DNA from: Escherichia phage fEgEco12 | DNA: 64,000 bases | Strand: one strand, 5' to 3' | Sequence record: PP777464.1 | In this document: piece by piece, positions 1 to 64,000 of the stretch | Layout of the letters: each line of letters starts with the position of its first letter | Position numbering within the stretch: the stretch's first letter is position 1 | Translations under genes and position numbers: made by a program | The notes under the pieces: generated by a model | What the model was told of the DNA's origin: nothing | What the model saw: the letters and a program-made list of their open reading frames with translations, nothing else | Database searches by the model: none

Positions 1-57
1 ACAAATAATAAATTTAATATTATTCTTAAAGACGGAACGGTTGTTATCGGAGTATCA

Positions 58-522
58 TTGCTTTCATTTGATGGCGAAAAACTCAAAACTGTTTATAAAT
101 TCACCAATCTTGATGGTGATTACTGGGATACGTCAGATGTATCTAAAATTTGCACACATTATGTATTTGAATCTATTGAAGTTGGTGATGGCTGGGCATT
201 GACCTGTAATGGTAATAAAGTATTTTCTGGTAACATATTTGGGGTAATTTCCAGTAAAGAAATCGTAGACCATCATCTTCATGTTCTCAATAATAACGCC
301 AACACTTATACACCTGATAATATCAAAATTCACGATATTGTAACATATACTGATTATAATGGTTTCAGACATAAAGCAATTGTAACTGAAGTTAAAAAAC
401 CAAAAAATTATTTCGACCACGGTTTAATTGAAGTATATATGGTAGGTGGAGAAAAACAATACTTTGATCATTTCACTTATACTGGTTGGGATAGATTCCT
501 AACCGTTGTTGAGGAATACTAA
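58..522 (+). CDS. hypothetical protein
   Basis: 154-aa ORF, first of co-directional + strand series. Confidence 0.5.
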   Translation: MLSFDGEKLKTVYKFTNLDGDYWDTSDVSKICTHYVFESIEVGDGWALTCNGNKVFSGNIFGVISSKEIVDHHLHVLNNNANTYTPDNIKIHDIVTYTDYNGFRHKAIVTEVKKPKNYFDHGLIEVYMVGGEKQYFDHFTYTGWDRFLTVVEEY

Positions 523-523
523 C

Positions 524-1012
524 ATGCCGATTCGTGGTGTACCAGAACCATTAATGGAAGTTATTAAGCATGTTCGCATTGGAGATCGAGAAGTTAATCT
601 GCGACGTGGTAATATATATTACTTTAAAACTTCAGAAATGAGTTCTGTGCAGATTGTCATTGGTACATCTATTATGATTACTCGCGTACTTGATGGTAGT
701 ACTGACTTCGTTGGATACAATGTACTTACTAATAAAGTAACACATACATATAAATGGAGTGGATATAAAACTATTAAGTACGAGTTTGACTTAGCTAGAA
801 CTGAAGAAGAACGATTTATGCTGAGTACTATCAATCCAGCAAACTATCCAGATCTTGATGCATTTTTGCTAATTTTAAAATTGTATAATGAAGCAAATCA
901 GAAAGCTAAAGAGTATGATAGAATCATGTATGAACGCCGAAAAGAACGTGCACAAAAAAGTTATGATCTGTATGATAGCCCATACGTGAAATATAGTAAG
1001 GGGTCGAAATGA
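524..1012 (+). CDS. hypothetical protein
   Basis: ATG at 524 lies 7 nt after GAGGAA; track start 506 overlaps upstream gene. Confidence 0.5.
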   Translation: MPIRGVPEPLMEVIKHVRIGDREVNLRRGNIYYFKTSEMSSVQIVIGTSIMITRVLDGSTDFVGYNVLTNKVTHTYKWSGYKTIKYEFDLARTEEERFMLSTINPANYPDLDAFLLILKLYNEANQKAKEYDRIMYERRKERAQKSYDLYDSPYVKYSKGSK

Positions 1013-1413
1013 ATAAAGAAGTTCAAATTATCATAACTCCACCTATACAAAGTCTGGATGTATCCATTAGTGATTTTTTGGAAAAATACTATGAATGGTT
1101 TAATGAAGATTCAGTAATTTATAACCATTCATTACCTGATGGTTTCGTTGAGCTTATTGAATTAAATGCCAAATCACTATACTTCTGTGTTGAATACAAT
1201 GATTATATGACAGATGAAGCATATCGTTTTCGTTGTACATTGTATCCTAACCATTTTTCCATTGGTTATAAAGACTATCAGTACTGCACCACAAACTATA
1301 GTGTAGAGGAAGAATTTCAGTACAATTTACTTTATCCTGATTTAGATTATACGATTGCAGTACTGTTGACTAAAATCATGGATTTTTATAAAGATAAATA
1401 TAATGCAGCCTAA
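1009..1413 (+). CDS. hypothetical protein
   Basis: 134-aa ORF, ATGA overlap with upstream stop. Confidence 0.5.
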   Translation: MNKEVQIIITPPIQSLDVSISDFLEKYYEWFNEDSVIYNHSLPDGFVELIELNAKSLYFCVEYNDYMTDEAYRFRCTLYPNHFSIGYKDYQYCTTNYSVEEEFQYNLLYPDLDYTIAVLLTKIMDFYKDKYNAA

Positions 1414-1588
1414 GACATTTGATGAGTGGTTTAATCTACACTATAATATAAATGCAGCAGATATATACTATTTTAAGCTTGAATTGTATATATCATTGCG
1501 TAACCCAATCGAGTACTATAACAACATCATCAATTGTGATGATTTTGGTACATATTTTAGTATAGCAGTCATGGACAAAATAAGATGA
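1403..1588 (+). CDS. hypothetical small protein
   Basis: 61-aa ORF in tiled series. Confidence 0.35.
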   Translation: MQPKTFDEWFNLHYNINAADIYYFKLELYISLRNPIEYYNNIINCDDFGTYFSIAVMDKIR

Positions 1589-1755
1589 CACACAAAGAAT
1601 GGTTAGATGAACTAAAATTTAAACATAATCCTTTTGGTTTTGGTATACGCCAAGGTCATTATGATGTGTTAAAAGATAAACAACTTTTCAAATCATTTGT
1701 ACTTGATGAGGATAGTAATCACTGGTACATCTATGAGCTTGCAATTAGGAAATAG
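1585..1755 (+). CDS. small protein, MTH(K/E)EW family
   Basis: 56-aa ORF starting MTHKEW, paralog of three tandem ORFs at 3089-3575. Confidence 0.4.
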   Translation: MTHKEWLDELKFKHNPFGFGIRQGHYDVLKDKQLFKSFVLDEDSNHWYIYELAIRK

Positions 1756-1765
1756 AAGATATAGT

Positions 1766-2119
<354 letters not shown>

Positions 2120-2127
2120 AATCCAAA

Positions 2128-2325
2128 GTGACTAAAGCAGAACTTGTAGCATTATTGGAATCATATCCCGATGATGCATGTATTGAAGTTGTTCATAGTG
2201 CGAGACATTTTGACATTGAAGATGTAGTACGTTATAATGACAAAGGTGTACTCATCATGGAACTATGTATTGGTGAAATGAAAACTGTACCCGAATCAGA
2301 AAAACGTAAAAATAGTAAACCGTAA
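2128..2325 (+). CDS. hypothetical protein
   Basis: GTG start 7 nt after GAGGA. Confidence 0.45.
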   Translation: MTKAELVALLESYPDDACIEVVHSARHFDIEDVVRYNDKGVLIMELCIGEMKTVPESEKRKNSKP

Positions 2326-2335
2326 GGAAAATAAA

Positions 2336-2554
2336 ATGGAATCTACTCTATTAGAAGTTATTAACTCATTAAACGCTGGTGACAATGTACAAGTACTCCT
2401 TCAGGGATACCGTGTAAAAGGTTCAGTAGTTTTAGTTAATGACACCACTGTTGTTGTAACTGAAACTAACCCGTTTGACAGTAATGAACTTGCTAATATC
2501 CATATTGATATTAAAAGTATTATTGGTGTTGGTGTAACTAAACCACAAGAATAA
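2336..2554 (+). CDS. hypothetical protein
   Basis: 72-aa ORF in tiled series. Confidence 0.5.
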   Translation: MESTLLEVINSLNAGDNVQVLLQGYRVKGSVVLVNDTTVVVTETNPFDSNELANIHIDIKSIIGVGVTKPQE

Positions 2555-2557
2555 CAA

Positions 2558-2848
2558 TTGTTATTGGGGATTACTATGCATTTTGAAAAATTCAATACAA
2601 ATCGTAACACACGCATTGACGTTCTTTATGAAACACAAGACTCAATAAGCATTCGTACACGTAGTGGTGATGTATATCATGACTGTACTATTGGTTGGGA
2701 ACAGGGAAGAACACGTAGTGCAAAATTCGATAACTATCGCTTCTACCAAGGGGACACCACAATCTGGCCTGAAGATGTAGAAGATATTGCGTTTGAAGAT
2801 GAACATAAAGATGAATTTATAAAATTTAATCCCGAAACCGAATCATAA
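2558..2848 (+). CDS. hypothetical protein
   Basis: 96-aa ORF in tiled series. Confidence 0.5.
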   Translation: MLLGITMHFEKFNTNRNTRIDVLYETQDSISIRTRSGDVYHDCTIGWEQGRTRSAKFDNYRFYQGDTTIWPEDVEDIAFEDEHKDEFIKFNPETES

Positions 2849-2865
2849 ATATTGGAACAGACAAT

Positions 2866-2981
<116 letters not shown>

Positions 2982-2985
2982 AAAT

Positions 2986-3071
<86 letters not shown>

Positions 3072-3088
3072 CAATTAAAGGTTAAACC

Positions 3089-3249
<161 letters not shown>

Positions 3250-3253
<4 letters not shown>

Positions 3254-3410
3254 CACATGAAGAATGGATGAATGACATTAATTTTAGATATTCGGGTATC
3301 GGTAAATGGCTAAAGTATCATTGGGAATTCATTTCAGAGCCGCATCTGTATGATAAACTTATCAACGATCCAGCATATGAAATGTACTTAATTGAACTAC
3401 TGGTACGAAT

Positions 3411-3414
<4 letters not shown>
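3250..3414 (+). CDS. small protein, MTHEEW family (copy 2)
   Basis: 54-aa ORF, ATGA overlap with copy 1. Confidence 0.4.
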
Positions 3415-3583
<169 letters not shown>

Positions 3584-3585
3584 AG

Positions 3586-4006
<421 letters not shown>

Positions 4007-4011
<5 letters not shown>

Positions 4012-4027
4012 CTAAATAGTTCAGTAC
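4007..4027 (+). repeat. 21-nt repeat CTTGACTAAATAGTTCAGTAC, copy 2 (no -10 box)
   Basis: identical 21-mer also at 3586, 4078, 4847. Confidence 0.8.
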
Positions 4028-4066
4028 CAAGGAGATTAATATGTTTAAAGATGAACGTCCAGATTT

Positions 4067-4107
<41 letters not shown>

Positions 4108-4109
4108 GA

Positions 4110-4440
4110 ATTCCACAATCAGACGTATATGGTGTAAGTTACGTCGATGCAATCCAGAACAAGATCTCTGGTACTCTAGGAAGTGGTGAATGTTAACCTA
4201 GACGGGTTTGATAATTGGACGATAGGCAATTATTACTTGACTAGCAGGTTTAAACTAGAGGTGACTATCCTTCACCAAACTGGAAAACCGGATGGACTTT
4301 TATTTAAAAGGGTAAGGCGTGGAAATATGTTTACAGTAGTTGCTTTTAGTAGCCTGTACGCCCCACGTCAAGGTAGCCGAAAGGCAAGTTAAAACGGGTG
4401 GTTATAAAGCTTAATTAACAGCGGCGTTTAAAAGCGTCAC
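4110..4440 (+). ncRNA. candidate small stable RNA (promoter-driven, poor coding potential, ends in hairpin plus T-run)
   Basis: locally GC-richer; only a weak GTG-initiated ORF (4183-4392); T-run at 4445-4451. Confidence 0.25.
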
Positions 4441-4469
4441 CATCCATTTTTTTAATTAAAGTTGGTGAT

Positions 4470-5289
<820 letters not shown>

Positions 5290-5302
5290 ATAGGAAATTA
5301 AA

Positions 5303-5488
5303 ATGCAACTTTTAATTCTTTCAATATTGTATATTATTATAATGGTTCCGATATCAATACGTTTAATTACAGTTGAACGATTTTTATCGAAACATGGAAA
5401 TAGATCTATGATCTTTGTACCAATCGGGTTGATATTGTTTGGTATATTTTCATTTATAATGGGAATTAACGCTACATTCATTTCATAG
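5303..5488 (+). CDS. small membrane protein
   Basis: 61 aa, two hydrophobic segments. Confidence 0.45.
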   Translation: MQLLILSILYIIIMVPISIRLITVERFLSKHGNRSMIFVPIGLILFGIFSFIMGINATFIS

Positions 5489-5497
5489 GAAACAAAT

Positions 5498-5755
<258 letters not shown>

Positions 5756-5763
5756 GAATTTAA

Positions 5764-6165
5764 ATGAAAAAGAATGACTTGATCAAAATGCTTCAAGAGA
5801 TTGACGGCAATCCAGAGATTGTTATTTGGAATGGATATGTCGATGATTATATGAACATCGAAAAAGGCTTGACTAAAATCACTCTAGTCAAAGAAACTGA
5901 ACAGTTCCTTCTGGAAGCATTAGTGCACGAATGGTGCAAACGTAACAATACATTCGACATTCCAGAAGATCAACGAACTAAGATTGCAGAACAAGCTAAA
6001 AAACTTCATAAGAAACGTGAATACGATTTCCAGAACCCACATGTTACTGAAGACGAATTCAATCACTGGTACGGTAAAAAGAAATTGACAAAATATGTCA
6101 TTTCACCTAAACTACGTGGTAAGACTTCACTTGGTGTCTTCAACGCCGCTGACTTAAACTACTAG
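5764..6165 (+). CDS. hypothetical protein (N-terminus paralogous to 6178 ORF)
   Basis: MKKNDLIKMLQ versus MKAKDLIKILQ. Confidence 0.55.
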   Translation: MKKNDLIKMLQEIDGNPEIVIWNGYVDDYMNIEKGLTKITLVKETEQFLLEALVHEWCKRNNTFDIPEDQRTKIAEQAKKLHKKREYDFQNPHVTEDEFNHWYGKKKLTKYVISPKLRGKTSLGVFNAADLNY

Positions 6166-6174
6166 CGGGTATTA

Positions 6175-6442
<268 letters not shown>

Positions 6443-6487
6443 GATTCCCGATTCAGTAGCTTATAAAGCAGTTCCGTGTGTGCCTAT

Positions 6488-6540
<53 letters not shown>

Positions 6541-6541
6541 T

Positions 6542-6579
<38 letters not shown>

Positions 6580-6598
6580 AGAGGTACTTCGAGTATGC

Positions 6599-6724
<126 letters not shown>

Positions 6725-6726
6725 TA

Positions 6727-6816
<90 letters not shown>

Positions 6817-6887
6817 TGCCAAACAGCTTGAAGAACTTTGTAGTGCTGCACCTATGCCGACACTTGGCTTAATCAAGTTGATGCGTA

Positions 6888-6929
<42 letters not shown>

Positions 6930-6980
6930 GCCTCCCCTCAATGCGAAAGAGTATAGAGACTTGTTGGTTATCTTACTTCT

Positions 6981-7063
<83 letters not shown>

Positions 7064-7066
7064 TCA

Positions 7067-7139
<73 letters not shown>

Positions 7140-7157
7140 CAAAAATAAAGGCACACT

Positions 7158-7574
7158 ATGACATACAACATTGTTAAAATGGTGAACTACGTATTAAAAA
7201 ACAACGCATGGTCACTGCATGATGTACAATTAGAAGATATTGGTGAAGTTAGAGTTTTTTGCTATGATGACGATTTGAACGAAACCACTGATTTGAGTAA
7301 ATGTTTTAATATTTTTCTTGGTTATGAAAACAATGATCGTTTTTATTCATTTGATGTGTATTTTGAACGAGTTAAAATCAGAATTGCTAATGTAAATAGT
7401 GATTATTATGACACTGGAATTGAATTGAATTTTGACGATATAGATACTGAAGAAAAATTCTTCCAGTACTGTCTCGTAAACGATCTAAATGGATTGACAT
7501 TTGAGGACATTAGTGCTATCCTTAAAGTTAAAAGATTGATTCCAGAAGAGGTTCCAAATCCGTTTAATGACTAG
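7158..7574 (+). CDS. hypothetical protein, FQY[SC] motif family
   Basis: C-terminal FFQYCLVNDL; paralog of 7567, 23329, 43600 ORFs. Confidence 0.55.
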   Translation: MTYNIVKMVNYVLKNNAWSLHDVQLEDIGEVRVFCYDDDLNETTDLSKCFNIFLGYENNDRFYSFDVYFERVKIRIANVNSDYYDTGIELNFDDIDTEEKFFQYCLVNDLNGLTFEDISAILKVKRLIPEEVPNPFND

Positions 7575-7926
7575 TTTAATAACTCGTATAATGCAAGATG
7601 TTCGTAAGAATCTTTATACTGGTAATTTTGATGATCCTAACATAAAAATATTATGTTATGATGTATTCACACTGGTACACCCATCTGAATCTAATAATAT
7701 ATACATAGCATATACTTCTCCTAATATTTTGTATCAATTTGATTTATATAGTACAATGGCTAAGATAACATTAGATGTTTCTAAGGAGCCATTTTTTATA
7801 GCAGTACATGATTTTGAGTACACAGAAGAGTCATTATTCCAGTACTCAATGATAAATGACATTGGTGACTTGACATTAGAAGAGATAAATGTTATAGTTG
7901 GTATGTGTCGTTTGATTAATCCATAA
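7567..7926 (+). CDS. hypothetical protein, FQY[SC] motif family
   Basis: C-terminal LFQYSMINDI. Confidence 0.55.
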   Translation: MTSLITRIMQDVRKNLYTGNFDDPNIKILCYDVFTLVHPSESNNIYIAYTSPNILYQFDLYSTMAKITLDVSKEPFFIAVHDFEYTEESLFQYSMINDIGDLTLEEINVIVGMCRLINP

Positions 7927-7939
7927 CTCGGAGCTTAAT

Positions 7940-8131
7940 ATGTTTTTGAATTTGTTATGCTTATTTGGTCGTACATTGGTTCTTGCTATTATTCATACAC
8001 CTGGTATTCGTAATTATGTTTCTTATGAATTTAAGAAAAATTACCACAACAACACTGAAGTTCGTGTAACTAAGATGTGCAAAGACTTCAATGGAGATGT
8101 TCAACCATTCAAGAAGTACGAGGATGAATAA
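7940..8131 (+). CDS. hypothetical small protein
   Basis: 63-aa ORF. Confidence 0.4.
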   Translation: MFLNLLCLFGRTLVLAIIHTPGIRNYVSYEFKKNYHNNTEVRVTKMCKDFNGDVQPFKKYEDE

Positions 8132-8415
8132 TGGAATTTATTGTTGCACCTGATGAACTAAAAACATTCACGTTCCGAGACAATAACAATTATCCTTATA
8201 CAAATCATTCATTGAATTCATTGCATGTTATTTCAATCATTGCATCTGAATACAGAGACAATCCATGTATTGATTTTAAAACCACTGATGGTGAATATAC
8301 ATGGGTAGTTCCGAACGATAAATACAGTTATCAGGGTGCAGTAGAGATCCGCGACTCGATTCTAAAGCAAATCGAAGATGGACATACTCATCCTAAACTA
8401 AACATTCAGTACTGA
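8131..8415 (+). CDS. hypothetical protein
   Basis: 94-aa ORF. Confidence 0.5.
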   Translation: MEFIVAPDELKTFTFRDNNNYPYTNHSLNSLHVISIIASEYRDNPCIDFKTTDGEYTWVVPNDKYSYQGAVEIRDSILKQIEDGHTHPKLNIQY

Positions 8416-8428
8416 AATCGTTTAACCG

Positions 8429-8477
8429 GATAGCTTCTAGTCGGTACTGAATTCCTCCTTTTGTCTAGAAGCTATCA
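8429..8477. repeat. 12-bp inverted repeat (GATAGCTTCTAG / CTAGAAGCTATC) around a 25-nt spacer
   Basis: read directly from sequence. Confidence 0.7.
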
Positions 8478-8654
8478 CTCTTTTAAAGTATAATGATATC
8501 ACCCTCATGGTTCATTATATTCGTTACCCTCTAACAGTATCTTTTTATTCCTCTTTGATACTGTATTTTAGAAGTTGACATTTTTACTTCTACTGTGTTA
8601 TACTTAAGGCTGATTCATTATGAATCGGCCTTTTTTCTTGTGGGGATTAATGTA

Positions 8655-9071
8655 ATGAATAAAGAAGTTATTAGTTTAATGGATGAGTATATCAACCAAA
8701 CATATCGTTTTATATTTTTTAATGCATTTGAGTCCAGAACAACGTATTATTCTGGTGAATATGAGATAATAACTGGATCATTTCTTAACGGATACATGGA
8801 GTTTTTAGAACAAAGCGATAATGTGTTCATTTCCATATCTGAAAAACATGGTAATGATTATGTTATTGATATGTGGCCTAATAAAGTAGAGATTGATACT
8901 ACAAAGAAAATTGTAATTGATGTGGACGAATCATTGTATGATTTAACTGAAGATATGTACATGCAACTAAATTTCGTATACGATCTAACTAACATAAGTT
9001 ATTCTAATCTAAGTAAATTATTTTATATTTGTGGTGTACTACATAAAAACGTACAACAAAATAAAGGATAA
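8655..9071 (+). CDS. hypothetical protein
   Basis: internal ATG of track ORF 8595. Confidence 0.5.
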   Translation: MNKEVISLMDEYINQTYRFIFFNAFESRTTYYSGEYEIITGSFLNGYMEFLEQSDNVFISISEKHGNDYVIDMWPNKVEIDTTKKIVIDVDESLYDLTEDMYMQLNFVYDLTNISYSNLSKLFYICGVLHKNVQQNKG

Positions 9072-9143
9072 ACATTTAAATGTTGACAATTGACAACATA
9101 AATGGTATCTTTGAAATTGCCAGAACCCTACGAGGAAGATGAT

Positions 9144-9551
9144 ATGGTCAAAATTTTAAGTGACAATGCAGTTGATATTGTCATTGATGTACTTGAAAAC
9201 AGTAATACATTTGAGAAGAAACACAGTACTGTATACTTCGGTAAAGATTGCTGGTTGAGCTATATATCTGATAAATCGTTTGTAATTCGTGTTGAAACGG
9301 GTGATATTGGATTTACGGTACATGCGGCACATACCAAAACTGATAAACAAATCACTGTTATTGCTGACACGCCAAGTATCTGGGATAGAATTGATGATTG
9401 TGAACACTACACGTCAACATTCTATGATACAGAAGAAGAACATTTCATGGATAGTACTGTTAAAGAATTAGCTATTCCATTTAAACTTATGAAAGCAGCA
9501 AGAGATTTTATTTTAAAATACAAAAAAATAGGAGTTGATGATGCAATTTAA
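9144..9551 (+). CDS. hypothetical protein
   Basis: ATG preceded by GAGGAAG; track start 9102 possible. Confidence 0.5.
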   Translation: MVKILSDNAVDIVIDVLENSNTFEKKHSTVYFGKDCWLSYISDKSFVIRVETGDIGFTVHAAHTKTDKQITVIADTPSIWDRIDDCEHYTSTFYDTEEEHFMDSTVKELAIPFKLMKAARDFILKYKKIGVDDAI

Positions 9552-9987
9552 TGGTAAGGTTTCTAAAGTAGGTTTAGTTTTTGAAAATTGTGAGTTCATT
9601 GAGATTGATGTAAAGAATGTTTTATGGATGCATATTGCTGACGAGAAAACTCTTTGTAGTCGTTTTTCCAACGGTCTAACTATTAGTACTGGTATTGGTG
9701 AGTTCGGTATTGCATTGCGTAGTGATACACCATCGGATTTCATGGATAACTCTACACTGTTAGACCGTTTAAAAATGCGTGATGTTACACACGTTTATCT
9801 TTATGATACTAATGGTGTTGAACAGCGTTATGTAGTTGAATGGGCTAATTATAACCTTAGTGATCAATATTCAGTAAACCAGCGTATTCAACTCACCCCT
9901 GGTGGTAATATTGTGTTTGTTAGTTCAACTGGTAAATTAATCAGTGTAGATGATGAAAGTATTGATCTATTCACTTCATATAACTAA
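9538..9987 (+). CDS. hypothetical protein
   Basis: ATG after AGGAG. Confidence 0.5.
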   Translation: MMQFNGKVSKVGLVFENCEFIEIDVKNVLWMHIADEKTLCSRFSNGLTISTGIGEFGIALRSDTPSDFMDNSTLLDRLKMRDVTHVYLYDTNGVEQRYVVEWANYNLSDQYSVNQRIQLTPGGNIVFVSSTGKLISVDDESIDLFTSYN

Positions 9988-9998
9988 TACGAGATAAT

Positions 9999-10418
9999 AT
10001 GAAAACAATCAAAACACATTTCAAAGATACATGGACAGAAGTAAGTACTGGTAATATTCAAGATATTTTATACAGTACTGAAACTATTCATGTCTATGAC
10101 GAAGAGACAGCAGCGGAGCAGTTAAAGGTATTGCATCGTAGTGTAGGTGAACACACCGAGTACGGTGTTAAACATACTCGTGAATTGGTAAGTACTGATC
10201 ATATTGACACCTGTACTGTAAATCTATCAAAAGAAGAAATGTTTGATTTTATTCTAAACAATACTTTAGCAATTCAACCAGATGGATCACTATACAGTAA
10301 AACAGATGGTACACAAGTTCGTAAAAAGTACAATGTGACCATCAATGATACGGTGATGTCTGGATATGATTTAGTTGATGCAATCAACGAGTACGTTTCT
10401 ATGCAGAGGTTGAAATGA
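9999..10418 (+). CDS. hypothetical protein
   Basis: 139-aa ORF. Confidence 0.55.
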   Translation: MKTIKTHFKDTWTEVSTGNIQDILYSTETIHVYDEETAAEQLKVLHRSVGEHTEYGVKHTRELVSTDHIDTCTVNLSKEEMFDFILNNTLAIQPDGSLYSKTDGTQVRKKYNVTINDTVMSGYDLVDAINEYVSMQRLK

Positions 10419-10780
10419 TTAATCTGATATATTTTACAATTATTTGTTGCATTACTATTGTACTTTGTCGTCTAATTCATGTATACTCATATCATAAAGC
10501 GTTGAGAATCGAACAAGAGATTTACAACGAAAACCGTGAGCCAGAGCCAGAGAAGCTACCCCGCTCACCATATGCATTGAAGCGTGAGATGCATTCCGAG
10601 AGTAAGAAGTGGGGTTATGCAATAACCAAGCATGGTTATATCTACACTGCTGCAAATGGCTATTTTCAAATTCACCATGATCTTTCAGTTGCGATTGGAA
10701 TTTTATGGGAAATGGAGGATATAGGTGGTTATGAGCGTACTAAATTTCCAAACTTACAAAATGATCCAGGAACTTCATGA
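10415..10780 (+). CDS. hypothetical protein with N-terminal TM segment
   Basis: 121-aa ORF, ATGA overlap. Confidence 0.5.
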   Translation: MINLIYFTIICCITIVLCRLIHVYSYHKALRIEQEIYNENREPEPEKLPRSPYALKREMHSESKKWGYAITKHGYIYTAANGYFQIHHDLSVAIGILWEMEDIGGYERTKFPNLQNDPGTS

Positions 10781-10934
10781 AGAACATGATATAATTGTAG
10801 ATGTAGAAAAGAAGGAAGTTGTTATGAAGAAGCAAGCATACCGCATCTTAGACAACTTCTATCTTAAGGCATTTATAATGAAGTTCTGTGCAGACGAGCA
10901 CTTAACAGGACGTGTTATACGCAAGGAGTCGTAG

Positions 10935-11276
10935 ATGGACATGAGTTCAACAATTCAGTACTTGAGCGAGAATTTTGTCAAAATCATTTCACGTGGTGGT
11001 ATGATTGTGCATCCTGAAACTGAAGATATGTATATCATTCGTTTTGATGCAAATTCTTATGATCAAGTACTTGTTGTTTCGAAATTAGTAGGTTATAATG
11101 AAGTCGTTCAGTTCTGCTGTACCGAGTTCGGTATCTATATTAAAGATGCAGAAACCAATGAGATTTCACATTATTTTTATCACACACTGATGGGTACTAA
11201 AGATTTTGGATTGAAATTCAATGATTTAGTACAATGTCACTATATGTTTAAAACATACCCAGCATCTGGGAAATAA
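10935..11276 (+). CDS. hypothetical protein
   Basis: 113-aa ORF. Confidence 0.5.
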   Translation: MDMSSTIQYLSENFVKIISRGGMIVHPETEDMYIIRFDANSYDQVLVVSKLVGYNEVVQFCCTEFGIYIKDAETNEISHYFYHTLMGTKDFGLKFNDLVQCHYMFKTYPASGK

Positions 11277-11287
11277 GGAGTAACAAT

Positions 11288-12103
11288 ATGAGCAACATTT
11301 TCTTCAAAACCATTTCCTTCAAAAAAGAATCTTACTCTTACGCTTATGTAGATGGTAAAGTACTCAATATCGTTCTAGATGGTGTTGATGTGCCTGTTCA
11401 ATTTACCAGTCATCAAGAAGCGATTGAGGGTGCTCAAGAGCTTAACAGCTTACTAAATGGTATTGAGAAGAAACCTGAAGTTAAATCTGACCTTGATTTA
11501 TTGGTTGACAAAATTAAAAGTGGTGAACTATTATCAATTCTAGACCAGTGTAATGAAAAATTACGTGGTGTTGTTGGTGATGTACGTACTACAGTTCAAG
11601 ATCGTCTACTTGAGCAAGCATTCAAAGAAGTTACTAAGAAAACTGAAGAACGTGTTGAAGGTATGATTAAAAACATTGATGACGTTCTCACTCATATGTT
11701 CACCAAGCCATACGAATCAAGTACTGATTCTGAAGAGAAACAAGAAGAACCAGTAGAACGCACCAAGCCATCTATTGTTACTAAAGTTAAACATAGTTTT
11801 GGTTCACTGGATGATGTATTTGGCTTTACAAATGTACGTGTTAGTACTGATGAAAAGCCAGAAGTTGATGAAATGCTAATTGGTGACATGACAACTGGTC
11901 AACTCAAAAAAGAGATTGATACCTTTGTTAATGAACTAATTAGTTCTGAACGTGCTGAAAATATGTTTAGCAGTATTTCAGCTAACTTCGGTAAAGAAGC
12001 AACTGAGCAAGCAGTACAGGCATTCAAAGATTTGATTTACACTGTTGCAATTGCTAATCCAGAACAAACACTGGAAGAAGTTCTACGTAAAAACTTCAAA
12101 TAA
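11288..12103 (+). CDS. hypothetical protein (acidic, likely helical)
   Basis: 271-aa ORF after AAGGAG. Confidence 0.6.
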   Translation: MSNIFFKTISFKKESYSYAYVDGKVLNIVLDGVDVPVQFTSHQEAIEGAQELNSLLNGIEKKPEVKSDLDLLVDKIKSGELLSILDQCNEKLRGVVGDVRTTVQDRLLEQAFKEVTKKTEERVEGMIKNIDDVLTHMFTKPYESSTDSEEKQEEPVERTKPSIVTKVKHSFGSLDDVFGFTNVRVSTDEKPEVDEMLIGDMTTGQLKKEIDTFVNELISSERAENMFSSISANFGKEATEQAVQAFKDLIYTVAIANPEQTLEEVLRKNFK

Positions 12104-12118
12104 GATATAGATAAAAGA

Positions 12119-12147
12119 AAAGCCACTACATTGTAGTGGCTTTTTTG
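12119..12147. terminator. bidirectional hairpin terminator between convergent genes
   Basis: AGCCACTACA-TTG-TAGTGGCT flanked by A-run and T-run. Confidence 0.65.
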
Positions 12148-13305
12148 TTATGCGTTATAACCAACAATGACTACAGTACAGCCAAATGGTTCAACAACTT
12201 TTAATACAACATTATCATCGGCATCTAGTTCAACTTCACTTAGTACAACGTGATTGTCTTCAGCATAGACTTGAACTTGTGGGAGGATTTTACCATGTTC
12301 ACTGGCAGGAATGGACAGTGTGTACATAGAATCACCATCATCTACCCAATCACTATCAGTATACGTGTTGTGATATGGAGTGGTGTGTAAGGTTTTACCA
12401 ATAATACTCAATGAGATTGGAGCATCATCAGTTTGGTACACAGTAATATTACCGCTAGGATCTACAATGAGGTCTACTCCAATTTGGAATAAATCACCAC
12501 TGTATGCTTGTAGAGCAAGATACTCACCACGTTCATGCACAGTAGCTGGTACAGTTGCCATGTACATACCATCGGACGTGTACTCAAACTGAGATAGAAG
12601 TACTGAAGTAACGAAGTCAATATCTTCGCCGCTTTCTAGTATATCAAATTCAATAGTTTTGGTATTATATATGTCAGAAGTGAGTATGATGGTTCCTTTA
12701 CCGGATTGAGTAATTGGATCAACTGGAATACTAAAAACATCATCAATTATTTCAGTTGTGAAGTACTCGGTTCCGTCAGGAAGTATAACGGTAATACGCA
12801 TTCCAGTTGTATCAATGGCTGAACCTGCGTTGAATAGGCGACCACCTACCAAATCATCACCTACGAACGTTGGGAACATAAGGATGTTGTCTATATCTCT
12901 ATCTATAATCCCGCATTCAGGGGTGTACATATTATATAGTGTTTGTGAACTACCTAGAATTGTTTTGTGCAAAAGAAACTTATAAACAAACCCAGTAGGA
13001 TCTGATTCAAGTTTAGCATCTGAGTATCCTCTTACGAAAAAAGAGTTCTTTCTTATTTCACTTAGGATTTGGTCATTAGTTTTGTTGTAGTTTAATTGAT
13101 ATCCTTGTATATCCTTTGTTGTAATTTGTACTTTACGATAAATTACATTACTTACAGGATCAAGTAAATCATATAATCTATGGCTTCTCTGACGATAGAT
13201 TCGAACATTTTTGAGTTTAGTCCCATCGTTGAGAATTGCACCATCGACTACATATCCACATTCACCGAACTTATATTGTCCAGCAGCAGCAATCGATCTT
13301 GACAT
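12148..13305 (-). CDS. hypothetical protein (only minus-strand gene outside the cassette array)
   Basis: 385-aa ORF, GGAGGG RBS, TATAAT-containing AT box upstream. Confidence 0.65.
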   Translation of the reverse strand: MSRSIAAAGQYKFGECGYVVDGAILNDGTKLKNVRIYRQRSHRLYDLLDPVSNVIYRKVQITTKDIQGYQLNYNKTNDQILSEIRKNSFFVRGYSDAKLESDPTGFVYKFLLHKTILGSSQTLYNMYTPECGIIDRDIDNILMFPTFVGDDLVGGRLFNAGSAIDTTGMRITVILPDGTEYFTTEIIDDVFSIPVDPITQSGKGTIILTSDIYNTKTIEFDILESGEDIDFVTSVLLSQFEYTSDGMYMATVPATVHERGEYLALQAYSGDLFQIGVDLIVDPSGNITVYQTDDAPISLSIIGKTLHTTPYHNTYTDSDWVDDGDSMYTLSIPASEHGKILPQVQVYAEDNHVVLSEVELDADDNVVLKVVEPFGCTVVIVGYNA

Positions 13306-13421
13306 TCATCCCTCCATTGGTATAATTATTATAACGTATTTATTCTAGATAGGTAAAAAAGCACCTTGACTGAGTTGTGTTTTTGACGTATACTTAAATG
13401 GAATATCAATAAGGGGATTTT

Positions 13422-14006
13422 ATGAGTGTTGTAGAAAAACGTTTAGTACTGAAAAATGGTAAAATGACTGTTAAGCTATACAAAGATGAAGCTGATTCTT
13501 TTATGGCTAAAGCAATTGAGAAATCCGAACGATATAAAATTCTTGCACCTGCAAGTAAATCGCCGTATGGGTTTAATCACGCTCACAGTCATTTTGTTGG
13601 TATGGTATGTGAACATGCTTCATTTGTACTTTTTAATGAAATTGAAAACTATTCAGGTATTGCACTTAACATCGATCCAGCGTTCCAAAGTGATGGACGT
13701 GATGGGGAATGTGATATCAAAGTAAACAACTTAAGAATTGAAGTGAAAGGTATCAAGTACAAATCGTGGACCGACTTTGGACCATGTGTTAGTACTCGAC
13801 AGTTAAAAAATATACAGAAAAAAGCTGACGTTATTCTGTGGGTATTGTATAATGAGAAAAAGCAAGAATTCACATTTGAGGGATTCAACTATGTAAAAGA
13901 CATTAGTTCGATTCCAGTTGTGCTAACAGGTGTACCAGGGCGACCAATGATTGAAAATCACCCAGTACTGAGTATTATTAAACCACTTCAGGAGTTACCA
14001 TTATGA
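13422..14006 (+). CDS. hypothetical protein, possible PD-(D/E)xK-like nuclease
   Basis: 194-aa ORF; DGRDGECDIKV motif is only suggestive. Confidence 0.5.
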   Translation: MSVVEKRLVLKNGKMTVKLYKDEADSFMAKAIEKSERYKILAPASKSPYGFNHAHSHFVGMVCEHASFVLFNEIENYSGIALNIDPAFQSDGRDGECDIKVNNLRIEVKGIKYKSWTDFGPCVSTRQLKNIQKKADVILWVLYNEKKQEFTFEGFNYVKDISSIPVVLTGVPGRPMIENHPVLSIIKPLQELPL

Positions 14007-14230
14007 TTCAGGCAACTGTATATCAAGATATTAATGAAGAATTTAATTCTAAAATTGCATTTTTATCCTTTCCCGTATTGCCAGCTATTGGTGCTACGTT
14101 GAATCTTACAATCTGTGGCTTTGAAAAATACTATGAAGTACTAGATATTGAGTACTGTGCAGATGTTTATTCATGCAACAGTGAGATTGCTATTCCTGTG
14201 CAAATCGACATTATTGTAAAAGAGGTTTGA
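14003..14230 (+). CDS. hypothetical small protein
   Basis: 75-aa ORF, ATGA overlap. Confidence 0.45.
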   Translation: MIQATVYQDINEEFNSKIAFLSFPVLPAIGATLNLTICGFEKYYEVLDIEYCADVYSCNSEIAIPVQIDIIVKEV

Positions 14231-14691
14231 TTATGTTTAAACACTTTCTAGTAATCACTGCTGTTGTATTCAGTACTTCCTGCTTTGTAGCACCAGTACA
14301 TGCGGAAGACCAGCGTCAAACAATCAAGACGATTGGAACAGGGAAAGCCCAACCAAAACGTACTGCTGAAGAATACATGCCTGAGATGCGTGAACGTTAC
14401 CGCCAGCAATACCGTGAAAAACATGCTAATGATAAGCCTATCAAAAAGCATAAATGGAATGTAGTCAAATCGCCATCGTTCTGTGCTGGGTATGCTAAGG
14501 TTAAGGATGAACAGCACAACAAACAGTACTATAAAGATATGTACACATTCTATGATTCGAGGATCTCGGATGATGACATGATGGCTGCTAAGGTTGATAA
14601 AGAAGAATTTCTTCAGGGTTATGACATGACCGATGATGACAAGATCATGGAATGTGTTGAAGTATATGAAAAATACAGAGGTTTTGAATGA
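14227..14691 (+). CDS. secreted protein (signal peptide)
   Basis: hydrophobic N-terminus ending VHA-EDQ. Confidence 0.55.
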   Translation: MIMFKHFLVITAVVFSTSCFVAPVHAEDQRQTIKTIGTGKAQPKRTAEEYMPEMRERYRQQYREKHANDKPIKKHKWNVVKSPSFCAGYAKVKDEQHNKQYYKDMYTFYDSRISDDDMMAAKVDKEEFLQGYDMTDDDKIMECVEVYEKYRGFE

Positions 14692-15131
14692 CACTTTTGC
14701 TGATTCTAGGTTTATTAGTGTCATATTTCATTTTTCTTAACATCTTCTCTGATGCATCACATTTTGCATATGCTTCAGCTATTGCAAAACACGAAGGGAT
14801 AAAGAAGTATATTCCTGCATTGTTATTCTCATATATGTACCATCCAAGGTACTTTACACTAGGTGTGTTTGACAAGTATGTATACGACGAAAAAGCACTC
14901 AATGAAATTGAATACTTTGTAAGAACTCATGCTAATAACAATACAAAATCATTAATTAACTTTACTGATAATCGTAAACGTGTTAGTATTAGAAGTGACT
15001 TGTATCCTACCAGTCACTTTCATCTAGGCGATTGTAGTGTGTACAGGGTTAGATACGAAAACTTACTGTTACCACCATCACATATAAGATACATAGAAAA
15101 ATACTTGTTGAAATGTGTTGACTCCAAATAG
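14688..15131 (+). CDS. hypothetical membrane-anchored protein
   Basis: 147 aa, N-terminal hydrophobic helix. Confidence 0.5.
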   Translation: MTLLLILGLLVSYFIFLNIFSDASHFAYASAIAKHEGIKKYIPALLFSYMYHPRYFTLGVFDKYVYDEKALNEIEYFVRTHANNNTKSLINFTDNRKRVSIRSDLYPTSHFHLGDCSVYRVRYENLLLPPSHIRYIEKYLLKCVDSK

Positions 15132-15184
15132 TAAATGGCAGTATAATAGCTTCGTACCGCAATAACTGACAAGAGGATTTAACG

Positions 15185-15643
15185 ATGGACGTATTAGCTA
15201 CTCAATTCAAACGCAACGCAGAAGAACGCGAAGGTTACCTAAGTATCAGTGAAGTGGTTGAAGATGGATTCAAGCAGTACATTTTCAACAGTGCAATTAA
15301 ACTGAAGCCAACAAAAGATTCACCGGATCGCAGCTTCACAAAGTGGATTGCATTCTGGGAAGAGTCACCAATTGCAATCGAAATGACTGTCATTACTACA
15401 GTACTGGAAACTGGTTACATCAAAGCAATTGTAGTTGATAAGAAAGTTCGTACTCTTGATGAAATCGGGACATATCCAGCACGTAACTCTAAAGTATTTG
15501 GGTGTTTAGTTGATGGTAAGTTTATGATTGAAAAAGATGCTAAGAACTATGTAATTGATAAACTACAAACCAGTGCTACTAAACAGGAAGTCGTAGACCA
15601 GAACGCAGTGGATGCTATTAAAAAGGCATGGGGACTGAAATAA
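15185..15643 (+). CDS. hypothetical protein
   Basis: 152-aa ORF. Confidence 0.55.
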   Translation: MDVLATQFKRNAEEREGYLSISEVVEDGFKQYIFNSAIKLKPTKDSPDRSFTKWIAFWEESPIAIEMTVITTVLETGYIKAIVVDKKVRTLDEIGTYPARNSKVFGCLVDGKFMIEKDAKNYVIDKLQTSATKQEVVDQNAVDAIKKAWGLK

Positions 15644-16065
15644 TGTTCACACTTAGCAATGCAAAGTATCTATTTCTTATTGCTATTATTGGTTGGGTTA
15701 TGGCTCCAGTGCTTAATGCACTGGGGTTTCTAGACGGACATAAACTTGTAAATGTTTCAGGTGTAATCCAGGGCATTTCATGGTATTCATTGATTATATT
15801 TTCTATATGTATTCATACATTTGCACGTGATTACCGCCGTCTGCTTTTTGTTAAAGTATTCGGTACTAAGAGATATAGTTTTGTGTTTACATTTATTTTA
15901 ATACCATGTATTATCTATGCTTTTGTATTTGATTACTATACTTATCTGTGGGTGTGTGGTTCTATGTTTGTTATGTTGGAATATACAAGAACTGTTCAAA
16001 ACTCATATGCTGATGAGTATTATGATCTTGAAGTTAAACGAAAATTAACGGAGCTAAACAAATGA
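15643..16065 (+). CDS. integral membrane protein
   Basis: multiple hydrophobic segments; internal ATG of track ORF 15628. Confidence 0.5.
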   Translation: MFTLSNAKYLFLIAIIGWVMAPVLNALGFLDGHKLVNVSGVIQGISWYSLIIFSICIHTFARDYRRLLFVKVFGTKRYSFVFTFILIPCIIYAFVFDYYTYLWVCGSMFVMLEYTRTVQNSYADEYYDLEVKRKLTELNK

Positions 16066-16487
16066 GGGGATACAATAAGATTTGTATTTTTGTATTTTTA
16101 GTTTGTGCAATCAATACATTTGGATATTACTGTACTGAAAACAACATTTCATATGGTTTAAATCCTTTGTGGTTTACAATTGCCAATGTAGCACAAATTG
16201 GTATTGCTGTTATGTCTGCACTTATGTTCTGTCCAATTGTCACTATGGATACTGATCATGAAAGGCTTGGATTTATCCGTGATACTGGAGACGAACCTTA
16301 CAGTAGATTGATTGTGTTGTATCCATTTATTGTTATTTTAGGTACTAACATCCAACTTGGGTCTTTATCTAATAGTGTTACTTCAGCAGCCATTACAGTC
16401 TTTGCATTCACATTTTTTATGGTACACAAATCAGTACTCAAATGGCACATCACCAAAATGGCAGAGAAAGGTACGGAAAACAGTTGA
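16062..16487 (+). CDS. integral membrane protein
   Basis: 141 aa, multiple hydrophobic segments. Confidence 0.5.
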   Translation: MRGYNKICIFVFLVCAINTFGYYCTENNISYGLNPLWFTIANVAQIGIAVMSALMFCPIVTMDTDHERLGFIRDTGDEPYSRLIVLYPFIVILGTNIQLGSLSNSVTSAAITVFAFTFFMVHKSVLKWHITKMAEKGTENS

Positions 16488-16546
16488 CGTGAGTTATTGA
16501 GTCATATATAATTATTACATCAAAACGGGGAAATGGTAAGGAACTT

Positions 16547-16798
16547 ATGAACATCGATAAGGTCAAAGAACTTAGTGAAGCACTAATTAAGAACGAAGAA
16601 GCTTGTGAAGAACTTCGCAGTACTATCAAAGTTGAGTACGCACGTCTTCAAGCTATGCTTCAGGAATCCGAATGGGTTGTAACTAAATCCATCGAAGCTA
16701 TCTATAAGGATATCGAATCCCTTTTCAATAAGAAAAGTAAGTTTGAATCTGATTCATATAACAAGCGTAAAGAATTGAATTCAGTACTCGGTATCTAA
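16547..16798 (+). CDS. hypothetical protein
   Basis: 83-aa ORF. Confidence 0.5.
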   Translation: MNIDKVKELSEALIKNEEACEELRSTIKVEYARLQAMLQESEWVVTKSIEAIYKDIESLFNKKSKFESDSYNKRKELNSVLGI

Positions 16799-16872
16799 AA
16801 GTATTTGACTTAAACAATAACATGGAGTACAATGTGCTCCTAATTTAATTATCAGCTAAAAAGGAAAACATT

Positions 16873-17133
16873 ATGAAATCTATTCTCGTTGCAGTTAACC
16901 TGGTTGCTTCCCCATCTTTTAACTTCAAACAAGTTGTTGCTGATAATCTGAAGAAGATCTGTCCAAACGCTGAATTGACTTTCTGTGTGTTTGATTCAGA
17001 AAAAGTAACTAAAGTTGATCTAAACTATCTTTTGAACGAAGTACAAAGTATTTCTGGTGAAAGTAATTTGAAAGTACTGAATACGGTTGCTGATGACTAT
17101 GATGATACACTGGTAATTTCGGAGAAATTCTAA
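16873..17133 (+). CDS. hypothetical protein
   Basis: 86-aa ORF after AAGGAAA. Confidence 0.5.
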   Translation: MKSILVAVNLVASPSFNFKQVVADNLKKICPNAELTFCVFDSEKVTKVDLNYLLNEVQSISGESNLKVLNTVADDYDDTLVISEKF

Positions 17134-17138
17134 ATCCA

Positions 17139-17558
17139 ATGCTTAGATTTATACATTACTTAATCAGTAAGTTCTTTGGTTATTATACTATTGAAGGTAA
17201 AGCTACGCTTGCACATAAAATCTTTGTAGCATTATGTGTGGGTGATTATGACGTATTGAATAAGTACTGTAAATCTAAAGCATGTATTGACATAATGGCA
17301 CTTCGTATCTATGAGTGTCAGTTCAATAGATATAATTTTTACCAGTACAGGTATGATAAAGATGATTTTGATAGCATTGAAATGCTAAAGAATTTATGTA
17401 ATAATAAAAAGAATATGCATATATCTGAATTTGTTGCATTGTATTTTTATTTAAAAAGTTCATTATACATGAATACACTACAACGCTTCGATACTAGAAT
17501 TAATGTATTCAACGATAAAGAATTTTATATCTATGATAAATTTTTAGATAAGGTTTAA
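17139..17558 (+). CDS. hypothetical protein
   Basis: 139-aa ORF. Confidence 0.5.
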   Translation: MLRFIHYLISKFFGYYTIEGKATLAHKIFVALCVGDYDVLNKYCKSKACIDIMALRIYECQFNRYNFYQYRYDKDDFDSIEMLKNLCNNKKNMHISEFVALYFYLKSSLYMNTLQRFDTRINVFNDKEFYIYDKFLDKV

Positions 17559-17559
17559 T

Positions 17560-18057
17560 ATGACAACTGTTTATATTGATAAACGCTTGGGAGTATTACT
17601 TACTGATTCAAAAGTGACATCAACTGAGCAACGTTCATTTTTGAACCTATTCCCGTTGAAACCAAAACTTAGTTATGGTGTAGTTTCACAAAAAACATTG
17701 TATGTACACGACCGACTGTTTAGTGCTTGCGGTGAAGTTAGTGAAATTAACAAAGTACTGAGATACTTGATTTCACAAGAGACTGTGATACCAGACCGCA
17801 AGGCGAGTTGTCACTGTGTTCTTGTGTCAAAAGATTACATCATTCACTTAATCGTTAATAAGGGTAAGTTTGCCAAGAAGATTGATTATCTACATAATGA
17901 TTATACATTCTTTATGGGTAGTGGTGGTGAATACATGCTTGATGCAGCAGTACATGAAGAGTATAATACTCTTCTTGATAAGGTATTTGATACCTTCATG
18001 GATGTTCATAACCATGATATCTATACCGATGATAATATTAATGTATACCGTTTTTGA
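17560..18057 (+). CDS. hypothetical protein
   Basis: 165-aa ORF. Confidence 0.55.
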   Translation: MTTVYIDKRLGVLLTDSKVTSTEQRSFLNLFPLKPKLSYGVVSQKTLYVHDRLFSACGEVSEINKVLRYLISQETVIPDRKASCHCVLVSKDYIIHLIVNKGKFAKKIDYLHNDYTFFMGSGGEYMLDAAVHEEYNTLLDKVFDTFMDVHNHDIYTDDNINVYRF

Positions 18058-18079
18058 TTTCATTCATTAGGAGAAGTAA

Positions 18080-19048
18080 GTGAAAAAGCTTGATTTAAAT
18101 GCAATTTCTGAAGAAGTACTGGATGAGTGTTTTGCTAGTGAAGAAGTCAACGTATTAGAGGCTCTTGATTCCGTCGAAGAAGAAGAAGAACATGACGGTC
18201 ACAAGTTTGAGAAACCAAAAACAGGTATCAGCTTAACTCGCCCTAAAGGGATAACGAATGAAATGCTCATCCAAGCAGTGCGTGATGGTATTGACGTTGA
18301 AAAGAACATTGACCTTTTGGTTCGCTACAACTATCCAATGGTAGTAAGTGTTGCACGTAAGTGTACATGTTTTATCCCATTTGAAGATAAGATTTCTTAT
18401 GGTGTTGAAGGTTTAATGCGAGCAATTCATACGTTCGACACTACCAAAAATGTTAAGTTCATTACATATGCAACAACAACTGTGTACATGACAATCTATA
18501 ACGAAAGTGCAGATGCTAATTATCTAGTGCATTTCCCACGTTATATGAGTGTTAATAACATTTATGTGAAACGTTGTGTAGAAGAGTATCAAAGGAAACA
18601 TGGTAAATACCCAACTCCTGAGATGGTGTCAAAAGAGACTGGTATTGAGATTCAACACGTTAAGAATTGTCTAACTTACAATAACACTTATGTAGCATTG
18701 AATATGAAAATGAGTAATGATTCAGAAAGTACATTATCTGACATTGTTACTTCAGTTGAACCTGATTACAACTTAGGCGTAGAAACTGTCAGTACCCCAC
18801 TGGTACAAAGTATTGCAGAAATGATGAGTAACCTATCTGCCAAAGACCGTGAATTGATTGAACGTGTACATGGTATTGGTTCTTATTCTGAACCAGAAAC
18901 GCTACGAGAAATCATTGAGAGTGGTTTTGAAGATGAGAAGGGTAAGGTCATGACTGCTCGTTCTTCATTGCACCGTAAGTACTCTGAAGCAATGGAACGA
19001 CTGCGTAAGATGGTTAAGACAAAAGGTTATGAGTTCGAAGATTTTTAA
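18080..19048 (+). CDS. sigma-70-family RNA polymerase sigma factor-like protein
   Basis: GTG start after AGGAG; region-2-like GVEGLMRAIHTFD...FITYATT; region-4-like C-terminal HTH. Confidence 0.55.
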   Translation: MKKLDLNAISEEVLDECFASEEVNVLEALDSVEEEEEHDGHKFEKPKTGISLTRPKGITNEMLIQAVRDGIDVEKNIDLLVRYNYPMVVSVARKCTCFIPFEDKISYGVEGLMRAIHTFDTTKNVKFITYATTTVYMTIYNESADANYLVHFPRYMSVNNIYVKRCVEEYQRKHGKYPTPEMVSKETGIEIQHVKNCLTYNNTYVALNMKMSNDSESTLSDIVTSVEPDYNLGVETVSTPLVQSIAEMMSNLSAKDRELIERVHGIGSYSEPETLREIIESGFEDEKGKVMTARSSLHRKYSEAMERLRKMVKTKGYEFEDF

Positions 19049-19055
19049 GATTAAA

Positions 19056-19081
19056 GGGTTGACTTCGGTCAGCCTTTTTTT
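19056..19081 (+). terminator. rho-independent terminator, UUCG tetraloop hairpin plus T-run
   Basis: GGGTTGAC-TTCG-GTCAGCC then TTTTTTT. Confidence 0.75.
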
Positions 19082-19089
19082 ATGGGACA

Positions 19090-19610
19090 AATTTATTAAT
19101 GGTGATACAATGATCTATGTACAATCACAATGACAGTACTGGTACTGACAATCTTCCCCTACTTCACTTGAAAATGTAAAGGATAGATGAGCTTTTCATT
19201 GTAGCGAACAGCAAAAGAAACCCGTTAGATGTGGGCATAGTTTGAACCCCTCACGGCAATGCGGCTGTATAAAGAACCACGTTAGGATAGCTGGTGGTTC
19301 CTCGATAGACATATAAGGATAACACCTTACGAATTATCTAAGGGAGAGTTATCGAATTTTGTACAGGAAAGTTGCGTCCAAAATTTGAGTACTCACATTA
19401 AGTATTTGATTGCATAGATACTTAATGAAGATACACTATGTTTAAAAGTGTAGACCGTCATATGAAACTGAAGTAGAGAGAAACAGGATGACCCGCTTTC
19501 GCACTCGTTATGAGTAATCTTCAATGCAATAGCTCTGATACCATCAGCGTCAAATTTCCCTCCGTGCGGGGGGGAAGAAAAATCCCTTCCTCAAATCCCG
19601 TCAATATTAA
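19090..19610 (+). ncRNA. candidate structured noncoding region (no ORF of 60 aa or more, several hairpins, locally GC-richer)
   Basis: for example GAACCAC-13 nt-GTGGTTC at 19274-19300 and a CCCTCC...GGGGGGG element near 19555. Confidence 0.3.
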
Positions 19611-19615
19611 AAGTC

Positions 19616-19644
19616 CTTGACAGTTATGATTCATTCGCGTAGAA
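19616..19644 (+). promoter_or_regulatory. sigma-70-like promoter TTGACA-N17-TAGAAT
   Basis: TTGACA 19616-19621, TAGAAT 19639-19644. Confidence 0.5.
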
Positions 19645-19709
19645 TACGTAGTATTAGAAGCGAACAGACATCTCGAAGAGATGGATGATTAACCACTAAG
19701 GAATATCTA

Positions 19710-19919
19710 ATGAATTCAGTAATCTTTTTAATTATTGCTCTTTCACCACAATCTGGTGTACAAATCACCCCAATGAATTCAATGAATCAATGCATTGCAG
19801 TACGTGACAGTACGTATGAACAAGTAAACAGCGTTTCACTTAGAACAGTTGGTGAAGAATTAATGTGGTGTTACAATAGTAATACTAAAGAAAAACTAAT
19901 TGTTGGACAAACAGAATGA
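19710..19919 (+). CDS. small protein with N-terminal hydrophobic segment
   Basis: 69-aa ORF. Confidence 0.5.
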   Translation: MNSVIFLIIALSPQSGVQITPMNSMNQCIAVRDSTYEQVNSVSLRTVGEELMWCYNSNTKEKLIVGQTE

Positions 19920-20143
19920 GTTATGGTGTTCGTTTTGAGATTCGTTCTATTGTTATCAATGACGAGAAACAAGCATCGTTGGATGGCGATATACGAGAAC
20001 TATATCTATCATGTATCCGTGCGAAATCTGAAGCAGATGCATTATCACAAATGATTGGTTTTAATTTCTTTCATGGATACTATTTGGTACGAGTTATCGA
20101 AGTTAAAAAAGTCACTTTTGAGTGTCTTGCTGGAGAAATATAA
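19916..20143 (+). CDS. hypothetical protein
   Basis: 75-aa ORF. Confidence 0.5.
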   Translation: MSYGVRFEIRSIVINDEKQASLDGDIRELYLSCIRAKSEADALSQMIGFNFFHGYYLVRVIEVKKVTFECLAGEI

Positions 20144-20145
20144 AA

Positions 20146-20939
20146 TGAGCACTATAGATGAATTGATTCGCCGGAATTCAAAATACTACGACCCATCAGA
20201 AATTGTCGGCAACATTACTAAATCTGAGTTCGGACCAAATACTCGAAAACTCATTCATGTAATGTCACGTGATGGCTTTAAATGTGATTGTTGTGGTGAA
20301 TCCAATGTGGTATTCACTTTACATAAGCACAGTACTAAAGACCGTTATAAATTCAGACCTTATGTACTTAAAGGGAAACGCCTTGTACGCATGACGTTAG
20401 ACCATAATGTACTGGACTGTCTTCAGGGCGGTAATGATAAAGAGAACATGACTGCATTGTGTGAGGATTGTAACGCATTACGCCAGCATAAGTTTGCTGA
20501 GTACAGTGAGTTTAAGCACTGGTATCATAACGCTGATCGTTCTATCGAGCCTGACGTTAACTACTGCTTCATTGAGTATATTAAGAATGCTAAAGATACA
20601 TACATTCTTAAATCAATGTCACCTATTACAGTGTTCCCTGAGAATCTATTCAGTACTATGCAGCGTGATTTTAAACGTGGTATCATTAATGCATTCAAAC
20701 ATTTAGACAAAGGTATCAAGCACTTTGAGGTGCAATGCTTAAATGAAGGAATGAATCGTTTAGTACAAATTTACATGAAATCATTTATAGGTGTTGACAC
20801 CGCACGTCTACCAGTATATAATTACTTTATTGAAAGCGAAGAAGGTGAATCTCTTCGTGATTATGGTGAAAGATTTAATAACAAAGTCTTCGCTGCAATA
20901 TCAAACGAGATTCATTACTATAAACCATATGTAATTTAA
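20146..20939 (+). CDS. HNH endonuclease-like protein
   Basis: CDCCG...LDHNVLDCLQGGNDKENMTALCEDCNALRQH; start moved to ATG 20146. Confidence 0.55.
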
Positions 20940-20953
20940 TTAGAGGATATATC

Positions 20954-21136
20954 ATGCAAATCATCATTCTTATCGTAGGTATCATTCTTGGTGTATATGG
21001 TCACTCCTGGATGAACGAGAAGTTCCCTAATACCCGTCCTGAGTATTGCAGTACTAATGTATTCCAGAATGGTGAGAAACCAAAGGATAGTATTGGTAAG
21101 AAACTGGACAAAGTACTTGACGTAATCAACGAATAA
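20954..21136 (+). CDS. small membrane-anchored protein
   Basis: 60-aa ORF. Confidence 0.45.
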   Translation: MQIIILIVGIILGVYGHSWMNEKFPNTRPEYCSTNVFQNGEKPKDSIGKKLDKVLDVINE

Positions 21137-21145
21137 GGGTAAAGT

Positions 21146-21346
21146 ATGTTTAAATCAAATACAAATGTTGGTAAGAAGGTTCAATTACTTGAGGATGTAT
21201 CCACCTTGAGTGGAATTTTCCCAAGAGGTCACATCATGACTATTATTGCCGAAACATCCCGTGGGTGGGATTTGGAAGATGCTGATGGTAATCGCATCCT
21301 TGAGGCTGGATTCAATGGTCATCGTGAATATAAAATCATTGATTAA
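21146..21346 (+). CDS. hypothetical protein
   Basis: 66-aa ORF. Confidence 0.5.
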   Translation: MFKSNTNVGKKVQLLEDVSTLSGIFPRGHIMTIIAETSRGWDLEDADGNRILEAGFNGHREYKIID

Positions 21347-21442
21347 GGATGCAACATGACTTTAGAGATTGTCTTTGGTATTGTTAGCTTAGTCGTCTGT
21401 GTGGGTTGGTTTGGGTATCTGATGATTTTTGGTGATTAATAC

Positions 21443-21470
21443 TTGACATAAGATATCAGTACTGTATAAT
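21443..21470 (+). promoter_or_regulatory. early promoter TTGACA-N16-TATAAT with extended -10 TG
   Basis: TTGACA 21443-21448, TGTATAAT 21463-21470. Confidence 0.6.
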
Positions 21471-21563
21471 GTTTATATCAAAGGGAATGCAGTGAAAGGA
21501 AAGACAGCATAATCGTACTCGTCACTGCGTTTCCACCCTTTTAAATTAAATGAGGAATTAACT

Positions 21564-21872
21564 ATGTTTCAAACTAACACTCAAGGTTTTGTAATCATCG
21601 ATTTGAACCAAAACAGCGGTTATTGGATGAAACCTACTGACGCATGTATGCAGTTTGATTTTTTAGGTTACAGGATTAGTGTAAGTACTGGTGCTTCTGT
21701 ACTGCGTGGTGGTTGTATCGTTGAACATCTGGTAACTGATCCAGAAGGTCGTGAGTATGAAATCGCAGGTTCAGTACAAGATGCCATTATGTTTGTATGT
21801 CAGCGTGAAATGAATAGTTCGAATTCAAATGCACTGACTCATGCTCTTTCTCAAGAAGTGGAGGTTCGTTAA
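21564..21872 (+). CDS. hypothetical protein
   Basis: 102-aa ORF. Confidence 0.55.
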   Translation: MFQTNTQGFVIIDLNQNSGYWMKPTDACMQFDFLGYRISVSTGASVLRGGCIVEHLVTDPEGREYEIAGSVQDAIMFVCQREMNSSNSNALTHALSQEVEVR

Positions 21873-22123
21873 TGAAATATATCGTAGCAGTACTCGTTGC
21901 ATTTTTACTCACTGCATGTGACGCTTCAACAAAAGAACGCACAAGTGATTTTATTCTCCCTATTGAATTACAAGAAGCAGGATGTAAGATTTATCGTATG
22001 CAAAAGGACGGTGCTGGTGTAACCTTGTATACAGTTTATTGCCCTAATGCAAATACCAGTACTGGATACAGCAGCGGTAAAACACGAATCAATACTTCAG
22101 TGATTAATGGAGTACAACAATGA
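21872..22123 (+). CDS. putative lipoprotein
   Basis: signal peptide with lipobox LTAC. Confidence 0.55.
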   Translation: MKYIVAVLVAFLLTACDASTKERTSDFILPIELQEAGCKIYRMQKDGAGVTLYTVYCPNANTSTGYSSGKTRINTSVINGVQQ

Positions 22124-22488
22124 GCCTTGATACAACCCGTGCAACAGATTTATTAACTCGTATGAATAATGAAGAATTTCTTGCTGAAATAAAGTACAAG
22201 CTTGAAAAACTGGCACGAAGTGCTGAAGTAATTGAAGTTGAAGGTCACTTACCAATGGACCAATTCCATACGTTCAACGAAGATATGGTTTATTATCCAA
22301 ATGAAATTTGGATTGAGTGGGAGTCATGGACTAACAAAACTCTACGCATTGAAGGTTATTGTGTGAATTATGAATCTGAACCTGGTGATGTTACAAAAAC
22401 TCTCTCCATTTGGTGTACAAAAACACATGAACTCGTTGAGGTGAATTTGAATTATATGAAAGGTTTCCGTTGGGGTGATGTTCAATGA
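22120..22488 (+). CDS. hypothetical protein
   Basis: 122-aa ORF. Confidence 0.55.
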   Translation: MSLDTTRATDLLTRMNNEEFLAEIKYKLEKLARSAEVIEVEGHLPMDQFHTFNEDMVYYPNEIWIEWESWTNKTLRIEGYCVNYESEPGDVTKTLSIWCTKTHELVEVNLNYMKGFRWGDVQ

Positions 22489-22760
22489 TTAAAAAACTAT
22501 TGACAGTTGTCTTTGTATTCTGTACAATGTTTCTTACAGCATGTAATGATGACGGCAGGTTTAGTGCAAAAGACTTAGTTCGTCAGGATTGTACATTCAC
22601 AGGTAAGTCTTTTATTAACGAGTATGAAATATGTACACAATCAGGTCGTATCTGTGGTGGTTGGGAAAAACGTCAGGAGCGATTGTATGTATATGAATGC
22701 CCTGGTCATCTCAACAAAGTACTAAGCACACACAAACTTGTTTATGATAAGGTTGAATAA
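22485..22760 (+). CDS. putative lipoprotein
   Basis: signal peptide with lipobox LTAC. Confidence 0.55.
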   Translation: MIKKLLTVVFVFCTMFLTACNDDGRFSAKDLVRQDCTFTGKSFINEYEICTQSGRICGGWEKRQERLYVYECPGHLNKVLSTHKLVYDKVE

Positions 22761-22975
22761 TGACTACCAATGAAATGATGCAGGTTATTTGGGATAAAGG
22801 TTGCGATCTTAAAATCACCAGTACTGATGTTCGTGTATTCAAAACTGAATATATGGAGTACTTGGACCTTGATACTTATAATAATATTGTATCAATTGAA
22901 CACAAAGGTGCAGTACTGGAAACAATTGACGTAGTACTGAAGAAAGCTACCGACCTATTAGGAGCGGCAGTGTGA
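22760..22975 (+). CDS. hypothetical protein
   Basis: 71-aa ORF. Confidence 0.5.
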   Translation: MTTNEMMQVIWDKGCDLKITSTDVRVFKTEYMEYLDLDTYNNIVSIEHKGAVLETIDVVLKKATDLLGAAV

Positions 22976-23128
22976 ATAACAAAGAGTGGGAAGAGTACCG
23001 TAAGAAGTGCAGGGAGTTTGATAAAGAACTAACTGGTACAGTGAATGCAGTAATGTGGGTATCTGTAATTATTGCAGTTCTTGCGTTGGGTGCTATTATT
23101 ATTAATAAATTATTCTAAGGCGAATATC

Positions 23129-23329
23129 ATGTTTACTTTATATCTCGCAGTAGTTCTCACCAATGGTGAAATCACTCGTACTATTGGTGAAGGTGTATAT
23201 AAAACACCAGACCAGTGCTACTCTGCTACTCATTGGCCTCGCGATAGTGGGGATGAAACACGCACTGAATTCAAATGCATGAAAGTAAAAGGTGATTTTG
23301 TTAACCTTAAGGTTATCGAGGCGAAATAA
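23129..23329 (+). CDS. small secreted or membrane protein
   Basis: internal ATG of track ORF 23072. Confidence 0.45.
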   Translation: MFTLYLAVVLTNGEITRTIGEGVYKTPDQCYSATHWPRDSGDETRTEFKCMKVKGDFVNLKVIEAK

Positions 23330-23844
23330 TGGATATTAATGAGTTGTTGATCTTATTGTTTAATCGTGGAAATGATGTAAGACGTTCTGAATATCAAGAC
23401 AAAATTCACATTGAAACTGATAAATGTTATGGTAAAACAACTCATGAGATTTTGAAGCCAAATGGCAAACGATATGCCGATGTATGTTTTCATGAACGAA
23501 GTGATGGTAGTGAAATAATCAGTACTGAAATTGTGTTTTATGATAGATCCTCGGCAGGTTCGTATGAAATAGAACTTATATATTGTCCTGGTTCAGAAAC
23601 ACACAATAAACGTCAGATATTATATGATGTTTATTCACCTCCAGGTGTAGCTGAATATTTTGTTATTGATTACAGTACTGAAGAAAGTGTGTTTCAACAG
23701 AGCTTGATTCATAACTTCCAGTTGAATGATCCAAATGTACCAAAGTTGTTCAAACTACTCGATACTATCGATGTTGATTTTGAATTTGTTATGTGCATTA
23801 GAACTTCCTTGATCGATGAATTTATGGAACTACTTAATATATGA
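23329..23844 (+). CDS. hypothetical protein, FQ[YQ]S motif family
   Basis: VFQQSLIHNF motif. Confidence 0.55.
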   Translation: MDINELLILLFNRGNDVRRSEYQDKIHIETDKCYGKTTHEILKPNGKRYADVCFHERSDGSEIISTEIVFYDRSSAGSYEIELIYCPGSETHNKRQILYDVYSPPGVAEYFVIDYSTEESVFQQSLIHNFQLNDPNVPKLFKLLDTIDVDFEFVMCIRTSLIDEFMELLNI

Positions 23845-24062
23845 ATCGTTACTACATTGTGTATGAGCATGTATCTGAGTTTAATAATGTACGTGGTTAT
23901 AAGAAAGAAGTACAGAAGATTGATGTATTTGTTCGTGCATTAAGTCCAACACATGCACTATTTAAATTGTTTGATGAAGTAACTAAGTACAACACACCAA
24001 AAACACAACGCTATATTGAAACAGTACATAGTGTAATACTCACTGAATATGATGGAGAATGA
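23841..24062 (+). CDS. hypothetical protein
   Basis: 73-aa ORF. Confidence 0.5.
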   Translation: MNRYYIVYEHVSEFNNVRGYKKEVQKIDVFVRALSPTHALFKLFDEVTKYNTPKTQRYIETVHSVILTEYDGE

Positions 24063-24065
24063 CAA

Positions 24066-24284
24066 ATGAATTTATATCTAGTTGAAGGGTCAGTACAAGT
24101 ATCCAAGCAAGACGGAGAAGGGTATCGTTTTTCACATGTAGAATATTTTAAGTACGTAGTAAAGGCCGATGGTCAGTACGACGCAGAAATTCAGGTTGAA
24201 GAATCATTCCGTAAGAAGAATGATATTGGTAAATTTGAATACCAAGACTTACAATTCACTGTATGGCCTAGCATTAATGACTAA
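24066..24284 (+). CDS. hypothetical protein
   Basis: 72-aa ORF. Confidence 0.5.
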   Translation: MNLYLVEGSVQVSKQDGEGYRFSHVEYFKYVVKADGQYDAEIQVEESFRKKNDIGKFEYQDLQFTVWPSIND

Positions 24285-24285
24285 G

Positions 24286-24492
24286 ATGTGGTGGTGTCAT
24301 GGTGTCTACAATGTCTATGAATATGGTAGATTCAAAATGAGCAGTACCTATGCCAGACGTGTTAATGCGAAAACCCAAGTTGATGCTGCTTGTGAGATTG
24401 TAGAGTGGTATGCAGAGTTCAATGCAATTGAATATATGTACGAAATAGTTACAATAAATGTTGTACAAATTGACACGTCTTTGATACAATAA
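24286..24492 (+). CDS. hypothetical protein
   Basis: ATG just after upstream stop. Confidence 0.4.
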   Translation: MWWCHGVYNVYEYGRFKMSSTYARRVNAKTQVDAACEIVEWYAEFNAIEYMYEIVTINVVQIDTSLIQ

Positions 24493-24525
24493 CTACATCA
24501 AAAAACAACTGCAACTGAGGATACT

Positions 24526-25188
24526 ATGTTAGTAAATCTTAATTTCATCACTTCTCCTGATTGGGCATTGCGTGGTGTTTCTTTGAACTTTAAAGAAACT
24601 AATTTCGACTACATTGGTGATTGTACTTTAGTTAATGCTACATTTGATCCTCATCATCCTTTTTGGGCTGAAATTCATGATCCTAATGTAAACAATAGTA
24701 CATCTGTTATGACTATTGTACAGACGAAACATACAGGTATCCTCGCAGGTTACAGACCAGGACATGCGATTGAACACTTCACTGATTATGATGTAGTAGA
24801 TGAGTATCCAATGATCCATGAAGATGGAAGTTTATACACGTCAGAAGACTTCCGTGCTATCTTTAATAGTACTGATGACATTCTACCAAGTGGTCGTCCA
24901 CGCCCTGAGTCTTATCTTATGCACCCGTCTTATGGTGTAGCAGATACGCTTGAACAGATTTTGACGAAGTACAAGAACCTTATTGAAGGTCCAGAAGAAA
25001 TTGTCTTGTGCTATCATCCAGTACTGAAGTCTGACCAACCAGAGAGTGGTGGGTGGCGTTGGCATAAGAATGGTGAGTACATCGGTACTAAGCGTAGTAA
25101 AGAACGCTTTGAGTACTTGTATGATGAGCCAGATGTTGAGGTTGTTTTATGTTATAATTTTCTTAAGGTGAAAAAGAAATGTATCTAG
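24526..25188 (+). CDS. hypothetical protein
   Basis: 220-aa ORF. Confidence 0.6.
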   Translation: MLVNLNFITSPDWALRGVSLNFKETNFDYIGDCTLVNATFDPHHPFWAEIHDPNVNNSTSVMTIVQTKHTGILAGYRPGHAIEHFTDYDVVDEYPMIHEDGSLYTSEDFRAIFNSTDDILPSGRPRPESYLMHPSYGVADTLEQILTKYKNLIEGPEEIVLCYHPVLKSDQPESGGWRWHKNGEYIGTKRSKERFEYLYDEPDVEVVLCYNFLKVKKKCI

Positions 25189-25421
25189 TATTGAGTTTTG
25201 TAGTTGCATTATTGTTTATGTTCTACCCTACACTAGTAGCAGTAGCCACTAAACGAAAGCTGGTGGATATCACTACTGTATTCTTGCTAAACGTGGCACT
25301 CGTTCTAGTGTCTATTATCATTCCCGTGAGCTTTACGGTTATTGATATGGCATCTGTATTACTATTCGTCTTCAGTTATCTTATGCTTATTGAAGAAAAA
25401 CCTGTTGACAAACGTTTGTAG
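25179..25421 (+). CDS. small membrane protein
   Basis: 80 aa, two hydrophobic segments. Confidence 0.5.
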   Translation: MYLVLSFVVALLFMFYPTLVAVATKRKLVDITTVFLLNVALVLVSIIIPVSFTVIDMASVLLFVFSYLMLIEEKPVDKRL

Positions 25422-25432
25422 TACTGTATAAT
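25405..25432 (+). promoter_or_regulatory. early promoter TTGACA-N16-TATAAT with extended -10 TG
   Basis: TTGACA 25405-25410, TGTATAAT 25425-25432. Confidence 0.55.
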
Positions 25433-25479
25433 GGTTCTTGTAGTCTGAAACTTAACACTTAAACTTGAGGATATAAAAC

Positions 25480-25806
25480 ATGTTATCAGTTCTAATTTCA
25501 ATTCCTGCTCTAATTCTTTTATGGGTTATGGTTTTCGAATTCTTCATTAAAGACGAAACCGAGCGTGATGAGTTTCGTGAGTTGTTTATGTTAGACTCAC
25601 CCATTGCACGAATCTTCTTCGTTGTAGTACTTATTTCAGTACTGTCATGGTTAGTAAGTTTTGTATTACCAATTGGACCATTTGTTTCAATTATGAATTT
25701 AGTTGAGAACATTGTTGGTATTGTGTGGTTTACTAATGCATTGTTTGCTGGTAAAGTTTCCATTTGGTTTGATATCTTGAAAGATAAACTAACTAGTAAG
25801 AAGTAA
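25480..25806 (+). CDS. membrane protein
   Basis: 108 aa, three hydrophobic segments. Confidence 0.5.
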   Translation: MLSVLISIPALILLWVMVFEFFIKDETERDEFRELFMLDSPIARIFFVVVLISVLSWLVSFVLPIGPFVSIMNLVENIVGIVWFTNALFAGKVSIWFDILKDKLTSKK

Positions 25807-25884
25807 CGTTCAAAAAGTCTCTAATAGTATTAAATACTTCTGTACAAATAATATGTGCAGAAGTATTACTCGTTAGAGGTTATA

Positions 25885-26250
25885 ATGAAAAAATATATAA
25901 GAATGATAATGGTGTTTGTAGTATTCATGCTTTATTCAAGGTTCAGTACAGCCGTACCTGCTTACCTTGATTGTATGGGAAACGATGGAACATGGCATGT
26001 ACTTTCTAATGACCCACAAAATGGAAACAATATTGTCGTAGATAATGAGGTTTACCGTTTCAGGGCCGAGAGTTTGATTGGGAATAAAAAGGTATCGACA
26101 TATAAATCAGATGCTGGTATAATAGCAAATGTAATATTGATAGTGGACCCCAAGACAAAGGATGGGGATATTTACATAGTCATTTATCAAGATTCGTCGA
26201 ACAAACGCGATCAGGATATTGATAAATTGAATATTCATTGTGAACTTTAA
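25885..26250 (+). CDS. secreted protein (signal peptide)
   Basis: internal ATG; hydrophobic N-terminus. Confidence 0.5.
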   Translation: MKKYIRMIMVFVVFMLYSRFSTAVPAYLDCMGNDGTWHVLSNDPQNGNNIVVDNEVYRFRAESLIGNKKVSTYKSDAGIIANVILIVDPKTKDGDIYIVIYQDSSNKRDQDIDKLNIHCEL

Positions 26251-26260
26251 GGTATAACAA

Positions 26261-26644
26261 ATGATAAACGATGTAATGCTTTATGTATTAATTACTCCGA
26301 TTCTTATTAACTCAGTAATAACTATTTCAATGGCATTATTTGGTATAGTAGCAATTGTTTATGCTGTTAGTACTGGGAAGTATACTTTAATTAGTAAGGT
26401 TGATTCATGGTTCGCATCTGATAGTGTACCATATTCAGCTAGTATGATTACGATTGGTATTCTAATCGTTGCATTTACACTGCACTGTATTGGTTTTATT
26501 AATACAAGTATTTTTTCAGTTTTTATTGGTCTATCATTATATCCATCACTTTGGTACTTGATTTATGTAATCGATGTTTGGTATAATAACTACAAGCAGT
26601 ACAAAGTGAAGAAATCCATTTTATCCAAAGGAAACAAATCATGA
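26261..26644 (+). CDS. membrane protein
   Basis: 127 aa, multiple hydrophobic segments. Confidence 0.5.
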   Translation: MINDVMLYVLITPILINSVITISMALFGIVAIVYAVSTGKYTLISKVDSWFASDSVPYSASMITIGILIVAFTLHCIGFINTSIFSVFIGLSLYPSLWYLIYVIDVWYNNYKQYKVKKSILSKGNKS

Positions 26645-26991
26645 AAGTAATTTTGTTTTTTGTTTGTATGATTATATGTGGTATGTCTTATGCAGAACCA
26701 TTACCTGGACTAGTCTGTACTGAAGGTGATATTAAACACATTTACCAAGGTGATAGCGATGACCATACTATCGTTTATATCGATGGTGAAGTGTATAATT
26801 TTGTTAAAGAACATACTGTAGGTGACATTAGTTTTACGCAGTACTCGAATGATACTGATCCCAATATGCTTGCATTTCTTCAAGTTGATGTATATGAAGA
26901 AAGTAATGGCGAACAGTATGTTAAACTTGTGATGATGCGTAAGGCAGCAAAACAGGCAACATTCGGTGGCTTGTGTAAATATGAGGACTAA
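26641..26991 (+). CDS. secreted protein (signal peptide)
   Basis: 116 aa, N-terminal hydrophobic stretch then YAEP. Confidence 0.5.
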   Translation: MKVILFFVCMIICGMSYAEPLPGLVCTEGDIKHIYQGDSDDHTIVYIDGEVYNFVKEHTVGDISFTQYSNDTDPNMLAFLQVDVYEESNGEQYVKLVMMRKAAKQATFGGLCKYED

Positions 26992-26995
26992 ACAT

Positions 26996-27187
26996 ATGTT
27001 GATTTATCAATGTGGTAACATTCGTGTTATGCAGCATCCCTACTTACAAATCTTTGATGTGCAGCAGTATATGGAAGGTGATGATCCAAGAACCTATGGT
27101 CGTAAGTATGATTACTTCACTGTAAAGCAGTGTCATAACATCAAAGAAGTACGACAATTAGTTCAAGAACTTCAAAATAAAGGTTGA
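26996..27187 (+). CDS. hypothetical small protein
   Basis: internal ATG of track ORF 26966. Confidence 0.4.
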   Translation: MLIYQCGNIRVMQHPYLQIFDVQQYMEGDDPRTYGRKYDYFTVKQCHNIKEVRQLVQELQNKG

Positions 27188-27213
27188 CTTCGGTCAACCT
27201 TTTTTGTTATAAT
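27181..27213 (+). promoter_or_regulatory. fused terminator hairpin plus early promoter (PeSL-like cassette)
   Basis: AGGTTGAC-TTCG-GTCAACCT then T-run; TTGACT inside stem, TATAAT 18 nt downstream. Confidence 0.65.
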
Positions 27214-27242
27214 TATTTCATCAACTACTGGGGATTTTAATT

Positions 27243-27683
27243 ATGTACGTATATCGTTTTGAACTTAAATTCAGTTATATTGAACCTAACTTAGATCCAG
27301 CAAAAACAGTAGGGCCGTTCGCACGGTACTCTTCACGATACAGTACTAAAAATGGATTTGACCGTTTGTGCATGACCACGCCTTCGCAATTCCAACCAGA
27401 ACCAACTGAAGATGGAATCTATTCAATCAAACGTGGCTGGGCATTTGGCTGTCAGAGTTTGAATGATTTGTTTAAGTTCTTTACTATGGACTTGGGTAAA
27501 TTACATCGTGCAGGGTTTGCTGTATCAGTATATGAAGTTCCTGATAATCATGTTGACATTGGTCGTAGTCAAGTTCAGTACTATTGTGGTAGTGCCAATC
27601 TGGTTCGTATCATGTCAGTGAGAGAAGCAAAGGATGAGTACCGCCAAAGTAAAAGAGTAATACATGAGGCTGTATATGGATAA
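27243..27683 (+). CDS. hypothetical protein
   Basis: 146-aa ORF. Confidence 0.55.
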   Translation: MYVYRFELKFSYIEPNLDPAKTVGPFARYSSRYSTKNGFDRLCMTTPSQFQPEPTEDGIYSIKRGWAFGCQSLNDLFKFFTMDLGKLHRAGFAVSVYEVPDNHVDIGRSQVQYYCGSANLVRIMSVREAKDEYRQSKRVIHEAVYG

Positions 27684-28020
27684 GACACAAATAGAATTAA
27701 AAAAATTTGTATCGTTTTATCTACCCAATGACCCACGTTGTACACAATATGATGTTGCATATTACAATGCATTGACTACACAGTTAATGAAGAAATTCAA
27801 ACAGTGTTTGACTGTATTCAATGATGATGGTAGACGTAGATATAGAATCATTCCAATGAATGATGAAAACGATAACTACTTTGACTTTGATGTTGTTTTT
27901 CGAGCATACAATGATGATAGAATAAAATTAAATTATGAGCAAATAATGCTTGACCTGAGTGTTATCTGTGTTATAATTACTCACATAGCCGAACTTGATG
28001 GTTTAAAAGAATGGTATTAA
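27676..28020 (+). CDS. hypothetical protein
   Basis: internal ATG of track ORF 27664. Confidence 0.5.
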   Translation: MDKTQIELKKFVSFYLPNDPRCTQYDVAYYNALTTQLMKKFKQCLTVFNDDGRRRYRIIPMNDENDNYFDFDVVFRAYNDDRIKLNYEQIMLDLSVICVIITHIAELDGLKEWY

Positions 28021-28034
28021 CTTAGAGGATAATC

Positions 28035-28301
28035 ATGAAGCTTAAATTACAATACAATGGTTTTACTTTGCGTAACGACACTGAGTTTGTCAATCGTTCA
28101 CCAGGTGCTGAGTTGTTTTTGCGAGAGATGAACATTCCTTTCGTCATCACTACTGTTGGTGACCGTGAAGTGCTACAATACGCAGAGCATCCAGTTATTG
28201 ATGTTCCGTGGTATTCTGAGCATATGTATATGGATATGGCCCGTCGCTACGACTGTAAGTTCGTAGTTGAAGGTGATAAAATTACAGTCCAATTCAAATA
28301 A
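28035..28301 (+). CDS. hypothetical protein
   Basis: 88-aa ORF. Confidence 0.5.
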   Translation: MKLKLQYNGFTLRNDTEFVNRSPGAELFLREMNIPFVITTVGDREVLQYAEHPVIDVPWYSEHMYMDMARRYDCKFVVEGDKITVQFK

Positions 28302-28312
28302 GGTAACTTAAA

Positions 28313-28606
28313 ATGATCAGTACTTCAGTAAATGCAAGCATCGTGGCAGACGTAGAAATGGTTAAAGAATGTACAGACGAAACCCTTCGCAACATGTACA
28401 TCAATGATTTGATTTCAGAGTACGGAAGTCGTGGTGTTCATGAGTTTGTTCGCCTAAGCGGTGAATTGATGAAGAATCGCATTCGTATGAAGCTTAATGT
28501 GCATCCAAAAGCATGGGCGTTTACAATGAAGTACGCTGAAGATATTGTTGAGTTGCGTCGCAATGATGTGTATAATCGTTTACACAATGGTACATTAAAG
28601 GACTAA
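28313..28606 (+). CDS. hypothetical protein
   Basis: 97-aa ORF. Confidence 0.5.
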   Translation: MISTSVNASIVADVEMVKECTDETLRNMYINDLISEYGSRGVHEFVRLSGELMKNRIRMKLNVHPKAWAFTMKYAEDIVELRRNDVYNRLHNGTLKD

Positions 28607-28656
28607 ATTATAGGAATCCGTAAAAGGATTCCTGTTCTTGTTTGTAAGGTAATAAA

Positions 28657-28881
28657 ATGAAATATCTAGTACTAGTACTGCTATTCTTGAGTACTGTTGT
28701 ATGTGCTAAACCAAAGTATCATGTAGTGTGTATCAACGAGATGGAAGGATATACTGAAACATATAAGAACCATATTGTTGAAGTTGCAGCCCAAGGTTCC
28801 TATGGGACCATCATCTTCCTTAAGAACAATGTGATTGTTCAGTACAAAAAAGATTCAAATTGTAAAGTGACTAAAAATTGA
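28657..28881 (+). CDS. secreted protein (signal peptide)
   Basis: 74 aa, hydrophobic N-terminus. Confidence 0.5.
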   Translation: MKYLVLVLLFLSTVVCAKPKYHVVCINEMEGYTETYKNHIVEVAAQGSYGTIIFLKNNVIVQYKKDSNCKVTKN

Positions 28882-28951
28882 TCTAGATCATTTTTTCAGA
28901 TATTCTCTGTAAATAATAGCAGTACAGAACATTATTTTACGGAGGTGTAAT

Positions 28952-29188
28952 ATGGAAACTATAATCATCATATGTGCGTTGTTTGCATTTTTGGTAATGT
29001 GGTCACCAACATTCATTGCATATAAAATGAAAAATAAAAATGCAGAAGCAATTATGTACGTAAACTTATGTTGCATACTAACTTATGGAATACTTTTATT
29101 CTTTACTGAATTTACATTAATCCCAGTAGTAGTTTGTTCATCAATGTTTATTTGGTTGTTTCTGCTTTATGAATCTATTAAAAAATAA
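28952..29188 (+). CDS. small membrane protein
   Basis: 78 aa, three hydrophobic segments. Confidence 0.45.
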   Translation: METIIIICALFAFLVMWSPTFIAYKMKNKNAEAIMYVNLCCILTYGILLFFTEFTLIPVVVCSSMFIWLFLLYESIKK

Positions 29189-29242
29189 AAGATATAGGGT
29201 TGGTAATATGCCATCCCTTTTACTTTATGTGGGGTTTAATTA

Positions 29243-29815
29243 ATGAATAGAAAAGGTAAGTTCAAAGTATCAAAGAAGAACAAAAGTTCTAGATTTAGAC
29301 CTATAACTTTAACTTTTAAGGCTAAAGAAGAATTAACTGCACTTAGTAAAAAGATAATTTCATCTAAGATTAAAGTATCATACGTAAATTCGTTAAAATT
29401 TCAGAAGGTTAAACCACAAGACAAACTCATTTCACTTATATTTGAACGTAATGATTTTGAGATATTAGTAGATGATTATAGAGCCTATAATGCTGGATTC
29501 ATCCATGTCACTTGTAATACCGAACTAACTGAGTTGGAACATTTGACATGTATCATAAGTGTAGATAACGGTGTGGTGAAGTACAAATTTTTACATTTTA
29601 CCAATATCAATAATGGAATGGGTGTACAATCCAGAACTATAGTACCTACATGTGATGTGACTAATTTAGCAAAGCTCAATGAAGAAGAATATTTTCAAGA
29701 AAGCATTGTAACTGAGCATTTAGATGCTATAATAGCAACTTACAAAGAATGCATATGGGTTTTGAATGCGATAAAGCCCAAATTGTGTTTAATGAATGTC
29801 GTTCGTGATTTATAA
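29243..29815 (+). CDS. hypothetical protein
   Basis: 190-aa ORF. Confidence 0.55.
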   Translation: MNRKGKFKVSKKNKSSRFRPITLTFKAKEELTALSKKIISSKIKVSYVNSLKFQKVKPQDKLISLIFERNDFEILVDDYRAYNAGFIHVTCNTELTELEHLTCIISVDNGVVKYKFLHFTNINNGMGVQSRTIVPTCDVTNLAKLNEEEYFQESIVTEHLDAIIATYKECIWVLNAIKPKLCLMNVVRDL

Positions 29816-29828
29816 CTGGAGATGTAGT

Positions 29829-30272
29829 ATGGGTTGGATTAACGTTAATAGCATTGAGCTAAATGAGCAAGACATATTTGCCTTTGTTAATTTGGTAGAG
29901 AACATTGCTATTAAAGGTCGTCTGTTTAGTTCATCGGACGGTAAAAAATGGATCTCTCTTATGAACGACAATGGCGAGATTTATGACGTTATGCAACTAC
30001 CTCATTGGGCTTATAAGAATACATCTGATGATGTGATGGCTGCTGTTATGCGTGAGTTTGAGAAGCTGCCAGGTGGTGATATTAAGAACATCGTATTCAA
30101 TGCAGAACGCATGAACTACACACCAGAGCAGCTTCAACAGTTGGCAATTGCTGCCTATCAAGCTGCCATTAAGAAACCTGAATGTGTGATATTAAAGTAC
30201 ACACCGGACTTGAAGTTAACACTAGAAGATATGGATTCCTTTATCTTCAGTTCAGAACTTAAACAGTACTGA
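29829..30272 (+). CDS. hypothetical protein
   Basis: internal ATG after GGAG. Confidence 0.5.
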   Translation: MGWINVNSIELNEQDIFAFVNLVENIAIKGRLFSSSDGKKWISLMNDNGEIYDVMQLPHWAYKNTSDDVMAAVMREFEKLPGGDIKNIVFNAERMNYTPEQLQQLAIAAYQAAIKKPECVILKYTPDLKLTLEDMDSFIFSSELKQY

Positions 30273-30383
30273 TTTGACTTTGGGACAACCATTTCTTACG
30301 TGATATAATCTTAAGTGTCTGTAGAAATAAACAGCACATGAAGTATAAATATTAAAGTAATTTATCTCTTTAAGGAGTATGAA

Positions 30384-30767
30384 ATGGTTGATAAATGGAA
30401 TAAGAAAGATCCATCGCATGATGTGGATATTTCTGGAATTGATAATGCACATAAGCATAAGTATCTTGATTCACTAGGTCTACTAAAGCCTGACCAAAGT
30501 CTTGCACATGATCGTCCTTCACGTGAAAAAGCTTTCAGTCTAGAATCACTAGGTCATGAATTGAATCGTGTATTTGAAGATCATCCAATTTATGTACGTG
30601 ATATCATTGAGAAACTTAAAGTGACTCCTAAAGAGCACTTCAAGGCAACAGTACACGCAGCATTCCGTGCACTACATGAAGCACTAAAGAAAACTCATAA
30701 CCTTCGTAAGATTCATGATGATATCGTGAACTCTATTGAAGGTGAAAAACATAAGTTTAAAAAATAA
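30384..30767 (+). CDS. hypothetical protein
   Basis: 127 aa; shares SLGLL motif with 31615 ORF. Confidence 0.55.
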   Translation: MVDKWNKKDPSHDVDISGIDNAHKHKYLDSLGLLKPDQSLAHDRPSREKAFSLESLGHELNRVFEDHPIYVRDIIEKLKVTPKEHFKATVHAAFRALHEALKKTHNLRKIHDDIVNSIEGEKHKFKK

Positions 30768-30773
30768 TTAAAA

Positions 30774-30807
30774 GGGGTTGACTTCAGTCAGCCCTTTGTC
30801 GTATAAT
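30774..30807 (+). promoter_or_regulatory. fused terminator hairpin plus early promoter (PeSL-like cassette)
   Basis: GGGGTTGAC-TTCA-GTCAGCCC; TATAAT 30802-30807. Confidence 0.6.
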
Positions 30808-30976
30808 ATTTTCATCAAGTGATACAAAATACAAACAACGTGAGGTATTAAATTATGCAAGGTACTAAATTCATCATCGCTGCCCTAATCGCTGCTGTTG
30901 TAGTGGGTACAGTATGTTATTCAATTGACACCTATATCAATACACCTAGTGTTGAACAAACCAAATAAGGGATATC

Positions 30977-31240
30977 ATGGCTGAAACATTATCACTATAT
31001 GCGTTAGTACTGTTATTTGTCGGATTTCTTCCCGCACTCATTACAGCCATTCGTGTTGTTAAACATGAAGCTGCATTGATTGTATGTAGTATTGGGTCGA
31101 ACATTCTATTGTATTTCTTTTTGACAAATACTATTGTACTGTTTGCTTTCTTTATCATGATTCTGTGGGTACTTGTAATTCTCGGATTCTTCATTTGGTC
31201 ATTGGTTGATCCTAAGAAAAAAACAGGAGAAGTGAAATGA
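30977..31240 (+). CDS. membrane protein
   Basis: 87 aa, three hydrophobic segments. Confidence 0.5.
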   Translation: MAETLSLYALVLLFVGFLPALITAIRVVKHEAALIVCSIGSNILLYFFLTNTIVLFAFFIMILWVLVILGFFIWSLVDPKKKTGEVK

Positions 31241-31533
31241 AATTAATTATTGTAATGATGATGTGTTTGGCTTTCCCAGTACTGGCTACTCCTAATCTGG
31301 ACTGCACACTGTTGCGTTCAGATGGTGACACACTTGAAATCAACACATATGAACTCTTTGGTCCAAGTGTAGTGGAGAATGAAACCACCTACAATTTCAA
31401 AGCTATTGACTTTGAAGGTAATGTTCCAGTACTAACTACAATGACTATTGACAAAACTACTTTGCTCGGACGAATCACCACACAACGCGGAGAAAGTAAA
31501 ACATTCACAGCGAAAGCTGACTGTAACTACTAA
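31237..31533 (+). CDS. secreted protein (signal peptide)
   Basis: 98 aa, hydrophobic N-terminus then LATP. Confidence 0.5.
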   Translation: MKLIIVMMMCLAFPVLATPNLDCTLLRSDGDTLEINTYELFGPSVVENETTYNFKAIDFEGNVPVLTTMTIDKTTLLGRITTQRGESKTFTAKADCNY

Positions 31534-31555
31534 TGGTATAGTACAGTGAAAATAG

Positions 31556-31586
31556 GGTTGACTTCGGTCAACCTTTTCTTTATACT
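31556..31586 (+). promoter_or_regulatory. fused terminator hairpin plus promoter (PeSL-like), -10 TATACT
   Basis: GGGTTGAC-TTCG-GTCAACC. Confidence 0.55.
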
Positions 31587-31614
31587 ATAAATATAGTCAT
31601 AGAGAATAAACAAT

Positions 31615-33126
31615 ATGAAATCTATGGAGAGAAATCAAATGCCAGGTCAATTTACTGATAAAAATGGCGGGAACATGGCAGGTCACTCTGATAAATGGAG
31701 TGAACGCAATCGTCGTCAAAATAGCTACCAAGCAGGACAGGGGTCACGTGGTTCACGTAATCAAGGGACAGGTTTAGCTGGTAAGGCAAACGCAGAAGCA
31801 GGTGAAGTTAAGAGTACTGAGAACATGACTGAGCTAGAAAAGCTACGTTATGTTAACTCATTAGGTCTTCTTAACGCAACACAGAAACAACGCCTTGCTG
31901 ATATGGAACGTGCTGAGAAAGAACAAGCAGTTCCTAAAGAAGAACCAAAACCAGAAGCTCCTAAAGCAGCTAACCCTGTTAAAGAGTTATCTGATAACTT
32001 AGGTAAGATCTTTGCTAACAAACCACAGTTGATTCAGGGTATTGTCAAAGCACTACAGGCAGTTCCTAAAGAAGAACTCAAAGGTAAAGCACAAGCTGTA
32101 CTTGATGCAATGAAAGGTAATAAGAGCACTGAACCTACTGAAGTATTCAGTACTATCATGCGTGCACTTGAAGGTACACACAAAGAAGATTCGAAAGAAC
32201 CTGAACAGGGTGAAGCAAGTCTTGATGGTATTCTTAAAACTTTTGATAGTATTGGTAAAGCAGACCGTGCTAATGCCCAGCAAGTCAAGAATGTACTGGC
32301 TAAACTTGAAAACCGTTTAGAAGGTAAAGACGATAAGGTTAAGCTCGTATCAGATGCAGTTAACAGTGCACTTAAATCTTATGTACAAGGTGAGAAAAGT
32401 CGCTTCGTAACAGCTATGGATGCTGCATTCAACACTATGAAAAAGTATGAAGCAGAACATGGTGAGAAAGTGACACCTGATGGATATCTACTACGTAAAG
32501 ATGAAGAAGGTGCAGTTGAACAGAAAGATGTTGAGCCTGAGCAAGAAGATCTACCTGATACCGTTGATATGGATGGATACATTCATCGTCCTGAGATGGA
32601 AGAGTTTGGGTCAGATAAAGAAGGTTTTGAACATGCAATGGCAGTATATAAAGCATTAGTTAAAAATCCAGATTATGCTAACCGTTTTGTTGACGAGTTT
32701 GATAGTGCATGGAATAACTATAAAGACAAAGGTTATGACTTCCCTGCTGAAGCTGCATTCTTTGAACTTGGTAAACTATTAGCTAAACATGGAATTGACG
32801 TTGGTTCATCTGATTCTGATGGTATGGAAGAAGAACATCTTGAAATGACTGATAAATCAATTCATGAACTTCAAAAGTTAATGATGTGGATATCCGAGAT
32901 TGGTAAAAAAGCAGGTGCTGATAGTAAAAGTATCAACAAAAATATTAGTTGGATTAAAGATAATGTTGGTAACAATGCTCGTAAACTTCAAAAGGCTTGG
33001 GCTGATTTAGTAAATGGTGCAGATGATGTTGACATTGAATCACCAGAAGCATATGAGTATGCACTAACTACACTTGATAACTCATTCAAAGAGTACGACC
33101 GTGGTGTTGGAAAGGATAAAAAATAA
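31615..33126 (+). CDS. hypothetical protein, 503 aa, K/E-rich
   Basis: largest + strand ORF in window. Confidence 0.65.
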   Translation: MKSMERNQMPGQFTDKNGGNMAGHSDKWSERNRRQNSYQAGQGSRGSRNQGTGLAGKANAEAGEVKSTENMTELEKLRYVNSLGLLNATQKQRLADMERAEKEQAVPKEEPKPEAPKAANPVKELSDNLGKIFANKPQLIQGIVKALQAVPKEELKGKAQAVLDAMKGNKSTEPTEVFSTIMRALEGTHKEDSKEPEQGEASLDGILKTFDSIGKADRANAQQVKNVLAKLENRLEGKDDKVKLVSDAVNSALKSYVQGEKSRFVTAMDAAFNTMKKYEAEHGEKVTPDGYLLRKDEEGAVEQKDVEPEQEDLPDTVDMDGYIHRPEMEEFGSDKEGFEHAMAVYKALVKNPDYANRFVDEFDSAWNNYKDKGYDFPAEAAFFELGKLLAKHGIDVGSSDSDGMEEEHLEMTDKSIHELQKLMMWISEIGKKAGADSKSINKNISWIKDNVGNNARKLQKAWADLVNGADDVDIESPEAYEYALTTLDNSFKEYDRGVGKDKK

Positions 33127-33135
33127 ACATTTAAA

Positions 33136-33162
33136 AGGTTGACTTCGGTCAACCTTTTTTTG
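33136..33162 (+). terminator. UUCG-tetraloop terminator (PeSL-like hairpin, weak -10)
   Basis: AAGGTTGAC-TTCG-GTCAACCTT then T7. Confidence 0.7.
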
Positions 33163-33197
33163 TAAATATTGTAGAGGGTTTTATAAGAGGTAATGCA

Positions 33198-33449
33198 ATG
33201 TTTAAATATGTTTTATTTTCACTTGTATTGTTTACTGATATAGTTTATAGTACTGAATACCAGTGCTCCATTGCTAGACAGGAGTTTAGAAACGGTGAGT
33301 TCTATACCAAGTCTTACACTAGAGGATTGGTACATGACAATAATAAAACTATAGGGTTCAATGCATTTGATAACAAAGATCGATATACGTCTGGAATACT
33401 ATCTGAACGTAAGTCGGATGTAATAGGTATCGAGCATGAATTCCGGTGA
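33198..33449 (+). CDS. secreted protein (signal peptide)
   Basis: 83 aa, hydrophobic N-terminus. Confidence 0.5.
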   Translation: MFKYVLFSLVLFTDIVYSTEYQCSIARQEFRNGEFYTKSYTRGLVHDNNKTIGFNAFDNKDRYTSGILSERKSDVIGIEHEFR

Positions 33450-33810
33450 CACAGTTGCAATGTGTAATGATATTGAGAGTACTAAGAAAGTATATACTAA
33501 TGGTGAAACTACCTTTAGATTCCACAATCTTACTACTAATGAAAGTTTATACTTCTACAACTGTAAAGAGTTCATTAAACCTGTGGATAACTCATGTGAT
33601 ATGCCGGAGCCAAAAGCTGCTGTATGTGAGGAACCACAATCCAAAGCTGACAAAGATTCAAAAGATAAGAAAGACAAAGCTGACAAATCGGATAAAAAAG
33701 AAAACAAAAAGAAAGCTAAAGATGATAAAGATAAAAAGTCCCCTAAGCCAAATCCATTTGAAAAGCCAAAGAATGAAAAGCCAAAACCAGACATGACATG
33801 TAAAATATAA
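33436..33810 (+). CDS. hypothetical protein with K/D-rich low-complexity tail
   Basis: 124 aa; overlapping frame 33446-33796 not preferred. Confidence 0.45.
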   Translation: MNSGDTVAMCNDIESTKKVYTNGETTFRFHNLTTNESLYFYNCKEFIKPVDNSCDMPEPKAAVCEEPQSKADKDSKDKKDKADKSDKKENKKKAKDDKDKKSPKPNPFEKPKNEKPKPDMTCKI

Positions 33811-33816
33811 AAGAAA

Positions 33817-33850
33817 AGGGTTGACTTCGGTCGGCCCTTTTTGCTATAAT
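33817..33850 (+). promoter_or_regulatory. fused terminator hairpin plus early promoter (PeSL-like cassette)
   Basis: AGGGTTGAC-TTCG-GTCGGCCCTT then TTTTTGCTATAAT. Confidence 0.65.
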
Positions 33851-33876
33851 CATTTCATCAACTACTGGAGGCAAAC

Positions 33877-34290
33877 ATGTTAAAAGTTATTTTCCGTTCT
33901 ATCAGTTCATTACTTCTTATGATTAGTTCAGTTTGTTATGCAAATGAAGTATCTGATTTATTTGAGAAGAATTACCCAACTGCACAAGAGATGGGTGTTT
34001 TAAAATGCAAGCTAACTTCGTACAACATCATCGGCAGTAAACTTGTACTGGAACATGAACGTAGTACACCAATCCCTCTAGTGGAAGAAGGTAGTACCTT
34101 TAGCTTCAAGTACGGGGTGAATGTAACATCTGGTGTAATGAACAATGTTGATGCAGAGACTGGTTCAACATGGAGTACTAGCGGTAAAGATGTGTTTCAT
34201 CGTATGCGTGAAAATGGTAAACTGAAGTACGTATATGAAAGTTCATTCATGAAACGTGTATTCATTATAAAAAATTGTGTACCAGCATAA
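33877..34290 (+). CDS. secreted protein (signal peptide)
   Basis: 137 aa. Confidence 0.55.
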   Translation: MLKVIFRSISSLLLMISSVCYANEVSDLFEKNYPTAQEMGVLKCKLTSYNIIGSKLVLEHERSTPIPLVEEGSTFSFKYGVNVTSGVMNNVDAETGSTWSTSGKDVFHRMRENGKLKYVYESSFMKRVFIIKNCVPA

Positions 34291-34301
34291 GGAACAACAT
34301 C

Positions 34302-34577
34302 ATGCGTTCATTTGAAAACTTAATCGGTAAACTTCGCTTACAAGAAATTGAAGCTGATGTGAAGGAATTATCTGAAACTAAGAGTTACATTCATTTAGAT
34401 GAACTGTTTATTAAGTACGGTGAGATTGGTTTTAAGTCATTATTTGTGTTTGTCATGAAGGTGCATAGTTTAAAGTACTTTGATTTGAGTTCAAAAGACG
34501 GACAACCAAATCTGTATTACATGTATTATCTTAAGAACATAGACGAAGCTAATACATTATTCTTAGAATATATGTAG
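34302..34577 (+). CDS. hypothetical protein
   Basis: internal ATG of track ORF 34275. Confidence 0.45.
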   Translation: MRSFENLIGKLRLQEIEADVKELSETKSYIHLDELFIKYGEIGFKSLFVFVMKVHSLKYFDLSSKDGQPNLYYMYYLKNIDEANTLFLEYM

Positions 34578-34586
34578 GGGTAAAAA

Positions 34587-34925
34587 ATGGAACAACATTT
34601 TGAATTAATTAATAAGGTATCATTTTATGTAGTATCGTTAATTTGGGTGTATTACATGTTTTGTTACATTATTGCATTCTTCCGATACACGACCTTGTAT
34701 CAACGCATATACTACGATGCACCAATTTCATTTTTGATGTTCAGTGCATGTACGTGGGGGATAATTGAAGCACTGGCATGTGGATATAGTACGGACGAAT
34801 TAAATCTCGTATCGGTGTTGACATTACTAACAATTGCTACTATGATAGCTACAGTTCCGATATTTTTGCTCTTTAAACTGCTTCATCGCATCGATGAGTG
34901 GCGTAATAAAATCCCTGAAAAGTAA
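34587..34925 (+). CDS. small 3-TM membrane protein, family member A1
   Basis: 112 aa; C-terminal RIDEWRNKIPEK. Confidence 0.6.
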   Translation: MEQHFELINKVSFYVVSLIWVYYMFCYIIAFFRYTTLYQRIYYDAPISFLMFSACTWGIIEALACGYSTDELNLVSVLTLLTIATMIATVPIFLLFKLLHRIDEWRNKIPEK

Positions 34926-34934
34926 GGATTGATA

Positions 34935-35276
34935 ATGATTTTTTACACTAATGCGTTTGCTTATGCCGTTGCATCAATCTACATTGTGTACTTCTTATTT
35001 GGTGGAGTACTGTACTTCTTTAAGTACAAAACATTGTTTAACCGAATGTATCCAAATCATCCAATTGTAGTAGTACTTTTGATTATTTCTGTTGCTCACA
35101 TCATTGTAGAAACAATAATGGGTATTAGTGCAGTACATTACAGTCTAGGTACTATTGTGATTATTACTATGATCATCGCATACATTTTAGTAATGGGTTC
35201 TGGTTTATTTGGGAATGTAGCAATGAAATTGTATAATCGAATTAAAACCTTACGTGATAATCTACCGGAGCGTTGA
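34935..35276 (+). CDS. small 3-TM membrane protein, family member A2
   Basis: ATG 34935 preferred over TTG 34929; C-terminal LRDNLPER. Confidence 0.6.
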   Translation: MIFYTNAFAYAVASIYIVYFLFGGVLYFFKYKTLFNRMYPNHPIVVVLLIISVAHIIVETIMGISAVHYSLGTIVIITMIIAYILVMGSGLFGNVAMKLYNRIKTLRDNLPER

Positions 35277-35277
35277 G

Positions 35278-35622
35278 ATGTATAATTTAAATTTAATCTC
35301 ATATATCATAACAACACTGTTTACTTTCTATACCTTTGTTGGTATACTCCTACTGTACTTTAAATTTTATAAACTCTTTGACCGTTTATATCCATCATTG
35401 GAACATGAATTCTTATTGGTGATGTACATCTGTTTAACGTGTATGTCTACATTTTTCACTGTATTTGATGGTATCATCGGTATTAAAGCTGAAGATCCAA
35501 ATGGTAGTACACTTGTTGCCTTTATCCTGGTAGGATTCTTCGGTACTTATATCACTTTCATTTCAACATGGTCTGTGGTTGATTATCTCATTAGATTACG
35601 AGATAAAATGCCAAATCGATAG
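35278..35622 (+). CDS. small 3-TM membrane protein, family member A3
   Basis: ATG overlaps upstream stop; C-terminal LRDKMPNR. Confidence 0.6.
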   Translation: MYNLNLISYIITTLFTFYTFVGILLLYFKFYKLFDRLYPSLEHEFLLVMYICLTCMSTFFTVFDGIIGIKAEDPNGSTLVAFILVGFFGTYITFISTWSVVDYLIRLRDKMPNR

Positions 35623-35631
35623 GGGGTTGCT

Positions 35632-35889
35632 ATGTTTGCATTGCGTAATAAAAATACAAAAGAGATTCTATGTATCTCAACAGTATGGGATTGTGCAGGA
35701 AGTGAAATGATTCTCGAAGAAGGTTCAGGTGATTGTGTTTATGTTGTTCAGGATCGTCGCGAACTGGAATCATTACTTGACGAATTTAATGCTGGTGGAA
35801 ATCCTAAAAGTACTCAATTCCCTGAGATCAGGAATCCAGCACCACCAGGCTCTTATGAAATTCTACAACTGTGGGAGATGGATAAGTAA
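35632..35889 (+). CDS. hypothetical protein
   Basis: 85-aa ORF. Confidence 0.5.
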   Translation: MFALRNKNTKEILCISTVWDCAGSEMILEEGSGDCVYVVQDRRELESLLDEFNAGGNPKSTQFPEIRNPAPPGSYEILQLWEMDK

Positions 35890-36269
35890 TGCGTCAAATG
35901 CACAAAGTAACCGAGCTAAACAAGCGTCTGATTAAACAATCAATGTTTGAGGATAAAGAGTCTTACTATAACTTCAAACGTGCTGTAGAGGCTGCTATCC
36001 ACATTCAGAAGCTTAAAGATAGTGGATGTATTATTCTCGAAAATGGTTCTGACGTTGTTACTGATGACTTCAGTGTAGCGTTTGATGTTTCACCTGATGG
36101 TTCGCTATCAATGCCACGCTTAGGGACTGGTGACATGACTGTGTGGGTAGGTTTCACTATGGGGAATGTACCAGGTACGGTGTATGTAGATGATGCTGAG
36201 TTGAAAGAAAGCTTCAAAAACTTATCGCATCTTGAACCACAATACGCACATGAAATGAATTTATTTTGA
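35889..36269 (+). CDS. hypothetical protein
   Basis: 126-aa ORF. Confidence 0.55.
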   Translation: MRQMHKVTELNKRLIKQSMFEDKESYYNFKRAVEAAIHIQKLKDSGCIILENGSDVVTDDFSVAFDVSPDGSLSMPRLGTGDMTVWVGFTMGNVPGTVYVDDAELKESFKNLSHLEPQYAHEMNLF

Positions 36270-36271
36270 GT

Positions 36272-36299
36272 TGACAAACTCATTCAGTACTGTATAATG
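36272..36299 (+). promoter_or_regulatory. early promoter TTGACA-N16-TATAAT with extended -10 TG
   Basis: TTGACA 36272-36277, TGTATAAT 36292-36299. Confidence 0.6.
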
Positions 36300-36345
36300 T
36301 TTATCAAGGGGATGAACTTCTCATCCCCACAATCGAGGAATTGTC

Positions 36346-36900
36346 ATGATTACTTTTAAGAAAACTGCTAACCACATCCATGAGATCTACATTAACGGTC
36401 ACAAAGCTGGCCTTCTTCGTTTACTCGCCCATCATCCGAATATTACCGTATCTGATAATGAACCTAAAGATTGGCGTGTATTTTTCTTTGGAAAGTACAG
36501 TGATTTTCAAGTATCAAACCTGAAGAACATTCGTTCAGTATGCACGTTAACTGAAATTAAAGAAAAGTTAACCAAAGCATTGAAAACTAATCCAGATAGT
36601 GTTCTTCCACCTGATAACTTTGTAGAGAAAGGATATGCCTTAGCTCATTTCAAAGATGGTACTATTCAATCTATCAGTACTGAATATGAATATCAATGGA
36701 CTGAGTACTTCACTTATGGATCGCGTAATACATTGATGGCTTCACGTAGTAAATTGGAAGAAGTACTGACTCGTATGAATGAACGCGAGCGTCAATTTTA
36801 TGACAAACCAGAAATGTGGAGTTCAACTTACATTGACCGTATTGACTATGTTATTATGACTCCAATCTTTGACACTGCTTACTATGATTCTTTGAAATAA
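36346..36900 (+). CDS. hypothetical protein
   Basis: 184-aa ORF. Confidence 0.6.
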   Translation: MITFKKTANHIHEIYINGHKAGLLRLLAHHPNITVSDNEPKDWRVFFFGKYSDFQVSNLKNIRSVCTLTEIKEKLTKALKTNPDSVLPPDNFVEKGYALAHFKDGTIQSISTEYEYQWTEYFTYGSRNTLMASRSKLEEVLTRMNERERQFYDKPEMWSSTYIDRIDYVIMTPIFDTAYYDSLK

Positions 36901-36911
36901 GGATAACTTAT

Positions 36912-37088
36912 ATGAAACTACGTACTCGTAATCGACTGATGGATGCACTGTACCATGAACAGCTTTCACTGAATGAAGTGAAGCGACAGTTAATGTACAC
37001 ATATCTGTTACCCGCTCGCATTGCAAAACAACGTGCTAAAGAATTGCTGAAAGAAGCAATCGAGTACTGGGAATCTGATTCGTACTAA
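36912..37088 (+). CDS. hypothetical small basic protein
   Basis: 58-aa ORF, hand-translated. Confidence 0.4.
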   Translation: MKLRTRNRLMDALYHEQLSLNEVKRQLMYTYLLPARIAKQRAKELLKEAIEYWESDSY

Positions 37089-37116
37089 TTGTCACGTTAA
37101 TTAAGTGAGGCGATAA

Positions 37117-37368
37117 ATGAAAATTTTATTAGTTCTAATACTACTAATTGTTTTACCATTTACGTTAGTATCCCCTGAACTTGCATGGAATGTGTTTGTG
37201 TACTTACTATGTACTATTGTAGTAAATGGTATCTTGTTCTTAGTTCTATTCATAAATGGAATAGGACACGGTGGAGGATGGACCAGTACTGCTGATATTG
37301 TACATAAAACCACTATGTCTTTATTTGTAGTGTGGAATTTATTCTGGACTTGGTTTGTGTTCTTCTAA
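37117..37368 (+). CDS. small membrane protein
   Basis: 83 aa, three hydrophobic segments. Confidence 0.5.
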   Translation: MKILLVLILLIVLPFTLVSPELAWNVFVYLLCTIVVNGILFLVLFINGIGHGGGWTSTADIVHKTTMSLFVVWNLFWTWFVFF

Positions 37369-37377
37369 TTAAAAAAT

Positions 37378-37749
37378 ATGAATATAGATTTGAAAGGTGC
37401 AACACGAACTGTCATACTCATTGGGGAATATGCTATCAAGATTCCAACCTTTAAAAGTTGGAAGCTATTCTTAACAGGGATGATAGCTAACCTCAATGAA
37501 CGTTCGTGGATGCAGTACTCCAAGCGTAGTAATAGTGGTATCTGCCCTACGTTGTGGTCATCATGTACTGGACTAGTAACTGTACAGAAGCGTTGTAAGC
37601 CAGTGCAACATAGGGGTTTATTTTGGGTGGAGTTGTGTGCTTTAGCATTGGATTCAGAGTTAAGTACTGACTTCTTCTATTCAGATGCGAAGCCAGAAAA
37701 CTTTGGGTATCTGTGTGGTAAGTTGGTTAAACTTGATTATGGAGATTAA
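37378..37749 (+). CDS. protein-kinase-like mini ORF (Gly-rich loop/AIK ... DAKPEN ... DYG spacing)
   Basis: K21, D103-x-K-P-E-N, D120-Y-G at kinase-like spacings of 82 and 17 residues. Confidence 0.4.
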   Translation: MNIDLKGATRTVILIGEYAIKIPTFKSWKLFLTGMIANLNERSWMQYSKRSNSGICPTLWSSCTGLVTVQKRCKPVQHRGLFWVELCALALDSELSTDFFYSDAKPENFGYLCGKLVKLDYGD

Positions 37750-37750
37750 T

Positions 37751-38020
37751 ATGTACGCATTGTATAATAAAGAAAAGAAACGATTTGCTAAGGTTGAAAT
37801 TTCGATTGATACATTTGACATGTTGGAGTACTGTATTGTAACGGATTTATATGCTAACTTGTATTACGTTCTTGATGACGTATCAGTACTGCAACGATTG
37901 CTTGAGAATTCCAAAAGTCAATGCCAGGGCATCCATGATGGTTCATCTTATGAAACACCTGAGTGTTCCTACGGCTATCTGGACGGGTATGAGATTGTGA
38001 AGTTGGGGATTGTTGAATAA
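37751..38020 (+). CDS. hypothetical protein
   Basis: ATG after GGAG; track start 37685 overlaps upstream gene. Confidence 0.45.
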   Translation: MYALYNKEKKRFAKVEISIDTFDMLEYCIVTDLYANLYYVLDDVSVLQRLLENSKSQCQGIHDGSSYETPECSYGYLDGYEIVKLGIVE

Positions 38021-38032
38021 ATGGATTAAACA

Positions 38033-38446
38033 ATGAAGAAGTGTATCACGTGTAATATTGAAAAAGACATTAGTGAATTTGGTATAAGAAAAGATACTGG
38101 GAAACATAGAAATACATGCAAAGGTTGTAGTAATATTACCAGTAAGAAAACCAGAAATAAAAAAACTGATGTCAAAAAACTTGAAGAAATCAAAAGAAAA
38201 AATAAAGATTTCATGACCAGAGTTAAATCATTTTATGGTTGTAGTATTTGCATGATGAAGTATCCAGAATGTTTAGACTTTCACCATCTTGATCCTAATA
38301 CCAAAGAACATACACCAAGTTCTATGTTCAGTAAAAGTCGAGAATCTATCAAAGATGAAATTCGAAAGTGTATGATTCTTTGTTCTAATCACCATCGCAT
38401 GGTACATTCTGGTAGACTATGTTTGATTGAAAGAAAAAAGGGTTGA
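38033..38446 (+). CDS. HNH endonuclease-like protein with Cys-rich N-terminus
   Basis: CITCN...CKGC; HHLDP...N...CSNHH motif. Confidence 0.55.
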   Translation: MKKCITCNIEKDISEFGIRKDTGKHRNTCKGCSNITSKKTRNKKTDVKKLEEIKRKNKDFMTRVKSFYGCSICMMKYPECLDFHHLDPNTKEHTPSSMFSKSRESIKDEIRKCMILCSNHHRMVHSGRLCLIERKKG

Positions 38447-38472
38447 CTTCGGTCAGCCCTTTTTGCTATAAT
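38441..38472 (+). promoter_or_regulatory. fused terminator hairpin plus early promoter (PeSL-like) overlapping HNH stop codon
   Basis: GGGTTGAC-TTCG-GTCAGCCC then TTTTTGCTATAAT. Confidence 0.65.
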
Positions 38473-38500
38473 CATTTCATCGAAACGAGAGGATGAATAC

Positions 38501-39016
38501 ATGACACGCATTAACTTAGTACACGTTAAAGAACTTGCTGACCAACATCTGATGGCTGAATATCGTGAACTCCCACGTGTGTTTGGTGCTGTACAAAAAC
38601 ATGTTCAAGCACGTAAGCGAGTCCGTGATTTCAAAATTAACAGTACTTATCTGTTAGGTTCAGGTCATGTAACATTCTTCTACGACAAGTTATTGTACTT
38701 ACAGAAGCGTCATATTGAAATTGTTAACGAATGTTTGCGTCGTGGGATGAAGATTCAAAACACTGAAGTAAACGACATTAGCGGCATCCCTGCTGAGTTT
38801 TGTAATGACTACGCACCATCGGAGTCAGAGATTAAAATGTCTCGTGAGCGTTTGATTGAGAAGCTCCAGATGAAGCCTACTTGGTATAAATTTACTGACG
38901 TTGAACGCCCAGAGTACGTTAAAGATATGCAGGACGTAAGTAGTAATATAGAATCTAGTACTGATATGTTCGACGAAATTGAAGAACAAATCAAAGATGA
39001 AATGAATAATTATTAA
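38501..39016 (+). CDS. denV: pyrimidine dimer DNA glycosylase/AP lyase (T4 endonuclease V homolog) with C-terminal extension
   Basis: N-terminal MTRINL...[21 protein letters not shown]...KRVRDFKI...[10 protein letters not shown] matches T4 DenV from memory. Confidence 0.9.
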
Positions 39017-39022
39017 AGGAAA

Positions 39023-39055
39023 GGGTTGACTTCGGTCAGCCCTTTTTGCTATAAT
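39023..39055 (+). promoter_or_regulatory. fused terminator hairpin plus early promoter (PeSL-like cassette)
   Basis: GGGTTGAC-TTCG-GTCAGCCC; TTGACT 39026-39031; TATAAT 39050-39055. Confidence 0.65.
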
Positions 39056-39083
39056 TATTTCATCAACTGATGAGGATAACGAA

Positions 39084-39854
39084 ATGACCAGAGAAGCACG
39101 TAGCATTCAAATCCAGAAAAACTTCAACTCCATGATGGTTGCTCTTGAGTGTTTGCTCGACGATAGCAGTACTGTAAAAAGTATGGTTGTCAGCGGTGCA
39201 CCTGGTGTTGGTAAGACTTACACCCTGTCACAACGCCTCCAGAAAGCTCATGACGCAGCAGAATGGAACGTAGCCACTATCAGTGGTAAGATGACTACTC
39301 TTGCTCTGTATGAAGTTCTGTACAAGAATCGTCACAGCACTAATGTATTAGTACTGGATGATATGGACAGCATCTTTGATTCAGAAGACGGTATGAACCT
39401 GCTCAAAGCAGTACTGGACAGTGGTAAACGTACTGTGTCTTACATGACTAGCTCTAAGTACTTAACTACCAACGGTATCCCTAACAGCTTTGATTTTAAC
39501 GGTCGTATCGTATTCATTACTAACAAAGATTTAGCACTGAATGCTAAAGCTAAAACCAAAATGTCTGCTCACTATGCTGCTCTTATGTCTCGCTCTGTGT
39601 ATGTTGACTTACAGATCCAGACTAAAAGCGATATCATGATTCACATTGAAAACGTAATGAACAAGACCAACATCCTGTCAACTAAAGGTGTTAATAGTAA
39701 TGGTAGCAAAGCAATCCTGAATTGGATGCTGAAACATGAAGATGCACTTCGTGCTCCTTCACTGCGTATGCCTCTGTTGATTTCAGCAGTATACAACAAC
39801 AACCCGTATGATTGGGAAGAGCAGTGCGAAAACTTGTTCCTTGAGAAAATTTAA
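39084..39854 (+). CDS. P-loop NTPase (Walker A GAPGVGKT)
   Basis: SGAPGVGKT at residues 37-45; hydrophobic stretch then DD consistent with Walker B. Confidence 0.6.
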   Translation: MTREARSIQIQKNFNSMMVALECLLDDSSTVKSMVVSGAPGVGKTYTLSQRLQKAHDAAEWNVATISGKMTTLALYEVLYKNRHSTNVLVLDDMDSIFDSEDGMNLLKAVLDSGKRTVSYMTSSKYLTTNGIPNSFDFNGRIVFITNKDLALNAKAKTKMSAHYAALMSRSVYVDLQIQTKSDIMIHIENVMNKTNILSTKGVNSNGSKAILNWMLKHEDALRAPSLRMPLLISAVYNNNPYDWEEQCENLFLEKI

Positions 39855-39921
39855 TTACATGTATTGACAGTACTACCATAGTGTAGTACTATAACTTAAT
39901 ATTCACCACCGGAGATACGAT

Positions 39922-40260
39922 ATGCTTGAGTTTTTTAATTCAGATACAATGCTTAGTATTACTTTGATTTATCTATTTGGTTTTTTCTTTTATCATGCAC
40001 TAGTTGTAGTACTATGGTATTTTAAAAAGAAAATCGTTTTCAAACTGTATCCTGATGGAAACATTTCACTACTTCTTTTCACTATTATCCAAGGTATGTT
40101 TGCAATTGTTGGTCTTATCGCACACTTAATTTATTGTGCTAATCCACAGTTGAACTCAATATCACAATATATTGTATTCCTTGGATTACTAATTTGGGTG
40201 CTGATATACTTGTTTAATCTCATTATTAATGGTAGAGCAAAAATTCGTGGGGACTTCTAA
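39922..40260 (+). CDS. small 3-TM membrane protein, family member B1
   Basis: 112 aa; basic C-terminus. Confidence 0.6.
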   Translation: MLEFFNSDTMLSITLIYLFGFFFYHALVVVLWYFKKKIVFKLYPDGNISLLLFTIIQGMFAIVGLIAHLIYCANPQLNSISQYIVFLGLLIWVLIYLFNLIINGRAKIRGDF

Positions 40261-40607
40261 TGTTTGAATCTTATCTTGAGTTTTTAAAGAGTAGTTCTGT
40301 TGCACATTCAATTGCAGGGATTATTCTAACAGGTTATGTAACATTTTGGGTGGTTATGTTTCTAGGATGGTATTTTAAACGACAATTCTATAAGCGTAAT
40401 GGTGAAGATTTTATGAATTCTGTTATTAATCAATCGTTGTTTGCATCAACATTGATAGCATGTATTGTAGCAACACTCACAGGAAAGGTACTGCCAGCAT
40501 TCTCCGCAGTTTACGGTACATTGGGTATGATATGTGTAGTTTTTTACTTGACCATTAAACTTTGTTGTGTTATGATTGACCTTCGAAACAAGATACCGGA
40601 GGAATGA
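40260..40607 (+). CDS. small 3-TM membrane protein, family member B2
   Basis: C-terminal DLRNKIPEE; overlapping stop/start. Confidence 0.6.
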   Translation: MFESYLEFLKSSSVAHSIAGIILTGYVTFWVVMFLGWYFKRQFYKRNGEDFMNSVINQSLFASTLIACIVATLTGKVLPAFSAVYGTLGMICVVFYLTIKLCCVMIDLRNKIPEE

Positions 40608-40942
40608 TGGAATATTTTTTACACTTACTGCCGTGGTATATGAAAGTTAGTACTATGTACTATATTCTTAGTGCTGGATTCTACTTTCTGATGTGGTTCT
40701 TCAAACGACCAATTTCAGTATTCATCTCTGATAACATGCTGCAATTAAAATTACACGCATGGTTTTTTATGGCGATGTTTATGCCTATTATTCACTACTC
40801 AATGATTAGTAGAGGTTTACGTTCTAATGGTGAACCAATTATATTAGTATTCTATTGGGGTTCAACTATTGCATATGTAAGTTTGTTGTTGATCCCAGCC
40901 GTTCATAAATTACGTGCTAAAGTTCCTGATGCGAGGTACTAA
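40604..40942 (+). CDS. small 3-TM membrane protein, family member B3
   Basis: C-terminal LRAKVPDARY. Confidence 0.6.
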   Translation: MMEYFLHLLPWYMKVSTMYYILSAGFYFLMWFFKRPISVFISDNMLQLKLHAWFFMAMFMPIIHYSMISRGLRSNGEPIILVFYWGSTIAYVSLLLIPAVHKLRAKVPDARY

Positions 40943-41256
40943 TGGATATCGTAACATTGATTTACACGCTTTATTCATTCTATTTTATTATGTGTTGGGT
41001 TGGATTTTTATTTGTATTGAAGATGTTTGATTATGTTGAAAAACAGATAAAAGAATTTTGTATTCCTTTTATTGGGTCAACCATAATTAGTATTACTTGT
41101 TTGTATTATTTGGTATGTGATCCACCTGTTAATACAGCAATGATTGACTTCATGTTATTACCAACAACTGTTATTTTTTTATGTAGTCTGATGCCACCGA
41201 TTAGTCGTGGGCTAACCGAATTTAGACGCAATCAAAAGCGTAAACGAGGGATGTGA
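40942..41256 (+). CDS. small 3-TM membrane protein, family member B4
   Basis: C-terminal FRRNQKRKRGM. Confidence 0.6.
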   Translation: MDIVTLIYTLYSFYFIMCWVGFLFVLKMFDYVEKQIKEFCIPFIGSTIISITCLYYLVCDPPVNTAMIDFMLLPTTVIFLCSLMPPISRGLTEFRRNQKRKRGM

Positions 41257-41624
41257 TGGAAATTGCACTTATTATATTAACTGCTATGTTGTTTATTAGT
41301 ACAATTGTTATTATTGGCAAGTTCTTCTGTGTATCCTTCTTGGAAACCGTATACGATGAAATTGCTGATGATTATGAATTACATGCGGGATTTTTTACTA
41401 CGTATTGGATTAGTTTATTACTACTTATCACTGTATGGATTTTACATATATTCAAATGGGGTATGGTAGATGGTGATCCAGTACTGGCAATTATCTGTGT
41501 AGTGTTTGGTCTACTCGGTGGTGCTGTCCATAATCTGATGGTAATTTGGCAAACCGTACAATATGTATTAGTTCCACATTTTCAGAGAATGCACCAAAGC
41601 ATCAAATACCGCAAACGAGGATAA
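41253..41624 (+). CDS. small 3-TM membrane protein, family member B5
   Basis: C-terminal IKYRKRG. Confidence 0.6.
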   Translation: MMEIALIILTAMLFISTIVIIGKFFCVSFLETVYDEIADDYELHAGFFTTYWISLLLLITVWILHIFKWGMVDGDPVLAIICVVFGLLGGAVHNLMVIWQTVQYVLVPHFQRMHQSIKYRKRG

Positions 41625-41625
41625 C

Positions 41626-41988
41626 ATGAATAATATTGAATTATCTTTTATTGGTCAATTAATGGTAATGGCGTATACATTTATCTTCTCACTGAATGCA
41701 TTCGTGTGCATTGGGAAGTACTTCCATAAGCGACCATTATCAAATATATATGATGTAATACAAAGGAGATATAGTCCAGCATATACTGTGTTGAGTACAG
41801 CATTCAATTTTGGTTTTATTCTAATGCTGGTTGCATTATTAACATCGAGTTCGAATTTTATAACATTTGGTATTATGGTATGTTCACTAACACTGTGTGT
41901 GGTTATTCTCTGTGCATCCGTTGAGTTGCTGGCATGGATGTATAATAAGATTTCCGAAATCCATGAGCGTTTAGGTAAGAGGAACTAA
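41626..41988 (+). CDS. small 3-TM membrane protein, family member B6
   Basis: C-terminal HERLGKRN. Confidence 0.6.
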   Translation: MNNIELSFIGQLMVMAYTFIFSLNAFVCIGKYFHKRPLSNIYDVIQRRYSPAYTVLSTAFNFGFILMLVALLTSSSNFITFGIMVCSLTLCVVILCASVELLAWMYNKISEIHERLGKRN

Positions 41989-41989
41989 A

Positions 41990-42361
41990 ATGAGTTATCG
42001 TGAAATATTTTCGATCATTACTATTATTGTGTTTAGTTTAGGTTCTTTGATTTGGTTATTGTATTACTTCTGTGTAACCCCAGTATATAATATGCTAAAT
42101 TCAGTTCGCTCTGATGTTGGTATTGTTTCTTTTATTATCTTCATGACATATTATATGCTAAGTATCACAGGTTTGGTTTTGGTTGTTATCTTTGACCTTG
42201 GACCGAATCAAGATGGCATGGAGATGTGGGAATTGATAACGATGTTTGCATGTATGATACCTGCATTTGGTGTATGTGCTGGTGTATTTTATGGGTTGTG
42301 TAAAGGTGTGAACTACTTAAAAAATATCCACAATACTATTCGTAAAAAACGTATGTTATAA
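41990..42361 (+). CDS. small 3-TM membrane protein, family member B7
   Basis: C-terminal IRKKRML. Confidence 0.6.
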   Translation: MSYREIFSIITIIVFSLGSLIWLLYYFCVTPVYNMLNSVRSDVGIVSFIIFMTYYMLSITGLVLVVIFDLGPNQDGMEMWELITMFACMIPAFGVCAGVFYGLCKGVNYLKNIHNTIRKKRML

Positions 42362-42367
42362 TAAAAA

Positions 42368-42392
42368 ATCCAGTACTATAATAGTACTGGAT
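42368..42392. terminator. bidirectional hairpin between convergent membrane-protein and cassette arrays
   Basis: TCCAGTACT-ATAAT-AGTACTGGA. Confidence 0.65.
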
Positions 42393-42397
42393 TAATT

Positions 42398-43522
42398 TTA
42401 ATTATCTAAGCCACCAATTACACTGAACTGTGTGGTAACGTCTGAACTATTATCTATGTAAGTTCTTCTACCAACATAATATAGTTGTCCTTTTGCTTGA
42501 ATAAAAGTTACGGTCCCTGTATTGAATGTTATAATATCATTGTATGTAATGTCAGGTGGTAGTGCTGCTGATAACGCAGTAACTTTACTTAATGCAGCAC
42601 TAGTACTACCATTTATACCAGCAGCAATACTACCAGTACCATAGAACTTATTATCTTTACCAATGAATACGTTGGCTGATGCTTGTGTAGCTGATGTTAT
42701 TGCCTTACCAATTTGGAATGCGGTTCCTATGGTGTATGGTGTGCTCCTGGCTGCGTCTATGCTTTGTGTATATCCATCCCCTAGCTGACCATTAACTTTG
42801 TCACCACATGAGTATAGAGTACCATTGAGGCTGTATATGATCCCACGGTTAGAGAAGCTAACAGCTTCTGCATTAGTCCATACTGGTGCGGTGTATGAGT
42901 TTACACGACTAGCGGTAGTTCCTAGACCTAGTATACCATATGTGTTATCACCACATCCAAACCATTGTCCAGAACTGTTTTGATAGAACACTGAACGTTC
43001 TGTTGATTCCATGCGTACAGCATCCACAGCACCACTTTTAACGAACGAAGTTGATGAGGATGTAGTACCAGTACCCAATGCACCATAAGTGTTTGTACCA
43101 ATCGCATAGATTGATCCTAGTGGTGTCATAACACGTATGCAGTTATATCCCAATTGAACTTTACATTCAAATAGGTTGTCCCATATTTCAGGAACAGCAG
43201 AAAATAAATTTGTAATTTCGAACCATGATGTTGTCGAATCAGTTAATCCAATACTGCTTTTGTTTCCTAAAATGAAAACAGTTTTGTCCTTCTTAATTAT
43301 CCATGATGATAGGAAACCTATCTCACAGCTATGAACATTTGATTCTATTTGGGTAATATAATACTTAACTGTGTTATCACCCATGAATGCCGCAGCACCG
43401 GATGCAAAAAGGTTTCCAGTTTGTTTATTTAAAATGTAGTTATTGTTTCCATATACACTAACATCATAAGAACTTTCTTGTTTTTCGTTCCCATAATCAA
43501 ATAACAATACGAAAGGTAACAT
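42398..43522 (-). CDS. cassette protein 15 (last in array): RCC1-like repeat beta-propeller, variant N-terminus MLPFVLLFDYGN
   Basis: GTNTYGALGTG, GDNTYGILGLG, GDKVNGQLGDG repeats. Confidence 0.75.
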   Translation of the reverse strand: MLPFVLLFDYGNEKQESSYDVSVYGNNNYILNKQTGNLFASGAAAFMGDNTVKYYITQIESNVHSCEIGFLSSWIIKKDKTVFILGNKSSIGLTDSTTSWFEITNLFSAVPEIWDNLFECKVQLGYNCIRVMTPLGSIYAIGTNTYGALGTGTTSSSTSFVKSGAVDAVRMESTERSVFYQNSSGQWFGCGDNTYGILGLGTTASRVNSYTAPVWTNAEAVSFSNRGIIYSLNGTLYSCGDKVNGQLGDGYTQSIDAARSTPYTIGTAFQIGKAITSATQASANVFIGKDNKFYGTGSIAAGINGSTSAALSKVTALSAALPPDITYNDIITFNTGTVTFIQAKGQLYYVGRRTYIDNSSDVTTQFSVIGGLDN

Positions 43523-43599
43523 GATAAAATCTCCTTGTGTTATACTTTATTTAATCATTTTATAATGTACAATTTTACAGCGATTTAATTGAGGTACTC

Positions 43600-44250
43600 A
43601 TGAATAAAAGAAGTAAGTTCTATCAAGAATATTTCACTAAACAGAAACGATTCACAAAAAAATACTTTACATCATCCCACCGACCAGTTGCAAGTTACAA
43701 ACGTCCTAATACTAACTATCTTACTGGTGGCAAGTTTAGTGCAAAGTTCGAATTACTTATGCGTGAAAAGAATATCAAGATGCATTACGCAGAGACGAGA
43801 AAAAACTCATCAATTATTTGTTCTGATTTTCTTGAGTACGGTTGTTTAACTTATAAATTCAACGATGTATATTTGTATATTGATGTTGATTGTAACAGTA
43901 CTCGTATGTTTGAGATTTCAATTCACCCAAATCACAACCGTTATATAAACATTAACTTGGTTGATAAAGTACTGATTGGTATATCTAGTACTGATGGTGG
44001 TGGATTTGAATTTATTGCTTCAAAATATGATGAGGACTTTGTACTGTTCCCAGTACTTGATGATGTGAAAGATATTCTCAATTCATTAAAAGGAAGTCAA
44101 TACAAATTATCTGAAGAACAGCTATTTCAGTACTCACTTATTCATGATGATATCGAGATATACTTAGAGTGTGCGAGAATATTGGAGTATCTTTATAATG
44201 AACTAACAACAACTGGTAAAGTGACAGCATTCACATTATATAATATGTAA
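43600..44250 (+). CDS. hypothetical protein, FQYS motif family, embedded on opposite strand inside the cassette array
   Basis: 216 aa; LFQYSLIHDD motif. Confidence 0.6.
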   Translation: MNKRSKFYQEYFTKQKRFTKKYFTSSHRPVASYKRPNTNYLTGGKFSAKFELLMREKNIKMHYAETRKNSSIICSDFLEYGCLTYKFNDVYLYIDVDCNSTRMFEISIHPNHNRYININLVDKVLIGISSTDGGGFEFIASKYDEDFVLFPVLDDVKDILNSLKGSQYKLSEEQLFQYSLIHDDIEIYLECARILEYLYNELTTTGKVTAFTLYNM

Positions 44251-44257
44251 AAGAAAA

Positions 44258-44276
44258 GCCAGTACATAGTACTGGC
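44258..44276. terminator. GCCAGTAC...TACTGGC hairpin
   Basis: GCCAGTAC-ATAG-TACTGGC. Confidence 0.6.
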
Positions 44277-44282
44277 ATTATA

Positions 44283-45419
44283 TTAAACTGGTGGAGAATT
44301 ATATGGCTCAAATTTATAAGTTGTCGTAGCAGTACCAGCAATGGCGTTGTTAGCTAGTATGTACATAGTCCTGTAGTCGATTACCACTACAGTAATACTA
44401 CCACCAAAAGCATAGTCTGTTATGTTATTAGTGTTGAATGGTAAATTAGATGAACTGGTCCATGTATTAGCTGTTGTGCTATTTGTACCATTGGAATAAC
44501 CTACACTAGATGCACCAGTTGTCCATAAGTTTCCATCATTGAACAAGGAGACATGGTTAGTTGTATATGATTTATTAGGTATAGAACTATCAATTGGTGT
44601 ATTCCAAACTTTAGTAACCCATGTTGTAACTGCTGTATTATTAGTAACGCCATTACCTAATGAACCATTTATTGGTATACCTCTTATATAAGAAGTGTTA
44701 GTACTAGGGTCAACATATCCAAATGTATATGTATCAAATGCAAATTGAAAACAATCAGAACTCGGTAATGTGTACAGTAATGTATATGAAGACGTGTTTA
44801 TTGATGAATTTGTACCGTTCACGCCTTGGTATAAAATACCACTAGCCAATATTTGATTATTATTTTTTGTTATAGTGTTCATTGATGGATATGTTTTCAC
44901 ATCACGCACATCATTAGTCACATATGTTTGTGTTGATAATGCAACGTTACTACCATTACCTATAACCCCTGTATTTGCACCACTCCCATAAAGTGAACCA
45001 TCATTCAAAAGAACCATTGTAACATTACCATTTCCCGTAATTGTTTTAATATTACTAACATCCACCGCAGCAAATACAGTTGATGTTAAATCAGTGAAAC
45101 GTGTATAATGTGATGTTGTGCCATTGATTGGTGTCGCAAAACCAGAATACAAAATTCTATTTTCTTTGGTAATAAGGAATGTGCCAGTAACACCATTTGA
45201 ATGGATATCAACAATATTATCGCCCATTAATACCCAATCACTTACGAATGTTGTTGTACCAGTACCCAACCCATATGTCGTATTGTATCCACGTCCATAC
45301 ACTCTACCATCACTGAGTAATGTTACCACACATTGACCACCACCACCAAGGATAACTTTTTGGATAGTACTCTTTACTTTTATATTCCCGTACTTAACCA
45401 TTCTTGCAAAAGGTAACAT
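44283..45419 (-). CDS. cassette protein 14: RCC1-like beta-propeller, N-terminus MLPFARMVKYGN
   Basis: 378 aa; RGYNTTYGLGTG; no hairpin between it and cassette 13. Confidence 0.75.
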   Translation of the reverse strand: MLPFARMVKYGNIKVKSTIQKVILGGGGQCVVTLLSDGRVYGRGYNTTYGLGTGTTTFVSDWVLMGDNIVDIHSNGVTGTFLITKENRILYSGFATPINGTTSHYTRFTDLTSTVFAAVDVSNIKTITGNGNVTMVLLNDGSLYGSGANTGVIGNGSNVALSTQTYVTNDVRDVKTYPSMNTITKNNNQILASGILYQGVNGTNSSINTSSYTLLYTLPSSDCFQFAFDTYTFGYVDPSTNTSYIRGIPINGSLGNGVTNNTAVTTWVTKVWNTPIDSSIPNKSYTTNHVSLFNDGNLWTTGASSVGYSNGTNSTTANTWTSSSNLPFNTNNITDYAFGGSITVVVIDYRTMYILANNAIAGTATTTYKFEPYNSPPV

Positions 45420-45433
45420 TCTTTTTCTCCTTG

Positions 45434-46582
45434 TTATATTGATGGCATATCCAACACATATGAGTTGCTAGTGATTGATGAATATGTAGAATTTAAACCT
45501 GTACTATAAACATAATCACCTGCCCATAAGAATGTTCTATCCAATGTTGTATGTATTTCAATATCATCATATGATGATAATGATATTTGTGCCAGTGTAT
45601 ATGTAGTAGCATCAATGTTTGAACCAATACCCAAAGTACCATTGTATTGTGATTGGGAGTTTTGACCAGTTGCATATATACCAGATTTGGTTATTAAATG
45701 CTGATTGTACATTGACGTACCTTTAAACAATTTAATTAAATTAGAGTTGGGTGTTGTTATTTGTGCAGGAGCAAGTATTGTTGTTGTAGTGCCACCATCA
45801 CCCAATTGACCATATCGTTGGTAACCACCAGCGTATACCTGTTTAACTCCAGCAGTAGTTTCTATAATAAAGAATGAACCATAGCCAGTAGTATTAAAGT
45901 CTATTATTTTATTTGTACTCAAACCAACATTATATCTAGTAAATGTTGTTGCATTTGCTGAACCACCAGCATTCCCACCGACCATTTGACCACTATAATA
46001 AAATGCACCAGTACTGTCAGTATAAGCCATACAGTTTTCACTACCATATATTTTCACTGGTGTACTGGGGAAACTAGAGGTTATATTCACACATGTATTA
46101 TATTTTGCAGTAGTTCCAGTAATTTCACCATTGTTGTTTTGACCAATGACCCAAACTGTGTCATCTGAACGTATAGCCATTGAGCTATAAAACGAGGATA
46201 CAAATTGTTTAATAAAGGAACCAGGGAGAGAAGTAAGCATACTATTGATTTGTGCACTCACATTGGTCCATGTATTCACAACTGAATTGACACCTGCTGC
46301 TGCACCGGAACCAGAACTCCACCATGATTCATCATTCTTTTTAATCAATGTACCGTTAGCAGAGCAATAAACATCAGCAACTGAACTATTAACTAATATC
46401 CATTCCCTCGCTGCTGTTGTATTACCAGTACCTAGCTGTCCTGCTGCATTACTACCCTTAGCATATAAATCGCCATTCTGCGTTAAAAGCATAGTATGTT
46501 GGTATCCAGTTGACAATTTCTTTATTTTTGGTAATGCTGGTGCTTCATTTCCATAATCAAACATTCTAACAAAAGGTAACAT
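45434..46582 (-). CDS. cassette protein 13: RCC1-like beta-propeller, N-terminus MLPFVRMFDYGN
   Basis: 382 aa; GSNAAGQLGTGN, YGQLGDGGTT. Confidence 0.8.
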   Translation of the reverse strand: MLPFVRMFDYGNEAPALPKIKKLSTGYQHTMLLTQNGDLYAKGSNAAGQLGTGNTTAAREWILVNSSVADVYCSANGTLIKKNDESWWSSGSGAAAGVNSVVNTWTNVSAQINSMLTSLPGSFIKQFVSSFYSSMAIRSDDTVWVIGQNNNGEITGTTAKYNTCVNITSSFPSTPVKIYGSENCMAYTDSTGAFYYSGQMVGGNAGGSANATTFTRYNVGLSTNKIIDFNTTGYGSFFIIETTAGVKQVYAGGYQRYGQLGDGGTTTTILAPAQITTPNSNLIKLFKGTSMYNQHLITKSGIYATGQNSQSQYNGTLGIGSNIDATTYTLAQISLSSYDDIEIHTTLDRTFLWAGDYVYSTGLNSTYSSITSNSYVLDMPSI

Positions 46583-46659
46583 AATTCCCTCCTTTATTCA
46601 TTATACTATATTTAATCAAAAAGAAAAGCCAGCACTCTGTACTGGCATAGTATTAAGGT

Positions 46660-47790
46660 TTAAATATTTTTATAATTAATTTCTACATAGTTACGTTGTG
46701 TTCCAGTATATCCTGGAACATTACCTATATTTCCATTACCTGCACCAAACAGACGTTCTCCGACTGCAAAATATGTCCCATAGAAACAACCATCAAACAC
46801 AGGAACATCATTATAATTTGATATGTAATTATCCATAGAATCCATTCTAGTGTATACTGTCAGAGCTACATTCGTACCCATACCATATGCACCATACGGG
46901 TTAGTACCAGCAACATAATACCCAGTGGGTGTACATATTACTGGTGAATTTGCCCCTGATCTCGTGTGGATAAATCTAAATGTACCTTCAGGTACTGGTG
47001 CTTCTTTACTGAATAATGTTGTAGCTACTACTGGGTAATCAATACCATAACTATTACCACTCAACCACGTTTTACCATCACTATCTTTGAATAATGAACA
47101 GGATTGTGTGCATCCGAACAGATTCAAATTGGTTACATTTGGAAATTTACTAATTTGTGTATATACCAGAACTGTGGTTGCGGCAGCACTACCAAGTTGT
47201 CCACGACCATTATCACCCGCACTGTACATGTACCCATCGGTCTTTAATATTATACTAGCGTTTCCTAAAATATCAAAATCAACAACATCCGTTTGTGTTA
47301 ATGTAGCTATAGGATAACGAAAATTCACTGCCTCACCAGTACCAAATTGACAATTGGTGTTTGCCCCACATCCATATAAGTTGCCGTTTTGCATTAATAT
47401 AAACAAACCTGTTGTCATTTTAATTTTCTTAATATTAAGAATATCTATATCTTGGAATATGTGTGTTACATTTACAAATGTGGTTGAGTTAACAGCACTT
47501 GAACCATAATAAGAACCGTTCCCGCTGCCAAAGAATTCATCGCCTTTTCTGTACATTGCACATAGACTACCACCCCATACATCATCAACCCCAGTGTCAA
47601 TTTGAATAACAGAAGTAACACTAGTTGTTGTACCAGTGCCAAGTTCACCACCTGAATTGTATCCAAAACCATACAAATCCCCACTTTCTGTTAGCACCAA
47701 AACACTGTTATTGGTTGTGCATGAAATCTTTTTGATATTATTAGATGGTCTTTTATTTCCGTACTTAACCATTCTTGCAAAAGGTAACAT
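46660..47790 (-). CDS. cassette protein 12: RCC1-like beta-propeller, N-terminus MLPFARMVKYGN
   Basis: 376 aa; GYNSGGELGTG, GDNGRGQLGSA. Confidence 0.8.
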   Translation of the reverse strand: MLPFARMVKYGNKRPSNNIKKISCTTNNSVLVLTESGDLYGFGYNSGGELGTGTTTSVTSVIQIDTGVDDVWGGSLCAMYRKGDEFFGSGNGSYYGSSAVNSTTFVNVTHIFQDIDILNIKKIKMTTGLFILMQNGNLYGCGANTNCQFGTGEAVNFRYPIATLTQTDVVDFDILGNASIILKTDGYMYSAGDNGRGQLGSAAATTVLVYTQISKFPNVTNLNLFGCTQSCSLFKDSDGKTWLSGNSYGIDYPVVATTLFSKEAPVPEGTFRFIHTRSGANSPVICTPTGYYVAGTNPYGAYGMGTNVALTVYTRMDSMDNYISNYNDVPVFDGCFYGTYFAVGERLFGAGNGNIGNVPGYTGTQRNYVEINYKNI

Positions 47791-47835
47791 ATTTCCCTCC
47801 TTTATTCATTATACTATATTTAATACAAAAAGAAA

Positions 47836-47856
47836 TGCCAGTATCAAGTACTGGCA
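47836..47856 (-). terminator. inter-cassette hairpin TGCCAGTA-TCAAG-TACTGGCA plus T-run on minus strand
   Basis: same hairpin at 49835, 51099, 59557. Confidence 0.65.
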
Positions 47857-47869
47857 TAGTTTTATAGTA

Positions 47870-48979
47870 TCATTTCGGCATTGTAATTGCAGACCATGAG
47901 TTCGTGGTAATAGGACCTGGCACATACAAAAAAGAACCACAAGCATAAATTTGATTATTACCATCAAATACTATACTAAAATGTGCACATGTGTATAATG
48001 CTGATTTTTCTGGGTTGTAATTATCTAAAGTTAGTGTATTGGTGAATCTACTCAAACCACCACCAGAACCATTTCTACCAAATTCACCAGTACTATATAT
48101 CTTTCCTTCGGTTGTTGCGTACATATTAACATATGAAGTTGCACTTGATTTTGATATTTTATGTATCTTACTATCAATAGTAGTGGAGTTAAATGCAAAT
48201 GGATATACTTGTGTGTTCGTTGTAATACCGTTACCAAGTTGACCAACATACTGCCAACCTGCGTTGTATATATTGCTGGCTGAATAAGCAAGAGTACCAG
48301 TACTGTTACCACCAAACAGTTTAACACTGGTTAACCTGCTTACTAGTGTAGTATACTGTCCTGGACTTACGCCAAGTGAACCATACCCACTACTCCCACA
48401 ACCGAGAAGTTCACCATTTGATGTTAATATTAATGTGTTATTCTGTGTACCCAATATATCAAGGACTGTATTAGCTCCGGTATTAATAACTGAAACAAAA
48501 GTACTCTGAGCCGTGGAATACCCAGCACCGAGTGAATAGTTACCATTCATGCCTCTACCATAAACAATCGAACCACTAGCATCAACGTAGTGCATTGTAT
48601 CTACACCAATTGATATCATTTTAATATTAGATATATGTGGAAATGAAGAAGTAACATTCAAACCACCCAACTGAATCGTAGTATTTCCTGTGCCTAATTG
48701 TGTGGTAACTCCATGCATTATGAATTCTTCACCCTTGAGATAAAGAATATTGTACGCCCCAGCCCATGCATCAGTAACACCTTCTGAAATTAATATCCAA
48801 GTATTTCTTGTTGCTGTATTTTCAACGTTTAACTGAAAATAAGTATTAACCCCACAACCATAAAGTGAGCCATCGCCATAGAGGACGTACAAATTATCAA
48901 GACCGCACAGTACTTTCTTTATCTTTGGATCTTCAGGTGCAATATTCCCGTAATCAAACATTCTAACAAAAGGTAACAT
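47870..48979 (-). CDS. cassette protein 11: RCC1-like beta-propeller, N-terminus MLPFVRMFDYGN
   Basis: start at MLPF ATG 48979 after GGAGG; track upstream extension discounted; close paralog of cassette 2. Confidence 0.8.
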   Translation of the reverse strand: MLPFVRMFDYGNIAPEDPKIKKVLCGLDNLYVLYGDGSLYGCGVNTYFQLNVENTATRNTWILISEGVTDAWAGAYNILYLKGEEFIMHGVTTQLGTGNTTIQLGGLNVTSSFPHISNIKMISIGVDTMHYVDASGSIVYGRGMNGNYSLGAGYSTAQSTFVSVINTGANTVLDILGTQNNTLILTSNGELLGCGSSGYGSLGVSPGQYTTLVSRLTSVKLFGGNSTGTLAYSASNIYNAGWQYVGQLGNGITTNTQVYPFAFNSTTIDSKIHKISKSSATSYVNMYATTEGKIYSTGEFGRNGSGGGLSRFTNTLTLDNYNPEKSALYTCAHFSIVFDGNNQIYACGSFLYVPGPITTNSWSAITMPK

Positions 48980-49051
48980 ATTTCCTCCTTTATTCATTAT
49001 ACTATATTTAATACAAAAAGAAAAGCCAGTACTCAAGTACTGGCCTATATT

Positions 49052-49789
49052 TTAGACTGAATTGTTAGGATAATATCTCCCACGTCCCCATATTATTCGC
49101 ACAGCACCACCACCAGCAGCAGTATAAGAAGAATTATCCCATATACTACCACCACCACCATACCTCTTACCAGCACCACCACTACCAGCACCACCATTAT
49201 ATGAACCACCGTAGCTACCACCAATACCATTAGCACCTTGAACAATGATACCAGTACCACCACCCGTACCAATGAACGAGGTACTATAGAATGTACCACC
49301 CCCACCGCCGCCGCCAGCACCATTTTCACCAGTGATTGCATCTCCGTTACCACCTTTACCAGTGTAGCCACCAGCACCACCACCAATGACTGCACCACCA
49401 CTTACACCAGTGTTGCCACCATTACCACCACCATCATTAATAGCGTTAGCAGCTTTTCCACCTAGTCCACCAACCGTATATGCACCAGTGAAGCTAACAC
49501 ATAGTTTTTCAGTTCCACGGTATAAACCGTTTTCAACTGCTGTAGTAGTGTTGGAATGTGTAAGAGAAACACTTAAGTACTCACCACCAGAAACTGGAAT
49601 ATTATTACGCCACGATAAGCCGCCACCAGCACCACGTTGACCACCCGGTGAAATAACACATACTGATATTTCGGTAACGCCAGCAGGAACTGTAAATTGT
49701 GTTGTTCCTATTGCCGTGATTAATTGTTCACCATGTGGCTTATATTCAATTTTATTCCCGTACTTAACCATTCTTGCAAAAGGTAACAT
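49052..49789 (-). CDS. cassette protein 10: glycine-rich protein with the same N-terminal module (MLPFARMVKYGN)
   Basis: 245 aa; irregular GGxGG runs, no collagen GXY periodicity. Confidence 0.75.
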   Translation of the reverse strand: MLPFARMVKYGNKIEYKPHGEQLITAIGTTQFTVPAGVTEISVCVISPGGQRGAGGGLSWRNNIPVSGGEYLSVSLTHSNTTTAVENGLYRGTEKLCVSFTGAYTVGGLGGKAANAINDGGGNGGNTGVSGGAVIGGGAGGYTGKGGNGDAITGENGAGGGGGGGTFYSTSFIGTGGGTGIIVQGANGIGGSYGGSYNGGAGSGGAGKRYGGGGSIWDNSSYTAAGGGAVRIIWGRGRYYPNNSV

Positions 49790-49861
49790 AATTCCCTCCT
49801 TTATTCATTATACTATATTTAATACAAATAATAATGCCAGTATCAAGTACTGGCATTATTA

Positions 49862-51052
49862 TTACAATTGTCTAGGTGTATCCAGAACATATCTATTTGT
49901 TTTAGGACCACCATCATCATAAGTTCCGGTTGAATATATATTTTTCATATCAGCAGTCAGGAAAGTACGCAACGAACCGCGATATATTTTTATTTTATCA
50001 TACATAGAATATGTTATTTCTGACGGCAATGGACATGCAGTAAATTTACCAATGGTAGCATCATAACCAACACCCAATGTGCCAGCATAACTACTCGCAT
50101 TTAAACCAGTTGCATATACACCTGTACTCGTAACTAGTATACTAGATTGTGCTGGGTATCCAGTATGGATTGAATAATAAGTACCGGGTGGTAATGTAGC
50201 ACTATTATTTCCTAAAACTCCATTAACAGTGCTAGATGTAGTTTTATTTCCCCATGCTCCATTATTAGCTAATCCACCAACTAGAAACTGACGTGCTCCT
50301 GTATTTGGATTCTCCACTAAAGCACTGACAGCACCAAATGAACAAACAGTATATTGTAATGTTTTTGTATATGTGGTACTTGGCTTATACAAAGTATATT
50401 CATTAAATGGTGTCCATGTGGTACTAGTACTTATGCCAGATGTACTACCACCAATATATAAATTATTTTGTGTATCATAAAACATTACACAGCTATTTGT
50501 TGACTGTATTCGTGCAATATCAACATTAGGCGTGACAGCTTTTACAAATGAACCATCTGATATTTGATAAGTAGTTCCTGTACCATCTGCGAATTGTCTA
50601 GCACTATTCCACCCTGTACTCCATATTGTATTATTATCCATTAAGAAAGTAAACCACGTAGTACCTGCATACATCTGTTTAATTGAAGTACTTGAACTTT
50701 GTGTGTACAAATTTTCAATATATTGGTTATAACTTAAAAATGATGTAGTACTAGTTTCTAAACCAATATGACTACCATATCCACAATAAAAATAATTTAA
50801 GTCCTTATCTTGAACTAACAAAGTTCCTTGTGTCATCCAGCAATCTTTGACATTTTCTCTAATTAATGTCCACGACCTTACTGCATTATTATTTCCTCTA
50901 CCAAACTTCCCATAACTATTACTACCTCGTGCGTATAGTTGACCGTCGGTATAAAGTACAACAACCTCAGTATCAGTTGGTATTATTTTCTTAATTTGAA
51001 GAGGTTCAGGTGTGATATTCCCATAATCAAACATTCTAACAAAAGGTAACAT
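49862..51052 (-). CDS. cassette protein 9: RCC1-like beta-propeller, N-terminus MLPFVRMFDYGN
   Basis: 396 aa; RGSNSYGKFGRG. Confidence 0.8.
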   Translation of the reverse strand: MLPFVRMFDYGNITPEPLQIKKIIPTDTEVVVLYTDGQLYARGSNSYGKFGRGNNNAVRSWTLIRENVKDCWMTQGTLLVQDKDLNYFYCGYGSHIGLETSTTSFLSYNQYIENLYTQSSSTSIKQMYAGTTWFTFLMDNNTIWSTGWNSARQFADGTGTTYQISDGSFVKAVTPNVDIARIQSTNSCVMFYDTQNNLYIGGSTSGISTSTTWTPFNEYTLYKPSTTYTKTLQYTVCSFGAVSALVENPNTGARQFLVGGLANNGAWGNKTTSSTVNGVLGNNSATLPPGTYYSIHTGYPAQSSILVTSTGVYATGLNASSYAGTLGVGYDATIGKFTACPLPSEITYSMYDKIKIYRGSLRTFLTADMKNIYSTGTYDDGGPKTNRYVLDTPRQL

Positions 51053-51123
51053 AATTCCCTCCTTTATTCATTATACTATATTTAATCAAAAAAGAAAAGC
51101 CAGTATCAAGTACTGGCGTAATG

Positions 51124-52266
51124 TCAATAAGTATCCCAAGGTAATGGTGTCTTCCTAAATCCATACCTGGTTGTGCTCGCACCATCACCAGCAATGTATC
51201 TACCTATACCACATTGGTATAACTCTGTACTACTACATATAGCACCACCAATAGTACCACTACTCCACTGAATTATATTAGAATATGTTATTGGTAAATC
51301 ACTACATTTAGTATATATTCCAACAGTAGCACCACCACTAATACCACCAAACATACTTCGGTTAGCACCAGTGTAATATATACCATCTGGACTCATAAAT
51401 GCAGAGGTGTAAGTTGTACTGCAATCCACTGGACTTCTTATTGTATTAAGATCGCCTGGGTATGTCCTGACACCAAAGGTGTATACATTACCATCAGTTG
51501 TAATACCATTACCTAACTGCCCACTGTTTTGTCCACCACATGTAAGCAACAATGCAGAACCAGAAACAATTGCAGTAGCATTATACGAAGTACCCATTGC
51601 AATAGAAGCACCAGACAATAGTTTTGGAGTAACAATAGCTGTTGTATTACCCTGGCCTAATTCACCATTGATATTTCGTCCCCATGCGTATATAGAAGTC
51701 GTGTCCAATCGACATAGTACTGAACCATAACTAAACGTATATCGCATGTCAATTACCGCATTAGGCAAATTAACCTTAGTTGCAACACTAATAACACCAC
51801 CAGTAACACCACTGTTTGCGTTCATGTTACGACCATATGCATATAAAGAACCATCTGAAGTTTTAATATGCATCATACCATCTGTACAATATAATGCATC
51901 TATACTCTCCACCGCAACCGGACCCATACTGGTAGTTATATCGGTCCACCCAAGAGAGGTAGTACTAGAAATTAAGTTATTTCCGGCGTATAGTATTCTA
52001 TTATTATTAGTAACTACAACTGTATATCTGGTAGTAACACCAATTAATCGAACATCAGTATATATCTTAGACCACGCACCTAATGAATTGGTGTTTGCAT
52101 CCAAAAAGCCCAACTGCCCATCTGTATTGTATCCAATACCCCATACATCACCTGCACTGTCCAATAACACTTCATGTGAAAATCCAATCTTAAAATCTTT
52201 TATTGTAGGAACTACCGGAACTGGTGCAATATTCCCGTACTTAACCATTCTAGCAAAAGGTAACAT
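51124..52266 (-). CDS. cassette protein 8: RCC1-like beta-propeller, N-terminus MLPFARMVKYGN
   Basis: 380 aa; GYNTDGQLGF, GQNSGQLGNG, GRNINGELGQG. Confidence 0.8.
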   Translation of the reverse strand: MLPFARMVKYGNIAPVPVVPTIKDFKIGFSHEVLLDSAGDVWGIGYNTDGQLGFLDANTNSLGAWSKIYTDVRLIGVTTRYTVVVTNNNRILYAGNNLISSTTSLGWTDITTSMGPVAVESIDALYCTDGMMHIKTSDGSLYAYGRNMNANSGVTGGVISVATKVNLPNAVIDMRYTFSYGSVLCRLDTTSIYAWGRNINGELGQGNTTAIVTPKLLSGASIAMGTSYNATAIVSGSALLLTCGGQNSGQLGNGITTDGNVYTFGVRTYPGDLNTIRSPVDCSTTYTSAFMSPDGIYYTGANRSMFGGISGGATVGIYTKCSDLPITYSNIIQWSSGTIGGAICSSTELYQCGIGRYIAGDGASTTRYGFRKTPLPWDTY

Positions 52267-52340
52267 AATTCCCTCCTTTATTCATTATACTATATTTAAT
52301 ACAAATAAGAATGCCAGTACTCTGTACTGGCATTTTAATT

Positions 52341-53495
52341 TTAACTCGGTGTAACTATTTTTTTAAATAATCCTGTATTTCCGGCATTTTCTTCTTCATA
52401 CGGAATTGTACCCATACCAGCAGTTCTACTACCATTCCCTGAACCATATAATTCACCGTTTTTTAACATGAATGTTATCATATAACCATGTGTCATTTTA
52501 TCATATGGAACTGGTTCAGTTATATTAGTACATGCACGCCATGTTTTAATAACATTAGAGTTCGTTATTCCATCTCCAGAAGCGTTTCCACGCCCAGCGA
52601 AATACCATATACCACCTGCTCTAACGTGTGCTTCATAATTAGAACCACCTATGTAATCAATCGCAGTACTAGGAATACTAGAAGCTGGTATCTTTGTGAT
52701 TGTTCTAAGACTGTTAATAGTGCCATCAGTGCCATCACCCAACTGTCCATCTATTTGTGAACCGAATACATATAGCCCATCACTCTTTAATACGTAATTA
52801 GCACTATATGCATTTTCTGAATTTATCTGTAATACTCCAGTAGTAACAGTAGTCAATGTGGTAGTTGTACTAGTCGTACCAGTCGAACCAATACTAGATT
52901 TATTCCCACTGTACTTTAATGTCCCATCATTGTATAATACAAATGAAGCATTATTCGCGGTTACACCAATATCTTTAACATCAACTTCAGGTGTCAATGT
53001 CAGTACTGATACTCTTTGTCCAACAGCCCCAGTAAAAACTTCACCGTTGTTATTGTCACCCATCTTATATAATTTATTATCTATTGTTAATAATAATGTA
53101 ACGCCGTTTCCTATAACTATTTTACTATATGTGTCATTCACATTATTAAAAATACCAAGTATTTCTGTCCATACACGATAAGTAGTATTAACACCACGAT
53201 AGATTTGAGTACCAGTACTCCACCATGTGCCATCATTTTTACGTACTAATATTCCTTGTGTATCACCAGTAGTCCAAAATTCCTTTACATCAGTTAAACA
53301 TAAAACCCACTCTTCAACTATAGTAGGAGAACTACTACCAGTACCTAATTGATAGTAAAAATTATGCCCTCTGCCATATAATCTTCCGTCTTCTAATAAA
53401 ATAAACACATTATTCTGTAAAACTTTTACCATCTTTATACCAACTGGCACAGGTGCTTCATTCCCATAATCAAACATTCTAACAAAAGGTAACAT
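52341..53495 (-). CDS. cassette protein 7: RCC1-like beta-propeller, N-terminus MLPFVRMFDYGN
   Basis: 384 aa; GHNFYYQLGTG, GSQIDGQLGDG. Confidence 0.8.
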   Translation of the reverse strand: MLPFVRMFDYGNEAPVPVGIKMVKVLQNNVFILLEDGRLYGRGHNFYYQLGTGSSSPTIVEEWVLCLTDVKEFWTTGDTQGILVRKNDGTWWSTGTQIYRGVNTTYRVWTEILGIFNNVNDTYSKIVIGNGVTLLLTIDNKLYKMGDNNNGEVFTGAVGQRVSVLTLTPEVDVKDIGVTANNASFVLYNDGTLKYSGNKSSIGSTGTTSTTTTLTTVTTGVLQINSENAYSANYVLKSDGLYVFGSQIDGQLGDGTDGTINSLRTITKIPASSIPSTAIDYIGGSNYEAHVRAGGIWYFAGRGNASGDGITNSNVIKTWRACTNITEPVPYDKMTHGYMITFMLKNGELYGSGNGSRTAGMGTIPYEEENAGNTGLFKKIVTPS

Positions 53496-53565
53496 ATTTC
53501 CCTCCTTTATTCATTATACTATATTTAATCAAAAAGAATGCCAGTACTTGAGTACTGGCATTATG

Positions 53566-54675
53566 TTATTTTGGTAAATCAATTTTAGCAAAGACTGCAA
53601 CATCTGCACTTGCACCTGGAATGGCGTAATACGATCCAGTACTATATACATTCCCGTCTTTGGTTAATAATGATGTTAATCCGTCACTAAAAGCAACATC
53701 ACTAATCTCACTAACTTCTACAGGTAATTGTAAATTAGCAGCACTATAGATAGCACCCGTTTGAGAATTGTTTAATCCCAAACCACGGTTTCCCCCAATA
53801 CCTTTCTGATATGCACTAGTTAATATAATTTGCGTAGCCGTGCTTGTTGCCTCTGAATTTGTCATAAACAAAGGTGAATTATTAGGTAAAGTACTTACAG
53901 GAACTGCTTTGAATGTAGTTGAATCTGAACTAAGAAAGTTTGGAGTTGTACCACATGTGAAATATGATGTACCATTATAGTAATTGAGTGTATGTCCACC
54001 AATAGCTGCATCTATTACACCAGAACTACGCAGTCCCCAAATGTTAACTTGTGTTCTGTTCCCTGTGCCATGTAATCCACGGTCATTCCACCCTGAACTA
54101 TATAACTTATTATCTATGCTAATATACATACTATCATTAGGAGTAGACATAACTTTACGCACATTAGAAGCACATAGTGTTAATGTATATATTGATGAAG
54201 AACCAATCCCCAATACACCACGGTATCCATTAGCCCCAGCACCATAGAGTACTGAACTTGAACTGAGTACAAATATTACACCACCATTGCATACAATATT
54301 AGCAATTTGATTCACAGGAATTGTATTTGTAAACCACTCCGTTCTATCAACTAATGTAGTACTGTAAGAAGTTGTTGTTGATGATGTGAACCAATATGTT
54401 TCACCTGATGTCCATATCGTATTGTCATTTTTAATAATAACAAGTGTTCGTCCTCCAGTGAAAAAATTAGAAACATCTGCACTTACTAATGTCCAAGAAG
54501 ATACCGTGTTTTTATTACCATTTCCAGATTCACCACCTTGATTTCTGCCTATGTAATATAATTCATGTGAATCAGTCAATACGAATTGACCTTGTGTAGA
54601 AGCACCAACTTTTATTATATTTTTAGGACCAGGTGTAATATTCCCATAATCAAATAGTCTTACAAAAGGTAACAT
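53566..54675 (-). CDS. cassette protein 6: RCC1-like beta-propeller, N-terminus MLPFVRLFDYGN
   Basis: start at MLPF ATG 54675; GRNQGGESGNG. Confidence 0.8.
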   Translation of the reverse strand: MLPFVRLFDYGNITPGPKNIIKVGASTQGQFVLTDSHELYYIGRNQGGESGNGNKNTVSSWTLVSADVSNFFTGGRTLVIIKNDNTIWTSGETYWFTSSTTTSYSTTLVDRTEWFTNTIPVNQIANIVCNGGVIFVLSSSSVLYGAGANGYRGVLGIGSSSIYTLTLCASNVRKVMSTPNDSMYISIDNKLYSSGWNDRGLHGTGNRTQVNIWGLRSSGVIDAAIGGHTLNYYNGTSYFTCGTTPNFLSSDSTTFKAVPVSTLPNNSPLFMTNSEATSTATQIILTSAYQKGIGGNRGLGLNNSQTGAIYSAANLQLPVEVSEISDVAFSDGLTSLLTKDGNVYSTGSYYAIPGASADVAVFAKIDLPK

Positions 54676-54683
54676 AATTCCTC

Positions 54684-55877
54684 CTATTGTTGCCATAACT
54701 GCGTTGGCATTAATGTTAATGTTTTAATTAAGTAAGTACCATCCGGTAATTTACTACCTGAACCGTTAAAGCCCCCACATGCATATAATTTATAATCTTT
54801 AGTTATAATTATTGTTCTGGACCAGTCTTTGGATGCCATAAGAACATTGTCATATCCACCCTGTATCGCACTTAAAGAAAACGCCCCCCACGAAGTAATT
54901 ATTGTTGTATTTCCCGTCCCTTCTTGACCATATGTATTGATGCCTGCACTCCTGACATATGATGGGTATTGAGCCATAGGTGCACCAATTGTTGAGTTAC
55001 CCATATTACTAGGACACAGGAAACCATCACTAATATTCACTATAACCTGTGAATTCTGAACTGTAGTTAATTGGTTTGTAGTTGAAGTAGTACCATTCCC
55101 AGCTTGTCCAGAATTGTTTCTACCACTCCAGTACACCCTACCGGCAGTAAACCACCAGGTAACATCATAAGTAGTACTTATATAATCGACGTTGGTTCGT
55201 ATTAATTTATTAGTAAAAACGTATGAGCTAGTCCCACCACCACTTTCACCAAAGTTATCCTTACCACAAAACCATGCTTCTTTATTTGTTTTGAGATAGT
55301 GCGTACCCTGTAATGAACACGCCAATTGAGAAACTTCACCCATACCAGTAACAACTGTTAGTACTGGAATGGGATTTTGGTTACCTGTTCCACATTCGGC
55401 ATTTGCATTTTTACCACAAACAACGACTCTTCCATCGTGTAGTAATATTCTAGTACTTTCACCTATATGTACACTCTTGATTAAATTAGCGTGTATATTT
55501 ATTTTGTTAAATGCGGCAGTAACATCAGTCCATGTTCTAAAATAACCATTAACTGGAGTTGCATCTCCATAATCGGGGAATGCTACTGTATTCCCTGTGA
55601 AATATATTCTATTATCCAAGTCAATCATCAATGATCCATGAACGCCTAACCAAAAGGCTGCACAGTGCGTTGCCAGTACTGTAAAAGTTGAAACTGCCGA
55701 TTGATTCCCTAGACCTAATTGGCTCAAGTTATTACCACCATAACCGTATAGTGTATTCGTGGGCTTATGTAGATACATAGCATTAGTATAATGTTGCTGT
55801 AAAACATCAGTGAACTCAACTGGTTCAGGAATAGGCAGTTTATTCCCGTACTTAACCATTCTTGCAAAAGGTAACAT
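54684..55877 (-). CDS. cassette protein 5: RCC1-like beta-propeller, N-terminus MLPFARMVKYGN
   Basis: start at MLPF ATG 55877; YGGNNLSQLGLG. Confidence 0.8.
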   Translation of the reverse strand: MLPFARMVKYGNKLPIPEPVEFTDVLQQHYTNAMYLHKPTNTLYGYGGNNLSQLGLGNQSAVSTFTVLATHCAAFWLGVHGSLMIDLDNRIYFTGNTVAFPDYGDATPVNGYFRTWTDVTAAFNKINIHANLIKSVHIGESTRILLHDGRVVVCGKNANAECGTGNQNPIPVLTVVTGMGEVSQLACSLQGTHYLKTNKEAWFCGKDNFGESGGGTSSYVFTNKLIRTNVDYISTTYDVTWWFTAGRVYWSGRNNSGQAGNGTTSTTNQLTTVQNSQVIVNISDGFLCPSNMGNSTIGAPMAQYPSYVRSAGINTYGQEGTGNTTIITSWGAFSLSAIQGGYDNVLMASKDWSRTIIITKDYKLYACGGFNGSGSKLPDGTYLIKTLTLMPTQLWQQ

Positions 55878-55952
55878 AACTAAAATCTCCATATAATAAT
55901 TATAATGTATTTACAAAAAAATACCAGTACGTATTTCAGTACTGGTATAATG

Positions 55953-57134
55953 TTATGGTAAAATAATAGCTTGTAACGAACTCATACCCAATGTTGGAAC
56001 ACTCGCCTGTGGTGCTGGTGCATTCACTTTTGGTGATGAAACCGCATATGTCATTCCTGAACCCAAATCTGGATCAAAAACTACAGCACAATAATTCCCA
56101 CTATATATAAGTCCATTCTTGTATCCTTGTGCACTTTGAATGCATTTCGTGAACGTCCCAATATCTGTAGTGGCATTTATTAAGTTCCTCCCACGATAAC
56201 CGCAGGTGTATATGAAATTATCATCGCCTATGTACATACTAGAATCCCCAGCAGAACTACATAGATACGACATATAAGCACGCATGTTTTTAGGAGCAAC
56301 TGACAATGTACCAGCATAGAATTTATTATTCGAACCCGAAATATCACCATCACCCAAAGCACCAAAACTCCCCCAACCAGTACCATAATATCTCTTATCA
56401 CTCAAGAATATAATACAGTTGTTATTACACATCTTGACTTGATATATCAATGAAGGATCAACCCCAGGGAATGATTCAGTGTATGTTAGAACAGCCAGAT
56501 CAGTACTAGCATTACATTGATGATATGTATTAGTACCAGAGGACAATATTGTACCATCAACTAATAGAATCCTCGAAGTGCCAGTACCAGCAGTACAAGC
56601 AACTGCACTTCCTGCACTTCCGGTGTATATTTGTCTGAAAGTAAAGAAACCAACAGTCTTACTCCCTTGTCCACTCCAACCAGTATTATCAACACCACAC
56701 GCCCATACTGAACCATCTTCCATGATCATCATTACACCATAACGTTCTATTGAAATATAAACAATCTTTTTAGTATCAACTGCACTAAATCTAGAAGTTA
56801 TATCCGTCCAAACCTTTACACTTACCGCCGTCGCACTGGAAGTAGGATCTTCACCTGCTATCATTATCCTACCATTGTTAGTCAGATACATTGTCTGACT
56901 ATAACCAGTACTACAAAACTTAACACTATCAGTCTCTGGAACTTTTAACCACTCGTTGTAACGTGTTACGTTAGTGTTATTACCTAACTGATAATAGTTA
57001 TTCATCCCAGATACATATAACACACCATCCTTTATTAAACTATAAGTCGCACTATAGTCACTACAGGTATAACGTGTACCCACAGGTGGCTCAACGACGT
57101 TCCCATAATCAAACATTCTAACAAAAGGTAACAT
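55953..57134 (-). CDS. cassette protein 4: RCC1-like beta-propeller, N-terminus MLPFVRMFDYGN
   Basis: 393 aa; GMNNYYQLGNN. Confidence 0.8.
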   Translation of the reverse strand: MLPFVRMFDYGNVVEPPVGTRYTCSDYSATYSLIKDGVLYVSGMNNYYQLGNNTNVTRYNEWLKVPETDSVKFCSTGYSQTMYLTNNGRIMIAGEDPTSSATAVSVKVWTDITSRFSAVDTKKIVYISIERYGVMMIMEDGSVWACGVDNTGWSGQGSKTVGFFTFRQIYTGSAGSAVACTAGTGTSRILLVDGTILSSGTNTYHQCNASTDLAVLTYTESFPGVDPSLIYQVKMCNNNCIIFLSDKRYYGTGWGSFGALGDGDISGSNNKFYAGTLSVAPKNMRAYMSYLCSSAGDSSMYIGDDNFIYTCGYRGRNLINATTDIGTFTKCIQSAQGYKNGLIYSGNYCAVVFDPDLGSGMTYAVSSPKVNAPAPQASVPTLGMSSLQAIILP

Positions 57135-57207
57135 AATAAAATCTCCGTAATTAAATTATATAGTATTTACAAAAAATACCAGTACATATTTCAGTACTGA
57201 CCTATTA

Positions 57208-58329
57208 TTAAAAGGGCAACGGTAACTCAGTAAAAGTACTTACGTCCGGTAAACCATACATTGAATTAGCATCACCACAGTAATACCACTTCGTAGAATC
57301 ATGTACCACCGATAAACGCTGTGCACATAACACTTCCTGTATGTCATTAAACACCATCGGGACTAACTCATATGTATCCGCAAATGAAGATACACCACCA
57401 CTCGCATGAAAAGTATTCGTCCCAGCATAAAATAACTGATTAGTGTTCTTACCCACAGCAAATGTCATCAATATCCCATCATTCTCCCATAAAGAAGAAA
57501 ACTTATCAACACTACCAGAAAGCTCTGTGTAAGTACTCGTAATGGCACTCGCAGCCGCCGCATTACCCATCTGTTTATTCAAGTTCTGTCCAGCAATAAA
57601 ATATCTCGTTCGTGCACTAGAATCAGTATATAATAACCCAGTGTTCGTAGTCATCATACCAATGTCCTTAATCGTCATACCAGTCTGTGAATAACTTAGA
57701 TACGAAGTTAAATTAACATTATTACCCAACGAACCGTTATCACTCATGCCACAACGATGTAATATACCACTTGTATCAACGTAGATTGTACTAACTAAAC
57801 TCGTATACAACTCTTGTACATTATTCGCAATAAACACAGCAGTCGCCTTATTACTAACCCCACCAAATGATAGGTTATTATCAAATCCCTTAGCGTATAA
57901 TTGATTATTAGTAGTCAATAATCCAATCGTGAAATAAGACATTTTCATATCCCTTACTGTACTCAAATCTACTGCCCCAAATTGGTGCGTAACATCTGTC
58001 CATGTGAAAATCTGTGCACTACCAACACCACCCGTTTCAAACCATTTGTCACCACAGTACAATATGCGATTACCCTTAGTAAAGATAACTGTTACCAATC
58101 CACTACCACACGCAAACTTTACATCACTTCTAACCTTCGTCCAATCAAGTACATAGGTAGTGGTGTTATTACCTATACCTAACTTGCCATAACGGTTATA
58201 ACCACGCACCCACAAATCACCACTCTTAGTAATTAATAGTAATGCGTCTCCTGTACTTATTATTCGAAATCCCGAACTAGGATCAGGTACTTCATTTCCA
58301 TAATCAAACATTCTAACAAAAGGTAACAT
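57208..58329 (-). CDS. cassette protein 3: RCC1-like beta-propeller, N-terminus MLPFVRMFDYGN
   Basis: 373 aa; GYNRYGKLGIG. Confidence 0.8.
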   Translation of the reverse strand: MLPFVRMFDYGNEVPDPSSGFRIISTGDALLLITKSGDLWVRGYNRYGKLGIGNNTTTYVLDWTKVRSDVKFACGSGLVTVIFTKGNRILYCGDKWFETGGVGSAQIFTWTDVTHQFGAVDLSTVRDMKMSYFTIGLLTTNNQLYAKGFDNNLSFGGVSNKATAVFIANNVQELYTSLVSTIYVDTSGILHRCGMSDNGSLGNNVNLTSYLSYSQTGMTIKDIGMMTTNTGLLYTDSSARTRYFIAGQNLNKQMGNAAAASAITSTYTELSGSVDKFSSLWENDGILMTFAVGKNTNQLFYAGTNTFHASGGVSSFADTYELVPMVFNDIQEVLCAQRLSVVHDSTKWYYCGDANSMYGLPDVSTFTELPLPF

Positions 58330-58401
58330 ATTTCCCTCCTTTATTCATTATAATATATTTAATACAAAAAAGAAAAGCCAGTACAGAGTACTGGCATAGT
58401 A

Positions 58402-59511
58402 TTACTTGGGTAATGGAATTGTAGTCCATCTATTAGCGGCAACGCCCCCTGGTACATATGTAGGACTACCACTTACAGCAATAGTTTCATTACCATCATA
58501 CACAACACTGAAGTTTGTGCACGTATACAACGAGGCGGTATCTGGATTGTAATTTATAAGTGTTAATGTATTGGTGAACAAATTCAATGCAGTAGTTGAC
58601 CCGTTTTTACCAAACGAACCTGTCGTATATATCTTTCCTTCTGTTGTTGAGTACATGTTAACATATGACCCAGATGATGATTTGGCAATTTTATCTATCT
58701 TGCTATCTATCGTTTTAGAGTTAAATTGAAATGGATATACCTGTACGTTAGTATCTAAACCATTTCCTAGTTCCCCATTTAACTGCCACCCTGAGTGGTA
58801 CATTCCCGAATTTGTATATGCAAGCGTACTATACCCATTACCACCCATTATTTTAGTGCCAGATAATTTTAAACCAAACGATGTCCACTTACCAGTTTCA
58901 TTTCCTATAGAACCATAAGCACTTGTCCCACATGCTCGAAGCTCACCATTCGATGTTAGAAGCACTGTATTATTAACGTTACCAAATATATCAATAACCT
59001 GATTAGTTCCATTATTCAGTACTGAAGTGAAAGTACTCTGTGAGTAAGTACTACCTGAACCAACAGAACCATTTGTGTTCATACCTCTTCCATATACAGT
59101 TGTACCATCAGCACTAACATAGTGCATTGAATCAAAACCAATGGATATCATTTTAATATTAGAGATATCTGGGAATGAAGAAGTTACATCTACTCCACCT
59201 AATGGAATTGTAGTATTTCCTAAACCTAATGAGACATTAGTTCCGTGCATTATAAATTTATCTTCTTTCAAATATAAAATATTGTATCCACCAGCCCATG
59301 CATTACTAACACCATTGGTAATTAGTACCCAATTATTTTGTGTAGCAGTTCCATCAATATTTAACTGTTGATAGTTATTGATTCCACAACCATATAGCGA
59401 ACCATCACCATATAGTACATATAAATTATCATATCCTGCTATAACTTTCTTTATTTTTTTCGGTACTGGTGCAATATTCCCGTACTTAACCATTCTTACA
59501 AAAGGTAACAT
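58402..59511 (-). CDS. cassette protein 2: RCC1-like beta-propeller, hybrid N-terminus MLPFVRMVKYGN
   Basis: start at MLPF ATG 59511; close paralog of cassette 11. Confidence 0.8.
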   Translation of the reverse strand: MLPFVRMVKYGNIAPVPKKIKKVIAGYDNLYVLYGDGSLYGCGINNYQQLNIDGTATQNNWVLITNGVSNAWAGGYNILYLKEDKFIMHGTNVSLGLGNTTIPLGGVDVTSSFPDISNIKMISIGFDSMHYVSADGTTVYGRGMNTNGSVGSGSTYSQSTFTSVLNNGTNQVIDIFGNVNNTVLLTSNGELRACGTSAYGSIGNETGKWTSFGLKLSGTKIMGGNGYSTLAYTNSGMYHSGWQLNGELGNGLDTNVQVYPFQFNSKTIDSKIDKIAKSSSGSYVNMYSTTEGKIYTTGSFGKNGSTTALNLFTNTLTLINYNPDTASLYTCTNFSVVYDGNETIAVSGSPTYVPGGVAANRWTTIPLPK

Positions 59512-59556
59512 ATTTCCTCCTTTATTCATTATACTATATTTAATACAAAAAGAAAA

Positions 59557-59575
59557 GCCAGTATCAAGTACTGGC
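59557..59575 (-). terminator. inter-cassette hairpin GCCAGTA-TCAAG-TACTGGC
   Basis: read directly. Confidence 0.65.
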
Positions 59576-59583
59576 ATATTAAA

Positions 59584-60732
59584 TCACTGCCAAAATGACA
59601 TATCAACTTCTGTGAAATTAAGCACGCTCTGCGTAGAAAGACCACCCATTGCTACCATCGCAATTCCACAATAATATAACTTCCCTTTGTCATTGAGTAA
59701 CAATGTCCCAGATGGTGTTGTTACTAAATTGCACGAAGTATTAAAAGAAGTATATGAAGGAGTATAGTAGTACTGATTAATGGTATTACCTACACCTAAT
59801 TTTCCATACCCATTTTCTCCAGATGCGTAAAGTACTTCATCACCTTTAGCAATATGTGATGCCATGTTACTAACACACGTGTATACAGCTCTAACTCCTG
59901 TACTCAATAATGTAGGAGTCTTGTATTGGATATCAGTACTAGTAGATGTCCCACCTGTACCAAATTCATTACCGTATTGTGCACCGTATTGTTTACCACA
60001 AGCGTACAAATTATTATCCGATTTGATAAAAAATGTACTCTGATAACTTACATTAAAATCTATAACATCCGAAGAAATCATCGTCACCCCAGTAATAGAA
60101 GTTTGATTACCCGTGCCCAACTGGTAGTAATAGTTAAAACCACAACCCCATAAAGTATTATCTTCTCGCAAATAAATGTTACCAACTGCCTTTTTAACCG
60201 AAGTTATAGTATCTACTCTTTTGAATGTGTTAAAAGAATTAATGTTTGTGCCATCACCAAATGATGATATGTTCGATATATTGTTAGTTCCACAACAATA
60301 CAATGTACCATCGTTTGTTATCAAATTCACCTTCATATCATAAAAACTACTCATGTATTTTATATCAGAAACATTAATACCACTTGATGTTATCCACGTA
60401 GTACAGTCCGTCCACAAAGTTTTTCTATCAGTTACACCAGTGAATGCCTTCGTGTTACCAGTGATAAAAACTTTTCCAGTACCTTTCTCTTCATACAATT
60501 GACAATCACTACTGTTATCTTCCAATAGAACTCGTTTAACATTCTCCGCACAAAGAATAAATTTACTCGATGCTACACCTGTACCAGTACCCCAATTCGT
60601 CGCAGAAGATGCATACAACTTGTCAGTATAAGTATCATGAAGATACATAGAATCACTGGAATATATTTTATAACGACCAGAGTTGGTAGGAGCTTCATTC
60701 CCATAATCAAACATTCTAACAAAAGGTAACAT
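59584..60732 (-). CDS. cassette protein 1 (first in array): beta-propeller-like, N-terminus MLPFVRMFDYGN
   Basis: start at MLPF ATG 60732; same upstream TATAATGAATAAAGGAGG module. Confidence 0.75.
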   Translation of the reverse strand: MLPFVRMFDYGNEAPTNSGRYKIYSSDSMYLHDTYTDKLYASSATNWGTGTGVASSKFILCAENVKRVLLEDNSSDCQLYEEKGTGKVFITGNTKAFTGVTDRKTLWTDCTTWITSSGINVSDIKYMSSFYDMKVNLITNDGTLYCCGTNNISNISSFGDGTNINSFNTFKRVDTITSVKKAVGNIYLREDNTLWGCGFNYYYQLGTGNQTSITGVTMISSDVIDFNVSYQSTFFIKSDNNLYACGKQYGAQYGNEFGTGGTSTSTDIQYKTPTLLSTGVRAVYTCVSNMASHIAKGDEVLYASGENGYGKLGVGNTINQYYYTPSYTSFNTSCNLVTTPSGTLLLNDKGKLYYCGIAMVAMGGLSTQSVLNFTEVDMSFWQ

Positions 60733-60780
60733 ATTTCCTCCTTTATTCATTATATCATATTTACCCCAAAAAGAAAACCC

Positions 60781-60809
60781 TTGACAACCTTTCAGTACTG
60801 GTGTACTAT
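60781..60809 (+). promoter_or_regulatory. sigma-70-like promoter TTGACA-N17-TACTAT in divergent region
   Basis: TTGACA 60781-60786; drives the + strand small-ORF array. Confidence 0.45.
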
Positions 60810-60834
60810 AGAAGGAATATAAGGAGAACTGTAC

Positions 60835-61062
60835 ATGACAACTACACTTAAGTACTACATTAATACTCTAACTGAACTAGAGTACGCGAAGTTTCTCGCG
60901 GATAGTTCGTGGCTAATTGAGCTAAAAACACATAACAGTACTGGATGTAACCTTATGCTGAACAATGCACTTGATACCCTTGTAGTGAGTATTTTACACA
61001 GCAACATCTGCGGGAATAGCAATAAACAATTATCAAAAATCTTAGTACTGGTAGCTCTATGA
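60835..61062 (+). CDS. small protein, family with C-terminal aromatic-x-x-[VI]L-x-L[IV] motif
   Basis: 75 aa, ends KILVLVAL. Confidence 0.5.
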   Translation: MTTTLKYYINTLTELEYAKFLADSSWLIELKTHNSTGCNLMLNNALDTLVVSILHSNICGNSNKQLSKILVLVAL

Positions 61063-61271
61063 ACACTATGAACATTGAACAGTACTACATCGATGCACTA
61101 CCAACAAAAGGTCTACGAGAAAGCCTACTGTATACACAAAATAATTATATAAACTTCAAACATTGTCCTAAACTCTTGAACTCGTACAGGAATAATAAAA
61201 TAAGAAATGCTGTACAAGGGGTAGAAAGTATGCAATACTATTACATCCTAACCCTTTTAATCGAGCACTAA
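61059..61271 (+). CDS. small protein, same family
   Basis: MNTMNIEQYYIDALP ... YYYILTLLIEH. Confidence 0.5.
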   Translation: MNTMNIEQYYIDALPTKGLRESLLYTQNNYINFKHCPKLLNSYRNNKIRNAVQGVESMQYYYILTLLIEH

Positions 61272-61272
61272 T

Positions 61273-61458
61273 ATGTATAAAGAATTCTACTGTAGTAAGC
61301 TGCACAAACAATACAGAGATTCATTTCCCAATGAACCTATGGATATGAATAGTCCCTTTTATAAATTTGACTTCAGACTGGAGACACGTTATGCAATAGA
61401 ACATCAATTTCCTGAAACTAAGTACTTATCTATCATGAACCTCATCTTTAAGTTCTAA
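61273..61458 (+). CDS. small protein, MYKEFY subfamily
   Basis: 61 aa. Confidence 0.45.
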   Translation: MYKEFYCSKLHKQYRDSFPNEPMDMNSPFYKFDFRLETRYAIEHQFPETKYLSIMNLIFKF

Positions 61459-61469
61459 AAGAGTACTAT

Positions 61470-61682
61470 ATGAAAACTATGAACATACACCAGTACTACT
61501 TAGATATTCTCCCTAAAGATGTACAGTTCATCCTTAAACAAGAATACAGTACTTTAAAAAACCTTAAAAGAACCGCACCGAATGTATTAATCCTGCACCA
61601 AGAAAATGTAGTTGATAATATTCTACAAGGTGTACCAGGGACCGAGTACTTTAACATAATAAGGCTAATTACATTACCATGA
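61470..61682 (+). CDS. small protein, same family
   Basis: MKTMNIHQYYLDILP ... FNIIRLITLP. Confidence 0.5.
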   Translation: MKTMNIHQYYLDILPKDVQFILKQEYSTLKNLKRTAPNVLILHQENVVDNILQGVPGTEYFNIIRLITLP

Positions 61683-61864
61683 ATCATATATTATACTATT
61701 ACCTAAATCTATCCGACAGGGACAAGTACACCCACAACTCCAATGTATGGTACTACAAACGCGGTAGTATAAGAGACAAACAACATTACTTCTGTATTGC
61801 TATAAAAGAAGCACTAACAACTAAGTACACGTACAGAGCAGTACTGAAACTTATTGATATGTAA
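61679..61864 (+). CDS. small protein, same family
   Basis: ends YTYRAVLKLIDM. Confidence 0.5.
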   Translation: MNHILYYYLNLSDRDKYTHNSNVWYYKRGSIRDKQHYFCIAIKEALTTKYTYRAVLKLIDM

Positions 61865-61874
61865 AGAGAATACT

Positions 61875-62057
61875 ATGAGCATTGAATTGTACTTAAGTAA
61901 ATTACAGCCTGGCGATAGATTCATCTACAATAAGTTCGAATTCAACTACAAGAACGGGAGCAACAAATATCGTCGAGGATACCTATATACAAGCACAAGA
62001 GATGCACAAAACGAAAAGTACACATACAGAGAAGTACTTAAACTAATCTCTATTTGA
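61875..62057 (+). CDS. small protein, same family
   Basis: internal ATG; ends EKYTYREVLKLISI. Confidence 0.5.
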   Translation: MSIELYLSKLQPGDRFIYNKFEFNYKNGSNKYRRGYLYTSTRDAQNEKYTYREVLKLISI

Positions 62058-62065
62058 GGTAATAT

Positions 62066-62251
62066 ATGAATACATTTGAGTACTATACAAATAAACTATC
62101 TATGCCTGAAAGATCTCATCTCTATGTGTGGAGAAATGCGTATAAAAGCGGCAATAAACTTATACAAAGAAATTCCCTTACAGTGTGTACAAATTTAATT
62201 AAAGCAGAGTACCGCACATATATTGAAGTACTCAAACTGATAGCAATATAA
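62066..62251 (+). CDS. small protein, same family
   Basis: MNTFEYYTNKL ... YIEVLKLIAI. Confidence 0.5.
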   Translation: MNTFEYYTNKLSMPERSHLYVWRNAYKSGNKLIQRNSLTVCTNLIKAEYRTYIEVLKLIAI

Positions 62252-62259
62252 GGTACTCT

Positions 62260-62439
62260 ATGCAAGAATTCTATATCTATAACCTCCAGCACAAAGATAG
62301 ATACAACTATAATAAATTCCAAAGGTACTACACAGTCGGGAACAAAAGAGATAAAAAACGATACCTACTATCATGTACAGTAGAAGCACAAAACGAAAAG
62401 TACACGTACAGAGAAGTACTTAAACTAATCTTAATCTAA
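62260..62439 (+). CDS. small protein, same family
   Basis: 59-aa ORF hand-translated; ends EKYTYREVLKLILI. Confidence 0.45.
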   Translation: MQEFYIYNLQHKDRYNYNKFQRYYTVGNKRDKKRYLLSCTVEAQNEKYTYREVLKLILI

Positions 62440-62446
62440 GGTAGAC

Positions 62447-62635
62447 ATGAACACTTTTGAGTACTACTTCAATAAACTAAACCACATAGAACAAAGTATG
62501 CACAACTCATTTATTCAGCACCATCAATCATCTGCACATGGAATTAAAAATATATCGATTGAGATTATCACTACCCGTGTACTGTCATCTGAACGTTATA
62601 TGTATATTGATGTACTGAAACTCATCTCTATGTAA
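62447..62635 (+). CDS. small protein, same family
   Basis: MNTFEYYFNKL ... YIDVLKLISM. Confidence 0.5.
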   Translation: MNTFEYYFNKLNHIEQSMHNSFIQHHQSSAHGIKNISIEIITTRVLSSERYMYIDVLKLISM

Positions 62636-62643
62636 GGAATAAT

Positions 62644-62823
62644 ATGCAAGAATACTATATAGAACACATAAGCATTAAAGACCGTTTCATGTACGACACC
62701 TTCGTGAAGTACTACAACCTGGCAACTAATAGTACTAAAAATATTAATCTCAATAGCTGCATTCATCACGCACTAACAAAAGATAATCCCTTCAGGGAAA
62801 TCCTCGCTCTCGCATCTGTATAA
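62644..62823 (+). CDS. small protein, same family
   Basis: 59-aa ORF hand-translated; MQEYYIEHIS ... FREILALASV. Confidence 0.45.
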   Translation: MQEYYIEHISIKDRFMYDTFVKYYNLATNSTKNINLNSCIHHALTKDNPFREILALASV

Positions 62824-62833
62824 AGGAAACCAA

Positions 62834-63493
62834 ATGAAACTTAATGCACACAGCAAACAATACCTTAAGCACTTTAAATACCTCAACAGTATTCAAGCAG
62901 AATCTTTTACACCAGCATATACTTACGACCCGTGTGTACTAAAGAAACGAAATAAAAAGAAAAAATCCAGAAATGTTCTCGTATCTAAGAACCTCAAATC
63001 GTACTTGAAGAAAAATAATATAGCTCTTGCTTTTATTAATATCTATAATACTGATTTAAAAGTATTGAGTACTAATACCAGCACAAAAGCACTAAAGAAT
63101 GCATCTATCTATATACACATGGATAATATCCCGTGCACTATAATTCTATCTTTCGGGAATGTATACTTCTTCGGGAATTGTAATAGCACCCATGATATCA
63201 GTACTGCACAATTCCAAATCGGCGATATGTACTGCATGGGTTCAGAAAAAATACACGATAACATGCACTTCTTCCAAAAGCAACGTACTAACGAAACTGA
63301 TACAGTACTGCAATTCCTCAAAGAACTAGAACACAAAGAATTATCCGAGGAAGAAGAATTCATGTACAGTACTGTAATCGATAATCCAGGACTCTATAAA
63401 AACGCGTACAAACTAACAAAACATGTACAGGAACTTATCAGTACTGATAAGAAATTTCATCACCTCATTACGTATATTTCAAACTATGTATAA
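62834..63493 (+). CDS. hypothetical protein
   Basis: 219-aa ORF. Confidence 0.55.
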   Translation: MKLNAHSKQYLKHFKYLNSIQAESFTPAYTYDPCVLKKRNKKKKSRNVLVSKNLKSYLKKNNIALAFINIYNTDLKVLSTNTSTKALKNASIYIHMDNIPCTIILSFGNVYFFGNCNSTHDISTAQFQIGDMYCMGSEKIHDNMHFFQKQRTNETDTVLQFLKELEHKELSEEEEFMYSTVIDNPGLYKNAYKLTKHVQELISTDKKFHHLITYISNYV

Positions 63494-63659
63494 AGAATTC
63501 TACCTCTCGTACCTTAATTCCGATATAGTAACATCCAATACATTCAGTACTAAAATTATCTATAATGAAGTAATGAAAGAATGTATTAAAGGTGCTATTA
63601 ACCCTAAAGATACGTATGACTTGTACTATGCAGTACTAACCCTTGTTTTCACGAAATAA
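63486..63659 (+). CDS. small protein, MYKEFY subfamily
   Basis: internal ATG; ends YYAVLTLVFTK. Confidence 0.4.
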   Translation: MYKEFYLSYLNSDIVTSNTFSTKIIYNEVMKECIKGAINPKDTYDLYYAVLTLVFTK

Positions 63660-63667
63660 CACATAAT

Positions 63668-63859
63668 ATGAATAACCACAAAGAATACTACATAGAGAAA
63701 CTCCCAATGTATCTCCAACACCTTCTACCAACAGAACCATTGGGTATAGAAAAAAACTACGAAAAAGACTACTTCATTCAGTGCACTAAATCCTCGATAT
63801 ATATTGAAGACTATAATCGAGTACTGTATCACATCCTTTTACTAATATATAGGTACTAA
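63668..63859 (+). CDS. small protein, same family
   Basis: MNNHKEYYIEKLP ... HILLLIYRY. Confidence 0.45.
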   Translation: MNNHKEYYIEKLPMYLQHLLPTEPLGIEKNYEKDYFIQCTKSSIYIEDYNRVLYHILLLIYRY

Positions 63860-63860
63860 T

Positions 63861-64000
63861 ATGCACAAAGAATACTACACACAATTTCTCCCCAGTATAT
63901 TTGAACACTACGCCAGATATAAAGTCCCCCTGGATAACGATTTGGCAGTACTGGGATTCAATAATTGCATAGAACGCAGTATAGAAAATAGTAGTAGCTA
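63861..64000 (+). CDS. small protein, same family (3' partial, runs off window)
   Basis: MHKEYYTQFLP... Confidence 0.4.
   Translation, partial: MHKEYYTQFLPSIFEHYARYKVPLDNDLAVLGFNNCIERSIENSSS

Follow-up and report, generated by a model that had tools for sequence, protein, structure and literature searches.

In a giant virus of E. coli, 15 adjoining genes encode very different binding-type proteins with one 12-aa tag and a late-gene control box in common, so that related viruses can swap the genes like cassettes. We interpret this array as a hypervariable locus of late-expressed, probably virion-associated accessory proteins. The analysed window, 64,000 nt of Escherichia phage fEgEco12 (PP777464.1), belongs to an Asteriusvirus, a 121Q/phAPEC6-like jumbo coliphage. 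It was already known that such phages carry an RCC1 paralog array, misleadingly annotated as "DNA condensation", and that several of its members occur in purified virions. A preliminary description of this DNA had taken the array to be undescribed. This does not hold for the RCC1 paralog arrays of 121Q, PBECO4 and phAPEC6, which are annotated and in print, but it does for the leader/cassette architecture: neither it nor the several folds it extends over were found described in the literature. Added here are the body types, the portable tag, the selection on its peptide, the TAAATA promoter and an exchange of cassettes with breakpoints in the module.

Layout and folds of the array

Using a six-frame search, exactly 15 ORFs with a MLPF[AV][RL][ML][VF][KD]YGN start were detected in the window, spanning 42398-60732. 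All 15 lie on the minus strand, in agreement with the common-start genes initially proposed, and encode 245-397 aa; the leader-bearing start is the higher coordinate of each gene given below. In three ORFs of the program-made list, the N-terminus was falsely extended, as the module sequence ATGAATAAAGGAGG has an in-frame ATG. The array is interrupted by a plus-strand gene (43600-44250, 216 aa, phrog_34359, function unknown), which is unrelated to the cassettes and keeps the same place in relatives. The expected DenV homolog is present at 38501-39016 (PF03013). The accompanying argument from denV-ipII/ipIII synteny is weak, with ~3.4 kb and seven small membrane-protein genes between denV and the array.

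Fourteen of the 15 bodies (25-45 kDa) are RCC1-like, seven-blade propellers (PF25390 in 14/14, E 1e-8 to 2e-33). The curated cut-off of PF00415 or PF13540 was passed by 11 of these 14, while 44283-45419, 53566-54675 and 57208-58329 stayed below it. An AF2 model of one propeller (46660-47790; pLDDT 80, pTM 0.84) matched UVR8 (Foldseek E 3e-22, TM 0.76). That all 15 bodies would be propellers proved wrong for the 245-aa glycine-rich protein at 49052-49789, in which Pfam revealed no RCC1 signal and whose head was modelled with a pLDDT of 90.6 and a pTM of 0.88.

The first array gene, cassette A (59584-60732, 382 aa, leader MLPFVRMFDYGN, RCC1-like propeller), matches PF00415 (36 bits), PF13540 (34 bits) and phrog_4219 (E 3e-105). 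Its 5' module (60733-60809; hairpin remnant, T-run and GGGGTAAATATGATATAATGAATAAAGGAGG) faces a divergent plus-strand block. With one exception, all further cassettes likewise combine a leader with an RCC1-like propeller. Cassette B (58402-59511, 369 aa) has a hybrid leader, MLPFVRMVKYGN, and is preceded by a module at 59512-59583 (hairpin 59557-59575 with T-run, TAAATA-N3-TATAAT box 59528-59542, GGAGG RBS). Cassette C (57208-58329, 373 aa; PF25390 E 4e-15, repeat models below cut-off) follows a module at 58330-58401 (hairpin 58377-58395, box 58347-58361, RBS). A type 2 promoter is found in the next two modules: GTAAATACTATATAAT 5' of cassette D (55953-57134, 393 aa; module 57135-57207, hairpin 57178-57201) and GTAAATACATTATAAT 5' of cassette E (54684-55877, 397 aa, leader MLPFARMVKYGN; module 55878-55952, hairpin 55921-55948). 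The 3' end of E contains the RBS of cassette F (53566-54675, 369 aa, leader MLPFVRLFDYGN).

Hairpin, box and RBS recur 5' of cassette G (52341-53495, 384 aa; module 53496-53565, hairpin 53537-53562, box 53513-53527), of cassette H (51124-52266, 380 aa; module 52267-52340, hairpin 52310-52334, box 52284-52298), which is the phAPEC6 gp005 ortholog, and of cassette I (49862-51052, 396 aa; module 51053-51123, hairpin 51099-51117, box 51070-51084). Cassette J (49052-49789, 245 aa) is the exception: behind the same leader as in E (MLPFARMVKYGN) it carries a TNF-like and glycine-rich head, a relative of PF21722, and no propeller. Its module (49790-49861) comprises hairpin GCCAGTACTTGATACTGGC with a weak T-run, box 49807-49821 and RBS. 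Cassette B' (47870-48979, 369 aa; module 48980-49051, hairpin 49023-49046, box 48996-49010, RBS) is the near-identical phAPEC6 gp009 ortholog (dN 0.011). It is followed by cassette K (46660-47790, 376 aa; module 47791-47869, hairpin 47835-47857, box 47808-47822, RBS), the AF2-modelled propeller, and by cassette L (45434-46582, 382 aa; module 46583-46659, hairpin 46628-46646, box 46600-46614, RBS). Cassette M (44283-45419, 378 aa) encodes a divergent propeller (PF25390 E 1e-8), and hairpin 44258-44276 then follows M. Cassette N (42398-43522, 374 aa) has a degenerate leader (MLPFVLLFDYGN), an upstream box TAAATAaagTATAAC and a bidirectional hairpin after the gene (42367-42393).

Control module and leader peptide

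The 27-nt box TAAATATAGTATAATGAATAAAGGAGG occurs in 10 copies at ≤2 mismatches in the window, every copy within the array (0 expected from 100 shuffles). A terminator scan gave 25 sites (8.1 ± 3.0 expected), 12 of which are the cassette-following hairpin GCCAGTAC..GTACTGGC with T-run; a thirteenth, after 49862, has a weaker T-run. Hairpins thus do follow most cassettes, as had been noted. The module is present in most genes and not in every one: the genes starting at 45419 (M) and 54675 (F) lack promoter and terminator and lie 14 and 8 nt, respectively, from the upstream gene. The element first described as conserved, TATAAT, was not confirmed, since in distant genera TAAATA is conserved and TATAAT is not. 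TAAATA also stands upstream of the phAPEC6 major head, protease and baseplate-wedge genes, and the only TAAATA-N3-TATAAT outside the array in the window is located 5' of a virion structural protein gene. The conserved promoter element is TAAATA, of the late type, and not sigma-70 TATAAT. This suggests that the array genes are expressed late, from a promoter box common to the structural genes of the group.

When leaders and bodies of the 15 proteins were aligned separately, mean pairwise identity was 84% for the 12-residue leader versus 21% for the bodies, of which only one pair (47870-48979 and 58402-59511, i.e. B' and B) reached 64%. That is, a shared start is fused to divergent bodies, as proposed. 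The tag consensus is M-[LI]-P-F-x-R-[MIL]-hydrophobic-x-Y-G-N, followed by a short x-x-P-x-P linker (Pro at position 15 in 62% and at position 17 in 50% of 134 unique proteins). M1, P3, F4 and N12 are invariant, Y10 and G11 nearly so. In both AF2 models (propeller and glycine-rich head), leader residues 1-10 have a pLDDT <50 and lie outside the fold, and residues 1-17 of the propeller model are without secondary structure. The models suggest a tag separate from the fold, although low pLDDT over a 12-residue end is common for termini in AF2 and no proof of a free tag.

Alternatively, the conserved 5' end might act as a DNA or RNA element only, that is, as an expression cassette (promoter, RBS, optimal first codons) and a recombination or gene-conversion tract encoding a functionless peptide. 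Within a single genome, the 36-nt leader DNA is indeed nearly identical among paralogs with substitution-saturated bodies, leader positions 5 and 7-9 vary with the genome rather than the body (body F carries VFD, GVK, AVK, GIR or VLE in different phages), and rearrangement breakpoints fall into the leader. Across genera, however, the DNA has diverged while the residues stayed fixed: P3 is CCT or CCA, Y10 is TAC (57) or TAT (52), G11 uses four codons, and TTA/ATA and AGA/AGG/CGT changes were found. Positions 2, 4, 6, 8 and 10 together with P3, G11 and N12 are conserved and 5 and 9 are free, which is a protein-type pattern, and the tag is kept on at least four unrelated folds across genera. We therefore regard a functionless peptide as very improbable. 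Judged by its codons, the leader is under selection at the peptide level, and the homogenisation among paralogs is real, acting atop this selection.

In related genera, the leader stands before Kelch propellers, ConA-like lectin domains, glycine-rich heads and a double propeller. Leader-bearing Kelch, Laminin_G_3, Gly_rich_2 and RCC1+Kelch proteins form arrays in an ENA contig, in IMG/VR genomes of 355-371 kb, in Klebsiella phage fENko-Kae01 and in GAP32. Glycine-rich homologues of other phages begin with M[LI]E[LM]L, the Asteriusvirus one with MLPF. Going by these proteins, the tag is portable across folds and genera.

Cassette exchange among relatives

Over nine phages, 31 body clusters were found in shuffled orders. 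BLAST homology blocks shared with relatives end in, and overlap across, module and leader, and at its 3' end body E is followed by F, D or S, depending on the phage. The nearest relatives of the cassettes are discordant: compared with Ecwhy_1, four cassettes (B, D, E and F) show a dS of 0, but A reaches 0.20 and H 0.42. The idea that the module is a recombination substrate gained support from these blocks and orders, which place the exchange breakpoints at the module. Since ~110 nt (module plus 36-nt leader) are nearly identical at the cassette starts, homologous recombination, whether among cassettes or between phages infecting together, can remove or duplicate heads, change their order and bring in others. 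The locus varies greatly among close relatives, and the repertoire differs in near-identical phages, as also reported in PMC13070987. The median dN/dS of the bodies (0.24) indicates purifying selection, and whole-gene dN/dS gave no sign of the strong diversifying selection that is frequent in receptor-binding proteins.

Virion association and placement of the heads

The suspected virion association is supported by published proteomics. In CsCl-purified phAPEC6, six array proteins were found (PMC7247149), including the orthologs of cassettes H (gp005) and B' (gp009), both listed as virion-detected (Table 1 therein). In GAP32, mass spectrometry revealed gp001 (PMC5259590), and GAP32_002, a LamG-like protein with leader, is annotated as virion structural protein; the glycine-rich cassette of fENko-Kae01 is flagged as LC-MS/MS-detected. 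The phAPEC6 signals are weak (1-4 unique peptides each). In fENko-Kae01, 220 proteins were detected, many non-structural enzymes among them, yet the glycine-rich cassette is the sole flagged array member.

Such low counts, the unflagged state of most fENko-Kae01 array genes in a deep proteome rich in enzymes, and the binding-type folds would also fit late lectin-like proteins outside the virion structure, e.g. released at lysis and masking receptors on debris, or acting on the envelope from inside. In that case, carry-over would explain the detections, and the tag would serve chaperone or partner binding or stability control. This is quite improbable, as members of three different folds were either detected or carry a structural annotation, in three independent phages (including PMC5259590), the promoter class is common with structural genes, and nothing would explain why every fold bears one invariant N-terminal tag.

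We lean, at a little above even, towards late, virion-associated accessory binding proteins with a common docking or incorporation tag. A cassette consists of its own terminator, TAAATA-type late promoter and RBS, the 12-residue N-terminal tag, the x-x-P-x-P linker and a self-contained beta-rich, putatively ligand-binding head. The heads are 14 RCC1-like propellers and one TNF-like/glycine-rich head here, and can also be a Kelch propeller or a ConA-like lectin domain in sister genera. The tag may serve as a common address, a short strand-like peptide docking all heads at one virion site or incorporation route, and a single phage would carry 10-17 alternative binding modules. The heads would be displayed on the exterior of the virion (tail, baseplate, fibre or capsid decoration) and bind to structures on the host surface; we infer this docking role, external location and adhesin function, the location because of the fold types and solved phage homologues. 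The TNF-like/glycine-rich head of cassette J matches solved phage tail-fibre proteins, the Pam3 domain being the receptor-binding end of the Pam3 fibre (PMC9608196), and LamG-type bodies have matches among the domains of baseplate-wedge and virion structural PHROGs. No publication was found in which an RCC1-like propeller serves a phage as receptor-binding protein.

An internal location stays a candidate reading because a short N-terminal tag common to diverse bodies is also exactly the appearance of the T4 capsid-targeting sequence (CTS). The leader would then bind the scaffold core, and the proteins would be packed inside the head, to be injected as effectors of anti-defence or host takeover. 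The genetic logic is the same as for the T-even internal proteins, a diverse set with a ~10-residue CTS in common (PMC3012670, PMC9026906). A T4-like prohead core scaffold/protease is encoded (phAPEC6 gp227c), phAPEC6 has an inner body (PMC7247149), purified virions contain array proteins, and the locus varies as arms-race effectors would (PMC13070987). However, the leader does not resemble the T4 CTS in sequence, and no conserved Glu, L/I-x-E (T4) or S/A/G-x-E (phiKZ-type) exists at or after it, with Glu at position 13 in just 22 of 134 proteins. The analogy thus lacks one defining feature, a cleavage site after the leader (PMC9026906). Moreover, the folds of the bodies resemble lectins or fibre heads and have their solved phage homologues on the outside of the tail, the proteins lack a basic character (pI 5.1-9.2, K+R 5-7%), and the peptide counts are low for a bulk inner-body role, in which a 91 x 18 nm rod would correspond to several hundred 40-kDa copies. 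The specific T4 analogy of the preliminary description was therefore not upheld, and its route is unlikely; external display looks more likely, because no protease cleavage motif is conserved.

As to the public annotation ("regulator of chromosome condensation", "DNA condensation protein"), RCC1 itself binds chromatin. The authors of the phAPEC6 study, who described an inner body and ordered DNA layers, proposed a role in DNA condensation or the inner body (PMC7247149). We consider this extremely doubtful and the annotation of the family unsupported: the name was carried over from the fold alone, the pI is neutral to acidic without a basic tail, abundance in the virion proteome is low, and the same tag is also borne by non-RCC1 cassettes, by one in this array and by many in relatives. 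The repertoire also varies between near-identical phages (PMC13070987), which would be odd for core packaging.

An array of cassettes with a common start

A six-frame search of the 64-kb window recovered exactly 15 open reading frames that start with MLPF[AV][RL][ML][VF][KD]YGN, all of them on the minus strand and within 42398-60732. That is, the co-directional leader array claimed in the preliminary description is real. When the two parts were aligned separately, the 12-residue leaders showed 84% pairwise identity versus about 21% for the bodies behind them, which bears out the claimed contrast of conserved starts and divergent remainders. A single pair of bodies reaches 64% identity (47870-48979 versus 58402-59511), the highest value among the 15. 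The 27-nt box TAAATATAGTATAATGAATAAAGGAGG occurs in 10 copies (at most 2 mismatches) exclusively within the array, where none is expected by chance, and terminator-like hairpins are enriched in the window (25 versus 8.1 +/- 3.0 expected). A hairpin and T-run had been proposed to follow most cassettes; 12 sites 3' of a cassette have the form GCCAGTAC..GTACTGGC plus T-run, while a thirteenth has a weaker T-run. The genes with starts at 45419 and 54675 lack the intergenic module (about 75 nt) and abut the upstream gene, and the plus-strand gene 43600-44250 divides the array. GC skew reverses at about 42 kb, as expected from the strand switch.

False N-terminal extensions (MNKGGN... or longer) appear at 47870-49036, 58402-59577 and 59584-60750 in the window and at 3506-4810 in the phAPEC6 locus (L001), since the RBS spacing GGAGGAAAT puts in frame the ATG of ATGAATAAAGGAGG, a part of the module. 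Such mis-set starts are present in GenBank, where phAPEC6 gp002 begins at 3506 and its leader ATG lies at 3614. Other-frame or antisense reading frames inside cassettes, at 49093-49401 (minus strand), 51746-52354 and 52858-53181 (both plus strand), are G/V-rich or rich in low complexity and are most likely spurious translations of cassette DNA.

The bodies had been described as RCC1-type seven-blade propellers, and this holds for 14 of the 15 cassettes, which match PF25390 (E 1e-8 to 2e-33), all of them under its 150-bit whole-domain cut-off; cassette J (49052-49789) is not a propeller. The curated gathering score of PF00415 or PF13540 is exceeded by 11 of the 14, and 44283-45419, 53566-54675 and 57208-58329 are sub-threshold for the RCC1 repeat models. 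One propeller cassette, K (46660-47790), was modelled with AlphaFold2 from 22 paralogs and homologues, and the prediction agrees with the proposed architecture: a seven-blade propeller (pLDDT 80, pTM 0.84), with UVR8, RPGR, HERC2 and RCC1 as best Foldseek matches (E 3e-22, TM 0.76) and about 16% identity to RCC1. An exhaustive profile search with the paralog alignment returned 144,486 matches, swamped by giant multi-RCC1-domain proteins, and was uninformative on the leader family; a word-index search with cassette K gave 18 matches and led to distant loci.

Cassette J resembles in its fold the solved phage fibre heads of the Pam3 gp24 type (TNF-like plus glycine-rich). It has no Pfam match itself; its homologue P0053 scores 32.7 bits, over the PF21722 cut-off, another (L016:3338-4180) scores 20.2 bits, under it, and many homologues carry a precomputed PF21722 (Gly_rich_2) assignment. 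An N-terminal helical baseplate-docking domain is absent from the J model, in which just the 12-residue leader and a short linker precede the head.

One peptide on unrelated bodies

The array belongs to a known locus. RCC1-like paralog arrays (121Q_234-248, PBECO4, phAPEC6 gp001-gp010; PHROG 4219) occupy the same place and share its protein family, its intergenic modules and its flanks, namely denV, seven small membrane-protein genes and a small-gene array. The window array matches 36 phage records, all from Escherichia or Salmonella Asteriusvirus jumbo phages (121Q, PBECO4, phAPEC6, G17, BF17, Ecwhy_1 and others), and the share of it found in any one public record is at most 39%. Copies in 121Q and PBECO4 have been listed (PMC5259590), and two "chromosome condensation regulators" were reported to differ strongly between phages of one species (2026; PMC13070987). 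Published work regards the 121Q, PBECO4 and phAPEC6 arrays as tandem duplicates that serve DNA condensation; in the literature searched, we did not find the invariant leader, the cassette and late-promoter structure, the non-RCC1 members or exchange at the module described. The earlier impression that the array was undescribed thus applies to the leader and cassette architecture, while the family and its multiplicity are annotated and in print. Within the literature searched, the tag-linker-head architecture is new, together with its spread over at least four unrelated folds and several Rak2-like genera; so are the presence of a tail-fibre-type head in the array, the assignment of late promoters and the demonstration of rearrangements and imports at the module.

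tblastn found homologues that include the leader in Yersinia, Erwinia, Xanthomonas, Salmonella and Cronobacter jumbo phages. On one metagenomic contig, consecutive genes encode MLPFPIISNTD-Kelch, MLPFARIVQYGN-RCC1, MLPFARMVQYGN-RCC1 and MLPFARISAYGN-Kelch proteins; on a second, the leader precedes Laminin_G_3, a 69-aa protein and a glycine-rich protein. IMG/VR genomes of 355-371 kb carry it on RCC1 bodies, a 676-aa RCC1+Kelch double propeller, three Laminin_G_3 bodies, Gly_rich_2 and bodies without a family assignment. In an exact-leader DNA scan of IMG/VR, every 121Q match fell inside the array; a match in a 59.5-kb contig (L026) was discarded as an out-of-frame chance match. In Klebsiella phage fENko-Kae01, at least 13 genes form an array whose leader is the variant MIPF[AT]R[IM]L.YGN; they include a Laminin_G_3 member and a glycine-rich member (annotation: found by LC-MS/MS), and GAP32 has two neighbouring leader genes, gp001 (RCC1) and gp002 (LamG-like, phrog_6011, annotated "virion structural protein"). 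Homologues of cassette J start with M[LI]E[LM]L... in other phages versus MLPF... in Asteriusvirus, so the N-terminus has been exchanged.

Among 134 unique proteins of the YGN class, M1, P3, F4 and N12 are invariant and Y10, G11, L/I2 and R6 almost so; positions 7 and 8 remain hydrophobic, and 5 and 9 are free to vary. The conserved side chains mostly alternate (positions 2, 4, 6, 8 and 10), a pattern expected of a strand that would pack one face on a partner. An x-x-P-x-P linker follows, with Pro15 in 62% and Pro17 in 50% of these proteins. Residues 1-10 lie outside the fold with pLDDT <50 in both AF2 models (propeller and glycine-rich), and residues 1-17 of the propeller model are without secondary structure. 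The idea that the leader is an N-terminal strand closing the propeller ring (velcro) was rejected on account of these unstructured residues and of the leader's presence on non-propeller folds.

Codons of the leader turn over while its residues stay unchanged: P3 is CCT in Asteriusvirus versus CCA elsewhere, Y10 is TAC in 57 versus TAT in 52 cases, G11 uses four codons and R6 is AGA, AGG or CGT. This pattern indicates that the peptide is under selection. Among the paralogs of a single genome, by contrast, leader (36 nt) and module (about 75 nt) are near-identical and the bodies are saturated with change. The leader flavour (positions 5 and 7-9) tracks the genome, not the body; body F carries VFD in the window, GVK in phAPEC6, AVK in 121Q, GIR in G17 and VLE in EJP2. 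Judged from these comparisons, a flavour that goes with the genome points either to homogenisation of the DNA or to co-evolution with a partner specific to each genome, in addition to peptide selection, and the locus is a clean natural case of peptide selection and DNA homogenisation on the same 36 nucleotides.

At positions 8-9, the window leaders fall into two alleles of opposite charge, ..FD.. in nine cassettes and ..VK.. in six, which in the array's lower half follow each other in strict alternation (FD, VK, FD, VK, FD from 48979 to 43522); in 121Q and phAPEC6 nearly all leaders are ..VK../..MN... The alternation could come from pairwise duplication or from two docking specificities, and the two flavours might then address two different sites.

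Cassette exchange and late-type promoters

The syntenic locus was compared in nine phages; the CMSTMSU locus was left out because its cassettes are broken by frameshifts and its record is marked UNVERIFIED. The number of intact cassettes per phage ranges from 5 to 15; together they fall into 31 body clusters (55% identity), and their order varies. In the window it reads A B C D E F G H I J B' K L M | N. BLAST alignments of the window with Ecwhy_1, BF17 or EC.P1 yield blocks that begin and end in module plus leader, where adjacent blocks overlap by about 100 nt (e.g. 49751-51117, 51015-52334 and 52223-53567). The 3' end of body E, which bears the RBS of the next gene, is followed by F in the window and G17, by D in BF17 and by S in phAPEC6, and the sole sequence common to these junctions is RBS plus leader. 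Versus Ecwhy_1, cassettes B, D, E and F are identical (dS 0) and A has a dS of 0.20; cassette H has a dS of 0.42 versus Ecwhy_1 but just 0.07 versus BF17. Given the shuffled orders, the breakpoints at the module and the discordant nearest relatives, the suggestion that the repeated module is a built-in recombination substrate is well supported. A median dN/dS of 0.24 over 42 pairs shows purifying selection on the bodies.

Split or truncated cassettes occur in Salmonella phage SD-15_S21 (L009, 9500-15700) and 121Q (L003, 13825-18646), where fragments of 59-97 aa keep the leader start, which suggests ongoing cassette decay or sequencing frameshifts.

The TATAAT promoter box of the preliminary description did not hold up: the sigma-70 consensus is not enriched (84 sites versus 94.7 expected), and TATAAT is unconserved in other genera. 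One element, TAAATA at about -36, is common to both module types of the window (..TTAAATAtagTATAAT.., ..GTAAATAcatTATAAT..) and to the modules found in distant genera; 13 of the 15 cassettes have it, at a distance within the 30-60 nt from the start that is taken as typical of structural genes. phAPEC6 has such a box ahead of its genes for the major head protein, prohead protease and baseplate wedge and ahead of many structural genes near them, and a late sigma factor is annotated there (gp237c). CBB and GAP32 are reported to have ATAAATA, resembling the T4 late promoter, ahead of structural genes, and CBB to encode a gp55-like sigma factor (PMC5259590). TAAATA at structural genes, these promoters and the late sigma factor together argue that expression of the array is likely late and of the structural type. 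The sole other TAAATA-N3-TATAAT box in the window (13328-13342) lies upstream of 12148-13305 (minus strand), which encodes a virion structural protein (phrog_10468). No other large gene in the first 42 kb is on the minus strand, and with its own hairpin terminator at about 12118-12140 this one forms a late gene island amid small plus-strand genes.

Location of the products and kindred systems

Several members of the array family are detected in purified virions. Six of the eleven RCC1-like proteins of phAPEC6 (gp003, 005, 006, 007, 009 and 010) are in the CsCl-purified virion proteome, with 1-4 unique peptides each (PMC7247149), and mass spectrometry identified GAP32 gp001 in virions (PMC5259590). 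The glycine-rich cassette of phAPEC6 (7325-8059 in L001) is without annotation, gp004 (7716-8018) being a different frame, so it was undetectable in that proteome search. The phAPEC6 authors speculate that the RCC1-like proteins order DNA (PMC7247149), and Asteriusvirus records name them "regulator of chromosome condensation", "putative DNA condensation protein", "X-linked retinitis pigmentosa GTPase regulator" or "HERC1". These database names are transferred from the fold of RCC1, a chromatin-bound Ran GEF, and the published idea of an RCC1-type role in DNA condensation draws only on the name of that fold. The array proteins have a pI of 5.1-9.2 and 5-7% K+R, and they lack a basic N-terminal tail.

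The array is most likely a late accessory family in which the 12-residue tag would serve many unrelated binding heads as a common address. Virion proteomics is blind to inside versus outside location (PMC7247149). We favour heads that are external on the virion, because solved phage homologues exist for one body only and that body is a tail-fibre receptor-binding head, because LamG-type bodies resemble domains of baseplate-wedge and virion structural proteins, and because the proteins are neutral to acidic and a protease site after the tag is absent.

A T4-like capsid-targeting (CTS) role, in which the array proteins would be packaged inside the head, is a serious rival since its genetic logic is identical, and the preliminary description had likened the locus to T-even internal proteins. 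That likeness stands in part. The 12-residue leader is common to RCC1, glycine-rich, Kelch and LamG bodies, and as in the T-even locus an N-terminal tag of about 10-12 residues is the sole common part, the locus is polymorphic and the products are in virions; cleavage site and sequence similarity to the CTS are lacking. The T4 IPIII/IPII leader reads MKTYQEFIAE, and the consensus MLPFxRMxxYGN shows no resemblance to it. T4 CTSs are cleaved after Glu in L/I-x-E by the prohead protease (PMC9026906). This conserved site is absent from the array leaders, and positions 1-24 contain no conserved Glu (E at position 9 in 9 of 134 proteins, at position 13 in 22 of 134). At the hyperplastic T-even locus, IPI, II and III are CTS-tagged internal proteins (Repoila 1994 as cited in PMC3012670; PMC9026906). 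T-even bodies are small and basic or anti-restriction, whereas array bodies are large with beta-propeller, lectin or fibre-head folds; the array also differs in comprising 15 genes that have late promoters and terminators of their own. As the cleavage motif is missing and the low peptide counts are hard to reconcile with building the 91 x 18 nm inner body, we consider packaging inside the head unlikely.

phAPEC6 and 121Q have unassigned protrusions at the capsid hexamer centres and fibre rings on the tail (PMC7247149), and nothing ties these to the array genes. CBB has tail whiskers, yet its authors state that it lacks an RCC1 homologue (PMC5259590), so propellers and whiskers cannot simply be equated.

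Our wider proposal is tentative: MLPF...YGN may be a natural universal docking tag by which Rak2-like phages fit any of dozens of unrelated heads, among them RCC1 and Kelch propellers, ConA-like lectins and glycine-rich fibre heads, to a single shared site on the particle, with combinatorial, fast-exchangeable adhesin display per virion or lineage and tag DNA that doubles as recombination site. The array is not a new category; it is kin to CTS-tagged polymorphic internal proteins and to receptor-binding proteins with an anchor and exchangeable heads. The modular receptor-binding proteins of the multi-tailspike phages CBA120 and G7C combine a conserved anchor with exchangeable heads, and those of the Pam3 gp24 and S16 gp38 type likewise have a variable, horizontally exchanged host-binding head behind a conserved attachment element. 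Their anchors are folded (helical bundles, adaptor domains of about 100 residues), whereas the array has 12 residues and a Pro linker, and its heads are mostly monomer-type propellers in contrast to trimeric fibres or spikes. In adenovirus, a short N-terminal tail peptide of the fibre docks the projecting protein in the penton base, and T4 Hoc is a non-essential binding-domain decoration at capsid hexamer centres; neither has a sequence or structural link to the array, and they are precedents for a 12-residue tag only.

If the docking proposal is true, a purpose is found for a paralog family that ranks among the largest in the 350-kb coliphages, which are under study for therapy and have >80% of genes without known function. 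Misleading labels ("DNA condensation protein", "HERC1", "RPGR") in dozens of GenBank records would be replaced, and jumbo-phage host-range and adhesion plasticity would gain a testable handle, cassette content varying even within species. Should 12 residues be enough to load arbitrary folded domains onto a large virion, or into it, they would also make a useful display or delivery tag, as which the T4 CTS has already served.

Small gene families adjoin the array on both sides. Between denV and the array, at 39922-42361 (plus strand), seven tandem paralogs encode hydrophobic, membrane-like proteins of 104-123 aa with basic C-termini (..RKKRML, ..KYRKRG, ..KRKRGM); they have the same place in all relatives, and the last is phrog_27618. 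At 60835-64000 (plus strand), at least 12 tandem genes of 59-75 aa, divergent from the array, make up a weak family with 36% mean column identity and ..Y.E(V/I)LKLI.. at the C-terminus. The plus-strand genes 43600-44250 (216 aa) and 62834-63493 (219 aa) are of near-equal length and flank the array region; paralogy of their products was unsupported (BLASTP E 0.63). The first of them lies within the array in this clade and outside it in 121Q and phAPEC6.

What the first reader, a model, noticed from the sequence alone, without database searches (positions are those of the whole stretch)
42398..60750. Two leader alleles (ARMVKYGN and VRMFDYGN) alternate along the array, with hybrids
Reading from the 5' end of the array the leaders run VRMFDYGN, VRMVKYGN (hybrid), VRMFDYGN, VRMFDYGN, ARMVKYGN, VRLFDYGN, VRMFDYGN, ARMVKYGN, VRMFDYGN, ARMVKYGN, VRMFDYGN, ARMVKYGN, VRMFDYGN, ARMVKYGN, VLLFDYGN. 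The upstream boxes also fall into at least two variants (one CCTCCTTTATTCATTATACTATATTTAAT type, one AATCTCC...ATTATA type). Alternation plus a hybrid leader suggests repeated gene conversion or unequal crossing-over within the module, or duplication of a two-cassette unit. Cassettes 2 and 11 are close paralogs.
Basis: seen in the sequence. Interest (0 to 1): 0.6.

Follow-up and report, generated by a model that had tools for sequence, protein, structure and literature searches.

The report
Shuffled cassette array of tagged virion proteins
A giant E. coli phage carries 15 tandem genes whose very different proteins all start with the same 12-residue tag, and that shared tag-plus-regulatory junction is where related phages recombine to swap, delete and reorder genes; the apparent alternation of two tag variants is incidental.

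Summary
The leader order, the two upstream box types and the c2/c11 paralogy are exactly as reported. The window is an Asteriusvirus jumbo coliphage, probably fEgEco12.

Each cassette is terminator hairpin, TAAATA..TATAAT box, RBS, 36-nt leader, Pro-rich linker, then a variable body: 14 RCC1-like propellers about 25% identical, and one Gly-rich protein.

Alternation is weak (p about 0.04-0.15) and absent from relatives. Leader class is unrelated to body similarity (p=0.84), so a duplicated two-cassette unit is rejected.

Recombination at the junction is supported:
- All 50 internal homology-block ends against five relatives fall between -90 and +52 of a cassette ATG.
- c1 is the 5' end of a lost cassette joined to another body.
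- c2 is a c11 duplicate carrying a roughly 30-nt c8-type tract.
- Orthologous bodies carry different leaders and boxes in other phages.
- Silent sites are homogenised.

The leader is a tag found across Rak2-like phages (MLPFxR[MIL]xxYGN). It is predicted disordered on two unrelated folds and also heads Kelch and LamG proteins. Thirteen tagged proteins are reported as virion components, 11 with published mass-spectrometry tables (phAPEC6, CBB) and two in GAP32.

I infer a virion-incorporation tag. That function is untested.

The parts
59584..60732 (-). Cassette 1 CDS (382 aa, RCC1-like); leader VRMFD at 60697-60732
   Evidence: Recombinant: identical to cassette b of relatives up to +44, then the OG1 body.
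58402..59511 (-). Cassette 2 CDS (369 aa, RCC1-like); 'hybrid' leader VRMVK
   Evidence: Paralog of c11 (63% aa). Positions +15..+47 match c8 at all but one position.
57208..58329 (-). Cassette 3 CDS (373 aa, RCC1-like); leader VRMFD
   Evidence: Ortholog in EJP2 is 95.8% aa identical in the body but carries leader ARMMT.
55953..57134 (-). Cassette 4 CDS (393 aa, RCC1-like); leader VRMFD; box B upstream
   Evidence: The same body has box A in Ecwhy_1 and no box in BF17.
54684..55877 (-). Cassette 5 CDS (397 aa, RCC1-like); leader ARMVK; box B upstream
   Evidence: Its 3' end is followed by OG6, OG4 or OG3 in different phages.
53566..54675 (-). Cassette 6 CDS (369 aa, RCC1-like); leader VRLFD; only 8 nt after c5, no terminator or box
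52341..53495 (-). Cassette 7 CDS (384 aa, RCC1-like); leader VRMFD
   Evidence: Sits at a different array position in BF17.
51124..52266 (-). Cassette 8 CDS (380 aa, RCC1-like); leader ARMVK
   Evidence: 100% identical to a fEgEco12 protein. AF2 pLDDT 90.8, with residues 1-11 below 50. Seven-bladed RCC1/UVR8-like fold.
49862..51052 (-). Cassette 9 CDS (396 aa, RCC1-like); leader VRMFD
   Evidence: Orthologs carry VRLFD (BF17, J, EC.P1, Ecwhy_1) or ARMMN (G17).
49052..49789 (-). Cassette 10 CDS (245 aa, glycine-rich, not RCC1); leader ARMVK
   Evidence: phrog_4474; remote Gly_rich_2 relatives. AF2 pLDDT 92.1, with residues 1-7 below 50.
47870..48979 (-). Cassette 11 CDS (369 aa, RCC1-like); leader VRMFD but with the VK-type TAC codon
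46660..47790 (-). Cassette 12 CDS (376 aa, RCC1-like); leader ARMVK
45434..46582 (-). Cassette 13 CDS (382 aa, RCC1-like); leader VRMFD
   Evidence: Its 3' end is followed by OG14 here but by cassette 'l' in vB_Ec-M-J.
44283..45419 (-). Cassette 14 CDS (378 aa, RCC1-like); leader ARMVK; 14 nt after c13, no box
   Evidence: The same body has box A in J, EC.P1 and Ecwhy_1.
42398..43522 (-). Cassette 15 CDS (374 aa, RCC1-like); divergent leader VLLFD; conserved last position in all close relatives
59512..59583 (-). Junction 1>2 (72 nt): terminator 59557-59575, box A 59528-59542, RBS
58330..58401 (-). Junction 2>3: terminator 58377-58395, box A 58347-58361
57135..57207 (-). Junction 3>4: terminator 57178-57201, box B 57155-57169
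55878..55952 (-). Junction 4>5: terminator 55921-55948, box B 55899-55913
53496..53565 (-). Junction 6>7: terminator 53537-53562, box A 53513-53527
52267..52340 (-). Junction 7>8: terminator 52310-52334, box A 52284-52298
51053..51123 (-). Junction 8>9: terminator 51099-51117, box A 51070-51084
49790..49861 (-). Junction 9>10: CCAGTACTTGATACTGG hairpin (T-run weak, not flagged by the scan), box A 49807-49821
48980..49051 (-). Junction 10>11: terminator 49023-49046, box A 48996-49010
47791..47869 (-). Junction 11>12: terminator 47835-47857, box A 47808-47822
46583..46659 (-). Junction 12>13: terminator 46628-46646, box A 46600-46614
60733..60834 (-). Region upstream of cassette 1 with a box A variant (60749-60763). 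In relatives this is the upstream region of cassette b.
43523..44282 (.). 760-nt gap between c14 and c15. Contains the c14 terminator (44258-44276), an orphan box-like site (44235-44249), the plus-strand ORF 43600-44250 (216 aa, phrog_34359) and the c15 promoter-like box.
   Evidence: The same interruption is present in all close relatives.
42367..42393 (.). Bidirectional terminator hairpin closing the array against the plus-strand membrane-protein array

Best explanation
**What the array is.** It is a set of 15 genes for accessory virion proteins of a Rak2-like (Asteriusvirus) jumbo phage. Thirteen have their own promoter-like box; two are coupled to the preceding gene. All share one module plan:
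- an intrinsic terminator hairpin;
- a TAAATA..TATAAT promoter-like box of non-sigma-70, late-promoter-like type;
- a ribosome-binding site;
- 36 nt encoding a 12-residue N-terminal tag, MLPF-x-R-[MLI]-x-x-Y-G-N;
- a short proline-rich linker;
- a variable binding-type domain, here RCC1-like propellers and one glycine-rich domain.

**How it varies.** The roughly 110-nt junction is the only sequence the cassettes share.
- Shown: it is where homologous recombination occurs, both within a genome (unequal crossover, short conversion tracts) and between related phages. That recombination deletes, duplicates, reorders and swaps whole cassettes and moves boxes and leader variants between bodies.
- Shown: FD and VK are two co-circulating DNA haplotypes of the variable tag positions 5, 8 and 9, specific to this lineage. 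Other Asteriusviruses use LE/MT, MN/IK and others.
- Shown: the 'hybrid' leaders are conversion mosaics.
- Shown: the alternating order is an accident of which cassettes lie next to each other.

**What the tag does (inferred).** The tag is kept by selection on the protein because it directs these otherwise unrelated proteins into or onto the virion. The likely mode is a flexible docking peptide that binds a common structural partner. Recombination and co-evolution with that partner keep the tag uniform within each genome.
For: **Anatomy**
- Junction layout as described.
- Terminator-like sites are enriched, 25 against 7.3 +/- 2.9 in shuffles, and sit at the junctions.
- The box TAAATAYWNTATAAT gives 14 hits against 1.2 expected, all on the minus strand.
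- Sigma-70-type sites are not enriched.

**Shared sequence is confined to the junction**
- Mean pairwise nt identity is 0.77-1.00 over +1..+36, 0.47 over +37..+45 and about 0.33 after that.
- Bodies are 21-34% aa identical.

**Recombination**
- 50 of 50 internal block ends fall in the -90..+52 zone, which is about 12% of the array. The 3' ends cluster at +35..+52.
- Three mosaics are resolved to the base.
- Cassette order and content differ even from Ecwhy_1, which has 97% ANI to fEgEco12 (PMC13070987).
- Box type and leader vary for the same orthogroup across phages.

**Concerted evolution**
- The OG3 body is 95.8% aa identical between the window and EJP2, but the leader is 78% nt identical. 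The same window leader is 100% identical to that of a paralog whose body is about 25% identical.
- Silent sites are homogenised: TTA 15/15, CCT 15/15, AGA 14/14 and GGG 12/15, against body usage of 0.45, 0.30, 0.41 and 0.11.

**Tag as a protein-level signal**
- M1, L2, P3, F4 and N12 are invariant, and R6, Y10 and G11 nearly so, in 124 Asteriusvirus cassettes.
- The tag is present, with different codons, in GAP32, CBB, Salmonella SE_PL and Xanthomonas XaC1. Serratia BF has a variant.
- AF2 gives pLDDT below 50 for the tag on both an RCC1 propeller and the unrelated Gly-rich fold.
- Generic RCC1 proteins lack the tag.

**Virion association**
- phAPEC6 gp003, 5, 6, 7, 9 and 10 are in the virion proteome (PMC7247149 Table 1) and all carry the tag.
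- CBB_548, 549, 551, 552 and 553 are MS-identified structural proteins (PMC5259590) and all carry it.
- GAP32 gp001 was MS-identified according to PMC5259590. gp002 is annotated 'virion structural protein'. Both are tagged.
Against: - No experiment shows what the tag binds, whether it is retained or cleaved, or whether the proteins are outside or inside the particle.
- MS peptide counts in phAPEC6 are low (1-4 unique peptides).
- Promoter class and timing are inferred from sequence and from late-promoter predictions for CBB and GAP32. They were not measured.
- BLAST blocks necessarily extend through any shared repeat. The clustering of block ends therefore shows that whole cassettes are the unit of exchange; it does not show that every crossover was in the leader itself.
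- Within-genome uniformity of the tag could come partly from co-evolution with a partner rather than from conversion.
- Only 9 Asteriusvirus arrays were analysed.
Confidence: 0.7

Rival explanations
1. The array grew by serial duplication of a two-cassette unit (one FD gene plus one VK gene), and alternation is the footprint of that unit.
For: Cassettes 7-15 alternate strictly, and no two VK leaders are adjacent. Two cassette pairs (5>6, 13>14) are translationally coupled and mixed in class.
Against: - Bodies do not fall into two clades. Within-class identity is 20.7% against 21.9% between classes, p=0.84.
- The only recent duplicate pair (c2/c11) lies nine cassettes apart and has different leaders.
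- BF17 has the same 8-15 block with an extra VK cassette that breaks the pattern.
- Coupled pairs in relatives are FD>FD, VK>FD and FD>VK without rule.
Confidence: 0.03
2. The two leader classes are functionally distinct, for example addressing two docking sites or forming FD/VK heteromers. Selection then keeps both classes, and perhaps their interleaving.
For: - Every Asteriusvirus array examined has at least two leader types.
- In the window the classes differ in charge: D9 with E13 in five of nine FD leaders, and K9 with K13 in three of six VK leaders.
- The silent TAT/TAC site is linked to class.
- No VK-VK adjacency in the window (p about 0.04).
Against: - Orthologous bodies switch class between phages. 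OG1 is V in the window, A in EJP2 and A in G17. OG2/11 carries VRMFD, VRMVK, ARMVK, GRMLK or ARIMT.
- Class ratios vary from 12:3 to 6:5. There are runs of eight FD and three VK.
- phAPEC6 lacks FD entirely.
Confidence: 0.12
3. The leader is a cleavable capsid-targeting propeptide like the T4 internal-protein CTS. The bodies would then be packaged inside the head, as inner-body or ejected proteins and perhaps as anti-defence effectors, rather than displayed outside.
For: - The architecture matches that of the T4 internal proteins: a short conserved N-terminal tag on a hypervariable family of virion proteins (PMC3012670).
- phAPEC6 has an inner body, and its authors suggested the RCC1-like proteins as candidates (PMC7247149).
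- Tagged proteins are found in virions.
Against: - There is no conserved Glu or other common cleavage motif after the tag. For example, c2 has no Glu in its first 38 residues, whereas T4 gp21 cuts after Glu (own knowledge).
- The bodies are propellers, LamG and Kelch domains, which are typical surface-binding modules.
- The Gly-rich body has a weak Foldseek hit to a cyanophage tail fibre (E=1.2e-3, TM 0.27), and a profile search found no PDB sequence match.
- None of this is decisive.
Confidence: 0.2
4. The conserved 36 nt are an mRNA-level element (a translation-initiation or 'downstream box' region). Their conservation would have nothing to do with the peptide or with recombination.
For: The region directly follows the RBS. 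Silent sites are unusually uniform within the genome, including a rare GGG codon.
Against: - Across genera the peptide is kept while the codons change: CCT to CCA or CCG, TTA to ATA or TTT, GGG to GGT or GGC.
- Cassettes 6 and 14 keep the leader in a quite different upstream context.
- The mosaics and block ends show exchange.
Confidence: 0.05

Closest known systems
[quoted passage not shown] 2010, PMC2839356; Comeau et al. 2014, PMC4122927)
   Same: - A short composite terminator-plus-promoter-plus-SD motif is repeated between variable, non-essential genes in a hyperplastic region.
- Insertions, deletions and replacements between close relatives have their ends at these motifs.
   Different: - The promoter here is not sigma-70 early type. 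It has no -35 element and has a TAAATA..TATAAT core.
- The homology extends 36-45 nt into the coding sequence and encodes a conserved peptide.
- The flanked genes are one functional class, tagged virion proteins, rather than unrelated ORFans.
- Mini-circles were not tested.
T4 internal proteins (IPI, IPII, IPIII and relatives) with the N-terminal capsid targeting sequence (PMC3012670)
   Same: A highly diverse set of virion-associated proteins shares only a short conserved N-terminal sequence that addresses them to the particle. The locus is plastic between relatives.
   Different: - No sequence similarity of the tags.
- No conserved protease site.
- Bodies are 25-45 kDa folded propellers or lectin-like domains rather than small basic proteins.
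- Location (inside or outside) and processing are unknown.
Tandem RCC1-like ('DNA condensation protein') genes already noted in 121Q, PBECO4, phAPEC6 and fEgEco12 (PMC5259590, PMC7247149, PMC13070987)
   Same: It is the same locus and the same gene family. Multiplicity and virion detection are already published.
   Different: In the texts searched, those papers do not describe the shared N-terminal tag, the junction module, cassette shuffling, or the link to the Kelch/LamG/GAP32_002-like tagged genes of CBB, GAP32, SE_PL and BF.
Receptor-binding proteins with a conserved N-terminal anchor and exchangeable C-terminal domains (tailspikes and depolymerases of multi-RBP phages; own knowledge)
   Same: A conserved N-terminus is used for attachment to the particle, with variable distal domains. 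The recombination boundary lies at the anchor/body border.
   Different: Those anchors are folded domains of about 100 residues or more, in trimeric fibres. Here the shared part is 12 disordered residues on monomer-like propellers. No tail-fibre homology was found.

Membership tests
RCC1-like beta-propeller (Pfam RCC1/RCC1_2/WD40_RLD) | RCC1 repeat signature in the sequence | tested here: met
   Eight of the 14 propeller cassettes were scanned (c1, c2, c4, c5, c8, c14, c15). PF00415 or PF13540 is above the gathering score in six of seven (for example c15 at 50.2 bits against 21.7; c1, c2, c4, c5, c8). c14 falls just below (19.9 against 22). WD40_RLD is hit in all seven, below its whole-domain cut-off. 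The other seven are assigned by alignment with these.
RCC1-like beta-propeller (Pfam RCC1/RCC1_2/WD40_RLD) | Seven-bladed propeller fold | tested here: met
   AF2 model of c8 has pLDDT 90.8 and pTM 0.88. Foldseek top hits are UVR8, RPGR-RLD, HERC2-RLD and RCC1, with E down to 1e-20 and TM 0.66-0.76.
RCC1-like beta-propeller (Pfam RCC1/RCC1_2/WD40_RLD) | Chromatin or Ran-GEF ('chromosome condensation') activity, as implied by the database names | not testable with these tools
   The annotation is by name transfer only. Nothing here supports a DNA-condensing role.
PeSL (T4-type promoter-early stem-loop cassette) | Sigma-70 consensus early promoter (-35 and -10 with an AT-rich upstream region) | tested here: not met
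   The junction boxes do not score as sigma-70 promoters, and such sites are not enriched (82 against 93 expected). The -35 position reads TTTTCT.
PeSL (T4-type promoter-early stem-loop cassette) | Stable stem-loop acting as a terminator within the motif | tested here: met
   CCAGTAC..GTACTGG hairpins with T-runs occur at 12 junctions. Terminator-like sites number 25 against 7.3 in shuffles. Function is inferred, not measured.
PeSL (T4-type promoter-early stem-loop cassette) | Indel and replacement breakpoints between close relatives coincide with the motifs | tested here: met
   50 of 50 internal block ends lie within -90..+52 of a cassette ATG.
PeSL (T4-type promoter-early stem-loop cassette) | Formation of excised mini-circles | not testable with these tools
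   Needs PCR or long reads on phage DNA.
T4-type capsid targeting sequence (CTS) proteins | Short conserved N-terminal sequence shared by otherwise unrelated virion proteins | tested here: met
   A 12-residue tag sits on RCC1, Gly-rich, Kelch, LamG and GAP32_002-like bodies. Virion detection comes from published MS (PMC7247149, PMC5259590).
T4-type capsid targeting sequence (CTS) proteins | Prohead-protease cleavage site directly after the tag (after Glu in T4; own knowledge) | tested here: not met
   Residue 13 is E, I, K or V, and several cassettes have no Glu in the first 25-38 residues. A different protease specificity cannot be excluded.
T4-type capsid targeting sequence (CTS) proteins | Packaging inside the head through the scaffolding core | not testable with these tools
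   Needs localisation experiments.
Programmed cassette-switching systems (integrons, shufflons, silent-cassette antigenic variation) | Site-specific recombinase with specific sites, or promoterless/silent cassettes feeding one expression site | tested here: not met
   - All 15 cassettes lie in the same orientation and have their own RBS and ATG.
- 13 of 15 have their own promoter-like box, and 12 junctions have a terminator.
- No recombinase is annotated next to the array in any of the relatives' feature tables.

The most novel reading that the evidence does not exclude
Rak2-like jumbo phages have a universal 12-residue N-terminal 'address tag' (MLPFxR[MIL]xxYGN). It loads an interchangeable, rapidly shuffled repertoire of binding domains (RCC1 and Kelch propellers, LamG, Gly-rich) onto one docking site of the virion, possibly the unexplained capsid and tail 'hairs' of phAPEC6 and CBB. 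The tag-coding DNA would double as the recombination linker that diversifies the repertoire. This would be a natural, programmable display or cargo system of a kind not yet described.
Probability: 0.4. Interest if true: 0.75.

Novelty: new variant of a known kind. Interest (0 to 1): 0.58.

Why it matters
- **A handle on an unexplained gene family.** The many 'chromosome condensation regulator' genes of Asteriusvirus jumbo phages are currently mis-named and unexplained. Recognising a shared tag plus a shuffling junction turns them into a testable system: one short peptide that may suffice to put any protein into or onto a 350-kb phage particle. That is useful for display or cargo engineering, as the T4 CTS and Hoc/Soc have been.
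- **Fast turnover between near-identical phages.** The locus changes cassette content even between phages of 97% ANI. It is therefore a likely determinant of differences in host or environment interaction among therapeutic jumbo-phage candidates.
- **Wider reach of a known mechanism.** The finding extends regulatory-cassette-mediated modular shuffling, known for T4-type early regions, to a structural gene family in which the homology reaches into the coding sequence.

Tried and rejected
1. **Two-cassette duplication unit.** Rejected by the class-versus-body permutation test.
2. **Alternation as a conserved rule.** Rejected by comparison of eight other arrays.
3. **Leader as the N-terminal 'velcro' strand of the propeller.** Rejected. 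AF2 places residues 1-11 outside the fold with pLDDT below 50, and the same holds on the unrelated c10 fold.
4. **Sigma-70 early promoter in the junction.** Not supported.
5. **mRNA-only conservation.** Rejected by synonymous variation across genera.
6. **Function of the c10 body.** No Pfam hit for c10 itself. The PDB sequence search gave nothing significant (best E=0.38) and the profile search nothing at all. Foldseek gave only a weak hit to the cyanophage Pam3 fibre, TM 0.27, so this is kept as a hint only.
7. **N-terminal peptides in the phAPEC6 MS data.** No supplementary text is held.
8. **Leader scan of IMG/VR.** Only one further contig was found.
9. **Literature searches for a description of the tag or of the array's recombination.** Nothing was found.
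10. **Four-gamete test on the ungapped -30..+45 alignment.** Discarded, because 1-nt spacing differences upstream misalign the columns.
11. **CMSTMSU (L001).** Excluded from the array analysis because its cassettes are riddled with frameshifts and the record is flagged UNVERIFIED.

Full report
**Identity of the window.** Megablast of 42398-60750 hits only Asteriusvirus jumbo coliphages and a few Salmonella relatives. The matches are mosaic: the best record covers 39% of the query. Cassette 8 is 100% identical to a protein of Escherichia phage fEgEco12, a 374.7-kb phage described in PMC13070987. That paper notes only that some 'chromosome condensation regulators' differ from those of its 97%-ANI relative Ecwhy_1.

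**Check of the observation.** A six-frame motif search finds exactly 15 minus-strand ORFs beginning MLPF.....YGN.
- At DNA level the two 'alleles' are haplotypes: GTT AGA ATG TTT GAT TAT versus GCA AGA ATG GTT AAG TAC.
- The two upstream box types are real. Box A precedes cassettes 1-3 and 7-13, box B precedes 4 and 5, and 15 has a related variant.
- Cassettes 6 and 14 have no box and start 8 and 14 nt after the preceding stop.
- c2 and c11 are 63% identical. All other pairs are 21-34% identical. The c10 body is unrelated, being glycine-rich.

**Is alternation more than chance?** Only weakly.
- With 9 FD and 6 VK leaders, the chance of no VK-VK adjacency is 0.042. It is 0.15 if the hybrid is counted with the V class.
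- In the syntenic arrays of BF17, vB_Ec-M-J, EC.P1, Ecwhy_1, Turkey3, EJP2, G17 and phAPEC6 the pattern is not kept. There are runs of eight FD and of three VK. BF17 has the same 8-15 block with one extra VK cassette. phAPEC6 has no FD leader at all.

**Anatomy of a module.** Each full junction (70-79 nt) holds three elements, followed by the ATG:
- a CCAGTAC..GTACTGG hairpin with a T-run;
- a TAAATA-N3-TATAAT box;
- AAGGAGG (box A) or GGAGA (box B).

Terminator-like sites are enriched, 25 against 7.3 +/- 2.9 in shuffles, and lie at the junctions. Sigma-70-type promoters are not enriched, and the boxes lack a -35 element. The box pattern occurs 14 times against 1.2 expected, always on the minus strand. 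Twelve of these are in front of array cassettes. One is in front of the only other sizeable minus-strand gene of the window, 12148-13305.

The TAAATA core resembles the ATAAATA late-promoter motif predicted for structural genes of CBB and GAP32 (PMC5259590). It is also found upstream of tagged genes in GAP32, BF, SE_PL and XaC1. Late timing is therefore inferred, not shown.

**Where the similarity stops.** With sequences anchored on the ATG, mean pairwise nucleotide identity among the 15 cassettes behaves as follows:
- 1.00, 0.83, 0.77 and 0.88 over the four 9-nt bins of the leader;
- 0.47 at +37..+45;
- about 0.33 afterwards.

Cassettes 6 and 14 keep the leader although their upstream context is the 3' end of another gene.

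Silent sites are far more uniform than codon usage predicts. TTA is used 15/15 times, CCT 15/15, AGA 14/14 and GGG 12/15, against body usage of 0.45, 0.30, 0.41 and 0.11.

**Leader versus body.** Bodies with the same leader class are no more alike (20.7%) than bodies of different classes (21.9%; permutation p=0.84). This rejects a duplicated two-cassette unit.

I clustered the bodies of eight arrays into orthogroups. The arrays sit in the same place, between a plus-strand array of small membrane proteins and an array of small plus-strand ORFs. Their content and order differ:
- The window reads 1-15.
- BF17 reads b,1,7,5,4,a,6,8,9,10,11,12,c,13,14,15.
- vB_Ec-M-J reads b,1,g,3,4,a,6,7,8,9,k,13,l,14,15.
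- Ecwhy_1 reads 1,2,4,5,6,(pseudo),7,9,d,8,14,15.

The same orthogroup carries different leaders and different boxes in different phages:
- OG1 has VRMFD, ARILE or ARMMN.
- OG2/11 has VRMFD, VRMVK, ARMVK, GRMLK or ARIMT.
- OG5 has box A or box B.
- OG4 has box A, box B or none.

Each genome has its own leader set. EJP2 uses mostly VRMLE and ARIMT. G17 uses GRM[IV]K and ARMMN. For OG3 the body is 95.8% identical between the window and EJP2, while the leader is only 78% identical at nucleotide level. That same window leader is identical to the leader of a paralog whose body is about 25% identical. This is the signature of concerted evolution.

**Breakpoints.** I compared the window array with five close relatives using blastn at 85% identity or more. 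All 50 internal block ends lie between -90 and +52 of a cassette ATG, a zone that makes up about 12% of the array. Downstream ends cluster at +35..+52, the end of the leader. No block ends inside a body.

Three cases are resolved to the base:
1. Window c1 is identical to cassette b of vB_Ec-M-J from upstream to +44. It then continues as OG1, and it carries b's silent variants at +15 and +42. This is the product expected if b was deleted by a leader-to-leader crossover.
2. The 3' end of OG5, which has no box after it, is followed by OG6 (window, G17), OG4 (BF17) or OG3 (Turkey3). Those exchanges must have occurred within the leader.
3. The 'hybrid' c2 has c11's upstream region (-52..-1 identical) and a c11-like body. 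Positions +15..+47 match c8 at all but one position, against eight mismatches to c11. This is a short conversion tract.

Inside the 36-nt leader, 13 of 36 informative site pairs show all four gametes. One caveat applies: BLAST extends through any shared repeat. The clustering therefore proves cassette-wise exchange bounded by the junction. It does not prove that every crossover lay in the leader.

**What the leader is.**
- In 124 Asteriusvirus cassettes M1, L2, P3, F4 and N12 are invariant, and R6, Y10 and G11 nearly so. Positions 5, 8 and 9 vary.
- The motif extends across the Rak2-like clade with different codons:
  - GAP32 gp001 has MLPFSRIIQYGN and gp002 has MLPFARIFRYGD.
  - Seven consecutive CBB genes (CBB_548-554) have MLPF[SPA][RI]..x.Y[GA]N.
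  - Five Salmonella SE_PL genes have MIPFARILTYGN and similar.
  - Xanthomonas XaC1 has MFPIPIISKYGN.
  - Serratia BF has a variant, MLPFPIIS.., on five adjacent genes.
- Selection therefore acts on the peptide.
- Generic RCC1 proteins from the large protein database lack the motif.
- The bodies attached to it are unrelated folds. They are RCC1 propellers, the Gly-rich domain of c10 (phrog_4474, remote Gly_rich_2 relatives), phrog_12615 proteins, Kelch and Laminin_G_3 domains (CBB annotation) and GAP32_002-like proteins.
- GAP32_002-like homologues in about 150-kb phages align only from residue 16-19, so they lack the tag.
- AlphaFold2 models of c8 (pLDDT 90.8) and c10 (pLDDT 92.1) are confident except for the tag. 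Residues 1-11 and 1-7 respectively are below 50, and a proline-rich linker follows. The leader is thus a flexible N-terminal extension, not part of the fold.

**Virion association.** This evidence comes from published proteomics, which I linked to the tag.
- phAPEC6 gp003, 5, 6, 7, 9 and 10 are in the virion MS table (PMC7247149). All begin MLPF[AG]RM[VIL]KYGN.
- CBB_548, 549, 551, 552 and 553 are MS-identified structural proteins (PMC5259590). All are tagged.
- GAP32 gp001 was MS-identified according to PMC5259590. gp002 is annotated 'virion structural protein'.

I therefore infer that the tag is a virion-incorporation signal. Whether the proteins sit outside or inside is open. Outside would mean docked on the capsid or tail, perhaps related to the 'hairy' appendages of phAPEC6 and CBB. 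Inside would mean an inner body or ejected proteins, as the phAPEC6 authors speculated.

The lack of any common cleavage motif after the tag, and the binding-type folds, lean towards a retained docking peptide. The weak Foldseek hit of c10 to a cyanophage fibre (E=1.2e-3, TM 0.27) is only a hint. A profile search found no sequence match in the PDB.

**Comparison with known systems.** The junction works like the PeSL cassettes of T4-type phages: terminator plus promoter motifs at which hyperplastic regions are shuffled (PMC2839356, PMC4122927). It fails the PeSL definition on promoter type, and unlike PeSLs its homology reaches into the coding sequence.

The tag-plus-variable-body logic parallels the T4 internal proteins. 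[quoted passage not shown] Cleavage and internal location are not established here.

The multiplicity of RCC1-like genes and their presence in virions were already published. In the texts I could search I found no description of the tag, the module, the shuffling, or the link to the Kelch, LamG and other tagged genes of other genera.

**Verdict.** The alternation and the two-cassette idea do not hold. The more interesting object is the tagged, junction-shuffled cassette array itself.

Noticed in passing
window 39922-42361 (+): Seven tandem paralogous genes for about 104-123-aa predicted membrane proteins (17-27% identity). They lie directly next to the array on the opposite strand. The same neighbourhood is seen in all relatives and in CBB (CBB_543-547, 'putative membrane protein').
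   Followed up: partly
window 60835-63859 (+): A second multigene family: at least eight small ORFs (61-70 aa) sharing MNxxEYYxxKL...Y.Y..VLKLI, on the other side of the array.
   Followed up: partly
window 43523-44282: A plus-strand ORF (43600-44250, 216 aa, phrog_34359, unknown function) splits cassette 14 from 15 in the window and all close relatives. Just after the c14 terminator there is an orphan promoter-box-like site (44235-44249, one mismatch) with no cassette behind it. This may be the vestige of a lost cassette.
   Followed up: partly
window 12148-13305 (-), box at 13328-13342: The only other large minus-strand gene in the window (385 aa, no Pfam hit, no tag). It has the same TAAATA..TATAAT box 23 nt upstream of its ATG, so the box is a general promoter type rather than an array-specific element.
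   Followed up: partly
window box A, e.g. 60733-60750, 59512-59529, 48980-48997: Box A contains an ATG (TATAATGAATAAAGGAGG) that is in frame with the leader in some cassettes. It gives spurious N-terminal extensions (MNKGGN-MLPF...), as in the raw ORF list. The strong RBS 5-6 nt before the MLPF ATG marks the real start.
   Followed up: yes
L020 1238-1858 (Logan contig SRR12907740_527): An ortholog of cassette 10 in which the start codon and the whole leader are missing. The cause is a 37-nt deletion between two GGGAAT repeats, one in the RBS spacer and one at codons 11-12. It is either a natural tagless variant or an assembly artefact.
   Followed up: partly
proteins P0020-P0063 (homologues of the cassette 10 body): In phages outside the Rak2-like group, the Gly-rich family starts with a different conserved N-terminal motif (M[LI]E[LMA]L..., for example PVP-SE1 gp19). 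This hints that clade-specific short N-terminal tags on accessory virion proteins may be a wider phenomenon.
   Followed up: no
L018 79-3835 and L019 131-1565 (Pectobacterium phage CBB, CBB_548-554): Seven consecutive tagged genes with Kelch, Laminin_G_3 and GAP32_002-like bodies, at the syntenic position just before the terminal repeat. Five of them are MS-verified structural proteins. CBB has no RCC1 cassette.
   Followed up: yes
L003 12537-13716 and L005 14857-16036: EC.P1 and Ecwhy_1 carry a frameshifted cassette: a leader plus 59 aa, then a separate 357-aa ORF. This is evidence of cassette decay.
   Followed up: no
L001 (CMSTMSU, MH494197.1): Almost every cassette in this record is broken into short ORFs. 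The record is flagged UNVERIFIED and looks like a low-quality assembly, although it is the top megablast hit.
   Followed up: no

Follow-up and report, generated by a model that had tools for sequence, protein, structure and literature searches.

A portable 12-residue leader on a glycine-rich cassette of Escherichia phage fEgEco12: a candidate virion-docking tag shared by unrelated binding heads

The phage T4 proteins IPI, IPII, IPIII and Alt are unrelated and fast-changing, yet all begin with a tag of about 10 residues, which by itself is enough to bring a protein into the particle. The internal-protein genes occupy a variable locus whose 5' region is conserved; the prohead protease cuts off the tag, and the proteins are located inside the particle. 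Short docking segments are also known from the adenovirus fibre, whose tail sits on the penton base, and from lambda gpD, whose N-terminus adds a strand to the capsid; such segments are flexible when free, become ordered only on the particle and hold a larger exposed domain. The gp38 adhesins (T2, T6 and S16 type) are small separate proteins composed of an N-terminal attachment part and a specificity domain of glycine-rich motifs, which cap the fibre and set host range (PMC3157838). In the tail fibre gp24 of cyanophage Pam3 (PDB 7YPX), whose head forms the receptor-recognising tip, an N-terminal helical bundle trimerises and docks to the baseplate (PMC9608196). T4-like phages also possess PeSL (promoter-early stem-loop) cassettes, short repeats of a terminator and an early promoter; these flank variable genes, which are shuffled by homologous exchange at the repeats (PMC2839356, PMC4122927).

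The locus analysed here lies in a stretch of 64,000 nucleotides of Escherichia phage fEgEco12 (PP777464.1; referred to as the window), in which 15 leader-tagged cassettes are arrayed on the minus strand (42398-60750), interrupted by a lone plus-strand gene (43600-44250). Fourteen cassettes encode RCC1-like propellers, while one encodes a glycine-rich protein of 245 aa (49052-49789, minus strand, stop codon included), and all 15 products share an MLPF start within the longer pattern MLPF..(R)....YGN. Arrays of this 121Q-like RCC1 type were previously annotated as 'DNA condensation proteins' or ascribed to simple tandem duplication. Compared with a reference paralogue, the 14 propeller bodies show 19-25% identity, and of the 12 columns that are invariant when the propellers are aligned, 7 fall within the leader. 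In the glycine-rich gene the leader, MLPFARMVKYGN, is encoded by codons 1-12 (49754-49789, minus strand), and these first 36 nt, ATGTTACCTTTTGCAAGAATGGTTAAGTACGGGAAT, are found in six copies across the window when one mismatch is tolerated (0 copies expected from 100 shuffles); two RCC1 genes, at 45419 and 55877, begin with sequence that matches them 36/36. The original prediction that a glycine-rich cassette carries the same upstream box and leader as the propeller genes therefore describes a real feature of this DNA.

The shared sequence forms a module of approximately 105 bp, comprising a terminator hairpin, a late-type promoter, a ribosome-binding site and the 12 leader codons, all on the minus strand. 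Its 5' end, where the identity starts, is the hairpin AATAATGCCAGTACTTGATACTGGCATTATT (49830-49860), which also terminates the RCC1 gene upstream and whose arms, GCCAGTAC...TACTGGC, are repeated before most cassettes, as is the adjoining upstream box TTGTATTAAATATAGTATAATGAATAAAGGAGG (49795-49827). Within the latter region lies a promoter-like box, ATTAAATATAGTATAAT (49807-49823), composed of the late-type motif ATTAAATA (49816-49823) and a TATAAT (49807-49812), and a Shine-Dalgarno element common to the cassettes, AAAGGAGGG (49794-49802), could be read from the sequence. A terminator scan located a second hairpin, with a 10-bp stem and a T run after it, 3' of the glycine-rich gene (49023-49046); it is also the start of the next cassette's module. 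In ungapped comparisons the glycine-rich cassette matches the others from about -68 to +36/+40, counted from the ATG, beyond which identity drops to 0.17-0.39, as for unrelated sequence. The junction between module and body, whose position had been proposed as a check in the original prediction, thus falls at codon 12-13 and is followed by the linker KIEYKPH (codons 13-19; 49733-49753, minus strand).

With respect to expression, the structural genes of phAPEC6 and of the window carry (T)ATAAATA 25-40 nt upstream of the ATG, and the phAPEC6 virion gene gp250c also has ATTAAATA at a similar position. The late consensus given for phage CBB is ATAAATA (CBB paper), from which the module's ATTAAATA differs by one mismatch. 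The perfect TATAAT had suggested a sigma-70 early promoter; this was ruled out, as no usable -35 box was present upstream of it. Judging by its motif, the cassettes are likely to be expressed late, in which case the module would give each cassette its own late expression.

Comparison with relatives indicated that the module is also portable. The cassette order W8-W9-W10-W11 of the window reads W8-W10-W9 in UE-S1 and W9-W10-W8 in phAPEC6, and differs again in 121Q, while bodies that are 96-98% identical bear different leader variants in different genomes (e.g. body W3, with VRMFD in the window versus GRMVK in UE-S1). These observations uphold the predicted portability of the module. Many array positions in relatives are occupied by bodies that are only ~27% identical to any window cassette. 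Within a genome the leader variants are mostly uniform, being mostly G5 in UE-S1 and A5 or V5 in the window. On this comparative evidence, the DNA module behaves as a recombination joint that reaches 36 nt into the gene, and it would supply the homology for swapping, reordering and homogenising cassettes.

The DNA around the glycine-rich gene is 92-96% identical to that of the Asteriusvirus jumbo coliphages BF17, WPEC5, 121Q, phAPEC6 and UE-S1, and the gene is the counterpart of gene 243 of 121Q (genus Asteriusvirus). It is annotated as 'hypothetical protein' in every record except that of phAPEC6, in which a wrong, low-complexity frame was called as gp004 and the true gene was left uncalled; its product is therefore missing from the phAPEC6 proteomics search database. 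That different choice of frame by the phAPEC6 annotators, together with the absence of the gene from about half of the related genomes (it is found in only 17 of the 41 phage records matching its region) and one damaged metagenomic allele, in which exactly the leader is deleted between GGGAAT direct repeats, could be taken to mean that the glycine-rich frame is an artefact such as a decayed or frameshifted propeller cassette, an outcome that the original prediction had itself raised. However, the ORF is uninterrupted in 17 Asteriusvirus orthologues (80-98% identity), the protein has 175 database homologues and a confidently modelled fold (pLDDT 93), its homologue CBB_144 is represented by 5 peptides in virions, and Pfam detects no RCC1 signal in it. 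Furthermore, the longest ORF in the other frames at 49052-49789 encodes a low-complexity product of 102 aa, and none of these frames is propeller-like. As far as sequence evidence goes the artefact is refuted, and we give it practically no credence. Values of dN/dS of 0.3-0.7 among informative orthologue pairs likewise speak for a genuine frame, at a moderate level of constraint. By its patchy distribution the gene is accessory.

Searches of Pfam, NCBIfam and PDB sequences with the 245-aa protein returned no match, in the case of Pfam even at E = 10, while PHROGs assigned it to phrog_4474 (E 1.9e-66), a family without assigned function. Homologues carrying PF21722 (Gly_rich_2) were reached from it at E ~1e-15, and in an alignment of 69 sequences (the window protein plus 68 homologues) this family matches 21 (best E 3.5e-11), the window protein itself falling below the Pfam threshold. 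AlphaFold2, supplied with the same alignment, produced a compact model (pLDDT 93.4, pTM 0.89) in which the leader is poorly ordered (pLDDT 49 over residues 1-10), residues 11-20 reach a pLDDT of 76 and the first strand begins at residue 20. The body (residues 20-245; 49055-49732, minus strand) is modelled as a TNF-like beta-sandwich with a lattice of extended glycine-rich loops, of the Pam3 gp24 head type, and among known structures it most resembles the head of the Pam3 tail fibre, gp33 of the Bxb1 tail brush and the glycine-rich domain of ALK. The model lacks an N-terminal helical bundle, there being no helix before residue 111, and neither Pfam nor the model gives any indication of a propeller fold or of the RCC1 repeats that the neighbouring proteins possess. 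Glycine accounts for 29% of the protein and for 45% of residues 100-215, with a GGGGGGG run at residues 159-165; according to the model these runs form a folded lattice and not disorder, the alternative against which structure prediction had been proposed as a check. The head, as predicted, has the glycine-rich/TNF-like fibre-tip fold already known from phages, which agrees with the earlier suggestion, made from glycine content, that the protein is of the fibre or adhesin kind.

The leader is not confined to this array. Its consensus among 66 proteins is M1 L2 P3 F4 x R6 h7 x x Y10 G11 N12, with conservation at positions 1-4, 6, 7, 10, 11 and 12, whereas position 9 may be K, D, E, Q, N or V. 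Positions 2, 4, 8 and 10 are hydrophobic or aromatic, a pattern that would fit one face of a beta-strand. It occurs in three genera of Rak2-like jumbo phages (Asteriusvirus, Mimasvirus and Eneladusvirus) and, with IMG/VR and metagenome scans included, on 94 distinct proteins whose bodies fall into at least 10 clusters; these comprise RCC1 propellers, Kelch propellers, ConA-like lectin domains, glycine-rich heads and folds of no assigned type. Pfam recognised RCC1, Kelch and Laminin_G_3 among the tagged proteins, as well as RCC1+Kelch fusions of 667-690 aa, and a pattern scan of IMG/VR yielded 12 stretches that, save for one chance match, are located in contigs of 348-378 kb. The 35%-identical homologue CBB_144 of Pectobacterium phage CBB (Mimasvirus), which begins MLPFSPLIVYGN, stands alone amid nucleotide-metabolism genes, while ten more CBB genes (247, 536, 537 and 548-554), with Kelch, Laminin_G_3 (ConA-like) and other bodies, begin MLPFxRhxxY(G/A)N. 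In Erwinia phage pEa_SNUABM_47 (Eneladusvirus) and Xanthomonas phage XbC2, mixed tandem arrays of RCC1, Kelch, LamG and unassigned genes (with two glycine-rich genes in pEa_SNUABM_47) have an MLPF start on every gene, and two leader classes can be distinguished, MLPFx(R/Q)hxxYGN and MLPFPIISNTN. No description of the leader was found in the searchable literature, and the Sharanji and fEgEco12 papers contain nothing on it.

The upstream DNA of the CBB leader genes showed no conservation when read, and among the 66 proteins the codons for Pro3 (all four are used), Tyr10 and Gly11 vary synonymously; together these findings argue that selection acts on the peptide. AlphaFold2 also left residues 1-14 of a neighbouring RCC1 protein unstructured, and since the leader is disordered in the models of both the glycine-rich and the RCC1 protein, it would lie outside both folds. 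For the same reason, and because it heads non-propeller bodies, a role as the 'velcro' strand that closes a propeller was ruled out.

Published proteomics link the leader to the virion. Mass spectrometry of CBB particles detected the products of genes 144, 247, 536, 537, 548, 549, 551, 552 and 553 (PMC5259590, Table 4), i.e. 9 of the 11 tagged CBB proteins as compared with 55 of 554 ORFs overall (hypergeometric P = 2.4e-8), bearing in mind that virion mass spectrometry does not tell the inside of the particle from the outside. The glycine-rich homologue CBB_144 is among them with 34% coverage by its 5 peptides, and the tag is present on each of the six virion proteins of CBB for which phage GAP32 has no counterpart. 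Similarly, eight RCC1 array proteins are present in the phAPEC6 virion (PMC7247149, Table 1), the tagged gp1 of GAP32 is placed in the virion by published proteomics, and a glycine-rich 'PE-PGRS family protein' of Eneladusvirus Erwinia phages was found by LC-MS/MS (PMC7760394). The peptide report for CBB virions (supplement 6) additionally lists tryptic peptides from within the leader, namely LLQYGNK (CBB_553), LFEYANVIIPPNYK (CBB_536) and YANVIVEYATK (CBB_548), from which it follows that the leader is retained on the mature particle; IAPYQILYEMK, directly after the leader of CBB_144, was likewise detected. The N-terminal hexapeptide MLPFxR, which is too short for routine detection, was unobserved, and trimming of a few residues at the very N-terminus could still take place. 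A T4-like cleavage site, for which the frequent h-x-E at positions 7-9 in CBB had made a candidate, was ruled out by the variability of position 9 and by the leader peptides recovered from virions. Attachment through an isopeptide bond at the invariant Asn12 is unlikely, as the CBB proteins of ~24-26 kDa were detected in higher-numbered gel samples (08, 09), apparently at monomer size.

It was originally proposed that the module acts as an addressing, anchoring or expression tag and not merely as the start of one protein family. The occurrence of the same peptide on unrelated bodies in CBB, XbC2 and pEa_SNUABM_47, and the enrichment of tagged CBB proteins in virions, bear out a function beyond expression; the addressing part of the proposal holds for the peptide, which is retained in the virion, while any role in expression belongs to the DNA module and not to the peptide. 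We therefore regard the leader, on balance, as probably an uncleaved virion-docking tag for interchangeable binding heads on accessory virion proteins, most plausibly at the particle surface. In this scheme, the glycine-rich gene product would consist of a free 12-residue leader, a linker of ~7 residues and a compact head of TNF-like sandwich and glycine lattice; the leader would act as a clade-wide address tag of Rak2-like jumbo phages, through which any tagged body is recruited to the particle; and the tag, staying on the mature protein, would dock most likely as an added beta-strand on one conserved acceptor. The heads would probably sit outside the virion, where Rak2-like phages bear hair-like fibres, and the outcome would be a mixed, rapidly exchangeable set of binding heads that may serve as adhesins. 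The first component, that the leader mediates incorporation, can be held with considerable confidence; given that, an external location is the fairly probable one, and it is favoured by the kinds of body involved (fibre-tip head, lectin-like domains and propellers), by their fast turnover between close relatives, by the uncleaved state of the leader and by the hair-like fibres that 121Q, phAPEC6 and CBB bear on their capsids and tails. GAP32 possesses tagged virion proteins, yet it is not reported as hairy, which counts against the proposed scheme. The tagged proteins are globular and of 20-45 kDa and hence cannot themselves form hairs of 119 nm, and the notion that the hairs are donor-strand polymers of tagged subunits was ruled out because the folds of the bodies are unrelated.

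The proposed surface location has to be weighed against the opposite one, in which the leader is a capsid-targeting signal and the tagged proteins reside inside the head, in an inner body or as ejected proteins, acting in the host or organising DNA. A short tag on unrelated hypervariable bodies combined with conserved 5' DNA does resemble the T4 internal-protein locus; phAPEC6 has an inner body, for which its authors suggested the RCC1 proteins as internal, DNA-organising components; and virion mass spectrometry is blind to the distinction. Hypervariability also occurs in internal proteins, and this and the phAPEC6 proposal count against the surface reading. What chiefly weakens the internal location is that the T4 sequence is cleaved, whereas three leader-internal peptides persist in mature CBB virions, and position 9, where a T4-type (L/I)xE site would fall, is variable. 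Moreover, the bodies are extracellular-type binding folds (the fibre-tip head, lectin-like domains, propellers), and the RCC1 neighbour at 46660-47790 weakly matches PHROG families annotated 'tail protein'. We thus consider an internal location unlikely, though it deserves to be kept in mind.

The same data bear on two readings that deny the leader a docking role altogether. It might instead be recognised by an assembly chaperone, or help each body to fold or oligomerise, given that Pam3 fibre heads of the same fold need a dedicated chaperone (PMC9608196) and that a leader unstructured in monomer models behaves as expected of a partner-binding segment. A single chaperone for propellers, lectin-like domains and glycine-rich heads together is improbable, however; the bodies fold confidently in the models without the leader; no Tfa-like gene stood out in the array, both flanking neighbours being RCC1 cassettes; and the near-perfect tie to virion presence is better explained by an incorporation signal, so that this reading appears quite improbable. 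We attach even less weight to a purely nucleic-acid role, in which the leader would have no peptide function and be conserved as a DNA or mRNA element (a translation-initiation region or recombination repeat) that duplication and gene conversion copy together with the promoter. The near-identity of the 36 nt across the window copies, the tendency of leader variants to homogenise within a genome and the formation of the leaderless allele between direct repeats would all accord with it. Against this, the CBB peptide is conserved downstream of unrelated DNA, leader codons vary synonymously among the 66 proteins, the motif is kept across three genera on bodies without detectable similarity, and the tag correlates strongly with virion presence, to the extent stated above.

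A further-reaching version of the docking tag can be offered tentatively, and we would sooner doubt it than rely on it: the leader may be a universal plug by which any acquired binding domain is placed on one acceptor on the hair-like capsid and tail fibres, so that each particle displays mixed, fast-evolving lectin-like heads, with cassettes recombining at the plug and the two leader classes addressing two sites. If this were true, the 12 residues would provide a ready means by which a giant phage could be made to display foreign proteins. Irrespective of this, given the shared uncleaved tag, the RCC1 array can be seen as a system of cassettes encoding accessory virion proteins, the presence of the tag on unrelated folds in three genera offers a testable handle on incorporation and on the acceptor, and the annotation of the glycine-rich gene can be corrected, both where the wrong frame was called (phAPEC6) and where it is listed as hypothetical.

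In relation to the systems described at the outset, the window protein has its predicted head fold in common with Pam3 gp24 and with the wider group of phage glycine-rich domain proteins, for which the Pfam family is PF21722 (Gly_rich_2), but where gp24 has a helical bundle, the window protein has a 12-residue leader and a 7-residue linker instead. The 'tail wing brush' gp33 of mycobacteriophage Bxb1 (PDB 9D93) is a structural match, although from a siphovirus of an unrelated host, and it is not known to share a leader with the window protein. The gp38 adhesins resemble the window protein in combining an N-terminal attachment part with a glycine-rich head, and the leader would work in the manner of the N-terminal anchors of receptor-binding proteins, while being far shorter and more promiscuous. 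With the T4 capsid-targeting sequence, the leader shares the nature of a short conserved N-terminal peptide on unrelated virion proteins; conversely, that sequence is cleaved at (L/I)xE, whereas the leader is retained, has no conserved Glu site and heads bodies resembling surface binders. The adenovirus and lambda segments serve one protein family each, whereas within a single phage lineage the leader heads no fewer than five unrelated folds. Finally, as in PeSL, a stem-loop terminator followed by a promoter flanks variable genes, and close relatives differ in gene order and content with junctions at the element. The two are nevertheless distinct: PeSL carries an early promoter and stops before the coding region, while the module carries a late-type motif and extends 36 nt into the gene, such that recombination at the module, unlike that at PeSL, also transfers a functional peptide.

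Two subtypes of the 12-residue N-terminal leader coexist within the array (window 42398-60750), one MLPFARMVKYGN-like (six cassettes) and the other MLPFVRMFDYGN-like (eight cassettes), with a single further cassette carrying the leader MLPFVLLFDYGN. In other genomes, orthologous bodies were found to bear leader subtypes that differ from those in the window, and leaders are therefore exchanged independently of the bodies to which they are attached. A second leader class, MLPFPIISNTN-like and devoid of the YGN, alternates with the MLPFxRhxxYGN class in the same mixed arrays, as observed in the phages pEa_SNUABM_47 (L084, 790-9930) and XbC2 (L085, 920-9192), and is also present on the distant glycine-rich homologues P0004 and P0016; this class may address a different site. 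Additionally, RCC1-like and Kelch propellers are fused in leader-tagged double-propeller proteins, encoded at 6416-8416 of a 355-kb UViG (L011) and in L037 (690 aa).

In one naturally occurring allele of the glycine-rich gene, located at 1238-1858 of a Logan contig (SRR12907740; L082), precisely the leader is missing, together with its ATG. Relative to window 49754-49802, this deletion falls between two GGGAAT sequences, one in the ribosome-binding site and the other at leader codons 11-12. A further 39 aa are deleted within the glycine-rich region, and this allele may represent a copy in decay or an artefact of assembly. Separately, a truncated 36-aa cassette remnant, MLPFGRMLKYGNIKPTLPEIKKLEPQILVHNFHLLR, is located behind an intact module in two metagenome contigs (L029 at 7106 and L047 at 320) and looks like a cassette pseudogene.

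The equivalent of window 49052-51052 in phAPEC6 (MK817115.1; L002) comprises 9117-9869 and 9923-11179. In this record, gp004 is a wrong-frame ORF of 100 aa overlying the glycine-rich gene, and the adjacent 396-aa RCC1 gene is not annotated; the true products of both genes could not have been found in the virion proteomics of the phAPEC6 paper (PMC7247149).

Three further window genes, 12148-13305 (-), 11288-12103 (+) and 31615-33126 (+), match PHROG 'virion structural protein' families, and the MLPF leader is absent from all three. The late-type motifs AATAAATA and TATAAATA precede genes 12148-13305 and 31615-33126. Upstream of the array lie plus-strand genes for an RNA polymerase sigma-factor-like protein (18080-19048) and an HNH endonuclease (20055-20939). 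Six tRNA genes are clustered at window 2892-7140: Ser-tga, Ser-gct, Met, Asn and a pair of neighbouring Thr-tgt genes. A lone plus-strand gene (43600-44250; 216 aa, phrog_34359, function unknown) is situated between two minus-strand leader cassettes and is kept at the equivalent place in UE-S1.

More distant glycine-rich homologues, from phages of approximately 150-170 kb, display a different short N-terminal motif, M(L/I/F)E(L/M)(L/M/I), and occur as tandem pairs, adjoining terminase/portal genes or following a 2216-aa GH19 protein (L019 8134-10744; L021 9102-11038; L004 7998-8840, gene 19 of PVP-SE1). In L019, the product of the 8134-8799 gene, located three ORFs upstream of the paralogue at 10001, begins with MNEMMIV. 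Such N-terminal motifs may serve other phages as a comparable tag system.
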